From assembly GCF_004010195.1 (NCBI RefSeq), contig NC_057718.1, forward strand, positions 78,356,935-78,420,934: a stretch of 64,000 bases of DNA, given 5' to 3'. Below are positions 1 to 64,000 of the stretch, in pieces. Positions within the stretch are counted from its first letter, which is position 1. Each line of letters opens with the position of its first letter. The notes beneath the pieces are model-generated. The model had not been told where the DNA came from and ran no database searches. It saw only the letters and a program-made list of their open reading frames with translations. Source of the DNA: Chiloscyllium plagiosum (lineage: Eukaryota). A program made the translations under genes and the position numbers.

Positions 1-636
1 TTTGATATTCTGATTTAAACAATAAACAGATGAAATATGGGTAGACTTGTATAAGTGGGGCATTATGTTAGGTTCTGTTAATACTGGAAATAAAACACCG
101 GTTTTAAAGTGGCTTTGGGAGGTTGGAAGAGTGCCAGAAAATGAAATTCAAAGCATAGATCCCTTTTTAATGTTTATAAAACAAAATTGCTTTAGGCATT
201 TGATATTGAATTATGCCTGTATGTTGGTTATTTGGCCTTGAGAAGATGGGCATAGCAACCTAGAAAATGGTTTTTCTGGGGTTCACCATTTTCCTGCAGT
301 ACAGAAGCTAAGGTTAATTATTTGCTACTCCTACCATGCACCCAACTCAACCCATTTAACACCACCATCTATTTTACTGTCTTACTTAAATAAGGAACTG
401 AGTTTGTGTTCTAGGTTTGTAACTAAGTGGATGGTGTATTTACGTAGACACAGGAGATTGCTAAGGTTCTAACACATTCCTCCCATGACTGAACTTTGAC
501 TCTGCCACCATCCCTTCATGCATCTTTCTCCAGAATGTCTGTTCACTTAGGGGCAAGGTCTTTTCTAACAGAGAACAAGTAATGAAGTTAGAAATCACAG
601 AACACCAGGTTATAGTCCAACAGGTTTATTTGAAAG

Positions 637-671
637 CACTAGCTTTCGGAATGCTGCTCCTTCATCAGGTG
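637..671 (-). ncRNA. Minimal hammerhead ribozyme motif, family A
   Basis: Minus strand reads cac-CTGATGA-a-ggagc agc attcc-GAAAGCTA-gtg. Confidence 0.65.
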
Positions 672-1493
672 ATTGTGAAGAATAAGATTGTTAGACACAA
701 TTTATAGCAAAAGTTTCCAGTGTGATGTAACTGAAATTATACAGCGAAAAAGACCCGAATTGGTGAGACCAAATAGACTATGGCAACGGATGAATGGGCA
801 CCGCAGAACAATCAACAGGCAGGAGTGTTCTGAATCGGACAACACTTCAGTGGTCCAGGACATTCGACCTCTGACCTTCAGATGACCTCCGAGACTGACT
901 TCGGGACAGGCAACAATAAAAAGTGGCCGAGCAGAAGCTGATAGCCAAGTTCGGTACCCATTCGGATGGCCTCAACCGGGAGCTATGGTTCATGTCACAC
1001 TACAGGTGACCCCATTGCACTATACACACAAATGGACAGACTGACCCTGCACCCCACCCCCCACAGACTTCAATCCCTTTACACACACTCCCTCTCATAC
1101 GCACTCATAATCCATGTGCACACATTTGTGGGGTGAATTTGTACTTGCAGAATTTTACTTTGCTCAAAAACTGCATGAGCTCATGTAAGATTTTGAAAAT
1201 CCGTTTTTAAGATTAGGTTCAATCTGACCATTGGCACAGACAGCCTCACGGAGTTAACACCTTGAATACCTTATCTGGACTGACTTGACACCAATTGTTA
1301 AAGTGCCCTTGAAAATGTAACTTCTTAAAAAAGTTTTGTGATTTACATATGAAAGAACTGATACCAACATAGTCATTCTAAGAGATGAGAGACTTAACAA
1401 ACAATTTGGTCTTTTATCAATATATAATTTCAGTTATATCACACTGGAAACTTTTGATATAAATTTGTATCTTACAATCTTACTCTCCACAAC

Positions 1494-1528
1494 CACCTGA
1501 TGAAGGAACAGTGCTCCGAAAGCTAGTG
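1494..1528 (+). ncRNA. Minimal hammerhead ribozyme motif, family A
   Basis: cac-CTGATGA-a-ggaac agt gctcc-GAAAGCTA-gtg; stem I cac/gtg, palindromic AGCT in place of helix III. Confidence 0.65.
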
Positions 1529-2546
1529 CTTTCAAATAAACCTGTTGGGCTATAACCTGGTGTTGAGACTTCTAACTTTGTACACCCCAGTCCAACACCA
1601 GCGTCTCCAAATCATTCATGTTATGAGTGGCATTAACAAAAACCTGACTGGATGATGACTCATTCCCTCATGAAGCCTCATATCTTCCATCTGCTGCCCC
1701 ATCAAGACTGATATGATCAGTGTGGGTTTATCACTAGAACATACCTTGGCCTGGCCCCCTATTCCTCTGGCACGACTTGCTTGAGAATCTTTACTTGTTT
1801 TGCCTTCACACTCATTTTATAAAATTCAGCTTTCTCTGTTGCCTTTTCAAGTACATTGAGACTTTTATTTTCACAGTTCCCCTTTTAACTGTGCCAAATG
1901 ATTTCTATGGTTTTAACTTTATCCTAACACCTCTTTCCCCAGTGTTGTTTTGTCCTTCCTCAATCTTTGTCCACAGAAACTCCCCAATCCAAATTCACAG
2001 CCATCTCCTTGATTTATCATCTCTTATCTCGCTCCCATTTTATCCAAGTCAATTTCCTTGTGTATGCTTCCATCCACATCCCAATTATACCTCATTTGTC
2101 TCCCTGGAAAAATCTATCATCTACAACTGCACTTGGAATTTTTCAAACTGTCTAGCCTCTTACCCCCCCCCCCCATTTGCTGTAACATTTCTGCAGTGAC
2201 CGATTTGCTCAACAGCACCCTTACTATCATGGTCTCTATTTGCTCTCATCATGTGATTCCCTCTGATATGGCCATCTGTCAATTGCCTTAAAACAAGGAG
2301 CACAGACTTGACAGGATAGTGGATAACTGCTCCAGCGATTCAAGACCAGATTTGGCTTTAAAATTGCAATAGTCTTGCAATGGCTACTGTTTTCACTTGA
2401 GAGAAACAACTGGTGGTGGTTTATGCTGAGGGTCACCAAGTGAGGGGAGAGATTGCAAGGGAGAGGCCTTTCATGGTAACTTCAGCAAATGTTGGAGTTG
2501 AATCCACACTATTTCTGTTGCACTGCCTCGGACACCAACTATCATA

Positions 2547-2998
2547 GTCATACAGCATGGAAATAGACCCTTTGGTCCCACCAGTCCATATTGACCATGT
2601 TCTCAAACGAAAGTAGTCCCACCTGCCTGCTGTTGGCCCATATCCCTCCAAACCTTTCCTGTTCATGAACTTCGCTATCTGTCTTTTAAACATTGTAACT
2701 ACTTGCATTCCACCACTTTTTCTGACAGTTAAATCCATAGATGAACCACTTTGTTTTCTCTTTTAAATAAAAAGTTGCACCATATCCTTAAATCTTGCTC
2801 CTCTCACCTTAAATCTGCCCATTATTCTGAACTCACTCATCCTAGGGAAAAAATTCTTGTTATTCACCTTATCTATGCCCCACATGATTTTATAAACCTC
2901 AGTAAGGTCGCCCTTCGCAGTCATCCTCTCCTAGTGGAAAAGGTCCCAGCCTTTACAATTTTCTAATCTCTCAACCCTCCAGTCCTGGTAACATCCTG
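2547..2998 (-). mobile_element. CR1/HER1-like LINE 3' fragment
   Basis: Typical 3' end on the minus strand (FKRQIAKFMNRKGLEGYG) plus a tail shared with HE1 SINEs. Confidence 0.6.
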
Positions 2999-3962
2999 CA
3001 ACTGAGCTAAATGGCTTCCATCTAGAGCGTATAAAAGACAGTTGTCCTGCTGTCATCTTCTAAGCTGCTTTAGGAACGTTCCAGAATCTACACTTTTGTT
3101 TACTGCAGGCTGTCTTCATAAATTCCTGTCTCCAGTCTCAGAAGAACATAAGAGCTAGGAGCAGGAATAGCCAGTTCAGCCCCTTTAGCCTGTCCTGTCA
3201 TTCAATATGATCACGGCTGATCTCCTCTCAACCTCAACTCCACTTTTCTCCATAAACCCTTCAACCCGTTGCTAATTAAAAATCTGTCTATCTCATCTAA
3301 GTTATTCAGTGTCCAGGCATCCACCAGGTGTTGAATTCCACACATTCTCAATCTTTTAAGAGAAATCATTTCTTCTCATTTGTTTTAAATTTGTTTAAAA
3401 CTATGATCTCATTCTAGGTTACCCGACAGAACAAACATCTGCCCTGTCTACTTTTGTCAAACACTTCAACATCTTGCATACCTCAATTAGGCTTTCTGTC
3501 CAGTCTTCTAAACTCGAGTACAGGCCTAAACTGCTCAATCTCTTTTCCAAAGATGTCCTCCTCTCTGGAAACAGTCTACTGAACTCATCGGTTGCTGATG
3601 ATGCAACTATACCCCTCTCAAGGGGGCCAAAACTCTGTGCAGTATTCCAGGTGCGGTCTCTCTAATACCTTGTATAGGAGCAGAAACATTTCCCTACTTG
3701 TACATTCTCTTCATTTATAATGCCAAAATTCTATTTGCCTGCCTTTATTACCAGCACCTGCACAATTTTCTCCAATTCATGCGTGAGTACACAGATTGTC
3801 TGCACTGATTTGTACTGAATTTTCTCTCATCTGGTAAGTTGCCTTTCTATTTTTATGTCCAAAATGTACAGCATCACACTTCACGTTAAACTCCGATCAT
3901 CCAAATTTTGGCCTATTCAGCTGACCTACACACATCCATTTGTAAATTCCCTCATTGCAAAG

Positions 3963-4845
3963 GTGGTCGACCCGCAATTTCCCCCCCGACGTGGTCGACC
4001 CGCAATTTCCCCCCCCACATGGTCGACGGTGCCCTCCACCGCATCTCCTCCACTTCCCGCTCCTCCGCCCTTGAGCCCCGCCCCTCCAACCGCCACCAGG
4101 ACAGAACCCCACTGGTCCTCACCTACCACCCCACCAATCTCCATGTACAGCGCATCATCCGCCGTCACTTCCGCCACCTCCAAACAGACCCCAGCACCAA
4201 GGATATATTTCCCTCCCCTCCCCTATCAGCATTCCGTAAAGACCACTCCCTCCGTGAATCCCTCGTCAGATCCACGCCCCCTACCAACCCAACCTCCACT
4301 CCCGGTACCTTCCCCTGCAACCGCAGGAGGTGCAACACTTGCGCCCACACCTCCCCCCTCACTTCTCTCCAAGGCCCCAAAGGAAACTTCCATATCCACC
4401 ACAGATTCACCTGCACCTCCACCCACATCATCTACTGCATCCAATGCAGCCGGTGTGGCCTCCTCTATATTGGGAAGACAGGCCGCCTACTTGCGGAGCG
4501 ATCCAGAGAGCACCTCTGGGCCACCCGGAAGAACCAACCCAACCAACCTGTAGCACAGCATTTCAACTCCCCCATACCCCTACATTTATCCCTTTCCTAA
4601 CACTAGGGGAAATTTAGCATGGTCAATTCACCTAACTNNNNNNNNNNNNNNNNNNNNNNNNTCCTCCATGTCCCTCCTCCCTACCTTTTATCTTCTCCTG
4701 CTGAACACTCTCTGCTCATTCCTGAAGAAGGGCCTGTGCCCGAAACGTCGAATCTCCTGTTCCCTGGATGCTGCCTGACCTGTGCTGTTCCAGCAATAAA
4801 GTTTCAACTTTGATCTCCAGCATCTGCAGACCTCACTTTCTCCCT
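3963..4845 (+). mobile_element. 5'-truncated Penelope-like retroelement (family B): linker, GIY-YIG endonuclease and 3' end with hammerhead; interrupted by an HE1 fragment and a gap
   Basis: ORF 3908-4600 contains PLVLTYHP, CNRRRCNTC and IYCIQCSRCGLLYIGKTGRLLAERSREH. Confidence 0.88.
4718..4753 (+). ncRNA. Minimal hammerhead ribozyme motif, family B
   Basis: attc-CTGAAGA-a-gggc ctgt gccc-GAAACGTC-gaat; perfect stem I and stem II, GUC cleavage triplet. Confidence 0.8.
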
Positions 4846-6599
4846 TCCTTGCATCAACCAGCTGGCATTTGGAGACATATGAAAATGCTATTAGTTTTCA
4901 TATTTATGCTGATAACACTCAGTTTAACCTTACTACCACCTATTTCAACTCCCTCCTGTTAAATTCAGAAACTGCTTATCCAACAAGAAGTGATGGATAA
5001 GTGAAAACACTTTTTCAATTAAATATTGGGGAGACTGTAGCCTTCATTTGTGCTCCCCACTTCAACCTGTATTTGCTAGCTACTGACTTCATCCATTTCT
5101 CTGGGACTGAGATTAAATCTGTCTGTCTGCAACTTTGGTTTCATTTGCCCTCAGTCACCTTCCGACCACATTTGCACCTTAACTAAGCCTGTTTGTTTTT
5201 AATTAACATTGCCTGACTTTGCTTTTCTGGGTGATCAGCTGCTGAAGCCCTGATCTCTGTTTTCTTGAGTCTTGAATATTCTAGTGTGCTGCTGACTGCT
5301 TTCTCATATTCTATCCTCTGTAATTTTGATGGTATCTAAAACTCTGCCACTTCCATCTGAAATGCTGAATTTGTTAAATCACCTAAGACCTTGAACTCAT
5401 TAATATATTGGCTCTAGATCAAGCAAGTCTTGATTATTAAATTTCAAATTCTTGGTGTCAAAGCTCTGTGGCTTTGCCCCTCCATATCTCTGTAAATCCT
5501 ATCGGCTTTCACAAACCTCAAACATCTGACCTGCTTTAATCAGTCTCTTAAATATCTTTCCAGTGTAATTGCTCTGCTATTGGTAGTTGCACCTTTTAGT
5601 TGTCTAGGACCTAAGCTCAAGATTGCAGTCTCTGCATCATCTCTTTCCTTCTTTAAAACACTCCTTTTTAAAACAACTTCTGACCACTTTTACTCTTCTA
5701 GCCAAATTTTATATCTCTCAAATATTGTTTAGTGCTTAAATGTTTCTCCTTTGTCTGTGGCCAGAACTGGATGCACTTGTCAACTAGTGAAGTGATTTCC
5801 CCACTCATTCTGTTTTGGTTCTACAGTTCAGTGTGTCATTTGTTTTGCTGCTCGACATTTAATTTATTCTCTTCAACTTCACCCTTTACAGTCTCAGCAT
5901 AATGAGGTGTTTTCTGTAAATTACAACAAAGAAAATTTAGCATTTTTACACATGTAAACTTAAATTGAGAGAAGTATGCTACTCAGCCATTCACATCTAC
6001 TCCATTGTACTATTATATTAGGGCTGATCTGGTATACTTCACATTCCCATCAACCTACAATAACACCTAATCAAGAAACTACCTACCTCTGCCTTAAAAA
6101 TATTTGACTCTTCTACCTGTGAAGTTGGTGGAAGCAGGTTCCAAAGGTGCTCAACCTCTGAGAGAAAGAACTTCTCTCTGCCTTAAATAGGTGACCTGTT
6201 GTTTTTAATCACTGACCCTTAGTTCAAAATTCTTGTACAATCTCTCACCAATGATCTGTATATTTGAAGCATGACCTCACTTTTGTATTCAATTCCCCTT
6301 GCAATAGATGTCACTCTCATTAACTTCATTACTTGCTGTATTACTTAACTAACCATTTGTAATTCATACAGTAGGACGTACAGATCTCTATCTCCACTCT
6401 GCAGTCTCCCCCATTTTGATAATGTGCTGCTTTTTCACTTATCCTGCTCAAGTAAGCAATTTCACCTTTTCCTTTGCCAGATCTGTTCGCTTGCTTAGCC
6501 TATCTGTATGCTTTTACAAAAAATTGGATGCTGAAGATCTGAAGCAAAAACAAATTGCTGGAGAAATTTAGCATATGATTTGCTTCCTTGTGTCCTTCA

Positions 6600-6917
6600 C
6601 AGAATCATAGAATCCCTGCAGTGTAGAAGTAAGACATTCAGCCCTTGTATTCACACCAACCCTTCAAAGAGCATCCAACTCAGACCCACCACCCTATTTT
6701 TGTAACCCTACCTTTCCTATGGTTAATCCACCTAGCCTGCACATCCCTAGATGCTAAGCAATTTACATGGCCAATCCACCTAACCTGTGCATTGTTAGAC
6801 TTGGGCAGGAAACCAACGTATAGAGAATGTGTAGACAGCTGCCAGATGGTGGAGTCGAACCCTGACCTCTGGTGCTGAGAGATAGCAGTGCTAATGAATG
6901 AGCTGCTGTGTTGCCTT
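6600..6917 (-). mobile_element. Diverged HE1-like SINE
   Basis: Similar to the cleaner copies at 38257-38564 and 63095-63388. Confidence 0.65.
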
Positions 6918-8188
6918 GTCACAACCTAACTTTCATACCTATCATTATATTATCAGCAAATTTAGCAACCAAACCATATCTTTGGTTCCTTCATCATAGT
7001 CGCTGGAGCAATTGAATTTAAAAAAAAAAGGCCCCAGCACTCTTCCAATGGTGTGTTACTCATTGTCTTGCCAACTAGAAAATGACCCATTTATGACTGA
7101 CCAGCTAACAGGACAGGAAAAGCATTTTTTATCTATGCTGGTATGCTACCCCTGCACCACGATCTGTTATTTGGTGATGTGACACTATATAGAGTGCATT
7201 CGAGAAAGATGATCGTGTTCTTTCATCCAGAGAAAGTTGCATCGAAGACATGAAATTAGTTAAATGTGATTTCCCTTTCACAATGACGATGTTGACCCTG
7301 CCTGAGTATCTTGAACTTATTCAAGTACCCTGCTTCAAAGTCTTTGATCAAAGGGAAAATGTTATAAGATATTATTAATGTTAAGCTAAATAGCTGTAGT
7401 TTCTTGCTTTTTGTCTCGAACCTTTCTAAATAAAGGAGTTATACTAAATATTTTCCATTCTGGTGGAATCTTCTCCAAATTTAAGGAATTCTGGAAAATT
7501 TAAATGAATGCTCAACTATCTCTCCAGTTAATTTAAAGATACTAGCATGAAGTCCATCAGGAACCAAGGACTTAACCCACTTAACCTTGCTCAGTATGAT
7601 TGTAATTTTGAGTTTCTCCCTCCACTTTCTATTACCTAATAACCCTTTTTTTAAAAGTTTTATCTGATATTATCTGCTCACTTATATATTTCCCACTTTG
7701 CTGTAATCCCTGACTCAGTTCCTTAGATTTTGCTGCGTCTTCTAGTTTTGGTATCATCCTCAGTTTTAATCAGTCAGCTTTCTGCTTTTGAATCTGTCAT
7801 TCATGTAAATTACAATGTAACTGACCCAGCATCAATTATAAGGACAGAATACCATGCTGCCATTTTTCTTTACTCACCCATGTAAATGCTGTCAAATTCA
7901 CTGCCTTTTACCCTTCAGATTTTTTTGTCTATACCTATGATTTACCCTGCATTCCCTTGTGCTTAGATTTTTGGATAATAGTATGGAACATTGTCAAATG
8001 CACCAGAAGGTTGAGGGACACAGCAAGGGTTTTCCACAGCTTAGTTCAGGCATTACTTTCTCAGAGGTTAACCATTCTGATGTACAAGGTTAAAGTTAGA
8101 GATTCCAATTGAGAAATTATTTTTGCTGCATTGTTACCTGCATTTTGGTTTTTTATCAAAAAAAATAACCAAACTCTGATTTCTTAAG

Positions 8189-8410
8189 GTGAAAACTGTC
8201 AAATTAAGGACCCAAAATTTGGTTATGTGATTGATCTGCGACCACTTGCTAATGAGGATCAGAAAGTGACAGTTGATGAATACACCTATCACTTCAGAGT
8301 ATGTGACTATTTGAGAAACCCTGACTGTGGTAGCTCTTCACAAGACGAGGAAAATGCAGTTTCAGCATGTCAGACAAAGCCACATGATGACTCTTTCAAG
8401 AAGATTGCAG
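8189..8410 (+). CDS. IGF2R: IGF2R exon (~human exon 27), domain 9 N-half: ENCQIKDPKFGYVIDLRPLAN...YHFRVCDY...VSACQTK...KKIAG
   Basis: ttcttaag| acceptor, G|gtgtgt donor, 222 bp, phase 1-1. Confidence 0.93.
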
Positions 8411-8599
8411 GTGTGTTGTCTTTTTCAATATGAAGTTCTAAAAATAAGAACTTTTTTCCTTAGGAAGTCTGTCTTTTCTCAACCCATGCAATGATTTGGT
8501 TAAACAAATGGGGCTAGCAATGTATTTTCAAATCTTTTCGTTTCAGCAGTGTTTGTGGGAATACCACCTTGAGATGGTGCAAAGAGCTCGTGTTCTGAC

Positions 8600-8872
8600 T
8601 TAGAATCCCTACAGTGTGGAAACAGGCCCTTCAGCCCAACAGGTCTATTCTGACCCTCTGAATCGTAACTCACCCAGACCCATTCCCTAACATAGTAATG
8701 TACATTTACATTTACCCCTGACTAATGCAACTAACCTGCACATCTTTGGATTATGGTAGGAAACTGGAGTACCCAGAGGAAACCCATGCAGACACAATGT
8801 GCAAACTCCACACAGACAATCATCTGGGTCCCTTGTGCTGTCCATGAGGCAGCAGTACTAACCACTGAGCCA
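8600..8872 (-). mobile_element. Diverged HE1-like SINE
   Basis: Contains acagtgtggaaacaggccctt...gcagtactaaccactgagcca blocks. Confidence 0.7.
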
Positions 8873-8979
8873 TCTAGCGTCACTAATGTAATGGAAGAAA
8901 ATAGCATTGTTGAGTGTGCAAGTAATGGGGGACTCCAAGTAAGTTGTGGTTCTGTTAGCTTGAGCTGGGAATTTGTGTT

Positions 8980-9019
8980 GCAGACGTTTCGTCCCCTGTC
9001 TAGGTGACATCCTCAGTGC
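8980..9019 (-). ncRNA. Minimal hammerhead ribozyme motif, family C
   Basis: Minus strand reads gca-CTGAGGA-t-gtcacct agac aggggac-GAAACGTC-tgc. Confidence 0.75.
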
Positions 9020-9266
9020 TTGGGAGCCGCCTGTGATGTGCTTCTGCGATCTTTCCTCCGGCATTTATAGTGGTTTGTCTCTGCCGCTTCCGTTGTCCGT
9101 TCCAGCTGTCCGCTGCAGTGGTCGGTATATTGGGTCCAGGTCGATGTGCTTATTGATTGAATCTGTGGATGAGTGCTATGCCTCTAGGAATTCCCTGGCT
9201 GTTCTCTGTTTGGCTTGGTGGTGCTGGAAGAGCACAGCAGTTCAGGCAGCATCCAGGGAGCAGCGA

Positions 9267-9303
9267 AATCGACGTTTCGGGCAAAAAGCCCTTCATCAGG
9301 AAT
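9267..9303 (-). ncRNA. Minimal hammerhead ribozyme motif, family B
   Basis: Minus strand reads attc-CTGATGA-a-gggc ttttt gccc-GAAACGTC-gatt. Confidence 0.72.
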
Positions 9304-10046
9304 AAAGGCAGAGAGCCTGAAGCGTGGAGAGATAAGCTGGTGGGGGTGGGGAGAAAGTAGCATAGAGTACAATAGGTGAGTGGGGGAGGGGATGAAGGTG
9401 ATAGGTCAGGGTGGAGAGGATAGGTGGAAAAGGAGATAGGCAGGTAGGACATGTCATGGGGACAGTGCTGAGCTGGAAGTTTGGAACTAGGGTGAGGTGG
9501 GGGAAGGGGAAATGAGGAAACTGTTGAAGTCCACATTGATGCCCTGGGGTTGAAGTGTTCTGAGGCGGAAGATGAGCCTCCTCCCTCACCTCTATCCAAG
9601 GCCCTAAAGGAGCCTTCCACATTCATCAAAGTTTTACCTGCACATCCACCAATATCATTTATTGTATCCATTGCTCCTAGCAGAGCGCTTTAGGGAACAT
9701 CTCCGGGACACCCGCACCAATCAACCACGCCGCCCTGTGGCCCAACATTTCAACTCCCCCTCCCACTCTGCCGAGGACATGGAGGTCCTGGGCCTCCTTC
9801 ACCATCGCTCCCTCACCACCAGACGCCTGGAGGAAGAACGCCTCATCTTCCCCAAACAGAGAACAGCCAGGGAATTCCTAGAGGCATGGCACTCATTCAC
9901 AGATTCAATTAATAAGCACATCGACCTGGACCCAATATACCGACCACTGCAACGGACAGCTGGAACTGACAACCGGAAGTGACAGAGACAAACCACTATA
10001 AATGCCGGAGGAAACACTGCAGAAGCGCTTCACAGGAGGCTCCCAA

Positions 10047-10086
10047 GCACTGAGGATGTTACCTAGACAGGGGACGAAACGTCTGC
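10047..10086 (+). ncRNA. Minimal hammerhead ribozyme motif, family C
   Basis: gca-CTGAGGA-t-gttacct agac aggggac-GAAACGTC-tgc. Confidence 0.75.
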
Positions 10087-13000
10087 AACACACATTCCCA
10101 GCTCGGTGAACAGAACCACAACAATGAGCACCCGAGCTACAAATCTTCTCTTAAACTTTGAACTCCATGTAAGGCATGTAGAGTCCAGGTTGGATGGAGG
10201 GCCAGTGGCTGTAGAGGGCCTCTCGACCCTAACTCTAGCCCCTGGTTTTGGCTTGTGAGCCCCTACAACTGGTGCCTTTGCCTCACTCACTCATCCCATG
10301 CTTCGCAGCCATGTTTTAGTCAGTATAGTAGTTGTTTCCTTTGTTGAGAGAAAACAGGTGGCAGCATAACTTTGTTTAAACAGTGAGTACTTGAACAAGC
10401 CAGTGTTTTTTTTGTGTGGATTTTTAAGAAGTTGCAATGGTCCTGAAATGTCTCCATACCAGTTTCACAGCAGAAGAGGAAAGTCATACAGGACTCAAGA
10501 CCAAAGCAATAATTGTTTAGAGGGATCTTGAAGATTGCCTAATAATGAAAATTGTGTGCTGATAATTATCCCTCATTTCATCTTTTACAAGGACCATGTT
10601 CTTGGCAATGCCAAAAATCTCTAAACAATGTTGAGGTTTTTGAGAGCATTTTGGTTGAAGCTGTGAATTCATTGAGCACTCAAGATCAAATTTTATCAAT
10701 ATGGAGAATCACAACTGATTACTATGGTGTTCACCCATATTATCTGAATTCAGATTTGCATTCATATGCAGTCATGAAGTCCAAAGTCAGTAAACTGAAA
10801 TAAGTGTAGATTTTTTTAGAGTTACCATAAAGCATAATTCATGAGTTGAATGTAACTATAGATTAGAATAAGCAAGGACATTTACTTTGAAAATCTAAGG
10901 AGATTAGTTGGATTACAACAATTGAGGTAGTTGCTGTTCATTTCCCCTACATATCTCTGCCTTTTAAATACACACAAGAAACATTGGCAAAGAGAGAAAG
11001 ACTTGTACATTTGGTCTATTACATTCAGCTGATTTTCAACTGGGCAAATTTATTCCGTTTTTCCACCAGGTAGAGAAGCAAGCCCTCTGCCAACTTGTGC
11101 AAGTGAAATAAAGATATTTTCTCTGTCCTCTGAAAGCAATCAAATGTGAATTCCAGGTATTGGTGATGACCATAAAATCATTGTTTTAAATGCCTTCACT
11201 TGGAACTTGTCTATAAACACAACTTGTGTTTACACAGTGATTCTAATAACGAAATATCCCAGGACTCCACAGAATTCTAAAATATTTTACATGCAATGCA
11301 AAATATTATGAAGGGCAGGAAACCCCAAAGACTTGGCCAAAGAGGTTAACTTTGAAGGGCATCATCTTGGAGAGTGAGGAAAAATTGGACTTATTCAAGG
11401 GAATCTGGAACTAGGAACTGGGAAAGCTGAAAGTACGGCCATTAATGGTAGAAGGGTAATAGTTGTGGCTGGGTCACGTGTCAGAGTAAAGATTGCAGAG
11501 ATCTCGAGGTTAAGGAAGAATGTGAATTCCAAAATAAGTATTGGATCTAGAGACCGTTATGGTTTAATGTATATAGCAGTGAATTGTGAATCAAACAGCA
11601 TGAGTTAGGGTTCAGACAGAAGTTTTAGGTGCGCTGCTACGAAGGGTGCTAAGCAAGAAGCTGTACCCGCTTCATGCGCTAACAGTGTATTCTAAAGGTC
11701 AGTAATCTGGGAATTATACACATGTCTGACATTTGATGACTTAAGTAACATGCGCATTCTAATGCAAGGTTATCTGCTCAACAGTTTCTCATCAGAGCTG
11801 CTGCTCAATGTTTGGAGTATCAGTACATTCTGATATACTCTAATAGCAAGCATAAGAGTCCTTGACACATTTGGATTAGCATGAAGCTTGTACCTGACCA
11901 GGTGCAGGAATGTTTTCTTTTGGTTTCTTTAACAGTTCTGTAGATGAAAAGCAAATTTAGAATTTTGGTGTTTACAGCACAGAAGATGGTAATTCAAGCA
12001 ATCCATCTGTTCCCACACTACGCCCCACAAACCTTTTCCTTCCATTAATTTACCTAATTCCCTTTAAATGGTGTTATTGAATCTGCCTCTATCACGCTGT
12101 CATAAAGTGCTATTTTGGATCCTAACCACTTGCTGTGACTTTTTAAAAAGTTTTTCCTCGTGTCACAATTGCTTCTCATGTCTCAATAGCTTCTAGTGCC
12201 AATTGCCATAAATTGGTATCCTTCGTCTTCTCAGTCCTTTTGCCAAAAGATGTATTTCTTTGTGTAGTCCGCCAAATAGCCTTAGACCAACTAACCGTAT
12301 AACTGGCTTTAGGGATGACTAATGTCATCCTCTTGTGTCTCTGGACTGTCTCTAATGCCTTAGTGTACTTTCCAAATGGTTGTCTCGTCGTCATAATCCA
12401 GTTTAGGTTTAATCACTGTTTAGACAGGTTTATTGTACCACCTTTACTTTTGAAATCTACATGCTTATTTATAAAACCCAGGATCCCATATGCTTTAGCT
12501 ACTTTGTTTACTGCAGTTTTGAAATTGTGCCCTTACACCTTCAAGTCTAAGTCACATCTTAATATTAAGCAAAGCAGGGGACTGTTTCCTGTAACTCAAC
12601 TAATTCTGTCTCTGTTGCTATTATACTTTTATTCTATTGAGTAAAATGTTACAGTCCAGCTAGTATAACTAGCTGGGCTATTCAACTCAATAGAATAAAA
12701 TGCCTTTTTGGAAATCCGTCTGTACCTAATCCACTATATTGCCCTCCAGGCCTTTGCTTAATCAAGAAACTCGGTGAATTAAAAATTTGCACAAATCAGT
12801 ACAGGCTTTCCTTAAACCTGCATTTGCCCAGTTGCTTGTTAATTTTGCACTGGATTTATTATTGGTATAAATTTTTCTCATCTGTTCACCAATCCCCTGT
12901 TATGACCCCTCAATTGAAAGAAGATTTGAAGATAATGGTCGGTGTTTCCTCAACTTTCTTCCCTTAAATTCCTCAAATATCCCATCCAGTCCTGATTTTT

Positions 13001-13711
13001 TTAATTATTGACTTATGTGATACAAACACTCATCTCAACTACCACCTCATGATGTGGATGCACTATCAGTCAGGTGGGCTGCTCTGTTCTGAATGGTGTT
13101 GAGCTTTGAGTGTTGTTGAAGTAGTTCTTCTGGCAAGTGGAGAGTATTCTTTCACTTCACTTCACCCCTGACACTCCTGACTTGTGCCTTGTATGGCCTC
13201 ACTATAACTTAATCACCACATCTTGGGTAAAGATAGATGCAAAGTACTTATTGAATACCTTTAACCATGGTCCACCACTTTTGTGTAAACCTTTCTAAAA
13301 TCTCTAACCACTCCCACTTCTAATATTGCCATTATTTTGCTATTTATTTTGGTACAATCTGCCTGTAAAGCACAAAACAACACCACACTGTATCTCTGTA
13401 CATGTGACAGCAATAAATCAAACTCAAACTTTTAGATTTAGACTTATTTAACTGCCAATATACTCCTAATTGCACACTTCTGCTCCAGATGTTGTTTTCA
13501 CTTATCTGAACTGTTCAGCTAGTTCTTAATATGGTATCCACCTGACTTTTGTTTTCAGTTTCATTTTACTGTTTCTTCAACTAGGGAGGTTTGGATTTGC
13601 TTGTCTCATCTTTTATGGGCTGTGGAAATATGCTTTGACTGTATTTGAAATATATCTTTTTTACTCCATTATTGGTCCAAATTAATTGTTTTTACTCTAA
13701 ATTGTCCTAAG

Positions 13712-14490
13712 TGTTTAGATTGAAGGTTCGTTTTCAGACGTTTTGTCACCATACTAGGTAAAATCAGTGATCTTCTGCTGAAGCACTGGTGTTTTATCCT
13801 ACTTTCTATTTGTGTCTTGATTTGTTTAGGGTGGTGATATCACTTTCAGTTTTTCTGAGGATGGTAGATGGGGTCCAAATTGATGTTTATTGATAGAGTT
13901 CTGGTTAGAATACCTTCTAGGAATTTCTGACCTAGGAATACTCAGACCTCTTGACATCATGGCAGCCCACAAACCTACCAACACATTGAAATAGCTAATA
14001 AACAGAAAAGAGCAAAACAAATGTTTACAAAATGCCATGCAAGGACTGTAACAAACACTACATTGGACAAACAGGCAGAAAGCTAGTCACCAGAATACAT
14101 GAATGTCAACTAGCCACAAAAAGGCATGACCTGCTATCCCGAGTATCCTTACTTACAGACAAGGAAGGCACCACTTCAACTGGGACATCCTAGGACAGAC
14201 TAAATAGAGGTCTGCACAGGAATTCCTAGAAGCATGGCATTCTAACCAGAACTTTGTCAGTAAACACATCGTTTGGACCCCATCTACCATCTTCTGAGAA
14301 AAAGAACCGGAAATTATATCACCCACCTAAGAAACCAAGGCACACAAATAGAAAAAGGGACAAAACACCAGTGTTTCACTGATGTTACCTAGTATAGTGA
14401 TGACATGTCTGAAAAGGAACCTTCCAGCTCAGCGAGTGAACTTACATCCAAGACCTCAACCTGAGCTACATGTCTTCTCAAAAATCGCTG
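13712..14490. mobile_element. Older Penelope-like element (family C-related) with inverted arms; hammerheads decayed
   Basis: ~13712-13933 pairs with ~14217-14450; interior has YIGQTGRK-like and QEFLEAWHS-like remnants. Confidence 0.7.
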
Positions 14491-14520
14491 CCGCATGTCT
14501 TTTTATAGCCAACCCAAGCC

Positions 14521-14719
14521 CTATGATATTATGTTGGAGTGTGGGGTTTGCAGGTTAGGAAGGTGGTGCTGAATTCGATGGATTAGACTGAGACAAGGTG
14601 GGGGAGGGGAAATGAGGAAACTCCTGAAGGGCTTATGCCCGAAACGTCGATTCTCCTGTTCCCTGGATGCTGCCTGACCTGCGCTTTTCCAGCAACACAT
14701 TTTCAGCTATGATATTATG
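14521..14719. mobile_element. Short family B Penelope-derived insertion with 13-bp TSD
   Basis: ctatgatattatg at 14521-14533 and 14707-14719; inverted 5' piece followed by a 3' tail with a deleted hammerhead core. Confidence 0.75.
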
Positions 14720-15321
14720 GTCAACATACCTTAAGTGTGCTTTTACCGACAGTTGATTCACAGCATGGAAACACAGACCCTTCGGTCCAAACAGTCCATG
14801 CCGAACATAATCCCAAACAAAACTAGTTCCACCTGCCTGTTCGTGGCCCATTCACTTGAAACAACAGATCCAGCAATGCCTCCTTCCTGGTTAGGTTAAA
14901 AGGATGATACAAACATTCTCCTATTTGCAGAAAAGAGCAAGAATTTAGACTGAGTTTGTGCCATTACTCCCTGAACTATCCAATCCTTAATGGTTCTCCT
15001 TGTGAAAACTGTGCAATTTTCTTTGACTGCAGATATTTAATTAGTGATGATACAAATTTGACCCAGTTAAATAGTGGCTCACTTTTTAAAAAAAATGTTA
15101 CTGTTGATGCTGACAATCTGAAACAAGTACAGATATTGCTGGAGAAACTGATCTCCAGTATCTGTGTAGAGAAAGCAGTTAATATTTCAGGTCCATTGAC
15201 ACTTCTGCCAAGTTTCTTTGGCAATATCTGTTTTTGCTGCAAATGGTGGCAGTTTCTCTCCTAAATGTAATTGGAAGTTCATGTTTAATCTCACAATGTG
15301 TCATTTTAATTTTTTTAAAAG

Positions 15322-15452
15322 GACGCTTTACCCAGCATTTAACCTATGAAGATGGATTGATAATGATAAACTACACCAGAGGAGACACTTGCCATAAAAT
15401 TTATGAACGGTCAACTGCCATCTTGTTCTATTGTGATCACAGCCAAACACCG
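15322..15452 (+). CDS. IGF2R: IGF2R exon (~exon 28): [43 protein letters not shown]
   Basis: ttttttaaaag| acceptor, CCG|gtcagt donor, 131 bp, phase 1-0. Confidence 0.95.
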
Positions 15453-16588
15453 GTCAGTGAATTGATAATACGCAGTAATTTAGAGCTGCTGAATAGTTTT
15501 ACATTACATGAAGGTTAAAACTGCATCACCAGCATTAGAAGTGATTTCATCTGAATATATTAATGTGACTGCTCCTTTCACCTGCCACCTCCATCTTATT
15601 TTTAAAGTTTAACATTTTGGGTTCTGTGTTGTCCAATTTTGAAATAAGTTCCTTGCTAGAAAATAATTGATTTTTCATATCTTTGGAACCACTTCCTATT
15701 TGAAAAAAGCTTCTAAAATTATGTCCATAGTTAACACTTGCATTTATGATGCTTAATACCAACTACAGAACTTTGAAGTGCAAAGTGGAAAATTTAATAA
15801 CCTAGAGATTTTAAATATGCAAGTTTTAACAATGCATAAATACTATTTTATTTTACCAAATACAGAATTTATTGAATGGTTGCTCATAAAGTAGACCTCT
15901 GCCTTATTTCTTGCCATTATGTAACTGTAGAATTAAAGTAGTGCCTTTTCTTTTTCATTTGTAATGTACGGAATTCACCAACTCCATGGGTAAGGAGTTT
16001 CATTGCACTACCCAGTGTTTCTGAAAAAGAGTTGTTACTCTTAGTACTTGGAATCAAATTTACCACCAACCATCTGTGTTCTGTTTTTACTGACTTGCCT
16101 TGGTCTAAATTCTCATTTGGAGACTTGCAACCTTATTTGCTTTTCGCTAGCTCTTTGTGTTCCTTCAACAACCCATCATCATTACCATGTATAAATGTTG
16201 CAATGGCTTTCATAGTATTGAATTAAGGTAAATAGTTACCCACTATCTGTCATTACTATGGCTCCATATCTATGAATTTGAGTGAAAAGAAGGGAGAATC
16301 TGCATTGTTATGAGTAGTCTTTTCTGTTTAGCTTCTCAACACAGAATCCCACTTGAATTCTCAGTATTGATGGATGTGTTCAATGCAATTACAGTGTGAC
16401 AAATATTCAGATTAGCTGTGTCAGAAAAGAGAAAAGCAGTTAACGCTTTTATCATGTCATTTTGCCAAGGGGGAGAAAAGATTTCATTGAGTTCTGAATA
16501 GCTATTTCGAACTTGACGTGTTAACTCTGTTTCTCCACAGGTTCTGCCAGAGCTGCTGTGTTTCTCTGGTACTTGGTATATTTACATT

Positions 16589-16913
16589 GGGCGGCACGGT
16601 CGCTCAGTGGTTAGCACTGCTGCCTCACACAGCACCAGTCACCCGAGTTTGATTGCGGCCTCGGCTGGCTGTCTGAACTTTGCACATTCCCCCTGTCTCT
16701 GTGCGTGCTTCCTCCGGGTGCTCCGGTTTCCTCCCATAGTCCAAAGATGTGCCAATTCACCTGACTTGCAATGCTAAATTGCCCATAATCTTGGGTGCAT
16801 TAGTTAGGGGAATGGTTAGGGGGTGTGTTACTCTTCAGAGGGCTGGTGTGGATTTGTTGGGCCAAATCGCCTGTTCCCACACCGTTGGGAGTCTATTCAA
16901 ATTCTAATCTAAT
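16589..16913 (+). mobile_element. HE1-like tRNA-derived SINE
   Basis: gggcggcacggtcgctcagtggttagcactgctgcctcac head with Pol III A/B-like boxes, central ctccggtttcctccca core and tctaa tail. Confidence 0.85.
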
Positions 16914-17761
16914 GTGTTTCAGGACATTTTCAAATTAGTTTAGTCATTGCAGTGCTTCTTGCATTAAGAGCAATTAAGTAAATTATCAGAAGATCAACTT
17001 CAGTTATTGGTTAAAGATTTTTTTTTAAAAATTAAGCCGGGCCCTATTGACCCCTCCTGACTTCTCATTTTGAAGGGCAATGAGATCTATTTTGCCCAAA
17101 TTATAGGATAGACATAGCTTTGGTTTAGTCCCTCACTGTACAAACTGTTAGTTTACATTTATGTTCATTTCTCTGGAGTGTAGCTTCAACCTGACCGCTG
17201 CATGACTCTGGAAAATATGTGGACCTCTTATCCAAAGCTGACTGGAGTGATTGAAGATGTAACTGTAAATAAAGCAGACTAACCAGTGAGATTAAATTCT
17301 TAGAACTATCCCTTTTGTCTGGAGCACTCAAAGACATCTTTTGAGGCTTCATTTAAGGTGGGGGGAATTTTGACGTTTTGAAGTTTAATTTTTCCAACCA
17401 GGCTAGACTTTGTTTCAGAGATGCAGGTTTAGCCCCCAGTGGAGTCCTGTTTTGCTTTTAATGGGAAAGGCCTAGGGCAACTAAATACCTGACGAGCAAT
17501 TAACAGCTACCAATGGGCCTCCCATATGATTAAGGACCCTAGAAGGCAGACATCCTGATCCTCAAGGGCTGCCAGCTAATCAAAGTTTGCAAGCTCTGCA
17601 TTGCTGGCATTCTCACTGGGTGAGGTAGCTGCTAGTGGGGGTATTGCACCCAGAATCACCACTGGACTCTAGGACACAGATATAAGGATGGCATAAGGTT
17701 CACCAACAAAGGGGATGTATAGGGTGTGTGTTGATTTTGAGCCATTTAAAATAGCATTATT

Positions 17762-17802
17762 CTCCCTCCCTCTCTCTCCCTCCCTCCCTCCCTCCCTCCC
17801 TC
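17762..17802 (+). repeat. (CCCT)n/(CT)n microsatellite running into an assembly gap
   Basis: Visible in sequence. Confidence 0.9.
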
Positions 17803-18725
17803 NNNNNNNNNNNNNNNNNNNNNNNNNNNNNNNNNNNNNNNNNNNNNNNNNNNNNNNNNNNNNNNNNNNNNNNNNNNNNNNNNNNNNNNNNNNNNNNNNN
17901 NNNNNNNNNNNNNNNNNNNNNNNNNNNNNNNNNNNNNNNNNNNNNNNNNNNNNNNNNNNNNNNNNNNNNNNNNNNNCTCCTCCCCCTCATCTTTGCAATG
18001 TTGTATGTCTTTTAAATTTGGTACTATCCTTAATTTGTTTCATCAACCATTGTATTATTCCCTTTCTTAGAATCCTTCTTTTGTCACTGGGGTACACTTT
18101 TTTTTTTTTGTTGAGTCATGAACTTTTTTCAACTTATGTCATAGTTCGTTCGTCACCTTTTTCTGCTAATCTCCTTTCCTAGTCCACTCCTGCCAACTCT
18201 GCATTCATTATTTCATAATGACCTTTATTCAAGTTTAGCACAATTGCTTCCGACTGAAGTTTTCTCACTGTCATCTAGATGTTCTAGTGAGTCACCAAAC
18301 ACAAGTATACAGGTACAGCAAGTGATTAAGAAGGCTCATGAAATGCTATCCTTTATTATAATAGGAGTTGAACATAAATGCTGTGCTTTAAGTATTGAGG
18401 GCATTTGAGAGACCACCTCTCTTACTGTTCAGTTTTGGCCTCGTGTCTGTATCGATTGGGATCCCACAGGGATCAGTGTTGGAGTTGCTGTTTGTATTTG
18501 ATATAAGTGGTTTTGACTTGAACGTAGGAGGGTTGATCAGTAATTTCGCAGGTAATGCAGTAATTGTTGGGTAGTAAATAGTGAACAGGATAGCCTTGGA
18601 GTACAAGAGGATATAGTCAGGCTGGTTAGATAGTCTGATCTACAGCAAATGGAATTGAATTCCATGATCAGTGTGAGGTGCAGCACTTGGGCAGATGAAA
18701 CAAAGCAAGGGAGCACTTGAAAAAC

Positions 18726-19470
18726 CTTCCACCCTTCCAACCTTCGCATAAACCAAATCATCTGCCGACATTTCTGCCACCTCCAAACAGACCCCACCAC
18801 CAGGGATATATTTCCCTCCCCACCCCTTTCCGCCTTCCGCAAAGACCGTTCCCTCTGTGACTACCTGGTCAGGTCCACACCTCCCAACAACCCACTCTCC
18901 CGTCCTGGCACCTTCCCCTGCCACTGCAGGAATTGCAAAACCTGCACCCACGCCGCCTCCCTCACTTCCATCCAAAGCCCCAAAGGAGCCTTCCACATCC
19001 ATCAAAGTTTTATCTGCACATCCACTAATATCATTTATTGTATCCGTTGCTCCCATTGCAGTCTCCTCTACATTGGGGAGACTGGACGCCTCCTAGCAGA
19101 GCGCTTTAGGGAACATCTCCGAGACACCNNNNNNNNNNNNNNNNNNNNNNNNNNNNNNNNNNNNNNNNNNNNNNNNNNNNNNNNNNNNNNNNNNNNNNNN
19201 NNNNNNNNNNNNNNNNNNNNNNNNNNNNNNNNNNNNNNNNNNNNNNNNNNNNNNNNNNNNNNNNNNNNNNNNNNNNTCTCATTTATCTCCCCACCCCCAC
19301 CCTCTTCTCATTTATCTCTCCACCCTACAGGCACTCTATTCCTGATGAGTGGCTTTTGCCCGAAACGTCGATTTCCCTGCTCCTCAGATGTTGCCTGAAC
19401 TGCTGTGCTTTTCCAGCACCACTCTAATCCAGAATCTGGTTTCTAGCATCTGCAGTCATTGTTCTTATCC
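18726..19470 (+). mobile_element. Penelope-like family B fragment (GIY-YIG and 3' end with hammerhead motif at 19338-19373), gapped
   Basis: Highly similar to 4130-4520; encodes IYCIRCSHCSLLYIGETGRLLAERFREH. Confidence 0.85.
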
Positions 19471-19589
19471 TGTTTTTATCTATACATGAAAAAACAGTAG
19501 GGCCCATGGGGAAAGAGGATTAGAGAGACTTCTTGGTGAAGGAGTCAATGACCAAGGGGCTGAGAGAGATCTTTCAGATAATGAGCGAA

Positions 19590-20740
19590 ACTGATGAGTA
19601 GTGGAAAATAACCTCTTCAGCAATCGCAGTAGCACAAGTCCGAGGTGGAAATAGAATCCTGAAATACAGTTCTTAAAGTAACCTCTTTATACACCGTTCT
19701 TACATAGCTGTCCTCACTGTCTTGTCGAAGGGGAATTTGCTTTCATACTTCTGGGGTAGGCACATCAATCCTGCTTCTGTGTCTAAAAGGCATTCAGTGT
19801 CCCAAGTCCCTCATCCTCAAAGCAAGTGGGAGTGTAGAGGGGCATGGATGGGCTCTTTCAGTTTTTGTCAAATTCAACAGCTCCTAATGGTCGGTTTTCT
19901 TAAAAAAAAAAAAAGGAAATTGGTCTTGCTCCCAGGGTCTCCTCTTCCTCATTGTCCATTAGGTGACTTTTTCCTTTCGGCTAACACCCAATGGCCGGTC
20001 TGCCCACAGAAGTGACATTTTCTCTGGGTATTTGTCTTGTCTTCCTCAGACTACTGGGGGATTGTCCTATTGTCCTGCTTGTTGGGCGCTCAATTCAGCG
20101 CCCATATCTCAGCTGAGCTGACTGCCTCAGTTCACCAATTTATTGTAATGATCCCCCTCTACTCCTGGTCCAGTTTGGTCAACTTTGACATTTTAGTGAG
20201 CTCAGATTTAAATCTGGCTACAAAAGAAGACTTCAGTTGGCCATAGTCGCAGCCTTAAATCCCAGTTATCCTGTACATTTGGGACTTCAGCATATTCTTT
20301 CCAGGTTGTCCTAAATGTTTGCTCATAGTCTTCTGTGGGTTTTTGACGCAAGCTGTGAATTTTGTTTTTGTCCAGTCGGTCTTATGTGGGCTATACCCTG
20401 TAACCAATGTTTTATTGCTATCCAGCCAGCTTGCAGCTCCTGCTCATACTCTCCAAGAGCACCCCTGACTGCCTCATGGAGGAGGTGTCCTTCTCCTTTA
20501 GTAGCAATCGCATTCAGAATTTGTACCCCATCTCAAAGATGAAGCATATATATTCCCTTGAACTGTCTAGGCTTTTCCACGTCTTCATTGGCCCCTTCTT
20601 TTGGGTGACTCCTTTTTTCTTTAGAACAATTTCAATATTCTCTGGCTGCAGGTCAGTCTGTAGTACTGAAACATCCACCTCAGTGCTGTCCTCTATCTCT
20701 GACCACTTTTCTCTCTTTATGACTCCTTAAAACCAGGGAA
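19590..20740 (-). mobile_element. Degenerate LTR-retroelement gag-protease remnant
   Basis: Minus strand has zinc knuckle KCHFCGQTGHW (~19985-20020) followed by aspartic-protease-like ECLLDTEAGLMCLP (~19755-19800). Confidence 0.5.
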
Positions 20741-23700
20741 GTAAAAGTGGTACTAGGGATATACAGTCCTTATCACTTTCACTGCTAGAGTTCTTCTGTT
20801 TGAGTGGGTTGTCTTATGAGGAAAAAATTACACAGTCTGATCTTGTCATCGAAGTTTAGAAGACTGGGGATGATTGAGTTGAAGTTAGTGTGATCTTGAA
20901 TGGTCTGGATGAGGTGGACTTTGAAAAACAAATTTCCCTTTGTTTGCACACGAGAGTAAACATAATTTCCAAGGGATTGTGGGACTTTAGAACTCTTGCC
21001 CCAGAAGATGTTGGAGGTGAGTTCATTGAATAATTTTAATGCACAGGTAGATTTGTTAGTAAAGAGAATTGAATGTTTTCTGAGAGATGGATATGATTTC
21101 AGAACACAAGTAAATCAGCTGGAATGTTGTTAAATGGCCGAGGAGTCTCAAATGGCCCAGGCTCTCAATCTGCATCATATTTTTATATGTATTAAGAGGA
21201 ATGGCTCAGAGGTGCTATGTAGAAGGAAGATCGTTCCAATACTGCTGTGCTTTTTTTTAAAGCAGTGGTTTCAGCATTGGGTTGAAATGAGTACTGAGTT
21301 TCTCTTGTAGGACAACTTCACTGAATTAGTCTATGGTAAAATCTTAAGTTAAATCACAAGGGAATCCCGACAAATTCAAGTGAAAGAGCTTTGTGGAATG
21401 CAAAGTGCCTCCAGGTGACAGCCATCTAACAGTTTAACTGAAAGCAGAAAAACTGAAGGGTAATTACAATATCACATTCTTATATTGAATAGAATTTGCA
21501 GGTTTTAAATGTGCAAGGATTCAGAGTATTTCCCACTGACATTTTAATATTCTACATTCCAAAAACGCCACCATCTCCAACCACTGCCAGCTCACCACCA
21601 GGGCAGTTTAAAAAAAGGTGAACTTTCAATAGCAAGTGGGAAAGCGATTGAGGTATATGTAGTGCCAGTGTCTTGTTGGAAAATGATCGAAACGTTCTGC
21701 CTTTTTTCAACTTGCAATTGTGCAACAGGGGCTTTTTGTTACACATTATATGTTCACACAAAGTGGTTTAGTAAGGCAGCTAGTCCAATATTACCCATTT
21801 AAATTCAGCTATTCCAGAGGGTCTAAACAAATGTTTGGTTTATCACAAGTAATTGGGATTTGATACCATACTACCAGAACAGGCTGGTGACTTTGTCATA
21901 ATCAGAATTTTCTTATCTGATTCCTAACACTCTTTCACTGTACCCTTTTTCAGGTGTCACTATAACTGTGTTGTGGATAAATCACCACAAGCTAACTTTA
22001 ATTTGGCTACCCATTAGGGAACTTCTTAGATAATCAAGTACTGAAACAATGACTTAACTTTAATTGCATGTAGAAGCAAAATAAGATCCCTCAAGTAAGC
22101 AAGTTAAGCCTCACAATTCAACTTATCAGATTTAATGGTGGAATTTAGCTACAATTCCAGCCAGCAGTAGTTTGTCTCAGTTGAGATCTGATCCTTTTGC
22201 AGTGTTCTTTGAAGTTCTGCTCCTGAGGAATCCTGGAGTAGAATTTTCTTGTCCTTCAGGTCTTTGGTGTGACATTATTGATCATCTTTTAGGTTCTTTC
22301 ACCTAAAATTGGTTAATCTTCTGGAGTCCTTGAGTCTGCAGCTTGCTTTCTCAGAAGTAATGCCTCTGTTCCTTTCTCACATTTATTCTTTACTGTCCAT
22401 TTGAAGACCAAGCCTGTCCTGCAATTAACTCAAATTTTCCAGGTCAGTCATTTGTCCTTAAGGCAGCCCGCTATCAAACAGGTGTCAAAACAGTTTTGCT
22501 TATGTAGCCTCCACTCCCTTTTTCCTGGGCGTGGCTAATTGCTTTCAATTTCTGTACAAGTTTGTCTGGAATAAACTATTAAAGGAAGAGTTGTTGCTGC
22601 TGCTTTCAATCTGAGTAGCTATTAAAATTCTGAAGTTTGTGTCACAGTTCCTTAACTTGAGTGTTAATTTATAGTCTGCTAATTGAGGTATAATCACTTA
22701 CTGGGAAGATGTAAGGTTTTGAGGTTGGCAATGTTTTCAACTGGAGGATACGTTTTCATGTCATTCTATCAATTGTGAAGATTCCTGAATGTAGCAAATA
22801 TGACAGAGTTCTGAATTATTAAAAATGCCATGAGTTTAATCCCCTGGGATGAAAACCAACAAATCAACTCAAAGCACTTAGGATTTGGTCTTGACACTGA
22901 AATGGAAAATTGTTGACCGTCTCTCCATTTTATCCTGTTTCTGTCTCTAACAATTCAAACACTGCTTATCTGTGCAACCTCAAATCTCCCTGGTTATGAC
23001 CAATGTTTGTGGCAATCCAGTTTGAGCATTGTTAGGTCAAAATTGCTTCCACAGGAGATGGACTTTGTGGGCTGTGCATCTTATAACCCTTTTCCACATC
23101 ATAGCGCTTTTGGAAGTAAATGTAAAATTAAGTTCAGTTGGAATTAGTCATCTTACAGATTCTCCACCTGAGAGTCAATTTATTTCTTTTTCAATAGATT
23201 TGGCATTCGGAAAACTCTGCTTGTTATCTCTACATGAGTACATAGAAATAATGACATGACTATTGTTAATTTTGCTGCATGTCATTTGGACTGCTGCTAT
23301 AGTTTGCAACTGCTGCGAAGGAGGTATCTCTTAAGTGCAAAGGTTTCACAAGTGCTGGAAATATGAAAAATTCTAGCAAAACAGTCATTCTGTATTTCGA
23401 CAGATGCTGGCTGACCTGAATATTTCCAACATTGTTTTTAAGTGTCACCTCTACTGTATGAAATGCTGTTAAGAGATTACCACTTTTTAAAAACTGCACT
23501 CATTAGAATGCTGGGCCAGCACTTATTTCCCATTTTCCAGTTACCCTTGATGGAAGGTGCTGGTGAGCTGTCAGGGATGGTAATACTATTGGATATCAAG
23601 GGGTAATGGTTAGATTCCCTGTTGGAGATGGCCATTGATTGGCACTTGTGCAGTACAAATGTTATTTGGCAACCCAAACCTAGATATTGTCCAGGCCTTG

Positions 23701-24479
23701 CTGTATTTGGGTATGAACTGCTTCAGTGTCCGAGCAGTTAGAAGTAGTGTTGGTCATTGTGTGATCATCAACAAGCATACCTTGATGATGGAGGGAAGGT
23801 CATTGAAGCAGCAGAAGTTGGTTGGCCTGAGGGCATGACTGCTCCTATTCCTTCGAGAAGGTGAGGACTGCAGATGTTGGAGATCAGATTCGAAGAGTGT
23901 AGTGCTAGAAAAGCACAGCCGGTCAGGCAGCATCTGAGGAGCAAGAGAATCGATGTTTTGGGCATAAGCCCTTTGTCAGGAATGAGATTACGTTTGTTTA
24001 ATCTTTTATAAAAAGCATAGCACTTAACATTAAGCACACAAAATAAATACCTACAGCTAAACTCTTCATTTACAATAGTAAGCTTTACGTTTGGGCTATG
24101 TTATGAATAATGTATAAAAATCTTGATTATTCTTCACATTGTATAATCTTCATAATTCCCAAATGATACCTCGTATTTGAACACCTGCTTAAAGTGCTAA
24201 TAAAGCTTTCCAAGTGTAGGGAGATGAAAATACTGCTCTACTGTCAATCTTATCAGAAGACTTGCATTGTCTATACCTTAAACCTTGCACCTTTCTCAAC
24301 CTCAGGATTTCCAAGTGCTTTATAGCCAGTTATTTATTTCTGTAGTGTAGTAGTATGTCATAGGAAGTTTAGAAATCAATTTGTACATAATATATATAAA
24401 TTGAGATCTCGTACTGTTATTTGAGGCATTGATATTAGCTAGGACATAAAGGGTTCCCATGTTCTTCAGAATGCAATAG

Positions 24480-26180
24480 TTGGCCCAATGGACTGCATCC
24501 TAAAGTTCTGAGGGAGGTGGCTGGAAAAAATAGTGGAGGCGTTGGTTGTAATCTTTCAAAAATCACAAGTCAGGGCAAGTCCCAGATGATTGGAACATCG
24601 CTGTTGAAACCCCCTTGTTCAAGAAAGGATCAAGACAAAAGATGAAACATTATAGGCAGATTAGCCTAACCTCAGTTGTATGTAAAATTCTAGAATCTCT
24701 CGTTAAGGATGTCTTTTCTAAATTCTTGGAAGTGCAGGGTTTGATTAGAACAAGTCAGCATGGATTTAGTAAGAAGAGGTCGTGCCTGACAAACCTGTTA
24801 GATTTCTTCGAAGAGGTAACACATAGGTTAGACCAGAAAAACCCAGTGGATGTTAGCTACCTAAACTTCCAAAAGGCCTTTGATAAGGTGCCTCACAGGA
24901 GGCTGCTGAGTAAGGTGTGGGCCCGTGATGTTCAAGATAAGCTACTGGCATGGATTGAGGATTCGCTGTCTGACAGCAGGCAGAGAGTTGGGATAAAAAG
25001 TTCTTTTTCGGAATGGCAGCTGGTGACAAGTGGTGTCCTGCAGGGTTCAGTGTTGCGGCCCCAGCTGTTCACTTGATATATAAATGATCTGGACTAAGGG
25101 ACTGGGGGCATTCTGGTGATGTTCACAGATGGTACAAAGTTAGGCGGACAGGCAAGTAGTTCTCAGGAGGCGGGAAGGCTGTAGAAAGATTTTGGTAAAA
25201 ACAATGACTGCAGATGCTGGAAACCGGAGTCGAGATTAGAGTGGGGCTGGAAAAGCACAGCAGGTCAGACAGCATCCGAGGAGCAGGAAAATCGACATTT
25301 TGGGCAAAAGCCCTTCATCAGGAATAGAGAAAGATTTAGACTGTTTGTTTGAGATTGGTCCAAGAAATGTCTGAAATTCAATGTGAACAAATGTGAGGTT
25401 TTGCACTTCAGGAAAAAGAATACAGGGACAGACTATTTTCTAAACGGTGAGAAAATTCCAAAAGCCAAAGTACAAAGGGACCTGTGAGTGCTAGTCCAGG
25501 ATTCTCTAAAGGTTGCCTTGCAGGTTGAGTCCATGATTAAGAAAGCAAATGTAATGTTGTCATTTACCTTGAGTGTTGGAATATAAAAGCAGTGATATGC
25601 TTCTGAGATTTTATCAAGCTTTAGTTAGGCCCCATTTAGAATAGAGTCCAGTTCTGAGCCCCACGTCAGGAAGGACATGCTGGCACTGGAGCATGTCCAG
25701 TGGGGAGATTCACATGGATGATCCCTGGAATGGTTGGCCTAACATACGATGAATGGCTGAGGATCCTGGAATTGTATTCATTAGAGTTTCGAAGGTTATG
25801 GGGAGATCTAATTGAAATTTACAAGGTAATGCTTGGCTTAGAAAGCATGGACACTGGGAATTTGTTTCCATCGGGCAGGGATACTAGGACCTGTGGCCAC
25901 AGCCTTAAAATTAGAGGGCGTCAAATTAGAACGGAAACGGGGAGACATTTCAGCCAGTGTGGTGGGCCTGTGGAATTCATTGTCGCGGAGCCCAGTGGAG
26001 GCTGGGATGGTAAATGTCTTCAAAGCAGAGATTGATAAATTCTTAATCACGCAAGGAATTAAGGGATATGGGAAAAGTGCAGTGAGTAGTGTTGAAATGC
26101 CCATCAGCCATGATTGAATGGCGGAGTGGATTTGATGGGCTGACTGGCCTTACTTCCACTCCTGTGTCTTATGGACTCTT
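24480..26180 (+). mobile_element. 5'-truncated CR1 LINE (RT domain to 3' end), with a short family B insertion at 25183-25337
   Basis: Motifs FKKGSRQ..YRQISLTSVVCKILE, QHGF..RSCLTNLLDFFE, FQKAFDKVPH, SGVLQGSVL; in-frame stops present. Confidence 0.92.
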
Positions 26181-27341
26181 ACATTCACCTGAGGTCAGGT
26201 AAACACTTCATCCAAATGCAAGTATTTTCAAAACATGCACAAGTGTAGATTTTTTGCTTTTTTTTATTCCAAAATTTAAGTGTATACTTGTAAAGTCCTT
26301 GCTACTCTGTTTTTGCTTTGTTTGTAAATTTAACTGATGGCTAACCACAAAATGTATTCCATTAAATACGACATTGAACTTGTATGTCGCTAAGTTCCCA
26401 TGTTTAAGTGCTCTCTGTTGGTACTGGCTGGGATGACTTTGAAGTATTCCATGTGATAGAGAATTTGTGGAATAATGGAGATGTTTTGATAAATGGCATT
26501 TTTATAAGTGAAAGATATTTTTATATTTGACCTCTGACTAACCGTTGTCAGTTAAAGATCAGGGCAGCCCAGATGAAGGGTTAAGCCTGAAATGTTGACA
26601 CACTTGCTACTCATGCTGCCTGACCTGCTGTGCTTTTGTCAGTGCCACACTTTACCGACTGAGTTCTCCAGCACCTGCAGTCCTTACTATTTCCTCTGAT
26701 TAACCTTTGCCTTGGAAAAGGAAAATCTGGATTCTTTCCAATTGATGAAAATGTGTCACCATGTGAAAGGAGCTAGTTCTGCTGCCATATTAATAGTCTG
26801 GAAACATCTCCTGGCCTCTAATCCAATGGCATTTGGAAGAGTTTTTAAAGAACTTTCAGTGCCCCTGTGTCTGTACCTGAGTGAGAGTCAGTGGAGTGTT
26901 AAACAATTCTATCACAATTGCCACTAGATCAGTTAAGTCTCAGATGCTTCACTTCCCCTGCTCTATTCTCTTCCACTCCCACTCCCACACTAACCGTGTC
27001 TCTGCTCGCTAAATTGGATCCACTGTATTGTATACTTTCTGTAATTTTCCATGACATAAGTATAAGGTGCTGTTAATGCCCTGGTCTCAGCTTATTTTTA
27101 ATAAACCTTAATAACAAGAGCAAATAAGTGTAAATTTGTGGAATAAATGTACACTATAAAAGATTATTTTGAGAATTAAGTCAATCAAATTTATGATATG
27201 CTATGCATCAGACCAACTATCATTTAGCATTTGTGAATGATATTTGGCTTGTTTCAGACTGAGGGGGGGGCGTGAGAAGAAAGTTATGAAGTGTAAATAT
27301 TTGTCTGAGAGCAACGGCTGTTAAATTGACACCATAAATAG

Positions 27342-27870
27342 TGTTATGGACCCAGACCAGACAGACCCCCTCAAAACATTTCAAGAAAGTAACCCGGACC
27401 CTAACTTTGCTAGTTGTTTTGCTGGATTACTGAATGAAACGTAAAAGCGAACAGCATATAGAAGAAGTTAACTTATCCAAATACCCAACAGCTTATCCCA
27501 ACTTAATGATGCTGTTCCAAATACTTGCGACAATTCCTTTTTTACCAAGTGCTGTTTATGGGGAAAGTCGAACACCAGTTTTTAGAGGAGAGATTGTCAG
27601 AGAGAGAGAGGGGGATCCGCATGGAACTGCTGCTTTGAGCAGCAGCCTCAAAAACCTGACGAGCAGCTCTGAACAGCCGGGCTGCTAAACCCAAACCAGA
27701 GAAAAGCTGAGCTGGGAGAACTGGCCACTCCCCTTTCATTGTACCAGCTTTTTTTAAACCTAAAAGGTTTCTCAAGTAGATCAACCCAGATGTTTCACAA
27801 ATTGTCTCTATGACCACCTGGGAAAAAAAACCAGGATGACAAAACTTGTTAAAGGAGCAGTAGCATCACA
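27342..27870 (-). mobile_element. Probable 3' LTR of the Gmr1-like element
   Basis: TG...CA termini (tgttatgg...gcatcaca); immediately adjacent cctctccctt reads as a polypurine tract on the minus strand. Confidence 0.55.
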
Positions 27871-28915
27871 CCTCTCCCTTAAAGAACCATCAATATCCAA
27901 AGATGGCTTTGTTTTAAAACCCTTCAATCTTACACTGTTACAACATTTATATACATTGATAAACATGCAAATGTACACACTAAATTCTGTTAGTGCTGGA
28001 AAAGCATAGCTGATCAGGCAACATCAGAAGCAGAAGAATTGAATTCTCCTGCTCTTCGAATGCTGCCTGACCAGCTGTGCTTTTCCAGAACCACACTCTT
28101 TGACGCTTATCTCCAGCATCTGCAGTCCTCACTTTCTCCTAAATTCTATTACAGTCTGTTTTACTCCTGCCATCGAACACCTCCATTTCTCATTCAAGTC
28201 TCGCCAGTGAATCAGTAATCATGTTATCTCGTCCTGCCACATGCACAGTTTTCAAATTGAATGGCTGTAACAACAAACTCCACCTAAAGCAGTCTGGAAT
28301 TTTTGTCCTTCAGTTTGTCCACAAACTTCAATGGATTACACTTCAATCAGTGTATATGATTCCCAGATGCATTACTGTAACATAACCTTTGAACTGTTGT
28401 AATGCCAATACCAAGCTCGAAGCCTTCTGCTCAACTGTTGAATATTTCTGCTGATGAATGTTTAATTTTCTGAAGAAATATCTGATAGTTCTTTCTATCT
28501 TTTCATCACCAATAGCCACCTTGAATAGCTTTGTGTAATTAGGTGTGGCTAATACTGGTCAGTGGTTAACGTTAGCTTTCAGGCTGTCAAATGCTATCCG
28601 TTGAAGCATTTTGCCTTTCTTTAGTAATTCAGTGAATGGAGCAGCCATACTGTTCATATTTGGTATAAATTTCTAATAAAATCCACTCAATCCCAATTAT
28701 AGAATTGTGATAGTGCTCTTTTTGCCGGTTTGTATGGGAAGTTCCCCAATTACCTTTGGCTTTACATTCCATGGAGCAATTTGTCCATGTCCAATAATGT
28801 GGCCCAGGAAAGTGACTTCTGCTTTGGCAAATGCACTTTTAGTCAGGTTTATCACCAAGTCTACCTCCTGAAATCAATCGAACAATTCTGATAAATTTTG
28901 CAAATGTGTGGAGTA

Positions 28916-29060
28916 CAGAGGAACCTTGATTATCCAGCATTCAATTATCTGAATATCAGATGATCCAGCAAGATTGCAAAGTCCCGACGTTTATCTAATA
29001 TTCAATTAACCAAACAAAATACGCCCTGCCCATATCCTTCGGATAATAGAGGTTCCTCTG
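28916..29060. mobile_element. MITE (Tc1/mariner/Tigger-like) inserted at TA inside the RT
   Basis: TIRs cagaggaaccttgattatcc / ggataatagaggttcctctg, preceded by TA; splits the RT motif CVEY/KVNAITK. Confidence 0.75.
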
Positions 29061-29372
29061 TGTTGCAAAGTTAATGCAATTACAAAGACTGATGCATATC
29101 AGATTCCACTCTTGGAAGACTGTTTTGAAAAGGTCAGACAAACAACTCATTTCTAAGTTGGACTTGCTCAAAGGATATTGGCAGGTACGGTTGCCCAAAA
29201 GAGCTAAGACAATTTTGGCTTTCCTAATGCTGAATGGACTGTGTCAATTTAAAGTTATGCCATTTGGCACAAAAAATGCACCAGTCACATTTCAGAGACT
29301 AACCAACAAGATCACTGCTGGATTACCCAATTGTCTTGTGTATCTTGATGGCCTGGTAATTTTTAGTCACAC

Positions 29373-30648
29373 ATGACTAAAGGAGTAGCCATGGGCACCC
29401 GCATGGGCCCCAGCTATGCCTGCCTCTTCATAGGATATGTGGAACAATCCATCTTCCGCAACTACACTGGCCCCACCCCCCACCTTTTCCTCCGCTACAT
29501 CGATGACTGTATCGGCGCCGCCTCGTGCTCCCACGAGGAGGTTGAACAGTTCATCCACTTCACCAACACCTTCCACCCCGACCTCAAATTCACCAGGACA
29601 GTCTCAGATTCCTCCCTCCCCTCCCTCGACCTTTCTATTTCTATCTCAGGCGACAGAATCAACACGGACATCTACTACAAACCGACCGACTCCCACAGCT
29701 AACTGGACTACACCTCCTCCCATCCTGCCCCATGTAAAAACGCCATCCCATTNNNNNNNNNNNNNNNNNNNNNNNNNNNNNNNNNNNNNNNNNNNNNNNN
29801 NNNNNNNNNNNNNNNNNNNNNNNNNNNNNNNNNNNNNNNNNNNNNNNNNNNNNNNNNNNNNNNNNNNNNNNNNNNNNNNNNNNNNNNNNNNNNNNNNNNN
29901 NNNNNNNNNNNNNNNNNNNNNNNNNNNNNNNNNNNNNNNNNNNNNNNNNNNNNNNNNNNNNNNNNNNNNNNNNNNNNNNNNNNNNNNNNNNNNNNNNNNN
30001 NNNNNNNNNNNNNNNNNNNNNNNNNNNNNNNNNNNNNNNNNNNNNNNNNNNNNNNNNNNNNNNNNNNNNNNNNNNNNNNNNNNNNNNNNNNNNNNNNNNN
30101 NNNNNNNNNNNNNNNNNNNNNNNNNNNNNNNNNNNNNNNNNNNNNNNNNNNNNNNNNNNNNNNNNNNNNNNNNNNNNNNNNNNNNNNNNNNNNNNNNNNN
30201 NNNNNNNNNNNNNNNNNNNNNNNNNNNNNNNNNNNNNNNNNNNNNNNNNNNNNNNNNNNNNNNNNNNNNNNNNNNNNNNNNNNNNNNNNNNNNNNNNGGC
30301 TCAAGGGCGGAGGAGCGGGAAGTGGAAGAGATGCGGTGGAGGGCATCATCGACCATGTCGGGGGGGAAGTTGCGGTCCTTGAAGAAGGAGGCCATCTGGG
30401 TTGTGCGTTTTTGGAACTGGTCCTCACCTTGACCTCTTTCAACCTATCACATATCCGACGGCCCTCCCCCAAGTCCCTCCTCCCTACCTTTTATCTTAGC
30501 CTGCTGGACAAACTTTCCTCATTCCTGAAGAAGGGCTTATGCCCGAAACGTCGATTCTCCTGTTCCCTGGATGCTGCCTGACCTGCGCTTTTCCAGCAAC
30601 ACATTTCCAGCTCTGATCTCCAGCATCTGCAGACCTCACTTTTCTCCT
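29373..30648 (+). mobile_element. Penelope-like family B element: RT fragment, gap, inverted piece, 3' end with hammerhead
   Basis: ORF 29373-29702 reads GVAMGTRMGPSYACLF...FLRYIDD...LDL...TDIYYKPTDSH, a Penelope-type RT. Confidence 0.9.
30521..30556 (+). ncRNA. Minimal hammerhead ribozyme motif, family B
   Basis: attc-CTGAAGA-a-gggc ttat gccc-GAAACGTC-gatt. Confidence 0.75.
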
Positions 30649-31719
30649 TTTAAATGCTGTCTAGTCAACTCCCCTGCTCTATTTAATTATTCCCTAAAAT
30701 CTGACACACAGTCTGAATATGTGGTCTCTGAATTATGACCAATTCCTCCTCAATCAGTTTTAGTGGTCCTCTCCCTTCATGCACACAAACTAATTCAAAT
30801 GGACTGAATTTGGTCAATTCATTTGGTACATCGCTGATGGCAAAAAGTACAAATGGAATTCTCTTATCCCAATTATCTGGATAATCTTGACTCTAAGTCC
30901 TTAACATGGTCTTTAATGTCTGCCATCTTTCTAGCACTCCGTGATTCTGAATGGTATGCAGTAGATTTGAATTGTTTTATTCCTATGTTGTCCATAACTT
31001 GAATAATTTTGATGTGAAGTTTAATCCTTGATCTAATTGTACCTCTGTGGGTAGTCTGTATCTAGTGAAAATTGAGTAATTCCTCTGCAATACTTTTAGC
31101 TGTGATATTGTGTAATGGAATGGCCTCTGGAAATCTAGTGAACGCATCCATTATTGTTAACAAATACAGATTCCCACTTTTTGTTTTAGATAGGGGTCCT
31201 ACACAATCAAGGCTCTTGTGAAAGTTCCTCAAATGCAGGAATAGGTATTAAAGATGCAGGTTTTATTACTGCCTTTGGTTTTCCAATTACCTGACATGTA
31301 TCATATATGTGGCAAAATTCAACTACATCCTCATACAGTCCAGGCCAGTGTAAATGTTTTTTAGCTTTGGTTTTTCTGAACCCTAAATTACCTCTTGCTA
31401 GTCGTTTATGTGCCATCCATAACACCACCTTTTCTATAACCCAGTGACAATAAAACCTGATGAACTTCTGCCCCCTTTTCACTTGCCTGAATATGTAGTG
31501 GTCTCTATTTCCTCATTAAGACGACATTTTTAAGATAGTATCACCAAGATACATCTAGATTCTCTTGTATGCTGTTTGATACAATGGTAGCCATATGGAT
31601 ATTCTGAGAAGGGCGAAAAGCTTAGTTTGGCTTGGTAGCCTTGCAGTTCCTAAATATAGTTATGTTAGCGAGCAAAAGTTTACATAAATATAGACTAACA
31701 CAAGAGGAATCAAATGAGT

Positions 31720-31943
31720 GGGCAGCACGGTGGCACAGTGGTTAGCACTGCTGCCTCACAGCGCCTGAGACCCGGGTTCAATTCCCGCCTCAGGCGACTG
31801 ACTGACTGTGTGGAGTTTGCACGTTCTCAGTGTTAGGTAAGGGGTAAATGTAGGGGTATGGGTGGGTTGCGCTTCGGCGGGTCGGTGTGGACTTGTTGGG
31901 CCGAAGGGCCTGTTTCCACGCTGTAATGTAATCTAATCTAATC
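31720..31943 (+). mobile_element. Young HE1-like SINE with internal deletion
   Basis: A box tggcacagtgg, B box ggttcaattcc, (tctaa)n tail, flanking aatcaaat repeat. Confidence 0.88.
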
Positions 31944-32406
31944 AAATATCATATGTACTGAGAGGAGACAAGATGTCTTGGTAACATAATCCTGTCCCCT
32001 CTGAGCATCATGGACAATAATAATGTCCTTGAAATTTCACTTAATAGCTCCTCGGGAATGGCAGATTTGTTTCATCTCTAAGTCAAGTCCATTGGGTATT
32101 TGACCTCGCTGGTTCTGTAAGTCATGGCATAACGGTCTGAGGGGCAGTCTCCAAATCTTCTTGGTGAAAGTGGTAAAATGCTGCTTGCAAATAGCCTGTG
32201 GATTGATTCAAGTGTTGAAATAGTCAATGTTGTTCAATTAGTGTTTTTTATAAATGCTTTATACAAATTGCCACTAATGGTCTCTTCCATAGTGAAGCTA
32301 CCAGGATAGTGAATTGACCACATGAAGAAACCTCAACTTTAATTTCAGCTTAAAACAAATTTATTTAAATATTAAAACAAAAATATTAAGTTGTTCTCTC
32401 CCATAG

Positions 32407-32510
32407 GGCAAGCCAGTATATTTGAGGGAAACTCCAGATTGTACATACCTCTTTGAATGGCATACATCATATGCTTGTCCACCATTCCGATCCATCGATT
32501 GCACATTAAG
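32407..32510 (+). CDS. IGF2R: IGF2R exon (~exon 29): GKPVYLRETPDCTYLFEWHTSYACPPFRSIDCTLR
   Basis: ttctctcccatag| acceptor, AAG|gtacat donor, 104 bp, phase 0-2; not in ORF track. Confidence 0.94.
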
Positions 32511-32945
32511 GTACATTTACCTATTTAACAAACTTTCAGTTAAATTTGCTGTTGGTGTTAAAAATGCAAATGTAATTAAAATTTTTATGAACTGAGAACA
32601 GAACTAAGTTGTGATGTTGTATAGTAATACTTGTTCTGGTAATGAATAACATACTGCCACCTAAGAATTAAATGTGATTTGTGCATAGTTAGAAGAATAA
32701 TTGTCATAAATTTCTTGGCTTTCTTATGAGATTTGGAATTTCTGGAGCACATTAATGTACTTGAAACATGATCACTTTAACAATGCATTTATCATATTAA
32801 TGTTTCAATTTCTTTATCAATCTGCTTGATTATAGTGTGAGTTAAGTTTTTAAAGCCTGGTGTTGATTACAGTTATGGGTAGTTTAGCAATGTATGCAAT
32901 AAAAGCCAATTCAAGATTTGAAGTGCAACTTTTTTTTCTTTTTAG

Positions 32946-33076
32946 GGATAAAGGTGGGAATTCCTATGACCTTACTCCTTTATCACAGTCTCAAGACAAC
33001 TGGGAGATAGAACAGCAACGTGATGTTGACCAGACATATTACATCAACATCTGCAAGTCACTAGTCCCAAAAAATG
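32946..33076 (+). CDS. IGF2R: IGF2R exon (~exon 30): DKGGNSYDLTPLSQSQDNWEIEQQRDVDQTYYINICKSLVPKNG
   Basis: polyT-tag| acceptor; frame-compatible donor is G|gcaagt (GC-AG intron); 131 bp, phase 2-1. Confidence 0.9.
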
Positions 33077-35000
33077 GCAAGTGCATTGAGAGAGCAACAG
33101 AAGTATTTAGCTGTGTAGCATTTGATGGGGAGCCACTCATTGCCCATTGGAGCTCACTTACCTATTCAAGTCAAATCTAATTTGAAGCATTAAAGGAGGT
33201 TGCAAATACACTAGTCAAAACAGGCAGCCATAGGATTTTCTGAGGAATGAGAAACAAGGAATGGGAAAATCTCTAATTCCATACACACTTTCTCTGCGCT
33301 ATTAAATAAGCAATGACAAACCAGTTTTTGTTCATGACATAAAGTTGACTGCAAAACTGAGAAAACTGAAGAGTTGGTTTTCATCTTTGGAATTTAATAT
33401 TCAAATAGAAAGGAGAGGAACACCTAGGACTTGTTCTTGTTGCTGTGCAGGTTAATCTTGAAGTAGTGGGTGGATTTGGATGAAGAGAGACTTCTATGAA
33501 AATGTATTGTCCACATATTTGGCTTCATTTGTCAATCAGTAGTCTGTCAGCTGTACTTCAGCTGACAGTTGTGGGTGCAAAATAGAAACTGAAAACTAGA
33601 AGGCTTTGATTTGTTAGAATAATGTCATGGAAGACTTCTGATATGCTGGAGAGATTTGTGTACTTGGGTTGTTTTCTTTTGGACAGAGAAAATTAAGCAG
33701 CGGTTGCTAAGGATGTTCAAAATCATGAACTGTCCTGATGGAGTAAACCAGGAGGAATTGTTGCCAAAATAACAGGCAACTCTAGAATTTATGCAGTTTT
33801 TGTTTTGTATGTTCTCCGAAAGGATAATGGCAGCAGATTGAATAACTTCAAATTGGAATTAAATAAATACAGGGCAATCCCTGTATCTGCAGAATTGTTT
33901 TCTGCAGTTTCAGTTACTCTTGGTTTGCTGTGGCCTGAGCATATCATCGAGAATGTTCCAGTGCCTGGGACCAGGTGGCTGCCAGGAAGGCACGTTTTCC
34001 ATTTAAATGAATGGGTTCGCTCCTATGTGGTTTTGGGATTCCACAGTAGGTCTTGGAACATAACCCCTGCAAGTATGGTGGGGACGATTGTAATCATATT
34101 TGCAGGCTCATGGGCTAAAAACAAGCAATTAGGACTGAAGGGGACACTACTTTCAAATAGGTGTCAAGGGCACACCTGTGTTCTATTATTCTATAATTGA
34201 GTATTCCTCCAGTTATTCTGATCGATAATTATCCCTCATCAGTACTGAAATGTTATCTAGTTGCTTATTTCATAACTCTGGGAACTTGCCTTGTGCAAAT
34301 TTCATGCGTTTTGTACATTGCGATAGTAATTACACTTAAAAGTAATTATTTGATTAAAGTGTTTTGGCAGTTAAAGATGATATAAATGGTATATTTCCTT
34401 CTGTCTTGCTGTTTACTTTGACTTTTTCCATAGTGGTTATCGAACAACTATCTAAAACTGATTTTATCAAATTCATCCTTGCTAAATGTTACAGGGTAAT
34501 AAATAATCTATTTATACTGTTTCTAGAGAGAACCTTTTATTGCGATTATCTGGAGTGGCTGGGCATATGTTGCTGGCACTTTAAGCAGTTTTCCCATCTT
34601 TGTTTTATGCATTGTGCTTTGTTCACCAATTTTATGGTGAAGTATTGCATTGCTATTCTGGAATCGAAGTTGTCCAAAACCAGGTGGGAAACGCACTCCT
34701 AAAAAAGCAATTTTTTTGCATTAAACTTCCACATTTATAGGAGTAGAGATTTGTTTAACCACCATTTGAAAAGGTTAGAATGAGTCAAGAATGTGAATGT
34801 GCATCATATTCGGTAATTAGGAGACTGTTATGTTCTCTACAAAACTATATTTATGCATATGTAAGTGGTTAAACTTCAGTAGTCAGAATTGCTATATTGA
34901 CATTTTAGCGTTTTTATTCTGAACTTAATGGTTTGTATGTTTGCTTATTTTGGGCTTAATGTAGCCATTGGTTTGTAATAACCTGTTTATTATTTTATAG

Positions 35001-35200
35001 GCAACTGGGCCTGTCCCTTAAATGCAGCTGTCTGCCTGAAGAATGGCAGCAAGTATATAAACCTTGGTGAGGTTGTTGCAGGGCCAAGGTGGGAAGAACA
35101 TGGTCTGCTTGTCCTACGTTATCAAAATGGTGACTGGTGTCCTGATGGAAGACGCAATAAGACTACAAGCATACGTTTCAAATGTGATAAAGATGCAATT
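35001..35200 (+). CDS. IGF2R: IGF2R exon (~exon 31): NWACPLNAAVCLKNGSKYINLGEVVAGPRWEEHGLLVLRYQNGDWCPDGRRNKTTSIRFKCDKDAI
   Basis: ttttatag| acceptor, ATT|gtaagt donor, 200 bp, phase 1-0. Confidence 0.95.
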
Positions 35201-36517
35201 GTAAGTCTTATTTCAGTTACTTTTTATCCTGAGGTGAATCAAAATAAGAAATGGAAAGCTTGCAGGAAACAAAATTGCATTATGCAGTGGAAAAACTTCC
35301 TATCCAGCTCATGTTTTGCTTTGTTTCTTGTATGATACAAGAATCAAAAATGATGTTCTACTTAATCTGTAACCTATCTGTTTAATCTGTAACAACTCTA
35401 TTGCTTCCACTATTGATATCTTGGAGTAGTGATTATAGGCATCATTGTCCTCTGCTAACAATGTAGATGCCTACCACTGGGAATGCAAAACTGATAGTTA
35501 CATGAATATGTATGACCAGTTTTGGTATTCTGTTCAGCACTGTCTTCAGATGAGAGATTTCTTGTAAAAGAATCATATTGGGTTCCATATTTCCAACCTT
35601 GATTTTAAAAAAAAATTGACAGTCAAATGGAAATAGGAAATATTGAATTTAATTTTGTAGAACTGTTAATTCCCTTATTTATAGAGTGAGTTGACCTGTA
35701 TGTGTTCTCTGGGGAGGTATGATGTTGGGCAAAGGATATTTTCTTAATTCTGTTGGCAGTGCGCTGCCATGCGGAAAAGTACTCCAGAGCAGCAGTAAGT
35801 TTCATGGTAGTGACTCGGGTGACAAAAAAGGGACATGTCTAGATTGAGAGAGACATGGGAATGTGTTTCCATGATATTGTTCTGATGAGCATTAGACTTA
35901 ACATTAACTCTGCTTTCTCCCCACAGATGCTGCCAGATCTGCTGAGTTTCACCAGCAATTTCTGCTTTTGTTTTAGGTCACTAGAATCCACAGTTCTTTT
36001 TATATTAATGTTATACTAGTGCTACTTTTTGTAGTAGAGATCAAGAGGGGGAAAAAAAAAGACTATCTAAGTCACCTTATTGAGTTATGTTTTGTTATGC
36101 AGATCTTACCTCCTGTAACTGTACGCTATGGTGGAATGAACAAAATCAATTGTGGACAAAGTCCACAAAGACACCTGTCCAGTGGCAGGGGTGCAAAATA
36201 TCTCAAGCTCAATGTACTAGAACATGTGGATTGGAGACAAATACACCGTTAAAGCTCATTGCTCTATGCCTATATTGTGGAGTAGCAAATCTCAACTTAA
36301 AATTAGAGAGAAATTGAAGTTAAATTGTCCTGATGTACCTTTTTCTGTAGCCTTTTTGTGTATATCTAAAATGACATGAAAGCAATAATTCAATATTACA
36401 GAACTTTTAACATTGCTGGAAAAAAAGGTATGTCAGGGGTTTTTGTCTTGTAATCATTGCAAGACAAGATAATAATTGAGATGGTAAACTTCATTTCAAG
36501 TATCTATCTTTTTACAG

Positions 36518-36644
36518 AACACAAAGCCAGACTTAATCACTGCCATTGAAAGTTGCGAGTACACATTTTTGTGGTTCACTGCTTTCGCTTGCCCAGTAAC
36601 CAGAAATGTACACAATGAGTGTGTTGTAACAAATCCAATTACAG
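36518..36644 (+). CDS. IGF2R: IGF2R exon (~exon 32): [43 protein letters not shown]
   Basis: tttttacag| acceptor, CAG|gtcagt donor, 127 bp, phase 0-1. Confidence 0.95.
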
Positions 36645-37395
36645 GTCAGTAATGTGAATTTTATGATAGCACAATTTTAAGTTCTCAAAGTTTTTTAAAA
36701 TTTAGTTTCACACATTTAAAGCAGTAAACTCCACACTGAGTTCCTGACAGCAGTTGGACTAATGAGTACTTAAAAGATGTTATCTGAAATGGAAAATCTA
36801 ATTAGTCTAGAAAACACAAAAAATTGACAGGAAAGCAAATCTGTTTTATCTCAAAATCTTATGAAACTAATTGGTCCCTACATAGCATCCAGGCTAAGTC
36901 TGGATAACTTGCACCATCCAAAGCAAAATCAACAATTGGAATGTTCAGATCAGTTTGTTGTGGAGAGAACAGATGAGTTGAAATGTACACTTTTTTTTTA
37001 ACTTGATCCCATATCTGCAATGTTAACTCATTCTTACCACATATGGTGTCTGGCCTACTGGGTGTTTCCTGTTTTTATTTCAGGATTTTAACATGTACAA
37101 TTTTTTTTCAAGCAAGGGTCCTACTTCTATAATAGATATCTGCTTAGTCAGATATTAGCCATCAAATAATCAAAGGCTTTGATAAAGTGGGTTGCAGGGT
37201 TCAGCTAACTTCATGTGGTGTTTTATGTTCAACATTTTTTTCTTTATGGATAAATTTATAGATTTATCTTCCACCATGGCATTTGTGAATTGATTTTCTT
37301 AGCAAATTAATATATTGTACTCTAATATATCTAGAGATTTGGACATGTTTGTTCTAAATTACTTTGTTTCTAATGCTGCATGTTTTTGCATCCAG

Positions 37396-37530
37396 GCCAT
37401 TTATTTGACTTGAATTCACTGCGAACAAGTCAAGGCTATACTATATATGATCATAAAATCAGAAGAAACTTCATTCGCCTTAATATTTGTGATAAGGTGC
37501 AAAATACTGGATGTTCAGGGAATGATGTTG
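37396..37530 (+). CDS. IGF2R: IGF2R exon (~exon 33), domain 11 N-part: HLFDLNSLRTSQGYTIYDHKIRRNFIRLNICDKVQNTGCSGNDVG
   Basis: gcatccag| acceptor, TTG|gtatgt donor, 135 bp, phase 1-1. Confidence 0.94.
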
Positions 37531-38256
37531 GTATGTATTGAATGGGTACTGAAGTTAAAGCCATTATATTGACATCAGAATTCTTGTATTTGTTTATTAA
37601 GTCATTCCATGGCATTGCCCCTCAAAATTCTCCTCTAAGCCATGACAGTCTTTCATTGGACTTTTGTGCATTTCTAATCATAAGTAGTTCCAATATTGGT
37701 GACGGTGGCTGCAGTTGCCTTGGCCCCAAACTTGCTTAAGGGCACTCACTTAAAACCTATTCGTTGATAAGCCTGTGTTCATCTGAATTAATAGGTCCTT
37801 TAAGCAGCTCAGTATCCTATTTAGTGATGCTCCTGTGTGGTGCCTTAGGTTGTTGCAAGTTGTTATACAGGGATCATTTGTTATTGTTTATATCTCAGTC
37901 TGTATCCTGCTGTGCTGCAGTATTTTTGGAGTGAATGTTTGTTTTTGGTTAGATCAAGCAAGGAACTGATTTAACTAAATTCCAACTAACTCCTGTAGAA
38001 CAAAAGCTAACATACTAAAGTTTTTAATTACCCCTTCGCTTAAATGGAGAGTGGAGTCGAAGAATGAAAACTTTACCAAAATGAAGTAATCTTTTAGGAC
38101 TGGGCAGTACGGGGGTGGATGATTGCCTTTTGAATTCAAAGTGCTCCCCTCAGAATGTTGTTATTTTATGCCCGTATTACTGGTGAGCCCTAGTTCCAGT
38201 TGTCTACACTTATGGCAAACGTAATTGAGTATACAAGGAGGCCACATGGCACATTT

Positions 38257-38564
38257 TTAGATTACATTACAGTGTGGAAACAGGCCCTTCGGCCCAACAA
38301 GTCCACACCGACCCGCCGAAGCGTAACCCACCCATACCCCTACATTTACCCCTTACCTAACACTACGGGCAATTTAGCATGGCCAATTCACCTGACCTGC
38401 ACATCTTTGGACTGTGGGAGGAAACCGGAGCACCCGGAGGAAACCCACGCAGACACTGGGAGAACGTGCAAACTCCACACAGTCTGTCGCCTGAGGCGGG
38501 AATTGAACCCGGGTCTCTGGCGCTGTGAGGCAGCAGTGCTAACCACTGTGCCACCGTGCCGCCC
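38257..38564 (-). mobile_element. Full-length HE1-like SINE
   Basis: tRNA-like head, central core and LINE-derived tail on the minus strand. Confidence 0.9.
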
Positions 38565-39252
38565 ACACCTGCCTGTTGTGTTCTTTAGGCGAGCTATTTA
38601 ATTAATACCACTCATCTGTATTTTCCTGTGGTGGGTAAACTTAATCCCTTCTGACTTTTATTGAATTCAATTCTGAAATTACTCAACATCCTTAAACTTT
38701 CCTTTCATGCAAGCTGTTACAGATCATAATCATAAAATGTTTCCTTATGACCCTCTGGTTCTTTTTCCAATCTTTTTTCAATTCACTTGTGGCATGTTGG
38801 TATCACAGGTCCAAAATTGAAGATTCTAAATTGACCATAGGCAGAGAAATCAGGCCTGACAGAAAATTGGCCAAACTAAATTAGACAACATGCCAGGTCC
38901 AGATAGCAATGGAAATCTAGGCCAAAGATTGCAAAGGTTTAAGGGGAACCAATTACAATTGGCCTGAGGGTTGTATATTGGAGAAGTCTTGATCAGACTA
39001 TGTGCACTTCACACCACCTGGCATGGCAGCAGTGAAGGCTGTTGGTGTGACTCCACTGTTTGGGTAAAGTGTTTTTAATATATAAACTTTCCAAAGCGTA
39101 GACTGCAACTGATGTGAATAATGCAAGTATTATGCCCAATACTTTGTGCAATGTTCACTACATTTATTTAATAATCATCGTTAACATATTTAGGAACTTT
39201 TTTTTGTTTGCTATTTCATTTGAAAACCAGTAATGTTTGTGACCTTTTGCAG

Positions 39253-39512
39253 GTGTGTGTATTCAAGAAGATCATGCAATCAATGCAGGGCGTTTCAATA
39301 CAGAAGTGACTTATGTAGATCAGGTGTTGAGGCTCACATATAGTGGAGGTGATATCTGCTCCAGTAATCCTAACCTGCATCACAGAAGTATCTTCAGTTT
39401 TGTCTGCGGCACATTTGCCGGAGCAAATACTGGACCTGTACTGGTGGCTTCAGATGAGCAGACATGCACCCATTATTTTTCTTGGCATACACAGCTGGCC
39501 TGTGAACATGAG
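39253..39512 (+). CDS. IGF2R: IGF2R exon (~exon 34), domain 11 core: VCIQEDHAINAGRFNTEVTYVDQVLRLTY...CTHYFSWHTQLACEHE
   Basis: ttttgcag| acceptor, GAG|gtagcg donor, 260 bp, phase 1-0. Confidence 0.95.
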
Positions 39513-39797
39513 GTAGCGTTTTTACAAAATCTTTATAACCAGTAACCTTAGAAACTGCACGTATTTCTACTTAATTGTTCGCAGTAAATTTAAGCTTTTC
39601 TTGGACCTGTTCTCTTTCAGGCTTTCCTTTAATTTATCTAATTGTTAACTTAGATGAATTTTTCACTTTTGCCACTTAACTTTGTTTAGATAAGTAAAGG
39701 CAGTTATCTATCCACTAAATAAACTAGCAATGTTTTCTTTGCTATTACAAAGTAACTTGGTTGTCATTTTCCTTGTCCTTTCTGGTTTGCTGGCTAG

Positions 39798-40019
39798 GTG
39801 AGATGTTCGGTGAAGAATGGAAGCTCGATTATTGATTTAAGTCCTCTGATCCAGAAGACTGGGTATTATTCAGCAGAAGATGAAGATATTGTTGATGATA
39901 GTCAAGATGACACTCCTGATTTTTACATCAACCTTTGCCAACCACTAAATCCTATCCCAGGGGTTGACTGTCCTCCTGGTTCAGCTGTGTGCATGGATCC
40001 TGTAAATGGGCCACCTGTG
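39798..40019 (+). CDS. IGF2R: IGF2R exon (~exon 35), domain 12: [22 protein letters not shown]...[34 protein letters not shown]
   Basis: ggctag| acceptor, GTG|gtaagt donor, 222 bp, phase 0-0. Confidence 0.96.
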
Positions 40020-40032
40020 GTAAGTTAAATCC

Positions 40033-40058
40033 TGTGTGTGTGTGTGTGTGTGTGTGTG
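40033..40058 (+). repeat. (TG)13 microsatellite
   Basis: Visible in sequence. Confidence 0.95.
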
Positions 40059-40959
40059 TACACTCATCTGAAAACAATATGTTGGAACATGACTGAGATG
40101 TAATTGTGCAGGTACATTTTAAAGGGTGTCCCAAATTTCATTGTGGATTTTATTCAGCTTCCAACTGAACATCAAAAGTTCTCTCAAATTTCATTGCATT
40201 TTACATTCTAGTGGTGAGCCCAATTCATTGTTTTTTTTAGTGAAAGAGGGAAGAGAAAGTTAGAAATGTCAACCTTTTCAAGATTAATCTTGCTGTCTTT
40301 ATGGAAAAGGAAGCACAATTTAACAAGTAGCATGCTGTCTCCTTGCTTGAGGCCATGCTTGTGACTGTGGTCACTACAATGTTGGAATTTCTCCATATTC
40401 TCTCTCATTATCCAAAAGGACCCCAAAATTGAACCACTTGGAGCGCCTCAATCTATTCACTCTGAAAAACCATGTAGATAAATTAATATGGCATTCAAGG
40501 AGGATTATTGTCTGATATTCTCATCTGGTGCCTTCTTAAAGGCTTGCTTGACAATAAATATATCAACTGAATTTTCACTCACTTCATGCCTTTTGCTTTG
40601 TCAAAGTAATCGAGAAGTTTATTGAATAATTGTCCTTGCCTTTTGTCATGTGTGTTTAGTGTTAAAGACAGTTTCCTTAAGTTGAGGGTTTTCTCTTATT
40701 GGTGGCAGCAGCTAGTCAAGGTATCAGCCCCAGCTCAGCAGTCCTTGTCTGAGTCAGATGGTTGTGTTTAAGCTGCACCCTGAGATGTAAGTGTGAAGTC
40801 CAACTGAAGAAAAGCTGTCCTGTAGGATTTGGTGGTTTGTTTTGGATAAAGTGTTAAGCTGAGGCCCTGGCTTACCCCTTGAGTGAAGGTTTGAAAAAAA
40901 AGACATTACCAGAAGAGAGGAAGAGGTCTAGACTTAATTATAAGTAGCAAAGCTAGGTA

Positions 40960-42980
40960 AGTAGTTGAAATATCAATGGGGAAGAATAACTGTTAAATTC
41001 AAGCTTGTAATGGAAAAGGACAAGGATAGGTCTGAACTCCAAAGTTCTAAACCATGGAAAAAGCTGATTTTAATAAGATCAGACATGATTTTGCCAGAGT
41101 GGACTTAAAGCAGATATTTCCAGCTAAATCTTTCTCAGAACAGTGGCCAAAATCTTTCAATAAAGAAAGTGGGACCATCAAATCCTGTGAACACTGATGT
41201 TGAGGGATATACAGAATTGGATTAAGAGACCTTGGGAGGCTTAAGGCACATTACGAGGGCTTGAAATACAGAAGCTCCAGAGGAGTCCAGAATGCGCAAG
41301 AGGGAATTTAAGGAAATTTAGAGAGTAAAAGGATACTGGCAGTTTTTAAAAAAAGAAAAATCTTGAATTGGCTTCTAGGTACATTCAGGGTAAAAGCATA
41401 ACAAGAGAGAGTAGGGTCTATTAAGGACCAAAGTGGTAATTTGTGTGTGGAGCTAGAGGAAAGTGTTCTAAATTTTAATTTGTATCACCATTAATGTGGG
41501 TATAGAAATTGGGGAGAAGTACTGTGATGTATTTAAAGAAATTTAATATAGACAGAAGGAAGGTTCTAAGTAGTCTGGCAAGCTTAAAAGCAGATAAATC
41601 CCAAAATCCAGTTGAAATGTATCCCAGGTTGAGTGAGGCAAAGGAGGGAATAGCAGGGTGTTGGTAGTGGCTCTCAATTCTTCTCTAGCTATAAGAGATG
41701 CCAGAAGACTGGAGGACAGCTAATATGGTACCATCCTTCGAAAGGAGCAAGGGACAAACCAGGGTACTGGAGGCCAGTCAGTTTAACTTTAGTGGTGGGG
41801 AAACAATTGGAAGTAATTCTGAGGGACGGAATTAACCGACATTTGGAGAGGCAAGAATTAATCAAGAGCAGTTAGCATGGTTTTGTTCAGGGGAGGTCAT
41901 GTCTGACCGATTTTTAATTTAATTTTTTTGAAGATGTGACTAGGTATGTAGAGGAGGCTGATGATTTTGGTGTAGACTATTTGGACTTCAAGGCTTTTGA
42001 GGGCCCACATGGGAGATTGCTAGTGAAGTGAAGAACCAATAGGATCCAAAGTCATTTGGCAAATTGGGATCTACAATTGGTTGAGTGGTTGGAAGCAGAA
42101 GGTTGAGGGATGTTTGATTGGAATTCTGTCCATTGGGTTCTGCAGGGGTCAGTGTTAGGACCCTTGCTGGTTGTGCTTTATATAAATGACTTAATCTCGA
42201 ATGTGGGAGGGTTGATCAGGAAGTTTGCAGATGATGCAAAAATTGGCATGGTTGTAAATAATAGGGAAGAAAACCTTAGATTACAGGTAGATGGGTTGAT
42301 AAGTGGCAAAAGGAATTCAGCCTGGATAAATGAGAGGTGCTGCACTTTACAAGGGAATACATGATAAACGGTAGGAACCAGGGAAGTACAGGAGCAGCAG
42401 GACCTTGGTGTGCTTGTGCTTGAGTCCCTTAACTTGGCAGGTGAATATATGTTTAAGACAGCTTATGGTATATCTGCCTTTATTAATTGAGGCATGGGGT
42501 TTAAAAGCAGGGATGTTATGTTAGAACTAGTGAGACCACAGCTAGACTATAGTGTGCAGTCCTGGAATCCACATAGGAGGCATGTGATTGCATTGGAGAG
42601 GGTGCAAAAGAGATTTACCAAGATGTTGCTTGGGCTAGAGTTTTAATTATGAAGAGATTTACTGTGGTGGTTCTCTTTATAGTTGAAGAAAAGATTGAGA
42701 GGGGACGTGATTGAGATGTATAAAGATGAGTGCCTTAGATACATAACACAGGATCTCTCTCCCCTTGGAGAGATTAGTAACCAGGGGAATAGATTGAAGA
42801 GGAGAGGGAGAAGGTTTAGAGATGAGGGTGGTAGGATTCTGGAACTTCATGCAAACCTTGTTAAGGCAGAAACCCTCAACATCTGAAATATTTGTGTACC
42901 TGCAGTGCTAAGAAATGCTTGGTTATGGGCCAAGTGCTGGAAAATGGAATGAGAGTAGTAAGGTTGTTTTTGACACGTCG
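40960..42980 (+). mobile_element. Degenerate CR1 LINE ORF2
   Basis: QGSVLGPLL..LYINDL, KFADDAKIG and KRLRGDVIEMYK motifs with many stops. Confidence 0.85.
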
Positions 42981-45221
42981 ATGGTCCTGTTATGTAGATC
43001 TAGACTCTAAGTTGATGCTAATCACTGATATCGTTCAAATATTAGAAGGCAGAAGGAATGAGAATATACTGTTTACTAAACTTCCATACATCTAGTTTTG
43101 TTAAAGGCCATTAAAATGTGTTCAATGACCTCTAACTATTTGATGTGAATAAAAGAACTAAAGGAACTAGGCTGAAAAAAATTGACATTATTTATGTAAT
43201 GCTGTGATCAGTTGAGATGACTCGTGATGCTTCGTGTAAATAATAATACTTCTGGAAAATTGAGTCAATCATTTTATGTATAGCAATGCCCCTCATAGTA
43301 ATATTAAATATTTAGCTGTCTGAGGTAGAACTAGTGGTCTGTATCTGAGCGAATCCTTGTTTGTTCACTGTGCTGTAAGATCTTAACATCAATCTGAACC
43401 ACTGGTTTATTCTGTTTAAAATCTCATCCGAAGGACATCACTTCGGACAGTGCACACTGAGATTAGATAATAGGGTAGTGTGCTGTTTGCGAGAGTATTA
43501 GGAAGACCTTTCAGACATCGTCCTAGCTGTTGTTTAAGACTGAACCAGACTATTCATGACCTTAGTGTCTTATTGACACTGTGCTGATTTTCCAACCCTC
43601 GCCCTAGTAAACTCACTCACCTCTGTTTCTGTCTCAACTTGCCTGTTGCTGCAAACCTCAGTCATACCTTTGTTACCTGTAGGCTCCAATGCTTTTCAGG
43701 TTAACCTCCCAGTTTTCGTAAACTTAACCTCATCTTAAACTTCACCCTTCTCTTAACTTGGATCATAGAACATTGCAGCGCAGTACAAGCCCATTGGCCC
43801 TCTACGTGAACCTGTGAAACCAATCTGAAACCCATATACCTTGGATGCTGCCTGAACTGCTGTGCTGTTCCAGCACAACTAATCCAGAATCTGGTTTGCA
43901 GCTTCTGCAGTCATTGTTTTTACCTCCGTTGATTGAAACCCATATAACATACACTATTCCATTATCATCCATATGTTTATCTAATGACCATTTAAATGCC
44001 CTTAAAGTTGGTGAGTTTACCCCTGTTGCTGACAAGGCATTCCATGCCCTTGCTACTCTGAGTAAAGAATCTGTCTGAAATCTGTCCTATATCTATCACC
44101 CCTCAATTTAAAGTTATGTCCTCTCGTGCTAGCCATCCACCATCCAAGGATAAAAGGTTTTCACTGTCCACTCTATCTAATCCTCTGATCATTTTGTCAG
44201 CCTCTATTAAGTCACCTCTTAAACTTCTCTCTAATGAAAACAATCTCAAGTCCCTCAGCCTTTCCTCATAAGACCTTCCCTGGTAACATCCTGGTAAATC
44301 TCCTCTACACCCTTTCCATTGCTTCCACATCCTTCCTATAATCAGTTTTTGCTGGCTTCTCACTCCATTATCTAGACTGGCCCCAGGTCCAGCATTGCCT
44401 TGATTCTTAAAGTTCTTCTTATTTTCAACTTTCCCCTGCAATGCAATATAGCACAGGAACAGGCCCTTTGCCTGTGCTGACTCCTAGTCCTTATTTAGAT
44501 ATGCTAATTATTGACCATATGTGGTGTCTATCCCTCGTGTTCATCTATCAAACATTGCCTTAAACATTGCTAACATGTCTGCGTCCACCACCTCCACTGG
44601 GTATTCATTCCATTCACCTGTCACCCTCTGGAAAAAGAACTTCCTGCACTTCTCACCTAAACTCCACCCCTCCTCACAGCACCACCTTAAACCTGTGCCC
44701 TCTTGTAGTTGACCTTACCACCCTGGGGAAAAAGCCTCTGACTATCCACCCTAATTATGCTGCTTAACTTTGTAGGTTATAAAATCCTCTAGACCAGACA
44801 ACGTCCTGGTAAAGCATCTACATCCTCTTCAGTGTGGTGACCAGAATTGTGCACACTATTCAAAATGTGGTCTAACTAAAGTTTTATAAAGCTGTAACGT
44901 AACTTGTTAACTTTTATATTTGATATCCTGGTCAATGAGAGCGAACATGCTATATGCCTCCTTGACGATCTTCTCTACCTATTGTTTCACTTTGAGGGAT
45001 CCGTAGACCCGTTCACCCCAATCCCCCCTGTCAACACTCTTAAGCATTCTGGCATTTATAGTATAATTCACATCTGAATTTGATCCTCCAAAATGCATCT
45101 TCTCACATTTGTCAGGATTAAACACCATTTGCCATTTCTCTTCCAAATTGGCAATCTGTCTATATCCTGCTGTATTCTTTGACAATCCTTCTCACTATCT
45201 GCAACTTTGGCGTCAAACTTA

Positions 45222-45257
45222 CTTCCTGAAGAAGGGCTTATGCCCGAAACGTTGATT
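45222..45257 (+). ncRNA. Minimal hammerhead ribozyme motif, family B, in a ~90-bp TSD-flanked insertion
   Basis: ttc-CTGAAGA-a-gggc ttat gccc-GAAACGTT-gatt; TSD gtcaaacttact at 45212-45223 and 45315-45326. Confidence 0.68.
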
Positions 45258-46542
45258 CTCCTGTTCCCTGGATGCTGCCTGACCTGCTGCGCTTTTCCAG
45301 CAACACATTTCCAGGTCAAACTTACTAATCAGGCCACCTACATTTTCCTCCAGATCATTTATGTATGTATATTGCAAACAACCAAGGTCCCAGCACTGAC
45401 CCCTGTGGAGCATCCCTAGTTACTGATCTCCTCTGTTGCAGAAAGTACCCTTTCATCTTCTATGACCAAGCCAGGTTTGTATCTATCTAGCCAACAAACC
45501 TCTGATCCCATGAAACTCTATCTTTTGTACCAGCCTGCTATGAGAAACCTTTTAAAGTGACTTAGTAAAATCCATTTGTACAATATACGCTGCTCTTCCC
45601 TTAACGATCATTCTTGTCACTACCTTAAAATCAATGAAGTTGGTGAGACATGACCTTTCCCTACACAAATCCATGCTGCTTGTCATTAACAAGACCATTT
45701 GTTTCCAAATGTGAGTAAATTCTTTCTCAAGATCTTCTCCAACAGCTTCCCTACCACTGATGCCTGTATTACCTTGATTATCTGTTTTCTTTCTGTAACA
45801 AAGGAACAACTTGGCCATTCTCCCATCCTCTGGAACCTTGCCTGAGGTGATAGGGGATGCAAAGTTATCTGCTCTCAGCTATTTCCTCCCTTGCCTCCCA
45901 CAGTATCCTGAGATTGATCCCATCTGACCCGAGGGACTTGTCTACCTTAATGCATTTCAAGACCCCAATGCTGCTTCCTCATTATGTTGATCTTCCCCAG
46001 AGTATTCACACACCTTTCCCTAACCCCTGCATTCGTCACGTGCCCCTCTTTAATGAATACTGATGTAAAATATTCATTAAGGATCTCACCCATTTCCTCG
46101 GGTTTACAACATCATCTCCCTCCTTTTATCCTTGAGTGGGCCTACTTTATCTTAGCTACCTTCCTAATATGTGTAAAATGCTTTCTGATTCTCCTTAATC
46201 CTGCTGGCCAAGGATGTTTTATAGCCCCTTTTTAGTTCTCCAAACTCCCCATTTAAGCTCATTCCTGCTTGCTATGTTCCTTCAAGGACTTTATCTGTTT
46301 TCAGTTGGGTAAACCTTAAGTATACCTTTTTGTTTTGACTAAGCTGATTTTTTTTGTCATCCAAGGTTCCTGAATCCTGACATCCCTGTCCTTTTTTTTT
46401 TTACAGGAATCACATGTCCTGCACTCTGACCAGTAGTCTTTAAAAGACTCCTACATGTCAGATATGAATTTACCCTAAACAGCTGCTCCCAATCCACGTT
46501 CTTCAGTTCTTGACTAATTCAATTGTAGTTGGCCTTCTCCAA

Positions 46543-49500
46543 AAGTCCATAAGACATCGGAGTGGAAGTAAGGCCATTCAGCCCATTGACTCCACTCTGG
46601 CATTTAATCATGGCTGCTGGGCATTTCCACTCCACTTACCTGCACTCTCCCTGTAGCCATTTAATTCCTTGCGAAATCAAGAATTTATCCATCTCTTCCT
46701 TGAAGACATTTAACATCCTGGCCTCCACTGCGCTTCATGGCAATAAATTCCACAGGCCCACCACTCTGTCTGAACAAGTGCCCCCTCATTCCCATTCTAC
46801 ATTGATCCCCTCTAATTTTATGGCTGTGTGCCCAGGTCCTAGTGTCCCTGTCTAATGGAAAGTTTCCCAGCATTCACCCTTTCTAAGCCATGCATTATCT
46901 TCTAAGTTTGTATTAGATCTCCCCACAACCTTCTAAACTCCAATAAATACAATCCCAGGATCCTCAAATGTTCATCTTACGTTAGGCCTACCATTCCAGG
47001 GATCATCCATGTGAATCGCCGTTGGACACGCTCCAGTGCCTGTATGTCCTTCCTGAGATGTGGGGCCCAAAATTGGACACCGTATTCTAAATGGGACCTA
47101 ACTAGAGCTTTATAAAGTCTCAGAAGCACAGTGCTGCTTTTACATTCCAACCCTCTTGAGATAAATGACAACATTACATTTGTTTCTTAATCACTGACTC
47201 GACTTGCAAGTCAACCTTTAGAGAATCCTGGACTAGCACTCCCAGGTCCCTTTGTACTTTGGCTTGAGGAATTTCCTCACCATTTAGAAAATAGTCCATG
47301 CCTGGATTCTTCCAAAGTGCAAGAGCTTGCATTTGTTCAGTAAATTTCATCAGCCGTTTCCTGGACCACTCCTAAAATGTCTAAATCTTTCTGTAGCCTC
47401 CCCACCTCCTCAGTACTATCTGCCTGTCCACCTAACTTTGTATCATCGGCAAATTTCGCCAGAATGTCCCCAGTCCCTTCATCCAGTTCATTAATATCTA
47501 AAGTGAACAGCTGCAGCCCCAACACTGAACCCTGCAGGACACCACTTGTCACTAGCTGCCATTCCGAAAAAGAACTTTATCCCAACTCTTTCTGTCAGAC
47601 AGCCAATCCTCAATCCATGCCAATAGCTCATCTCGAACACCATGGGCCCTCCCCTTACTCAGCAGCCTCCTGTGAGGCACCTTATCAAAGGCCTTTTGGA
47701 AGTCTAGGTGGATAACATCTGCAGGGTTTTCCCGGTCGAACCTACTTGTTACCTCTTCGAAGAATTCTAACCGGTTTATCACTCTCAACCTCCCCATACT
47801 AAGTGCATGCTGACTTGTTCTAATCTGACTCTGCACTTCCAAGAATTTAGAAATCACATCCTTAACGATGGATTCTAGCATTTTACCAACAACCAAGGTT
47901 AGGCTAATCAGCCTATAATTTTCCATCTTTGTCTTGATCCTTTCTTGAACAAGGGGGTTACAAAGCGATTTTCCAATCATCTGGGACTTTCCCTGACTCG
48001 AGTGACTTTTGAAAGATTACAAACAACACCTCCGCCATTTCCTCAGCCATCTCCCTCAGAACTCTAGGATGTTCCCATCAGGGCCAGGAGATTTATCAAT
48101 TTCTAGACCTTTTTAGCTTTTCTAACACTTTCTCTTTTGTAATAGCTATCATACTCAACACTGCTCCTGACTCTCCTTAATTGTTGGGATATTACTTATG
48201 TCTTCCACTGAAGACTGATGCAGAGTACTTAAGTTCTTCAGCTATTTCCTTATTCCCATCACTAGCCTTCCAGCATCAATTTGGAGTGGCCTAATGTCTA
48301 CTTTTGCCTCTTGTTTCTTATTTATTAAAATAAACTTTAACTATCATTTCTAAGATTACTGGCTAGCTTATCTTCATATTTGATCTGCTTCCTTATTTCT
48401 CTGTTATCCCCTGGTTGGTTGGTTGGTCGATCGATCGTCTGATTTCCCAGTGCTCTGGCCACTTTATAGGCTCTCTGGTTTTCTTTGTTACATTTCCTGA
48501 CCTCCTTTGTCAGCTGTGGTTGTCTAATTCTTCCCCACCCCAGATATTCTTTCTTTTTCTTTGGGATGAACCTCTATACTGTGTCCTCCATACAATCAGA
48601 AACTCCTGCCATTGTTGCTCTACTGTCTTCCTTGCTAGGCTCTGCTTTGTCGATTTTCATCAGTTCCCTACTTGTGCCCCTGTAATTATCTCTTAATTAA
48701 CTGTAAAGCCATTACATCTGATTTTGCCTTCCTTTTCAAACTCGAGACTGAACTCGACCATATTATGATCATTGCTGGAAAAGCGCAGCAGGTCAGGCAG
48801 CATCCAGGTAACAAGAGAATCAACGTTTCGGGCATAAGCCCTTCTTCAGGAGAAGGGCTTCTGCCCGAAACGTCGATTCTCCTGTTCCCTGGATGCTGCC
48901 TGACCTGCTGCGCTTTTCCAGCAACACATTTCCAGCAATGATCTCCAGCATCTGCAGACCTCACTTTCTCCTCATATTATGATCATTGCCTCCTAAGTGT
49001 TCCTTACTTTAGATCTTTTATAACGTCTGGCTCATTACATAGCATGACCAAAAAAGCCTGCTCACAAGCTGTTCCAAAAAGCCATCCTGTAAGCATTCCA
49101 TGAATTCCCTTTCTTTGAATCCACTGGCAACATTATTCACTCAGTCCACCTGCGTATTGAAGTTCCCCATGATCACATGGCCTTGCCTTTTCTGAACGCC
49201 CTATCTATTTCCCAGTGCATCTTGTGTCCCTGGTCTTGACCACTGTTGGGAGGTCTGTACATAACTCCCATTTTGGTTTTTTGCCTTCATGGTTTCTCAA
49301 CTCCACCCACACAGACTGCACACCATCTGCCCTTATACCATTCAGTGCCATAGATTTAATTTCATTCCTAACTAACAAGGCAATGTTGCCCCCTCTGCCC
49401 GTCTCCCTGTCTTTTCGATAAGTTGTAAATCCTCTAATGTTTAGCTGCCAGTCCTGAACCCCCTGCAACTGCATCAGATGCCTACCATATCATAATCATT

Positions 49501-50690
49501 CATGATTTGTGCCGTTTGTTCATCTACTTTGCTATAAATACCAGTGTTCAGGTAAAGTGCCTTAATGCTAAGTTATTATTAGAGACATTGGAAATCATAA
49601 GATGGCTTAAGTTTTCCTTCCTTTGTTTGCTGCATTCCTAGTCTGCCCCGACTTAAAATCACCAGCACGCATGCTATGCTGCTTTCCAGTTAACTCCATA
49701 CTCCGTCGCTTTCACTCCCTCCCTTCATCCCTCCCTCCCTTCACCCCCCCCCCCCCCGACTCAATTTTAAAGTCCTACTGACCATGACCACCCTTTGTAT
49801 CCTTTATGCAAGAACACTGGTTCCAGATCGGTTCAGGTGGAGACCATCCCAACAGTACATATCTCCACCACCACCCCCGTTCCAAAACTGATGCCAATGC
49901 CCCATGAAATGGAATCGCTCTTTCCCACACCAATCCCTTAGCCACGTGTTTACTTCCCTAACTTTCTTAGCCCTATGCCAATTGGCACGTGACTCCGGCA
50001 GTAATTCTGAGATCATGACCCTTGAGGACCTGTACTTCAATTTCCTTCCTAGTGCTTGATAATCCCCAAACAGGTCTTCCACCTAGCTTTGCCTATGTTG
50101 TTAGTCCCAACAACTGGATCCTCTCCCTCCAGCTCCAATATCCTTTCAAGCTGGTTGGAGAAGTCCTGCACTCTGGCACTGGGCAGGCAACATGCCATGT
50201 GGGTCTTCTGATCCAGCTTGCGAAGGATATTATCTGTCCCCTAATTATAGAATCCCCTATAACAACTAGTCTTTTTTGCTTCCCCCTCTTGAATAGCCTT
50301 CTGCACCATGGTGCCATGATCAGCTGGCTCATCCTGTCTATAGCCCTTTCTCTCATCCGTACAGGAAGCAAGAATCTCATACCTGTTTGACAAGGTCAAG
50401 GGCTGAGGTCCCTTAATCTCACACTCTTTCCCTGAACACTCAATTTAATTACTAAATCTCCCAGGTATGACAGCCTCCTAACAGTGTCCAGGTAACTCTT
50501 TTCCCCTCCCGGATGTGCCGCAGAGTTTGAAGCTCAGATTCCAGATCATCAATTCTGTTCTGGAGTTCTTCCAGCAACCAACACTTGCTACAGATGTCAC
50601 TGTTGTTCACAATGGGATCAGCCAGCTCCCACATCATACAGCTACAGTACAACATCTATCCGGTCCTAACTAAACTTTTACAATTTATTC
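46543..50690 (-). mobile_element. Near full-length CR1 LINE: ORF1 (zinc finger, coiled coil, SGNH esterase) and ORF2 (APE endonuclease, RT), pseudogenised
   Basis: CSCMMWE..CSKCWLLEELQNRIDDLESEL; VVIGDSIIRG; DGLHLN; DWQLNIRGF.TYRKDR; FQKAFDKVPH; KFADDTKLGG. Confidence 0.92.
48759..48989. mobile_element. Fold-back family B insertion with 17-bp TSD; hammerhead on the minus strand at 48818-48850
   Basis: TSD catattatgatcattgc at 48759-48775 and 48973-48989; 48772-48845 pairs with 48851-48924. Confidence 0.85.
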
Positions 50691-52539
50691 TCCCTTCATC
50701 TGAAGTTCACTCGTGTCGTTGTAGGTATCTGAAAACTTTGGGAATTACAGTCACTATTCCCAAAATGCGCTCCCACTGAAGCTTTGATCACCTGGACGGG
50801 CTTCTTCCCCAATACTGGGTCCAGTATGGCCCCCTCACTCATTGGATTATCCAGATACTGTTTCAAAAAGACCCTCCTGGACACAATGAACAAACTAATC
50901 CCTATCCAAACCCCTGGCAAGAAGTGAATTGCAATCAATGAGGAAAGTTAAAACCACCCGCCACAACCATTATTTCCAAAATCTGACTAAATATTTCTTC
51001 CTCTATCTCCTGCTAGGAGGTCTGTCATACAATCCCAGCATTGCAATTGCACCCTTCCTAAGCCTGAGTTCTAACGATAATGCCTTGCTGCCCCTCCATG
51101 GTGTCCTTCATCAACACAGCTTTGATATACTGCCTGACCAGTAATGCAACTCCCATACCCCTCTCGCGTTGTCCTCTGTCTCGTCTAAAACATCAATATC
51201 CCGAGCGTTAAGCTGCCAATCCTGCCCCTCTTTCAACCGTGTCTCTGTGATGCCAACAATATCATAATTGCATGCGTTAATCCAAGCTCTAAGTTCATCC
51301 ATTTTACCTGTTCTACTACTAGTATTGAAGCAAATCCAGCCCAACCTCCAAATCTGCTGAACTCCGCAATCTCTCCCGACTGCTCTTCCTGTTGGCAATA
51401 TTTACCTTGTTCTTAGGCTTATTCTTTTTCTTACCTTATTCCTGACTCTTTGTATTGCTGCTACAATTACCACATTCCTGCCACATTAGATTAAACCCTC
51501 CCAAGTGACACTATCCAACCTCCCTGCCAAGATATTGGTGCCCCTCCAGTTTAGGTGAAACCTGTCTTTGTTCAGCTTCCACCTTCCCTTGGAGACCTTC
51601 CAAAGATCCAAATATCTGAAGACAGCTTTTTGACCACATGTTCTATTGTGCTATGTCTCTGTTCCCAGCCTCAGTAGGATGTGGAATAATCCTGTGATTA
51701 CTACCCTAAAGGTCCTGATTTTTAGTTTACTACCTAACTCCCTGACTTGTTGCAGAACCTTGTCACTCTTCCTAGCTCTGTATTTGTGCCAATATTGTCT
51801 ATTTATCCTCTCATTTCAGGATGTCCTGTACACTCTTAGACACCTGTGACCCTTGCACCAGGGAGGCAACATAGCACCTTGTGGCGAAAGAAGTGCCTTT
51901 TTGTGCCCTTACTATCAAATCTCCAATTGCTATTGCTGTACGCTTTGCCCTCCTCTCTGTACAGCAGGAACTTGCTCTGTCCTAGCTCTGCAACCTCTTA
52001 TGGTGCTACCATCCTGAAGTCTGGGTGCTCCAGTTAGTCTTCCCAGTTTTTCATCACTTTGCAAATGACAGATCTGCCTTCAACTTCAGCATTTAGCTCT
52101 AGAATTCCTTTCCTAAAACTTTCCTCTCCACATATCTCTTGTTTCCTTCAAGATATTTCTTAAGATCTAACTCTTAATCCAAGCTTTCAGCCGCCTATTA
52201 TAGCACATCTGTAGATCAGTATCAGATTTTTGTTCCTGTGCAGTGTCTCTGTTGATTTTTGTGAAGTCTATATTAATGAAAGTTGAAGAGGGGTATGCCT
52301 TTATTGAAGAAGAATACATTTAGGTTCTTTCATTGAGGATATATGTTATTCACTTGGATGCAATAATTACACTTGCAATAATTTCAATCTTTCAATTGTA
52401 TATTTGACCATAGTCTTATGATGTGCTGACATTGTTTACAAGAATGATTCAGACCAAAGCGCTGCAGCTGAAGAAAATGATACATTGTAAATGAATGCTA
52501 ACATTTCAGTTTCAATAACTTGCTTTTTTGTTGTTGTAG

Positions 52540-52689
52540 GCAATTGGTTATGCTTCTGCACCTCCACAAATTAATTCAGCAACTCAGGACGTCTACATTT
52601 CTTTCACAACCAATGTTACCTGTCAAACAGATCCTAAATTGACTTATGACTCCCTCATAGTATTCCATTGTGTCAAGGGTGTAGACTTG
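52540..52689 (+). CDS. IGF2R: IGF2R exon (~exon 36): AIGYASAPPQINSATQDVYISFTTNVTCQTDPKLTYDSLIVFHCVKGVDL
   Basis: ttgttgtag| acceptor, TTG|gtaaga donor, 150 bp, phase 0-0. Confidence 0.94.
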
Positions 52690-52964
52690 GTAAGAAATTT
52701 GCTTGACTGTTGTGTAATCAGTATAAAGTCTAATATAAATCAAAATCAAGTGGGTAACAGTCAAAGGCTTGTATTATCCTTTTGAGTAATGATTGATATG
52801 TTCTAGCTTTATGTAAATAACCAGATACAAAGCTTAGATTTTGGTGTTATTTTGTCTTTGTATATCTACACCATTACCTAATATTATGTTGTGATAATGT
52901 GAAAAGGTGATATTAAATTTCATGTGTTGAAATGCTGATCCATTCTGTGATTTCTTCTCGCCAG

Positions 52965-53126
52965 GGAAGACCAAAAATGATGAGAAAATCAGAATGTAGC
53001 TTTGTGTTTGAATGGGCAACTCCACTGGTGTGTCCAGATTCAGTGATTACATCTGGCTGTTCACTATTTGATCAACAGTTACATCACACCTTCAATCTGT
53101 CTGTTTTAACAGGAGGGAAATACCAG
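52965..53126 (+). CDS. IGF2R: IGF2R exon (~exon 37): [54 protein letters not shown]
   Basis: ctcgccag| acceptor, CAG|gtaatg donor, 162 bp, phase 0-0. Confidence 0.96.
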
Positions 53127-54353
53127 GTAATGGATTAATTATAGAAAGCTAATGCGTAACAAACTGAAGTTTAAGTAAAGGAGGCATAATATTGAAATTT
53201 ACAGACAACATAAAGATGAATGAAAGAACTAAGAAAGCCAAGGATATGGCTAAGTAGAGACCAGGTGGATCACAAATGAAGTTAATAAGTAGCAATGTGA
53301 AATGATCCGCTCAATGGTAAGATGTACAAGAGCAGGGTGAATGGGAGTGAGTTATGCATACTGTTTTAAAAATTGTGCGCTATAGTTGATCGCTTTATTT
53401 TAAAAATAGAAATGAGGCCCCAATTTTTGTTTCCTAGTTGGGACAAATTCCTACTTTGTGAAATAATATTGTATGTGGAAGATTGTCAAATGCTTTCTGG
53501 AAATTAGATACAGTACATCAATAGGCTTTTTATCCAAAACACATTACTCCTTCAAAGAATTCTAATAACTTGGTTAAACATAATTTCTTTTTCTCAAAAC
53601 CATGTTGACTCTTCCCAGTTACCTTTACTTTTATTTTGTTAAAAAAAGTACCCAGCTGATAACATCAATAATGTTTTTTTTTCCCCCTTTTTCAGACATT
53701 GAGTTAACTGACATGTAAAATTGTTTTTGGCCTTTCTCCCTTCTTGAACACAGGGATTATATTTGCTGATTCCCAGGCTAATGAAACTTTTCCAAAATCT
53801 AGCAAAGTTTGTCAAATTAGCAAAGTATTAAACCGAGGGAAGATTTAACTCTAGGATAAAGTTCATCATGACCCAAGGACTTAAACAGAGAGTTCAACAG
53901 TTTGCTTATTACCACTTCCACAGGGATTGTAATTTCACCAAGTTCCTCTTTTTGTTTTCCACCTCCTGATTGTAGCTATTATTGCACTATTTTTGCTATT
54001 CTCAAATGAAGAGAAGTAAAATATCTAATCATTGAATATGCCATTTCCTTATTAACTCCCTATTCTCTTTTTCAAGAAAACCAGCACACTTGTTCTTTCC
54101 CTTTTTTTAAATGACTAAAGACTCTCTCGCTATCATTTTTACTCCCTATTGTGCTTCCACTTTTGGTTTCCTGAGGTTTTAGTTTAGTTCTTCCAATTTA
54201 ATTTTAACTAACAAGTCACTACTGGAAGGCAATATGGTGTCTGATTTTTAACATACGGGCAATATTTGAATATGAAAAGTCTCTTTCATGCAGAATAGTC
54301 TCATTAATTTGCTATCATAACACAACTAATTGACACTATTCATGATCCTTCAG

Positions 54354-54555
54354 GTCAACTTTAAAGGAAGGACCTATCACCTTAATATATGTGCAGCAGT
54401 AACGGGTGTACCTGACTGTAAAAACAGCGCTGTCTGCTTGGTCTCGGGTAACGAAGCAGCATCATTTGGAAATCCAAAAGCAATGACCCTGGAATACAAA
54501 CACCAGGATCAGGCCTTGATGTTGTATTATAGGAGTAGTGATCTGTGCCCAAAAG
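54354..54555 (+). CDS. IGF2R: IGF2R exon (~exon 38), domain 13: VNFKGRTYHLNICAAV...YKHQDQALMLYYRSSDLCPK
   Basis: ccttcag| acceptor, AAG|gtaaga donor, 202 bp, phase 0-1. Confidence 0.95.
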
Positions 54556-54604
54556 GTAAGAGACATTAATTTAGTTTGGTTGCTTGTCTCTTGTGTATAA
54601 AATA

Positions 54605-54938
54605 AGAATCCCTACAGTACGGAAACAGGCCATTTGACCCACTGAGTCTACAGTGACCCTCCAAAGAGTATCCCCTCAGAGCCACCCTCTACCCTATCCC
54701 TGTAATGCTGCATTTCCCATGGCTAGTCCACCTAACCTGCACATTATGAGCAATTTAGCATAGCCAATCCAGCTAATCTGCACGTTTTTGGACTGAGGCC
54801 ATCAGAGCATCCTGAAGATACCCATGCCAATACTGGGAGTGCATGCAAACTGCGCACAGACAGTTGGTTGAGGCTAGAATCGAACTCCGGTCCTTTGTGC
54901 TATGAGGCAACTGTGCTAACTACTGAGCCACCATGCAG
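54605..54938 (-). mobile_element. Diverged HE1-like SINE
   Basis: Same blocks as 38257-38564. Confidence 0.7.
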
Positions 54939-55339
54939 CCTGTGTTCTGAGTTAGCTGACCTTTAACCAGGATAGAATTAAAGGATGCTGCAATTTGCTT
55001 CACAATCCTGGGCTGAAGAAATTACACATTTGGCATGGTTCCTGCTGAAAGTGCCTTTGTGAATTTCCAGTACGTCCATGAGCTGAGTGCATTATAATGC
55101 TGTCCATAATTGAATGGATGGACATGGTCTTTGTTTCCACTCATGTATAAAGATGACCAACTGGGTGAGCAAAAAAATGGGAGCAAGAAAGAACAGCAGG
55201 TAACAGACCATGATAGGAGTTAAGCTTTTTTTTTTATTTAAGCATCACCTAAAGAAATTGATGATGCTTTAGGATGGAGTTTAGACTATATCTCTCTTGT
55301 GGAAGTGACTTAGTGCCTTTTCTTCGATGCCTTTGACAG

Positions 55340-55486
55340 TAACTGAAAGAGGAGAGCTTTGCAGATTCCCTTTCATATTTCTTGGGAACTCCTACAGTGA
55401 GTGTACAACAGATGGGAAAACAGATGGATTTCTGTGGTGTTCAACAACTAATGACTATTACAAGGACAAAGCATGGGGCTTCTGTA
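55340..55486 (+). CDS. IGF2R: IGF2R exon (~exon 39), fibronectin type II insert: [48 protein letters not shown]; 3' end uncertain (55486 or 55492)
   Basis: Classic FnII signature (CxFPF, YxxC, WCSTT, WGFC) and a good acceptor ctttgacag|. Only a weak in-phase donor, A|gtaatg, is present. Confidence 0.85.
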
Positions 55487-55613
55487 GTAATGAAATGTAA
55501 TAGTAACTGTATGTCTTTGTATACAAGTGGTGAATGTTTAAAATGACTGCCAGTTATTTTAATTTCTTGCAGTTTGTTTTAAATGAACTTTTTTAAATAT
55601 TCATTGGCATCAG

Positions 55614-55848
55614 GAACAGCAACTCGGAGATCAACAGTCATCTTCAGATGTGATGAAACAGCTGAAAATGGAAACCCCGAAGTGCTGAGTGAGATCCTTG
55701 GTTGCTCAACAACTTTTGAATGGAAGACTAGCGTTGTTTGTCCACCCAAAAAGATGGAATGCAAGATAGTTTACAGGCATAAGACCTATGATTTAAGAAT
55801 GCTTTCTTCCCTTACTGGATCATGGAAGTTTACATCGAATGGTGATAC
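55614..55848 (+). CDS. IGF2R: IGF2R exon (~exon 40): [50 protein letters not shown]...[13 protein letters not shown]...NGDT
   Basis: catcag| acceptor, AC|gtaagt donor, 235 bp, phase 1-2. Confidence 0.94.
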
Positions 55849-55889
55849 GTAAGTTATGGTTTTCTCACTGTTTTATAGAGGTTGCTTCT

Positions 55890-56341
55890 GTTTTTGTATA
55901 AGTTGAAACTTTATTGCTGGAACAGCACAGCAGGTCAGGCAGCATCCAGGGAACAGGAGATTCGACGTTTCGGGCACAGGCCCTTCTTCAGGAATGAGCA
56001 GAGAGTGTTCAGCAGGAGAAGATAAAAGGTAGGGAGGAGGGACTTGGAGGAGGGGAGTTGGAAATGTGATAGGTGGAAAGAGGTCAAGGTGAGGGTGATA
56101 GGTCGGAGTAGGATGGAGGCGGAGAGGTCAACAAGAAGACTGCAGGTGAGTTGAAATGCTGTGCCACAGGTTGGTTGGGTTGGTTCGTCCGGGTGGCCCA
56201 GAGGTGCTCTCTGAATCGCTCCGCAGGTAGGCGGCCTGTCTCCCCAATATAGAAGAGGAGGCCCCGGCTGCAGCGGATGCAGTAGATGATGTGGGTGGAG
56301 GTGCAGGTGAATCTGTGGCGGATATGGAAGTTTTTGTATAA
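55890..56341 (-). mobile_element. Penelope-like family B 3' fragment with 12-bp TSD
   Basis: Reverse complement of ~4385-4810; TSD gtttttgtataa at 55890-55901 and 56330-56341. Confidence 0.88.
55960..55995 (-). ncRNA. Minimal hammerhead ribozyme motif, family B
   Basis: Minus strand reads attc-CTGAAGA-a-gggc ctgt gccc-GAAACGTC-gaat, identical to 4718-4753. Confidence 0.8.
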
Positions 56342-57867
56342 TCCTTACACTATAATTGCCATATCAAAATGTATTAAGTAGTTAATATTTAAATTCATAC
56401 TGAACTATGGAAACCACTTGATGAATAGCTGAATCATACAGGAAGGTTCGAGATTTGGATTTCTAGTTTGTGCGGTTTTCAAACCTTGAAGGGTCAAAGG
56501 TAGAACTGCACTGGTTTGATGACCCATGTGTTTTTGAAAAAAAGGTGGCTTTTGCTCTGAATATCTGTTCACCTCTTTACTGCGATTGCATTTATGTCAG
56601 TCGAACTTCAGCACAGTCCAACTTTGCAGTGCTTGCATCTCTTTGCACAGCATTTGGCTAATATTACTTGCTGCCATCTTGGACACTTGATTAATAATAA
56701 CGCAAACATGATGCTCTGTACCTGTGAAACAGTACTTCAGTCAGAAGTGAACCATTTTGTGGAAAGTGGGGAAAGCTGATTAAGAAAAAGACAAGTTTTA
56801 AGGAAAGGAAGTGGGTTGACCTGCAAATGCTAATTTATAAACCTTCTCAATGATTTGTGGACTTGAGCAAAAAGATGAGATTTTGTTTATTTTATAAGTG
56901 AATTTCAGTATACAGAGCTATCCTGACCCTGTTAGAAGTCGTTGGTAATACATCAATTTTTGTAGAGCCAGCACTAGGGCTATCACAAGCCATTGAAATG
57001 TTAGAGCCCATATATTTGTTACAATAACTTGCGTTTTTTTCTTCCCTCCTTCCTGATCTCTTCCCTCAAATCTGAATATGTAATATTCCATCCTTCCTTT
57101 GGAACACTAGGAGGATGATCTCAACCATAGAATACGCCGTTACAGAACTGCCATACTCAAGATTAGCAAATCCAGTCAATTATAGGGCTGTAGCTTTTGA
57201 AGAATGACAAGTAGGTGGTAAAGGAGAATGTGAAGACAATAGGGTAATTTGTAGTGTCTTTGCTCTGTTATTTTACTCTTGGCCTTGGTTTTGTGCAAGC
57301 TACACTTAATGGGCTAAATAACCAAAGTGATTTGGTTCTGTGTAATGTTTGAAGTATTTGTAGGTTGAAAGCCCAAAATATTTTGAGCCTGAAGGTAGTG
57401 TTTGACTTTTCCTATTTCCTGAACTGTTAACCTAGAGGCTACTTCAGTAATATCTGAATTTCTGCTGATACAATTGTGAATTTTGCCACTTTGCAGAAAC
57501 AATTATTGAATGCCTGTTGTCTAATAATCTCAAACACTGATCGGCATGTTTTGGAGCCACTGTTGGTAATCCAGTGTACAACAAACAAGACTGATTTAGT
57601 TAAACATTACTTTGCACTATTGCTTTTTGTCTTTTTCAATAGTGTTTGAGATTCTTCCCAAAATTGTGTTTACTACACATTTTACCAAAATAAGCTATTG
57701 TAAAATTGTAGAGCTTTGAATTGTTTCAACATAGGTTATTTGGCCCATCAAATGCAACTCTTCTTTAGTTGCTACTCCCCCACTCTGATAACTTGCAAGG
57801 TTATTAGCAACTTCTCTTTCGAAAACTGATTTAAATAGTTAAAAATCACACAATTGTGTCCTCCTCC

Positions 57868-57946
57868 ATCACCTGATGAAGGAGCAGCGCTCCGAAAGTT
57901 GGTGCTTCCAATTAAACCTGTTGGACTATAACCAGGTGTTGTGTGA
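57868..57946 (+). mobile_element. Short family A Penelope 3' fragment with decayed hammerhead
   Basis: cacctgatgaaggagcagcgctccgaaagttggtg...ggactataaccaggtgttg matches 1494-1565. Confidence 0.75.
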
Positions 57947-58419
57947 GCTAAATATGCCTCCACTCACTATCCTAATTACGTGCTGCTTAAAAGGTTTCTC
58001 AAGTCAACTTTGATTCTTTTGCCAATCACCTTGGAAAAATGGAAAGAGAGCAGAGTTTTGTTTCTAGTCTGGTGACTTCAACAGAGCTGCTAGCAGCTAG
58101 GCTAATGTGGTATTATAGTGAAGTCATTGGTAGCTGGGAGGAGGGTGCAAGAGATGAGAGTCAATGGTTGGAGATTAAGTGCAGAAAGAAAAATTTGAAA
58201 GTTGTCAGATTATCAAGGAGATTGTTGATAGCAAGTCAAGACAGAAGAAAAGGTGAATATGATAATCAAAGCCAAGAGAAAGCATGAGTTGTACGGAATG
58301 TCGTCTGTATAATGTGACAATAGGTTCAGAGGTAGGTTAGAATGGATGACTGCTGATAGCAACCAGTGCCAAAACACACCAGGTGCGGAGTGTGTGAAAA
58401 ACATAAGGACAGAATCAGG

Positions 58420-59400
58420 CTCTAAAGTTACTCATTATGGAGTCCTAGAGGCTGCTGGGTCCCACAATCAAAAATCAGATGTTTTTCAAGCTTGCACTGA
58501 GGCTGCCTGGAGTACTGCAGCAGAAATGTTGGCATCGGAACATGAAGTGACAGGTCACTGAAAGTTCAGGGTCATTTTTGGGGACAGAATGCAAGGTGGT
58601 CACCCAGTCTGCATTTCTTCGCCCCATTGTAAAGGAGACAGTGTTGTGAACAGCAGATACAGTAGACTAGACTGAATGAAGGAGCAGGAAAATTGAAGTT
58701 TCGGGCAAAAGGTTGATTTCCTGCTCAGATGCTGCCTGACCTGCTGTGCTTTTCTAGCACCGCTCTGATCTAAACTCTGGTTTCCAGCATCTGCAGTCCT
58801 CACTTTTACCTAGACTGAATGAAGTATAAATAAATTGCTGCTTCACCTGGAAAGTGTACCTATGGCCTTGGGTAATGAGGAGGGAGGAAGTAAATGAGCA
58901 GGTGTTACTTCCGTGCATCTTCCCATGCAATGACAGAAGATCATTGCATGGGAAGGAAATGACAGAAGGAAATGTTAGAAATGGAGGAATGTACCCATGT
59001 GTCCTGGTCAGAGTTTCAATGGAATGCTGACAAGGGAGACGAATATGTTTCTGGTTGAGGCCTTCCATTGGAGGTGATGCAAATGGTGGTTTACAATCCA
59101 TTGGATGTGGAGGCTGGTGGGGTAATAAGTGAGGACCAGGTGACGCACTCATTGTTCTGGGAGGGAAGGGGAAAAGGTGAGGGCAGAAGTGGGGAAGATG
59201 GATCAAGCACAGCAAAGGGTCCTATTGACTATGGTAGCAGAAAATCGCTGGTTGAGGAAAAGGTGGATGTTTGAGGCCCCTCTATGGAAGTTGACATGAT
59301 CAAAACAAATACGAGAGAGAAACTGGGAGAATGGGATGGTGTCTTTTAAGGAAGCAGGATGTGAAAATGTATTGTCTAGGTAATTGTGCGAGTCTGGTTT
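58420..59400 (-). mobile_element. Old Penelope-like fragment with a nested short family B insertion (TSD ctagactgaatgaag at 58667-58681 and 58810-58824)
   Basis: Minus strand LVLTYYPTSL and FQVKQQF.YTSFSLV-like remnants. Confidence 0.6.
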
Positions 59401-59648
59401 TGTTTATGGGAGGTGGTCTCTTTAGGTTGAACTATAAGATTGAAGAGTGTGATAGTGGATAATGGATAGTTGAAAGGATGTTTCCACCTTGAGGAATCTA
59501 GAACAAGGAGGCAATGGTTGAAAGTACAGGATTTCCCAAGTGAGATTGAGGTTGAGAATCAGGTGATCAAATTAGATCGTATAGGCTCCGGTTGAGATAC
59601 CAGTTTCTATTCCTTAAATTATGAATTCATTTTAATTTTATCTTTTAG

Positions 59649-59785
59649 GTATTACATGAATCTTTGTCAAGGTGTTCGTGAAGGACCCACGGGCTGCCCT
59701 TCATATGCTAGCATGTGCAGAAGGAATAAAAATGGTAAAACCCAAATATTGGGGCTGGTTCACACCCAAAAAATCGACATTCAAG
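59649..59785 (+). CDS. IGF2R: IGF2R exon (~exon 41): YYMNLCQGVREGPTGCPSYASMCRRNKNGKTQILGLVHTQKIDIQG
   Basis: tcttttag| acceptor, AAG|gtatga donor, 137 bp, phase 2-1. Confidence 0.95.
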
Positions 59786-61145
59786 GTATGAAGTCTGATC
59801 ACTTAACATGATGAAGTGCAAGTAACTATTGACAAATGATTCAAATTATTTCTGTAGTCCTGTACTATTTTTAATAGGATATCTAGTCTAGAGCAGGATA
59901 GTTAGGTTAGATTACTTGTGGTAGTCAGCTTCTCCTGAATCTGACTGTTTGATGTTGTATTACGTTGATTTAATAAAGAAAAGCAAACCATATCCAGCAC
60001 TTGAATATCCACTGCCTGTTCCTGTAGTCACAAGGTACAGTATTATTGCCCTAACCTAAGTATGATCTTCACATGGTGTGGTTTGTCTGAGAAACGTGTT
60101 TGTTGATGCAAACTGTTTAGAAGTTCATACAAGGAAGAAGTGTAATATTTTATTTCCTTTTGCTTGCTTCTCTCAGGCAAATATCATTTTCTTTCATTTG
60201 ACTCTCCTGGATTGTCATTTAAAACAAATGCCCAAGTCTGCACTCATGCAAACAGAAAACATCACTTTTTCTTAACTTAACTAACCCTGATAATTTTACA
60301 ATATTCTCTTGTATTGATGGTTCTATATAATTTTGTAATGTGGTTGTATCTCAAATGGTCAGTTTGTTTTTTTTCTTTGTCATTTACATTTTAGGGAGAA
60401 GTAAGGGTAATTTTAATGTAAACTACATAATTGCAGTTTAGCAAAATTAGAGCTTTACTAATTGCCTAAATGTCTGTGTCACACCAAATTCAGTCCCTTA
60501 GTTAGATACTGGAGGCCATTGTTATATCCCATGTATGGAGAAAGTGAGGACTGCAAATGCTGGAGGTCAGTTGAAAAGTGTGGTGCTGGAAAAGCATAGC
60601 CAGTCAGGCAGCATTCGAAGAGCAGGAGAGTTGATGTTTCGAACAAAAGCCCTCGTTCCTGATGAGCTTTTGCTCAATGTCAACTCTGCTACTCAGATGC
60701 TGCACTTATCGCATGTGTGCCTGTTGACAGTATTACATTACCAAGTTCCATATCTTTAATGTTTTTTTGGAAATACATATTTTGAAACTTAAAGTGTAAC
60801 ATTTTGGTAAGTTTTGGGGTTTTGAGCAAAGAATGTTACCTTTTATTATGTACTCAGCTGGGTTAAATGTGTAGAAGCTCTTTGCTTAATCTAAATATAA
60901 TCTAATTGTTTGTTTCTCTGGTTGAGTCTGTCACCTAGTCATGTCAGTCAGCTGAGTTTATTTGCCCAGTTCTCTAGACAAGGTGGGTATTTGTAGCCCA
61001 AAACAATGGGACCTAGATTATGTTCTTGACAGTATCTAGCAGTTTCACGTGTTAACAAATAGACAAGTGAACACTCTAACATGATACCTGAAAAATATTT
61101 TGCTTGATAATTCTAAAAGCTTTCATCTCAATCACTTATTGCCAG

Positions 61146-61263
61146 GTGCAAATCTTTTTGTGAATTATTCAAGTGGGTATTTTACATGTGGTACAGGAAA
61201 ACACGCAAAGACGACAATTCGCATGCAATGTTCATCAACAAGTGGAGCACCAGAGCTGGAAAG
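61146..61263 (+). CDS. IGF2R: IGF2R exon (~exon 42): ANLFVNYSSGYFTCGTGKHAKTTIRMQCSSTSGAPELES
   Basis: ttgccag| acceptor, AAG|gtgagg donor, 118 bp, phase 1-2. Confidence 0.9.
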
Positions 61264-61990
61264 GTGAGGAGACCCATATTCCCATTGCTTGAATTATTGT
61301 GGAAGTCTGGTATCTTGTATAGTTGGGACCTCTAATTCCATGCATTATTGACATCGCCGAAATACTGGAAGAGCAGACTAAGGCAAGAAAAAGGGAAGGG
61401 TAATATATGTGGCTGGCTCCTCTTGTACATCCCAAAATCAAGACCGTGCACTGTTCATCCATTCACCCTGAGAAAGGCAAAGTTAACACCCCTATAGAGA
61501 TATTGAGGAATTACCATCAAAATATTGCCAATAAGTTTTGTACGTGTTTGCTTGTATTGGAATTCAACGTAAATTTAATGTTAAATGATTCCTGTGTACT
61601 TAATTAATGCCTATTAACCAGCTTGAAACTAGGTTTGTCTAAAATCGTAGCTAGGCCCCAAGAATTGTTTTCACTGGTGCCTGTGTAACCGGTCAAGTTT
61701 TGAAGGAAATTTTAAAGGAAGTGCATTGATTCAAGAAGGCAGCTCATCACCACCACCTCCTGAGCAATGAAGGAGGGGCAGCAAATGCTGGCCAAGTCTG
61801 CAATGCCTGTATTTCCTTGAAAGATTTAAAAACCATTTTGGGTTGAGAAACAAAATATTCTAATTGTGCCAGCATGTTTTAATCTTTGGGTCCACAATTT
61901 TTGAATATTGTCCAAACATTTATTTTGCATGTTTGCATTATCCTGTATGTACTTGACCAATGTAACATTTGTTGCGGTTATTCTTTCTAG

Positions 61991-62134
61991 CTTTGATGAA
62001 AAGGAGTGTGAGTTTTTAATTGTATGGGAGACCCGTGCAGCTTGTGCTGTGAAACCTCAAGAGGTTTACATGGTAAATGCAACCATTACAAGCCAGAATG
62101 GCCAGAAAGCCAATTTGTCAACTATTTATTCGAA
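61991..62134 (+). CDS. IGF2R: IGF2R exon (~exon 43): FDEKECEFLIVWETRAACAVKPQEVYMVNATITSQNGQKANLSTIYSK
   Basis: ttctttctag| acceptor, AA|gtaagt donor, 144 bp, phase 2-2. Confidence 0.95.
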
Positions 62135-62592
62135 GTAAGTAATGTACATCTTGATAAGTTTTTGGTATTTTTAATTCAACTTGCATTTGTTTGTGCACAT
62201 AGTTTACCAGCGACAAAAAATGAAATTGCTGGAAAAGCTCAGCAGGTCTGGCAGCAGATGTGAAGATAAACCAGTTTAATGTTTCTGGTCTAGTAACCTT
62301 TCCTCAGAGGTTTGCCATCTGTTGATATGGACAAGACCTGTTTTAACATAGTGCCTCTTTTAAAATAAGCTAACTTTTTAAAATATGAAAGATGTGCTTT
62401 AAGAAAAAATGTTCTTTATCCCGATAAGCTTTTGTAAGCATTCAAATTATTGGAACAAAATGTAACACTGATATGATTAACTTTCCATGTTGATTTACCC
62501 ATTGAGGGAGCTGTTTTATTTTAAATTAGTTTTGCTAATTGGCAATCATTGCTCTTTCAACATATTGCTGTCAATTCTTGCTGTCTTTACAG

Positions 62593-62777
62593 ATTGTACA
62601 AAGCTTCAGGTGATATTAGATCAAATGGTGACTCCTATATCTATGATATCCAGCTTTCTGGAATCTCGAATCCTGAAGATCTTAAGTGCCAAGACTCCAA
62701 TATCTGTCAGGTCAAAACTAACCAGCACTATTTCAGATCCATTGGAATAGCTTCTAAAGCAAAATATTACCTTGAAG
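62593..62777 (+). CDS. IGF2R: IGF2R exon (~exon 44), domain 15: LYKASGDIRSNGDSYIYDIQLSGI...CQDSNICQVKTNQHYFRSIGIASKAKYYLE
   Basis: ctttacag| acceptor, AAG|gtaaat donor, 185 bp, phase 2-1. Confidence 0.95.
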
Positions 62778-63094
62778 GTAAATGTGTAATATACAATAAT
62801 TTTGATTTTTTTTTCCCAAAACTTGTTTCCTGAAGGCCAATTGTTCCTGTTTATTGTCAGAAATGATCTTGACATCATATAAGCAGCATCTATGTAAACT
62901 TGCTGGACGTTTTTCTATTTTTATGGAAAGCTTTCAGTTTATAAAATATGCCAACTTTGCAATATTTCTGACTACATTTTGGTTCAGCACATCATCCAAT
63001 GTTGCACTGAATTCAGTGTTGCTGAGGTAGATGTAAAGCATCCAATGCACTTGAGAAAGAGCATAGAAGTTCTCCAAAGTGTCATGGCCAGTAT

Positions 63095-63388
63095 TAGATT
63101 AGAATTTTTAAATTAAATTAGATTAGATTACAATGTGGAAACAGGCCCTTCGGCCCAACAAGTCCACACCGACCCACTGAAGTGCAACCCACCCAGACCC
63201 ATTTACCCCTTCACCTAACACTCCGGGCAATTTAGCATGGGCAATTCACCTAACCTGCACGTTTTTGGATTGTGAGAGGAAACCCACGCAGACATGGAGA
63301 ATGTGCAAACTCCACACAGTCGCCTGAGGCGGGAATTGAACCCGGGTCTCTGGCGCTGTGAGGCTGCAGTGCTAATTGCTGTGCCACC
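63095..63388 (-). mobile_element. HE1-like SINE
   Basis: Near-identical to 38257-38564, with (attag)n tail. Confidence 0.88.
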
Positions 63389-64000
63389 GAGTGTGTCTCC
63401 CTCAAATGATTTAAAATAAATTTAAAGTTACTCCGCCATTGGTACATTGCTGTTTGTTGGAACATGCAGTGTGTAAGTAGATTGCTGTATTCTCTATGTT
63501 GCAAGAGTATACCCGTTATGTTGTTTTCACTTTGAGAAAAAGTAAACAGCTGAAATAGATTGCTTTATAGGAAGGAAAGGAAAGTTTAACAAAAATCAAA
63601 TACAGGACACAAACCATAAATTCAAGGAACAAAGTTGAAGGACTCATCTACCACTGTTACAAGATGACAAATAAGTTGATTAAATATTGAAAGCTACAGT
63701 CGGAAACAGAAGATATGGATGATGGGAGTGAGAAAGGGCAGTTGAGGACGAAAGAGTATTTTGCTTGTAAATGTACTTGGTTTCATGTAGTGTGTTAGGA
63801 TTAGCATTATTATTACAGCATAACTTCATTTATAAAGTTTGTTAAAGACTGCAGATCAGGAGCGAATATAAAAGTGCTGGGAAAAACAGAGGTCTGGCGG
63901 TATCTATGAAGAATGAAACAGTTAAGATTATGTGCTGAATGTTACTAAAATTGGTTTTGTAATTTTCAGGAAATTGTGGATGGTTTTCTGTACTCTGTAG

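Follow-up and report, generated by a model that had tools for sequence, protein, structure and literature searches.

Minimal hammerhead ribozymes in IGF2R introns of Chiloscyllium plagiosum as stubs of Penelope-like elements, probably copied from mostly uncut RNA

Small motifs with a complete hammerhead core recur through the introns of IGF2R in Chiloscyllium plagiosum and raise the question of which elements left them there and in what state the RNA was when it was copied. The window analysed here is a stretch of 64,000 nucleotides (NC_057718.1, positions 78,356,935–78,420,934 of the forward strand). The host gene occupies all of it on the plus strand (1..64000) and runs beyond both ends. Its placement in IGF2R, proposed earlier from the letters of the window (the sequence-only reading), agreed with the exons encoding CIMR repeats that flank the window on the plus strand at both sides, and two exons inside the window match residues 1233–1308 and 1954–2030 of the cation-independent mannose-6-phosphate receptor. 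The motifs appear to be intronic, being located in fragments of Penelope-like elements (PLEs) distant from the exons found.

A direct check of the sequence recovered all 11 motifs of that reading in place and on the expected strand, namely 637..671 (−) and 1494..1528 (+) of family A; 4718..4753 (+), 9267..9303 (−), 19338..19373 (+), 30521..30556 (+), 45222..45257 (+), 48818..48850 (−) and 55960..55995 (−) of family B; and 8980..9019 (−) and 10047..10086 (+) of family C. Each of the 11 consists of CUGANGA, one extra nucleotide, helix II, GAAA, a 4-nt palindrome and NUH, and the palindrome described as replacing helix III is AGCU in family A and ACGU in families B and C throughout. In a random sample of the genome (60 stretches of 10 kb from contigs C1–C23 only), the extra nucleotide between A9 and 10.1 was present in 47 of 47 matches and AGCU or ACGU in 35 of 47, the remainder being mostly CpG-decayed. 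The G10.1–C11.1 closing pair is intact in 10 of the 11 window motifs. A descriptor that added pairing to the core (helix II of at least 3 bp, helix I of at least 2 bp) found 10 matches in the window against a mean of 0.04 and a maximum of 1 in 100 dinucleotide shuffles; it missed the motif at 19338 because the 10.1–11.1 pair is broken there. A perfect 4-bp helix I occurs in the window only at 4718 and 55960; it carries a U·U mismatch at 9267, 19338 and 30521 and is just 2 bp long at 45222 and 48818, both of which also end in GUU. Six further copies reported as decayed are real, yet truncated or mutated in the core, and additional broken copies that had been missed lie at 48874 (+), 28041 (+/−), 58714 (+), 62276 (−) and about 14375–14410 (+). 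Rfam, to which the earlier reading had looked for confirmation, returned no hammerhead family among 11 matches up to E = 10, presumably as expected because helix III is absent; its best matches, miRNA models placed on the fold-backs with scores well under the cut-off, were rejected. Rfam thus overlooks every one of these motifs, which may serve as a warning.

The link to PLEs was established by flanking GIY-YIG and reverse transcriptase (RT) fragments, and every motif lies directly after a GIY-YIG frame or within a short piece of the same terminal repeat (pLTR). In family A, the motif at 637 (nt 17 at 640) is in a short inverted pLTR arm (585–755) and that at 1494 (nt 17 at 1525) in a long arm with a tail to about 1620; six-frame translation of the DNA between the arms gave a broken GIY-YIG C-terminal fragment (approximately 750..1000, +), the motifs of which recur in family A loci L005, L015 and L030. 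The palindrome and triplet are mutated in a short solo copy of this family (57850..57946, +). The family B hammerhead at 4718 (nt 17 at 4749) belongs to the young B2 subfamily and follows a fragment with Cys linker and GIY-YIG (3992..4573, +) that is 92% identical to the open frame of locus L155. An older linker and GIY-YIG fragment (18724..19128, +; 71% identical to that frame) precedes the motif at 19338, and an RT fragment with an assembly gap directly after it (29373..29750, +; 92% identical) precedes that at 30521 (nt 17 at 30552). The motif at 45222 is in a solo insertion of ~95 bp that begins at the hammerhead and has a 12-bp flanking direct repeat, whereas that at 48818–48850 is paired with a truncated partner to nt 17 at 48874 (+) in a head-to-head mini pair (48771..48972) with one short arm, one tailed arm and a 17-bp flanking direct repeat. 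The family C hammerheads at 8980 (nt 17 at 8983; short arm 8943–9217) and 10047 (nt 17 at 10083; long arm 9852–10165, which comes after the endonuclease C-terminus) form a fold-back pair, at the centre of which sits a B element that has a 5' inversion (9218–9850) and the hammerhead at 9267 (nt 17 at 9271). An older Poseidon-type fold-back insertion (13722..14424) contains the broken core near 14375–14410. The suggestion of recent activity was supported by a very young B2 insertion (55902..56330, −), comprising a GIY-YIG fragment and the pLTR with hammerhead 55960–55995, which has a 12-bp target duplication and an empty site, the empty-site contig being present in two other sequencing runs. Ten units were searched for target duplications, and four had them.

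Locus L155 has an open frame of 893 aa, which contains DKG, RT, the Cys linker and GIY-YIG and lies immediately before a B2 hammerhead. Pfam recognised GIY-YIG at three family B fragments, two of them above the curated cut-off, and scored that of L155 at 21.2 bits, slightly below the 22.6 cut-off; it recognised neither the short PLE RT fragment nor the family C fragment. The upstream frames of families A and C show GIY-YIG motifs, the loci fetched holding GIY-YIG and upstream fragments only. The endonucleases are about 27–38% identical to each other, in keeping with the three lineages proposed. The CX2-5CxxC linker between RT and endonuclease (EN) was found in family B and, in family A, intact in L030 only; the pattern occurred in 2 of 14 family C loci reaching the GIY-YIG motif, and both matches were discounted, one as an embedded B fragment and one as a stop-containing chance match. 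On this one diagnostic motif, A and B are putatively Neptune-type and C Poseidon-type, the former name covering Neptune and Nematis alike. Of 30 family C loci examined, 29 had a recognisable core; in all 29 an ATG lies at A9-9a-G10.1, as at 10047, and the long end is 110 nt past it. The five long family B loci inspected showed no hammerhead of an upstream pLTR. The hammerheads of the three related clades probably share descent.

Minimal hammerheads (min-HHRs) in pLTRs of metazoan PLEs were described in 2014 (Cervera and De la Peña, PMC4209133), including those of Poseidon and Neptune of fishes, and as described there they share with the present motifs the type I topology, a short helix I, an added nucleotide separating 9 from 10.1, the G10.1–C11.1 pair and palindromic 15.2–16.2; further common traits are the presence of several consensus families in a genome, a predominance of truncated copies that stand alone and some close opposite-strand pairs. 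EN+ PLE units (Neptune/Nematis and Penelope/Poseidon) are described as having 5' truncation, an adjacent inverted copy, a 30–40-bp tail at one end and GIY-YIG at the C-terminus (Craig et al. 2021, PMC8557442); relative to that description our units show no structural difference, with the Cys linker in A and B and none in C. Judged by sequence, the window motifs are minimal type I hammerheads in PLE terminal repeats; motif and host element were already known, and the added value lies in the scale and in what the scale reveals. Lunse et al. reportedly found small hammerhead variants with a diminished stem III, of the same architecture and PLE association, that cleave as dimers.

The high density claimed for this genome was borne out, as one core pattern had 166,395 matches genome-wide against 289 for a control pattern. 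The pairing descriptor gave an estimate of roughly 210,000–380,000 hammerheads, and more than three hammerhead types are present. PLEs have left well over a hundred thousand hammerhead stubs across the genome. The 166,395 matches exceed any single-genome count found in print, descriptors differing between studies; the vertebrate maxima in PMC4209133, also obtained with another descriptor, are ~9,000 for Xenopus tropicalis and ~4,000 for the coelacanth. One supplement of that paper that was searched contained no shark term, and the literature searched held no shark hammerhead census, although supplements beyond that search may hold shark entries. IGF2R is not special in hammerhead density: an enrichment specific to it (10 seen against 5 expected, P = 0.03) was rejected as weak, the window having been chosen for its motifs.

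The state of the template was approached through the insertion ends. Copies were 5'-truncated and often head to head, with a 30–40-nt tail confined to one of the arms. The arms were unequal, one long and the other short, in all 39 mutual head-to-head pairs of the random sample (26 B, 13 A) and in 31 of 35 pairs in the window and in query-selected loci. All-versus-all mapping of 5' ends without masking was discarded because inverted arms confounded it. With masked mapping, and after exclusion of copies for which the 120 nt upstream contained N or an edge, 5' ends fell at −45 to −26 in 48 of 114 family B copies and 18 of 39 family A copies of the random sample and at 0 to +4 in 5 of 114 and 4 of 39, respectively; the 4 family C copies of that sample were too few for this test. 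The genome-wide profile was taken from one subfamily, B2, in which ~18,000 near-identical young copies allow base-by-base counting. From 17,868 copies at +1 to +26, the count fell to 15,691 reaching −19, 10,818 reaching −30, 4,522 reaching −46 and 4,104 reaching −69, a loss per base over the successive intervals of 0.7%, 3.4%, 5.5% and 0.4%, and 63% of the copies begin 19–46 nt upstream of the cut site. At nt 17, the position before the cut site, a purine was found in only 135 of 17,868 copies. This test does not detect two arms whose junction coincides with the cut site, since C would then precede it, and such joins are bounded only by the 12% loss from +1 to −19 and by the 3 of 43 listed pairs (random-sample and window pairs) with both arms near 0. 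About three quarters of the B2 copies are of hammerhead size. Because few copies start at the cut site and the ends pile up upstream of it, the most likely template is uncut RNA that started shortly before the hammerhead, which suggests that the stubs were copied from RNA that had not self-cleaved.

We consider it probable that the motifs are the pLTR min-HHRs of EN+ PLEs, which two Neptune-type lineages (A and B) and one Poseidon-type lineage (C) left behind in dead insertions copied from mostly uncut RNA. The mechanism is inferred from the insertion ends. The PLE endonuclease would cut both strands at an AT-rich site, RT would prime on each strand from either of two positions inside the RNA (in A and B about 55 and 95 nt past the cut site; in C about 40 and 82 nt past it), and copying would proceed toward the RNA 5' end, after which the two cDNAs would join head to head. 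The 5' end of most templates would lie a few nucleotides upstream of helix I, where the pLTR probably has a transcription start of its own, and these templates would not have self-cleaved. With an upstream RNA start and internal priming, the commonest and smallest product would be a 90–130-bp stub, and since this stub includes the hammerhead, the copy number of the motif would become huge. The Poseidon element PAc of Anolis carolinensis has its ORF start at stem II and primes 111–118 nt into the ORF; its tail is set by two internal priming sites, cutting and extension take place on both strands at AT-rich targets, and the main template is unprocessed RNA (Frangieh et al. 2024, PMC11167929). 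Family C matches PAc in ATG position and long end (110 nt against 111–118), and the long and short arms of our pairs match the two internal priming sites shown in vitro (PMC11167929). Whereas that work concerns one Poseidon element in vitro, the same signature is seen here in genomic copies of two Neptune-type lineages, together with a 5' pile-up upstream of helix I that we did not meet in what PMC11167929 reports of PAc. PMC4209133, in contrast, proposed cleavage followed by circular templates, whereas the insertion ends here point to uncut ones.

The same elements could have acquired the 5' pile-up in another way, which we regard as rather unlikely: RT may stall or switch template past the hammerhead, a splice acceptor may lie at the 5' end of helix I, or fold-backs may be trimmed after insertion. 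In Drosophila Penelope an intron end was mapped to the helix I 5' end (PMC4209133), and the sequence upstream of the family B hammerhead is pyrimidine-rich; the 5' ends are scattered across about 27 nt rather than fixed at a single base, and many of them coincide with a fold-back junction (55 of 114 in B, 28 of 39 in A). Solo copies, however, show the same pile-up (29 of 59 solo B copies of the random sample at −45 to −26) with unrelated flanks and no visible common upstream exon. An RT stall would be expected 3' of the helices, where the loss is lowest, and past −46 the loss returns to 0.4% per base, as for a second class of longer templates.

In the main reading, selection on the ribozyme would act only in source elements, where it is probably slow, working as a same-family dimer or aided by a PLE protein; the scattered intronic copies would decay, fastest at CpG including G12, and probably have no effect on IGF2R. 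Decay at the core was 2–3% at non-CpG positions and 16–19% at the G12 CpG. Across dispersed copies the core, expected to be better conserved than its surroundings, was about half as variable as the 3' flank (Fisher P 0.03 and 0.02); base composition or selection in source elements may account for this, and weak selection may act on the dispersed copies themselves. Helix pairings covary between families when read unscored from structure-anchored sequences, which replaced an automatic three-family alignment that put family C in the wrong place; the covariation implies that the ribozyme fold is maintained somewhere.

It seems improbable to us that the dispersed copies are active ribozymes mattering to the host, with same-family sense copies pairing in pre-mRNA and cutting introns at thousands of genes, although core and palindrome are intact in many copies (35 of 47 random matches keep CG or GC), the core is more conserved than the flank, and copies are transcribed, with 349 RNA reads in one run, 87% of them continuing into other sequence, and none in another run. 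Those 349 reads (3'-type single-cell, from thousands of loci) showed no position with many molecule starts or ends. In IGF2R, the motifs at 4718, 30521 and 45222 are an example of a sense trio. Such sense copies lie 15–26 kb apart, the strands show no bias (13 sense against 10 antisense copies in the window), and the pairs are head to head, leaving a single sense arm per transcript. Moreover, the nearest-neighbour model disfavours the dimer, placing the double-hammerhead fold 10–47 kcal/mol above the competing dimer fold. In the systems reported, single min-HHRs were without cleavage and dimers cleaved at a low level (PMC4209133), the anole PLE hammerhead required protein (PMC11167929), and 8 of 9 Xenopus dimers did not cleave (bioRxiv 10.64898/2026.07.22.740005). 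Cross-family dimers were considered and rejected on inspection, B and C sharing ACGU but having helix I strands unable to pair.

Very improbable is a separate non-autonomous class, a non-LTR retrozyme or hammerhead SINE with its own and possibly circular RNA, to which the short copies would belong. Non-LTR retrozymes carry type I hammerheads in large numbers (126,247 in axolotl), are related to PLE pLTRs and are dimer-dependent in vertebrates (Cervera and De la Peña 2020, PMC7229834; bioRxiv 10.64898/2026.07.22.740005); they are said to derive from those pLTRs and to include some in one chondrichthyan (bioRxiv 10.64898/2026.07.22.740005), and the hammerhead size of about three quarters of the B2 copies would suit them. 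Yet retrozymes form head-to-tail arrays of 170–400 nt with circular RNA (PMC7229834; bioRxiv 10.64898/2026.07.22.740005), whereas the copies here are dispersed, solo or head to head, and run without a break into coding PLE bodies, and no head-to-tail array was found at any of the 11 window motifs. Short and long copies also share one sequence with a continuum of 5' ends, and the cut-site starts expected of retrozyme monomers were not seen in the purine test. Chance matches or an assembly artefact have a negligible probability: N gaps inside longer PLE copies do lead to under-counting of long copies, but near-N copies were excluded from the 5'-end count, and such an origin of the motifs is already refuted by the shuffles (mean 0.04 against 10), the control pattern (289 against 166,395), the target duplications and the empty site.

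Whether this is both the largest hammerhead load so far recorded for a single genome, with at least 166,000 intact cores, and an in vivo fossil record of two-strand, two-site internal priming, in Neptune and Poseidon, on uncut RNA with its start slightly upstream of the hammerhead is a claim to which we give an even chance. The insertion ends speak against templates that had been cleaved and favour the priming model obtained in vitro (PMC11167929), which they extend to elements of Neptune type. From them the RNA start and both priming sites can be predicted at exact positions. What the hammerhead does in EN+ PLEs has been called unclear (PMC8557442). If the present reading is true, the ribozyme does not form the template ends and must serve another step, which could be destruction of the RNA or a switch-off at its own start codon, and the family-specific helix I would confine the dimer reaction to one lineage.

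All 11 minimal type I hammerhead motifs proposed by the sequence-only reading were found at their positions in the window. The pairing descriptor, which required the core, a helix II of at least 3 bp and a helix I of at least 2 bp, gave 10 matches in the window, whereas 100 shuffles averaged 0.04 and never exceeded 1; the motif at 19338 was missed because its closing pair is broken, and an Rfam scan of the window returned no hammerhead match. The host gene had been named as IGF2R, and this holds, since CIMR exons on the + strand lie beyond both window ends and two window exons match the cation-independent mannose-6-phosphate receptor.

The helices were read from structure-anchored sequences of families A, B and C. 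Helix II opens with G-C, G-C and A-U pairs in A, with three G-C pairs in B, and with G-C, U-A and C-G in C; helix I opens with C-G, A-U and C-G in A, C-G and U-A in B, and A-U, C-G and G-C in C. Base pairs are preserved despite two-sided changes, and therefore the fold was maintained in the source elements. The hammerhead palindrome is AGCU or ACGU, and helix III is unable to close within a monomer. A dimer-swapped helix I spans two molecules, so that same-family pairs alone would fit; the modelled dimer lay 10–47 kcal/mol above the best competing fold in a model without tertiary terms. Helix I is a perfect 4-bp helix in B2, the youngest B subfamily, and has a U.U mismatch in older B subfamilies.

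In family B, a Cys linker and GIY-YIG endonuclease lie upstream of the hammerhead at 3992–4573, 18724–19128 and 56141–56344, and a reverse transcriptase (RT) fragment of a Penelope-like element (PLE) lies at 29373–29750. At another locus, L155, an open frame of 893 aa encodes both RT and GIY-YIG and is followed directly by a B2 hammerhead. The N-terminal part of this PLE frame (L155 880–3561, − strand) is a repeated unit of ~40 aa, which may reflect tandem duplication or an artefact of the assembly. The GIY-YIG upstream of the hammerhead is 30–36% identical to that of B in family A (longest matches), the Cys linker of which is intact at locus L030, and 27–38% identical in family C, which is without the linker. 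An ATG stands at the helix II start of C in 29 of the 29 loci having the core (30 examined). The Cys linker is a criterion for PLE clade assignment in the available text of PMC8557442, and by it, rather than by a tree, A and B would be Neptune-type and C Poseidon-type. Taken alone, PLE membership of the hammerhead motifs is nearly certain.

The count of three families stands for the window and falls for the genome, as further hammerhead types are present in the flanks of fetched loci. At least 2–3 such types, differing in helix II and downstream sequence, were seen (loci L002, L044, L070, L092, L095, L100 and L114; window 62276, − strand), and 59035–59394 (−) is an older PLE fragment with 45% identity to the B ORF. 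Other window repeats include an RT-bearing one in two copies of opposite orientation, ~85% alike (24496–26180 and 46541–48071), which we take to be CR1/L2-like; an RT fragment (Pfam RVT_1) at 29050–29373, which abuts that of the PLE, together with an integrase-like stretch at ~31207–31512, both broken and presumably Gypsy-like; and a dispersed ~300-bp family (6659–6895, 8601–8872, 16588–16913, 31718–31947, 38257–38566, 54605–54940 and 63108–63389), assumed to be a tRNA-derived SINE.

The degenerate core pattern, with pairing ignored, matched 83,206 and 83,189 times on the two strands of the 3.56-Gb genome, and its reversed control 140 and 149 times. In a random sample of 60 evenly placed 10-kb stretches from contigs C1–C23 (589,195 called bases), the pairing descriptor gave 47 matches (29 B, 14 A, 2 C and 2 other) in 33 stretches, a density of 80 per Mb that would extrapolate to 208,000–377,000 genome-wide. 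The window, which was selected for motifs, holds a mild excess (10 hammerheads against 5 expected). The available text of PMC4209133 gives ~9,000 hammerheads in X. tropicalis and ~4,000 in coelacanth, and other single-genome counts, as far as their accessible sources go, are >6,000 in coral and 126,247 in axolotl; descriptors differ between studies and any ranking is provisional. B2 is young, with 17,868 exact 26-mer matches genome-wide, and the PLE RT fragment gave 150 scored matches of 92–100% identity, 148 without stops. The B2 insertion at 55902–56330 has a 12-bp target duplication and is skipped by a contig in sequencing runs X1 and X15 (two samples, same species label). This marks 55890–56342, which lies in an intron of IGF2R at 50 bp from an exon end, as a presence/absence site.

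The copies were gathered through the region +25 to +45 past the cut site (nt 17), independently of the core, giving 124 B, 41 A and 4 C copies in the random sample. They are truncated and of PLE origin, with fold-back pairs, a one-sided tail and a zone of 5′ ends upstream of the cut site. Their 3′ ends form two clusters, near +55 and +95, and one end of each type was found in 39 of 39 mutual head-to-head pairs of the random sample and in 31 of 35 pairs from the window and query-selected loci. The family C pair in the window has its ends at +40 and +82, and +82 lies 110 nt past the ATG. In vitro, according to the accessible part of PMC11167929, the protein of an anole Poseidon element cuts both strands and extends each of them; its two internal priming sites, 111–118 nt into the ORF, delimit the tail, and its template is mainly unprocessed RNA.

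Once copies that had an N or an edge in the 120 nt upstream were set aside, 5′ ends in the random sample fell at −45 to −26 in 48 of the 114 B copies and 18 of the 39 A copies (29 of 59 solo B copies), and at 0 to +4 in 5 of 114 and 4 of 39. Genome-wide B2 counts confirm this pile-up just upstream of the core: 17,868 copies reach +1, 15,691 reach −19, 10,818 reach −30, 4,522 reach −46 and 4,104 reach −69, which amounts to 0.7, 3.4, 5.5 and 0.4% lost per base over the successive intervals. No other shared upstream sequence was found in 19 B2 copies inspected. A purine at nt 17 occurs in only 135 of 17,868 B2 copies, therefore at most ~1.5% have a 5′ end at the cut site that abuts unrelated flank; the test is blind to symmetric cut-site junctions, for which the 12% loss up to −19 sets the bound. 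An N gap is met at −87 both in the B2 copy at window 4638–4661 and in that at locus L096, so young copies are systematically broken in this assembly.

We suggest that two internal RNA sites would prime both target strands, and that the cDNAs would extend as far as the RNA 5′ end and then join. The commonest RNA would begin just upstream of helix I, which agrees with the internal promoter in the terminal repeat of Drosophila Penelope described in the available text of PMC2377424, and longer copies would come from RNAs reading through the ORF. The hammerhead may be amplified by its position in the smallest copied unit, not by usefulness of the copies. The whole reading, with PLE-derived copies, two-site priming and an RNA start before helix I, is considered probable. 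At 8943–10165, a family B element lies exactly central in a family C fold-back pair, with a 5′ inversion (ORF residues 583–686 on +, then 685–710 on −) that resembles twin priming; this nest may have arisen from an element inserting at the tip of a hairpin, or from a switch of template from one PLE RNA to another.

Self-cleavage by the dispersed copies is a candidate activity. The core is less variable than the 3′ flank in A (4/170 against 51/764, P 0.03, 17 copies) and B (13/440 against 108/1,942, P 0.02, 44 copies), which weakly bears out the core conservation looked for in the sequence-only reading; flank subfamily differences and base composition could explain this contrast. Against such activity, copy pairs are arranged head-to-head, the gene holds 13 sense and 10 antisense copies, and G12, part of a CpG, is mutated in 16–19% of bracketed copies. 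In the accessible text of PMC4209133, PMC11167929 and bioRxiv 10.64898/2026.07.22.740005, monomers did not cleave, and dimers cleaved slowly or needed protein. RNA reads span the element with no pile-up of read ends, though such reads cannot decide cleavage. A retrozyme identity was rejected on the tandem-array test.

A literature search, with Lunse et al. and preprint supplements outside its scope, found no shark hammerhead census. The PLE minimal hammerheads in the available text of PMC4209133 have the same working, and all their testable features are found here. The hammerheads described here are further examples of this published type, and their copy ends give a useful mechanistic by-product.
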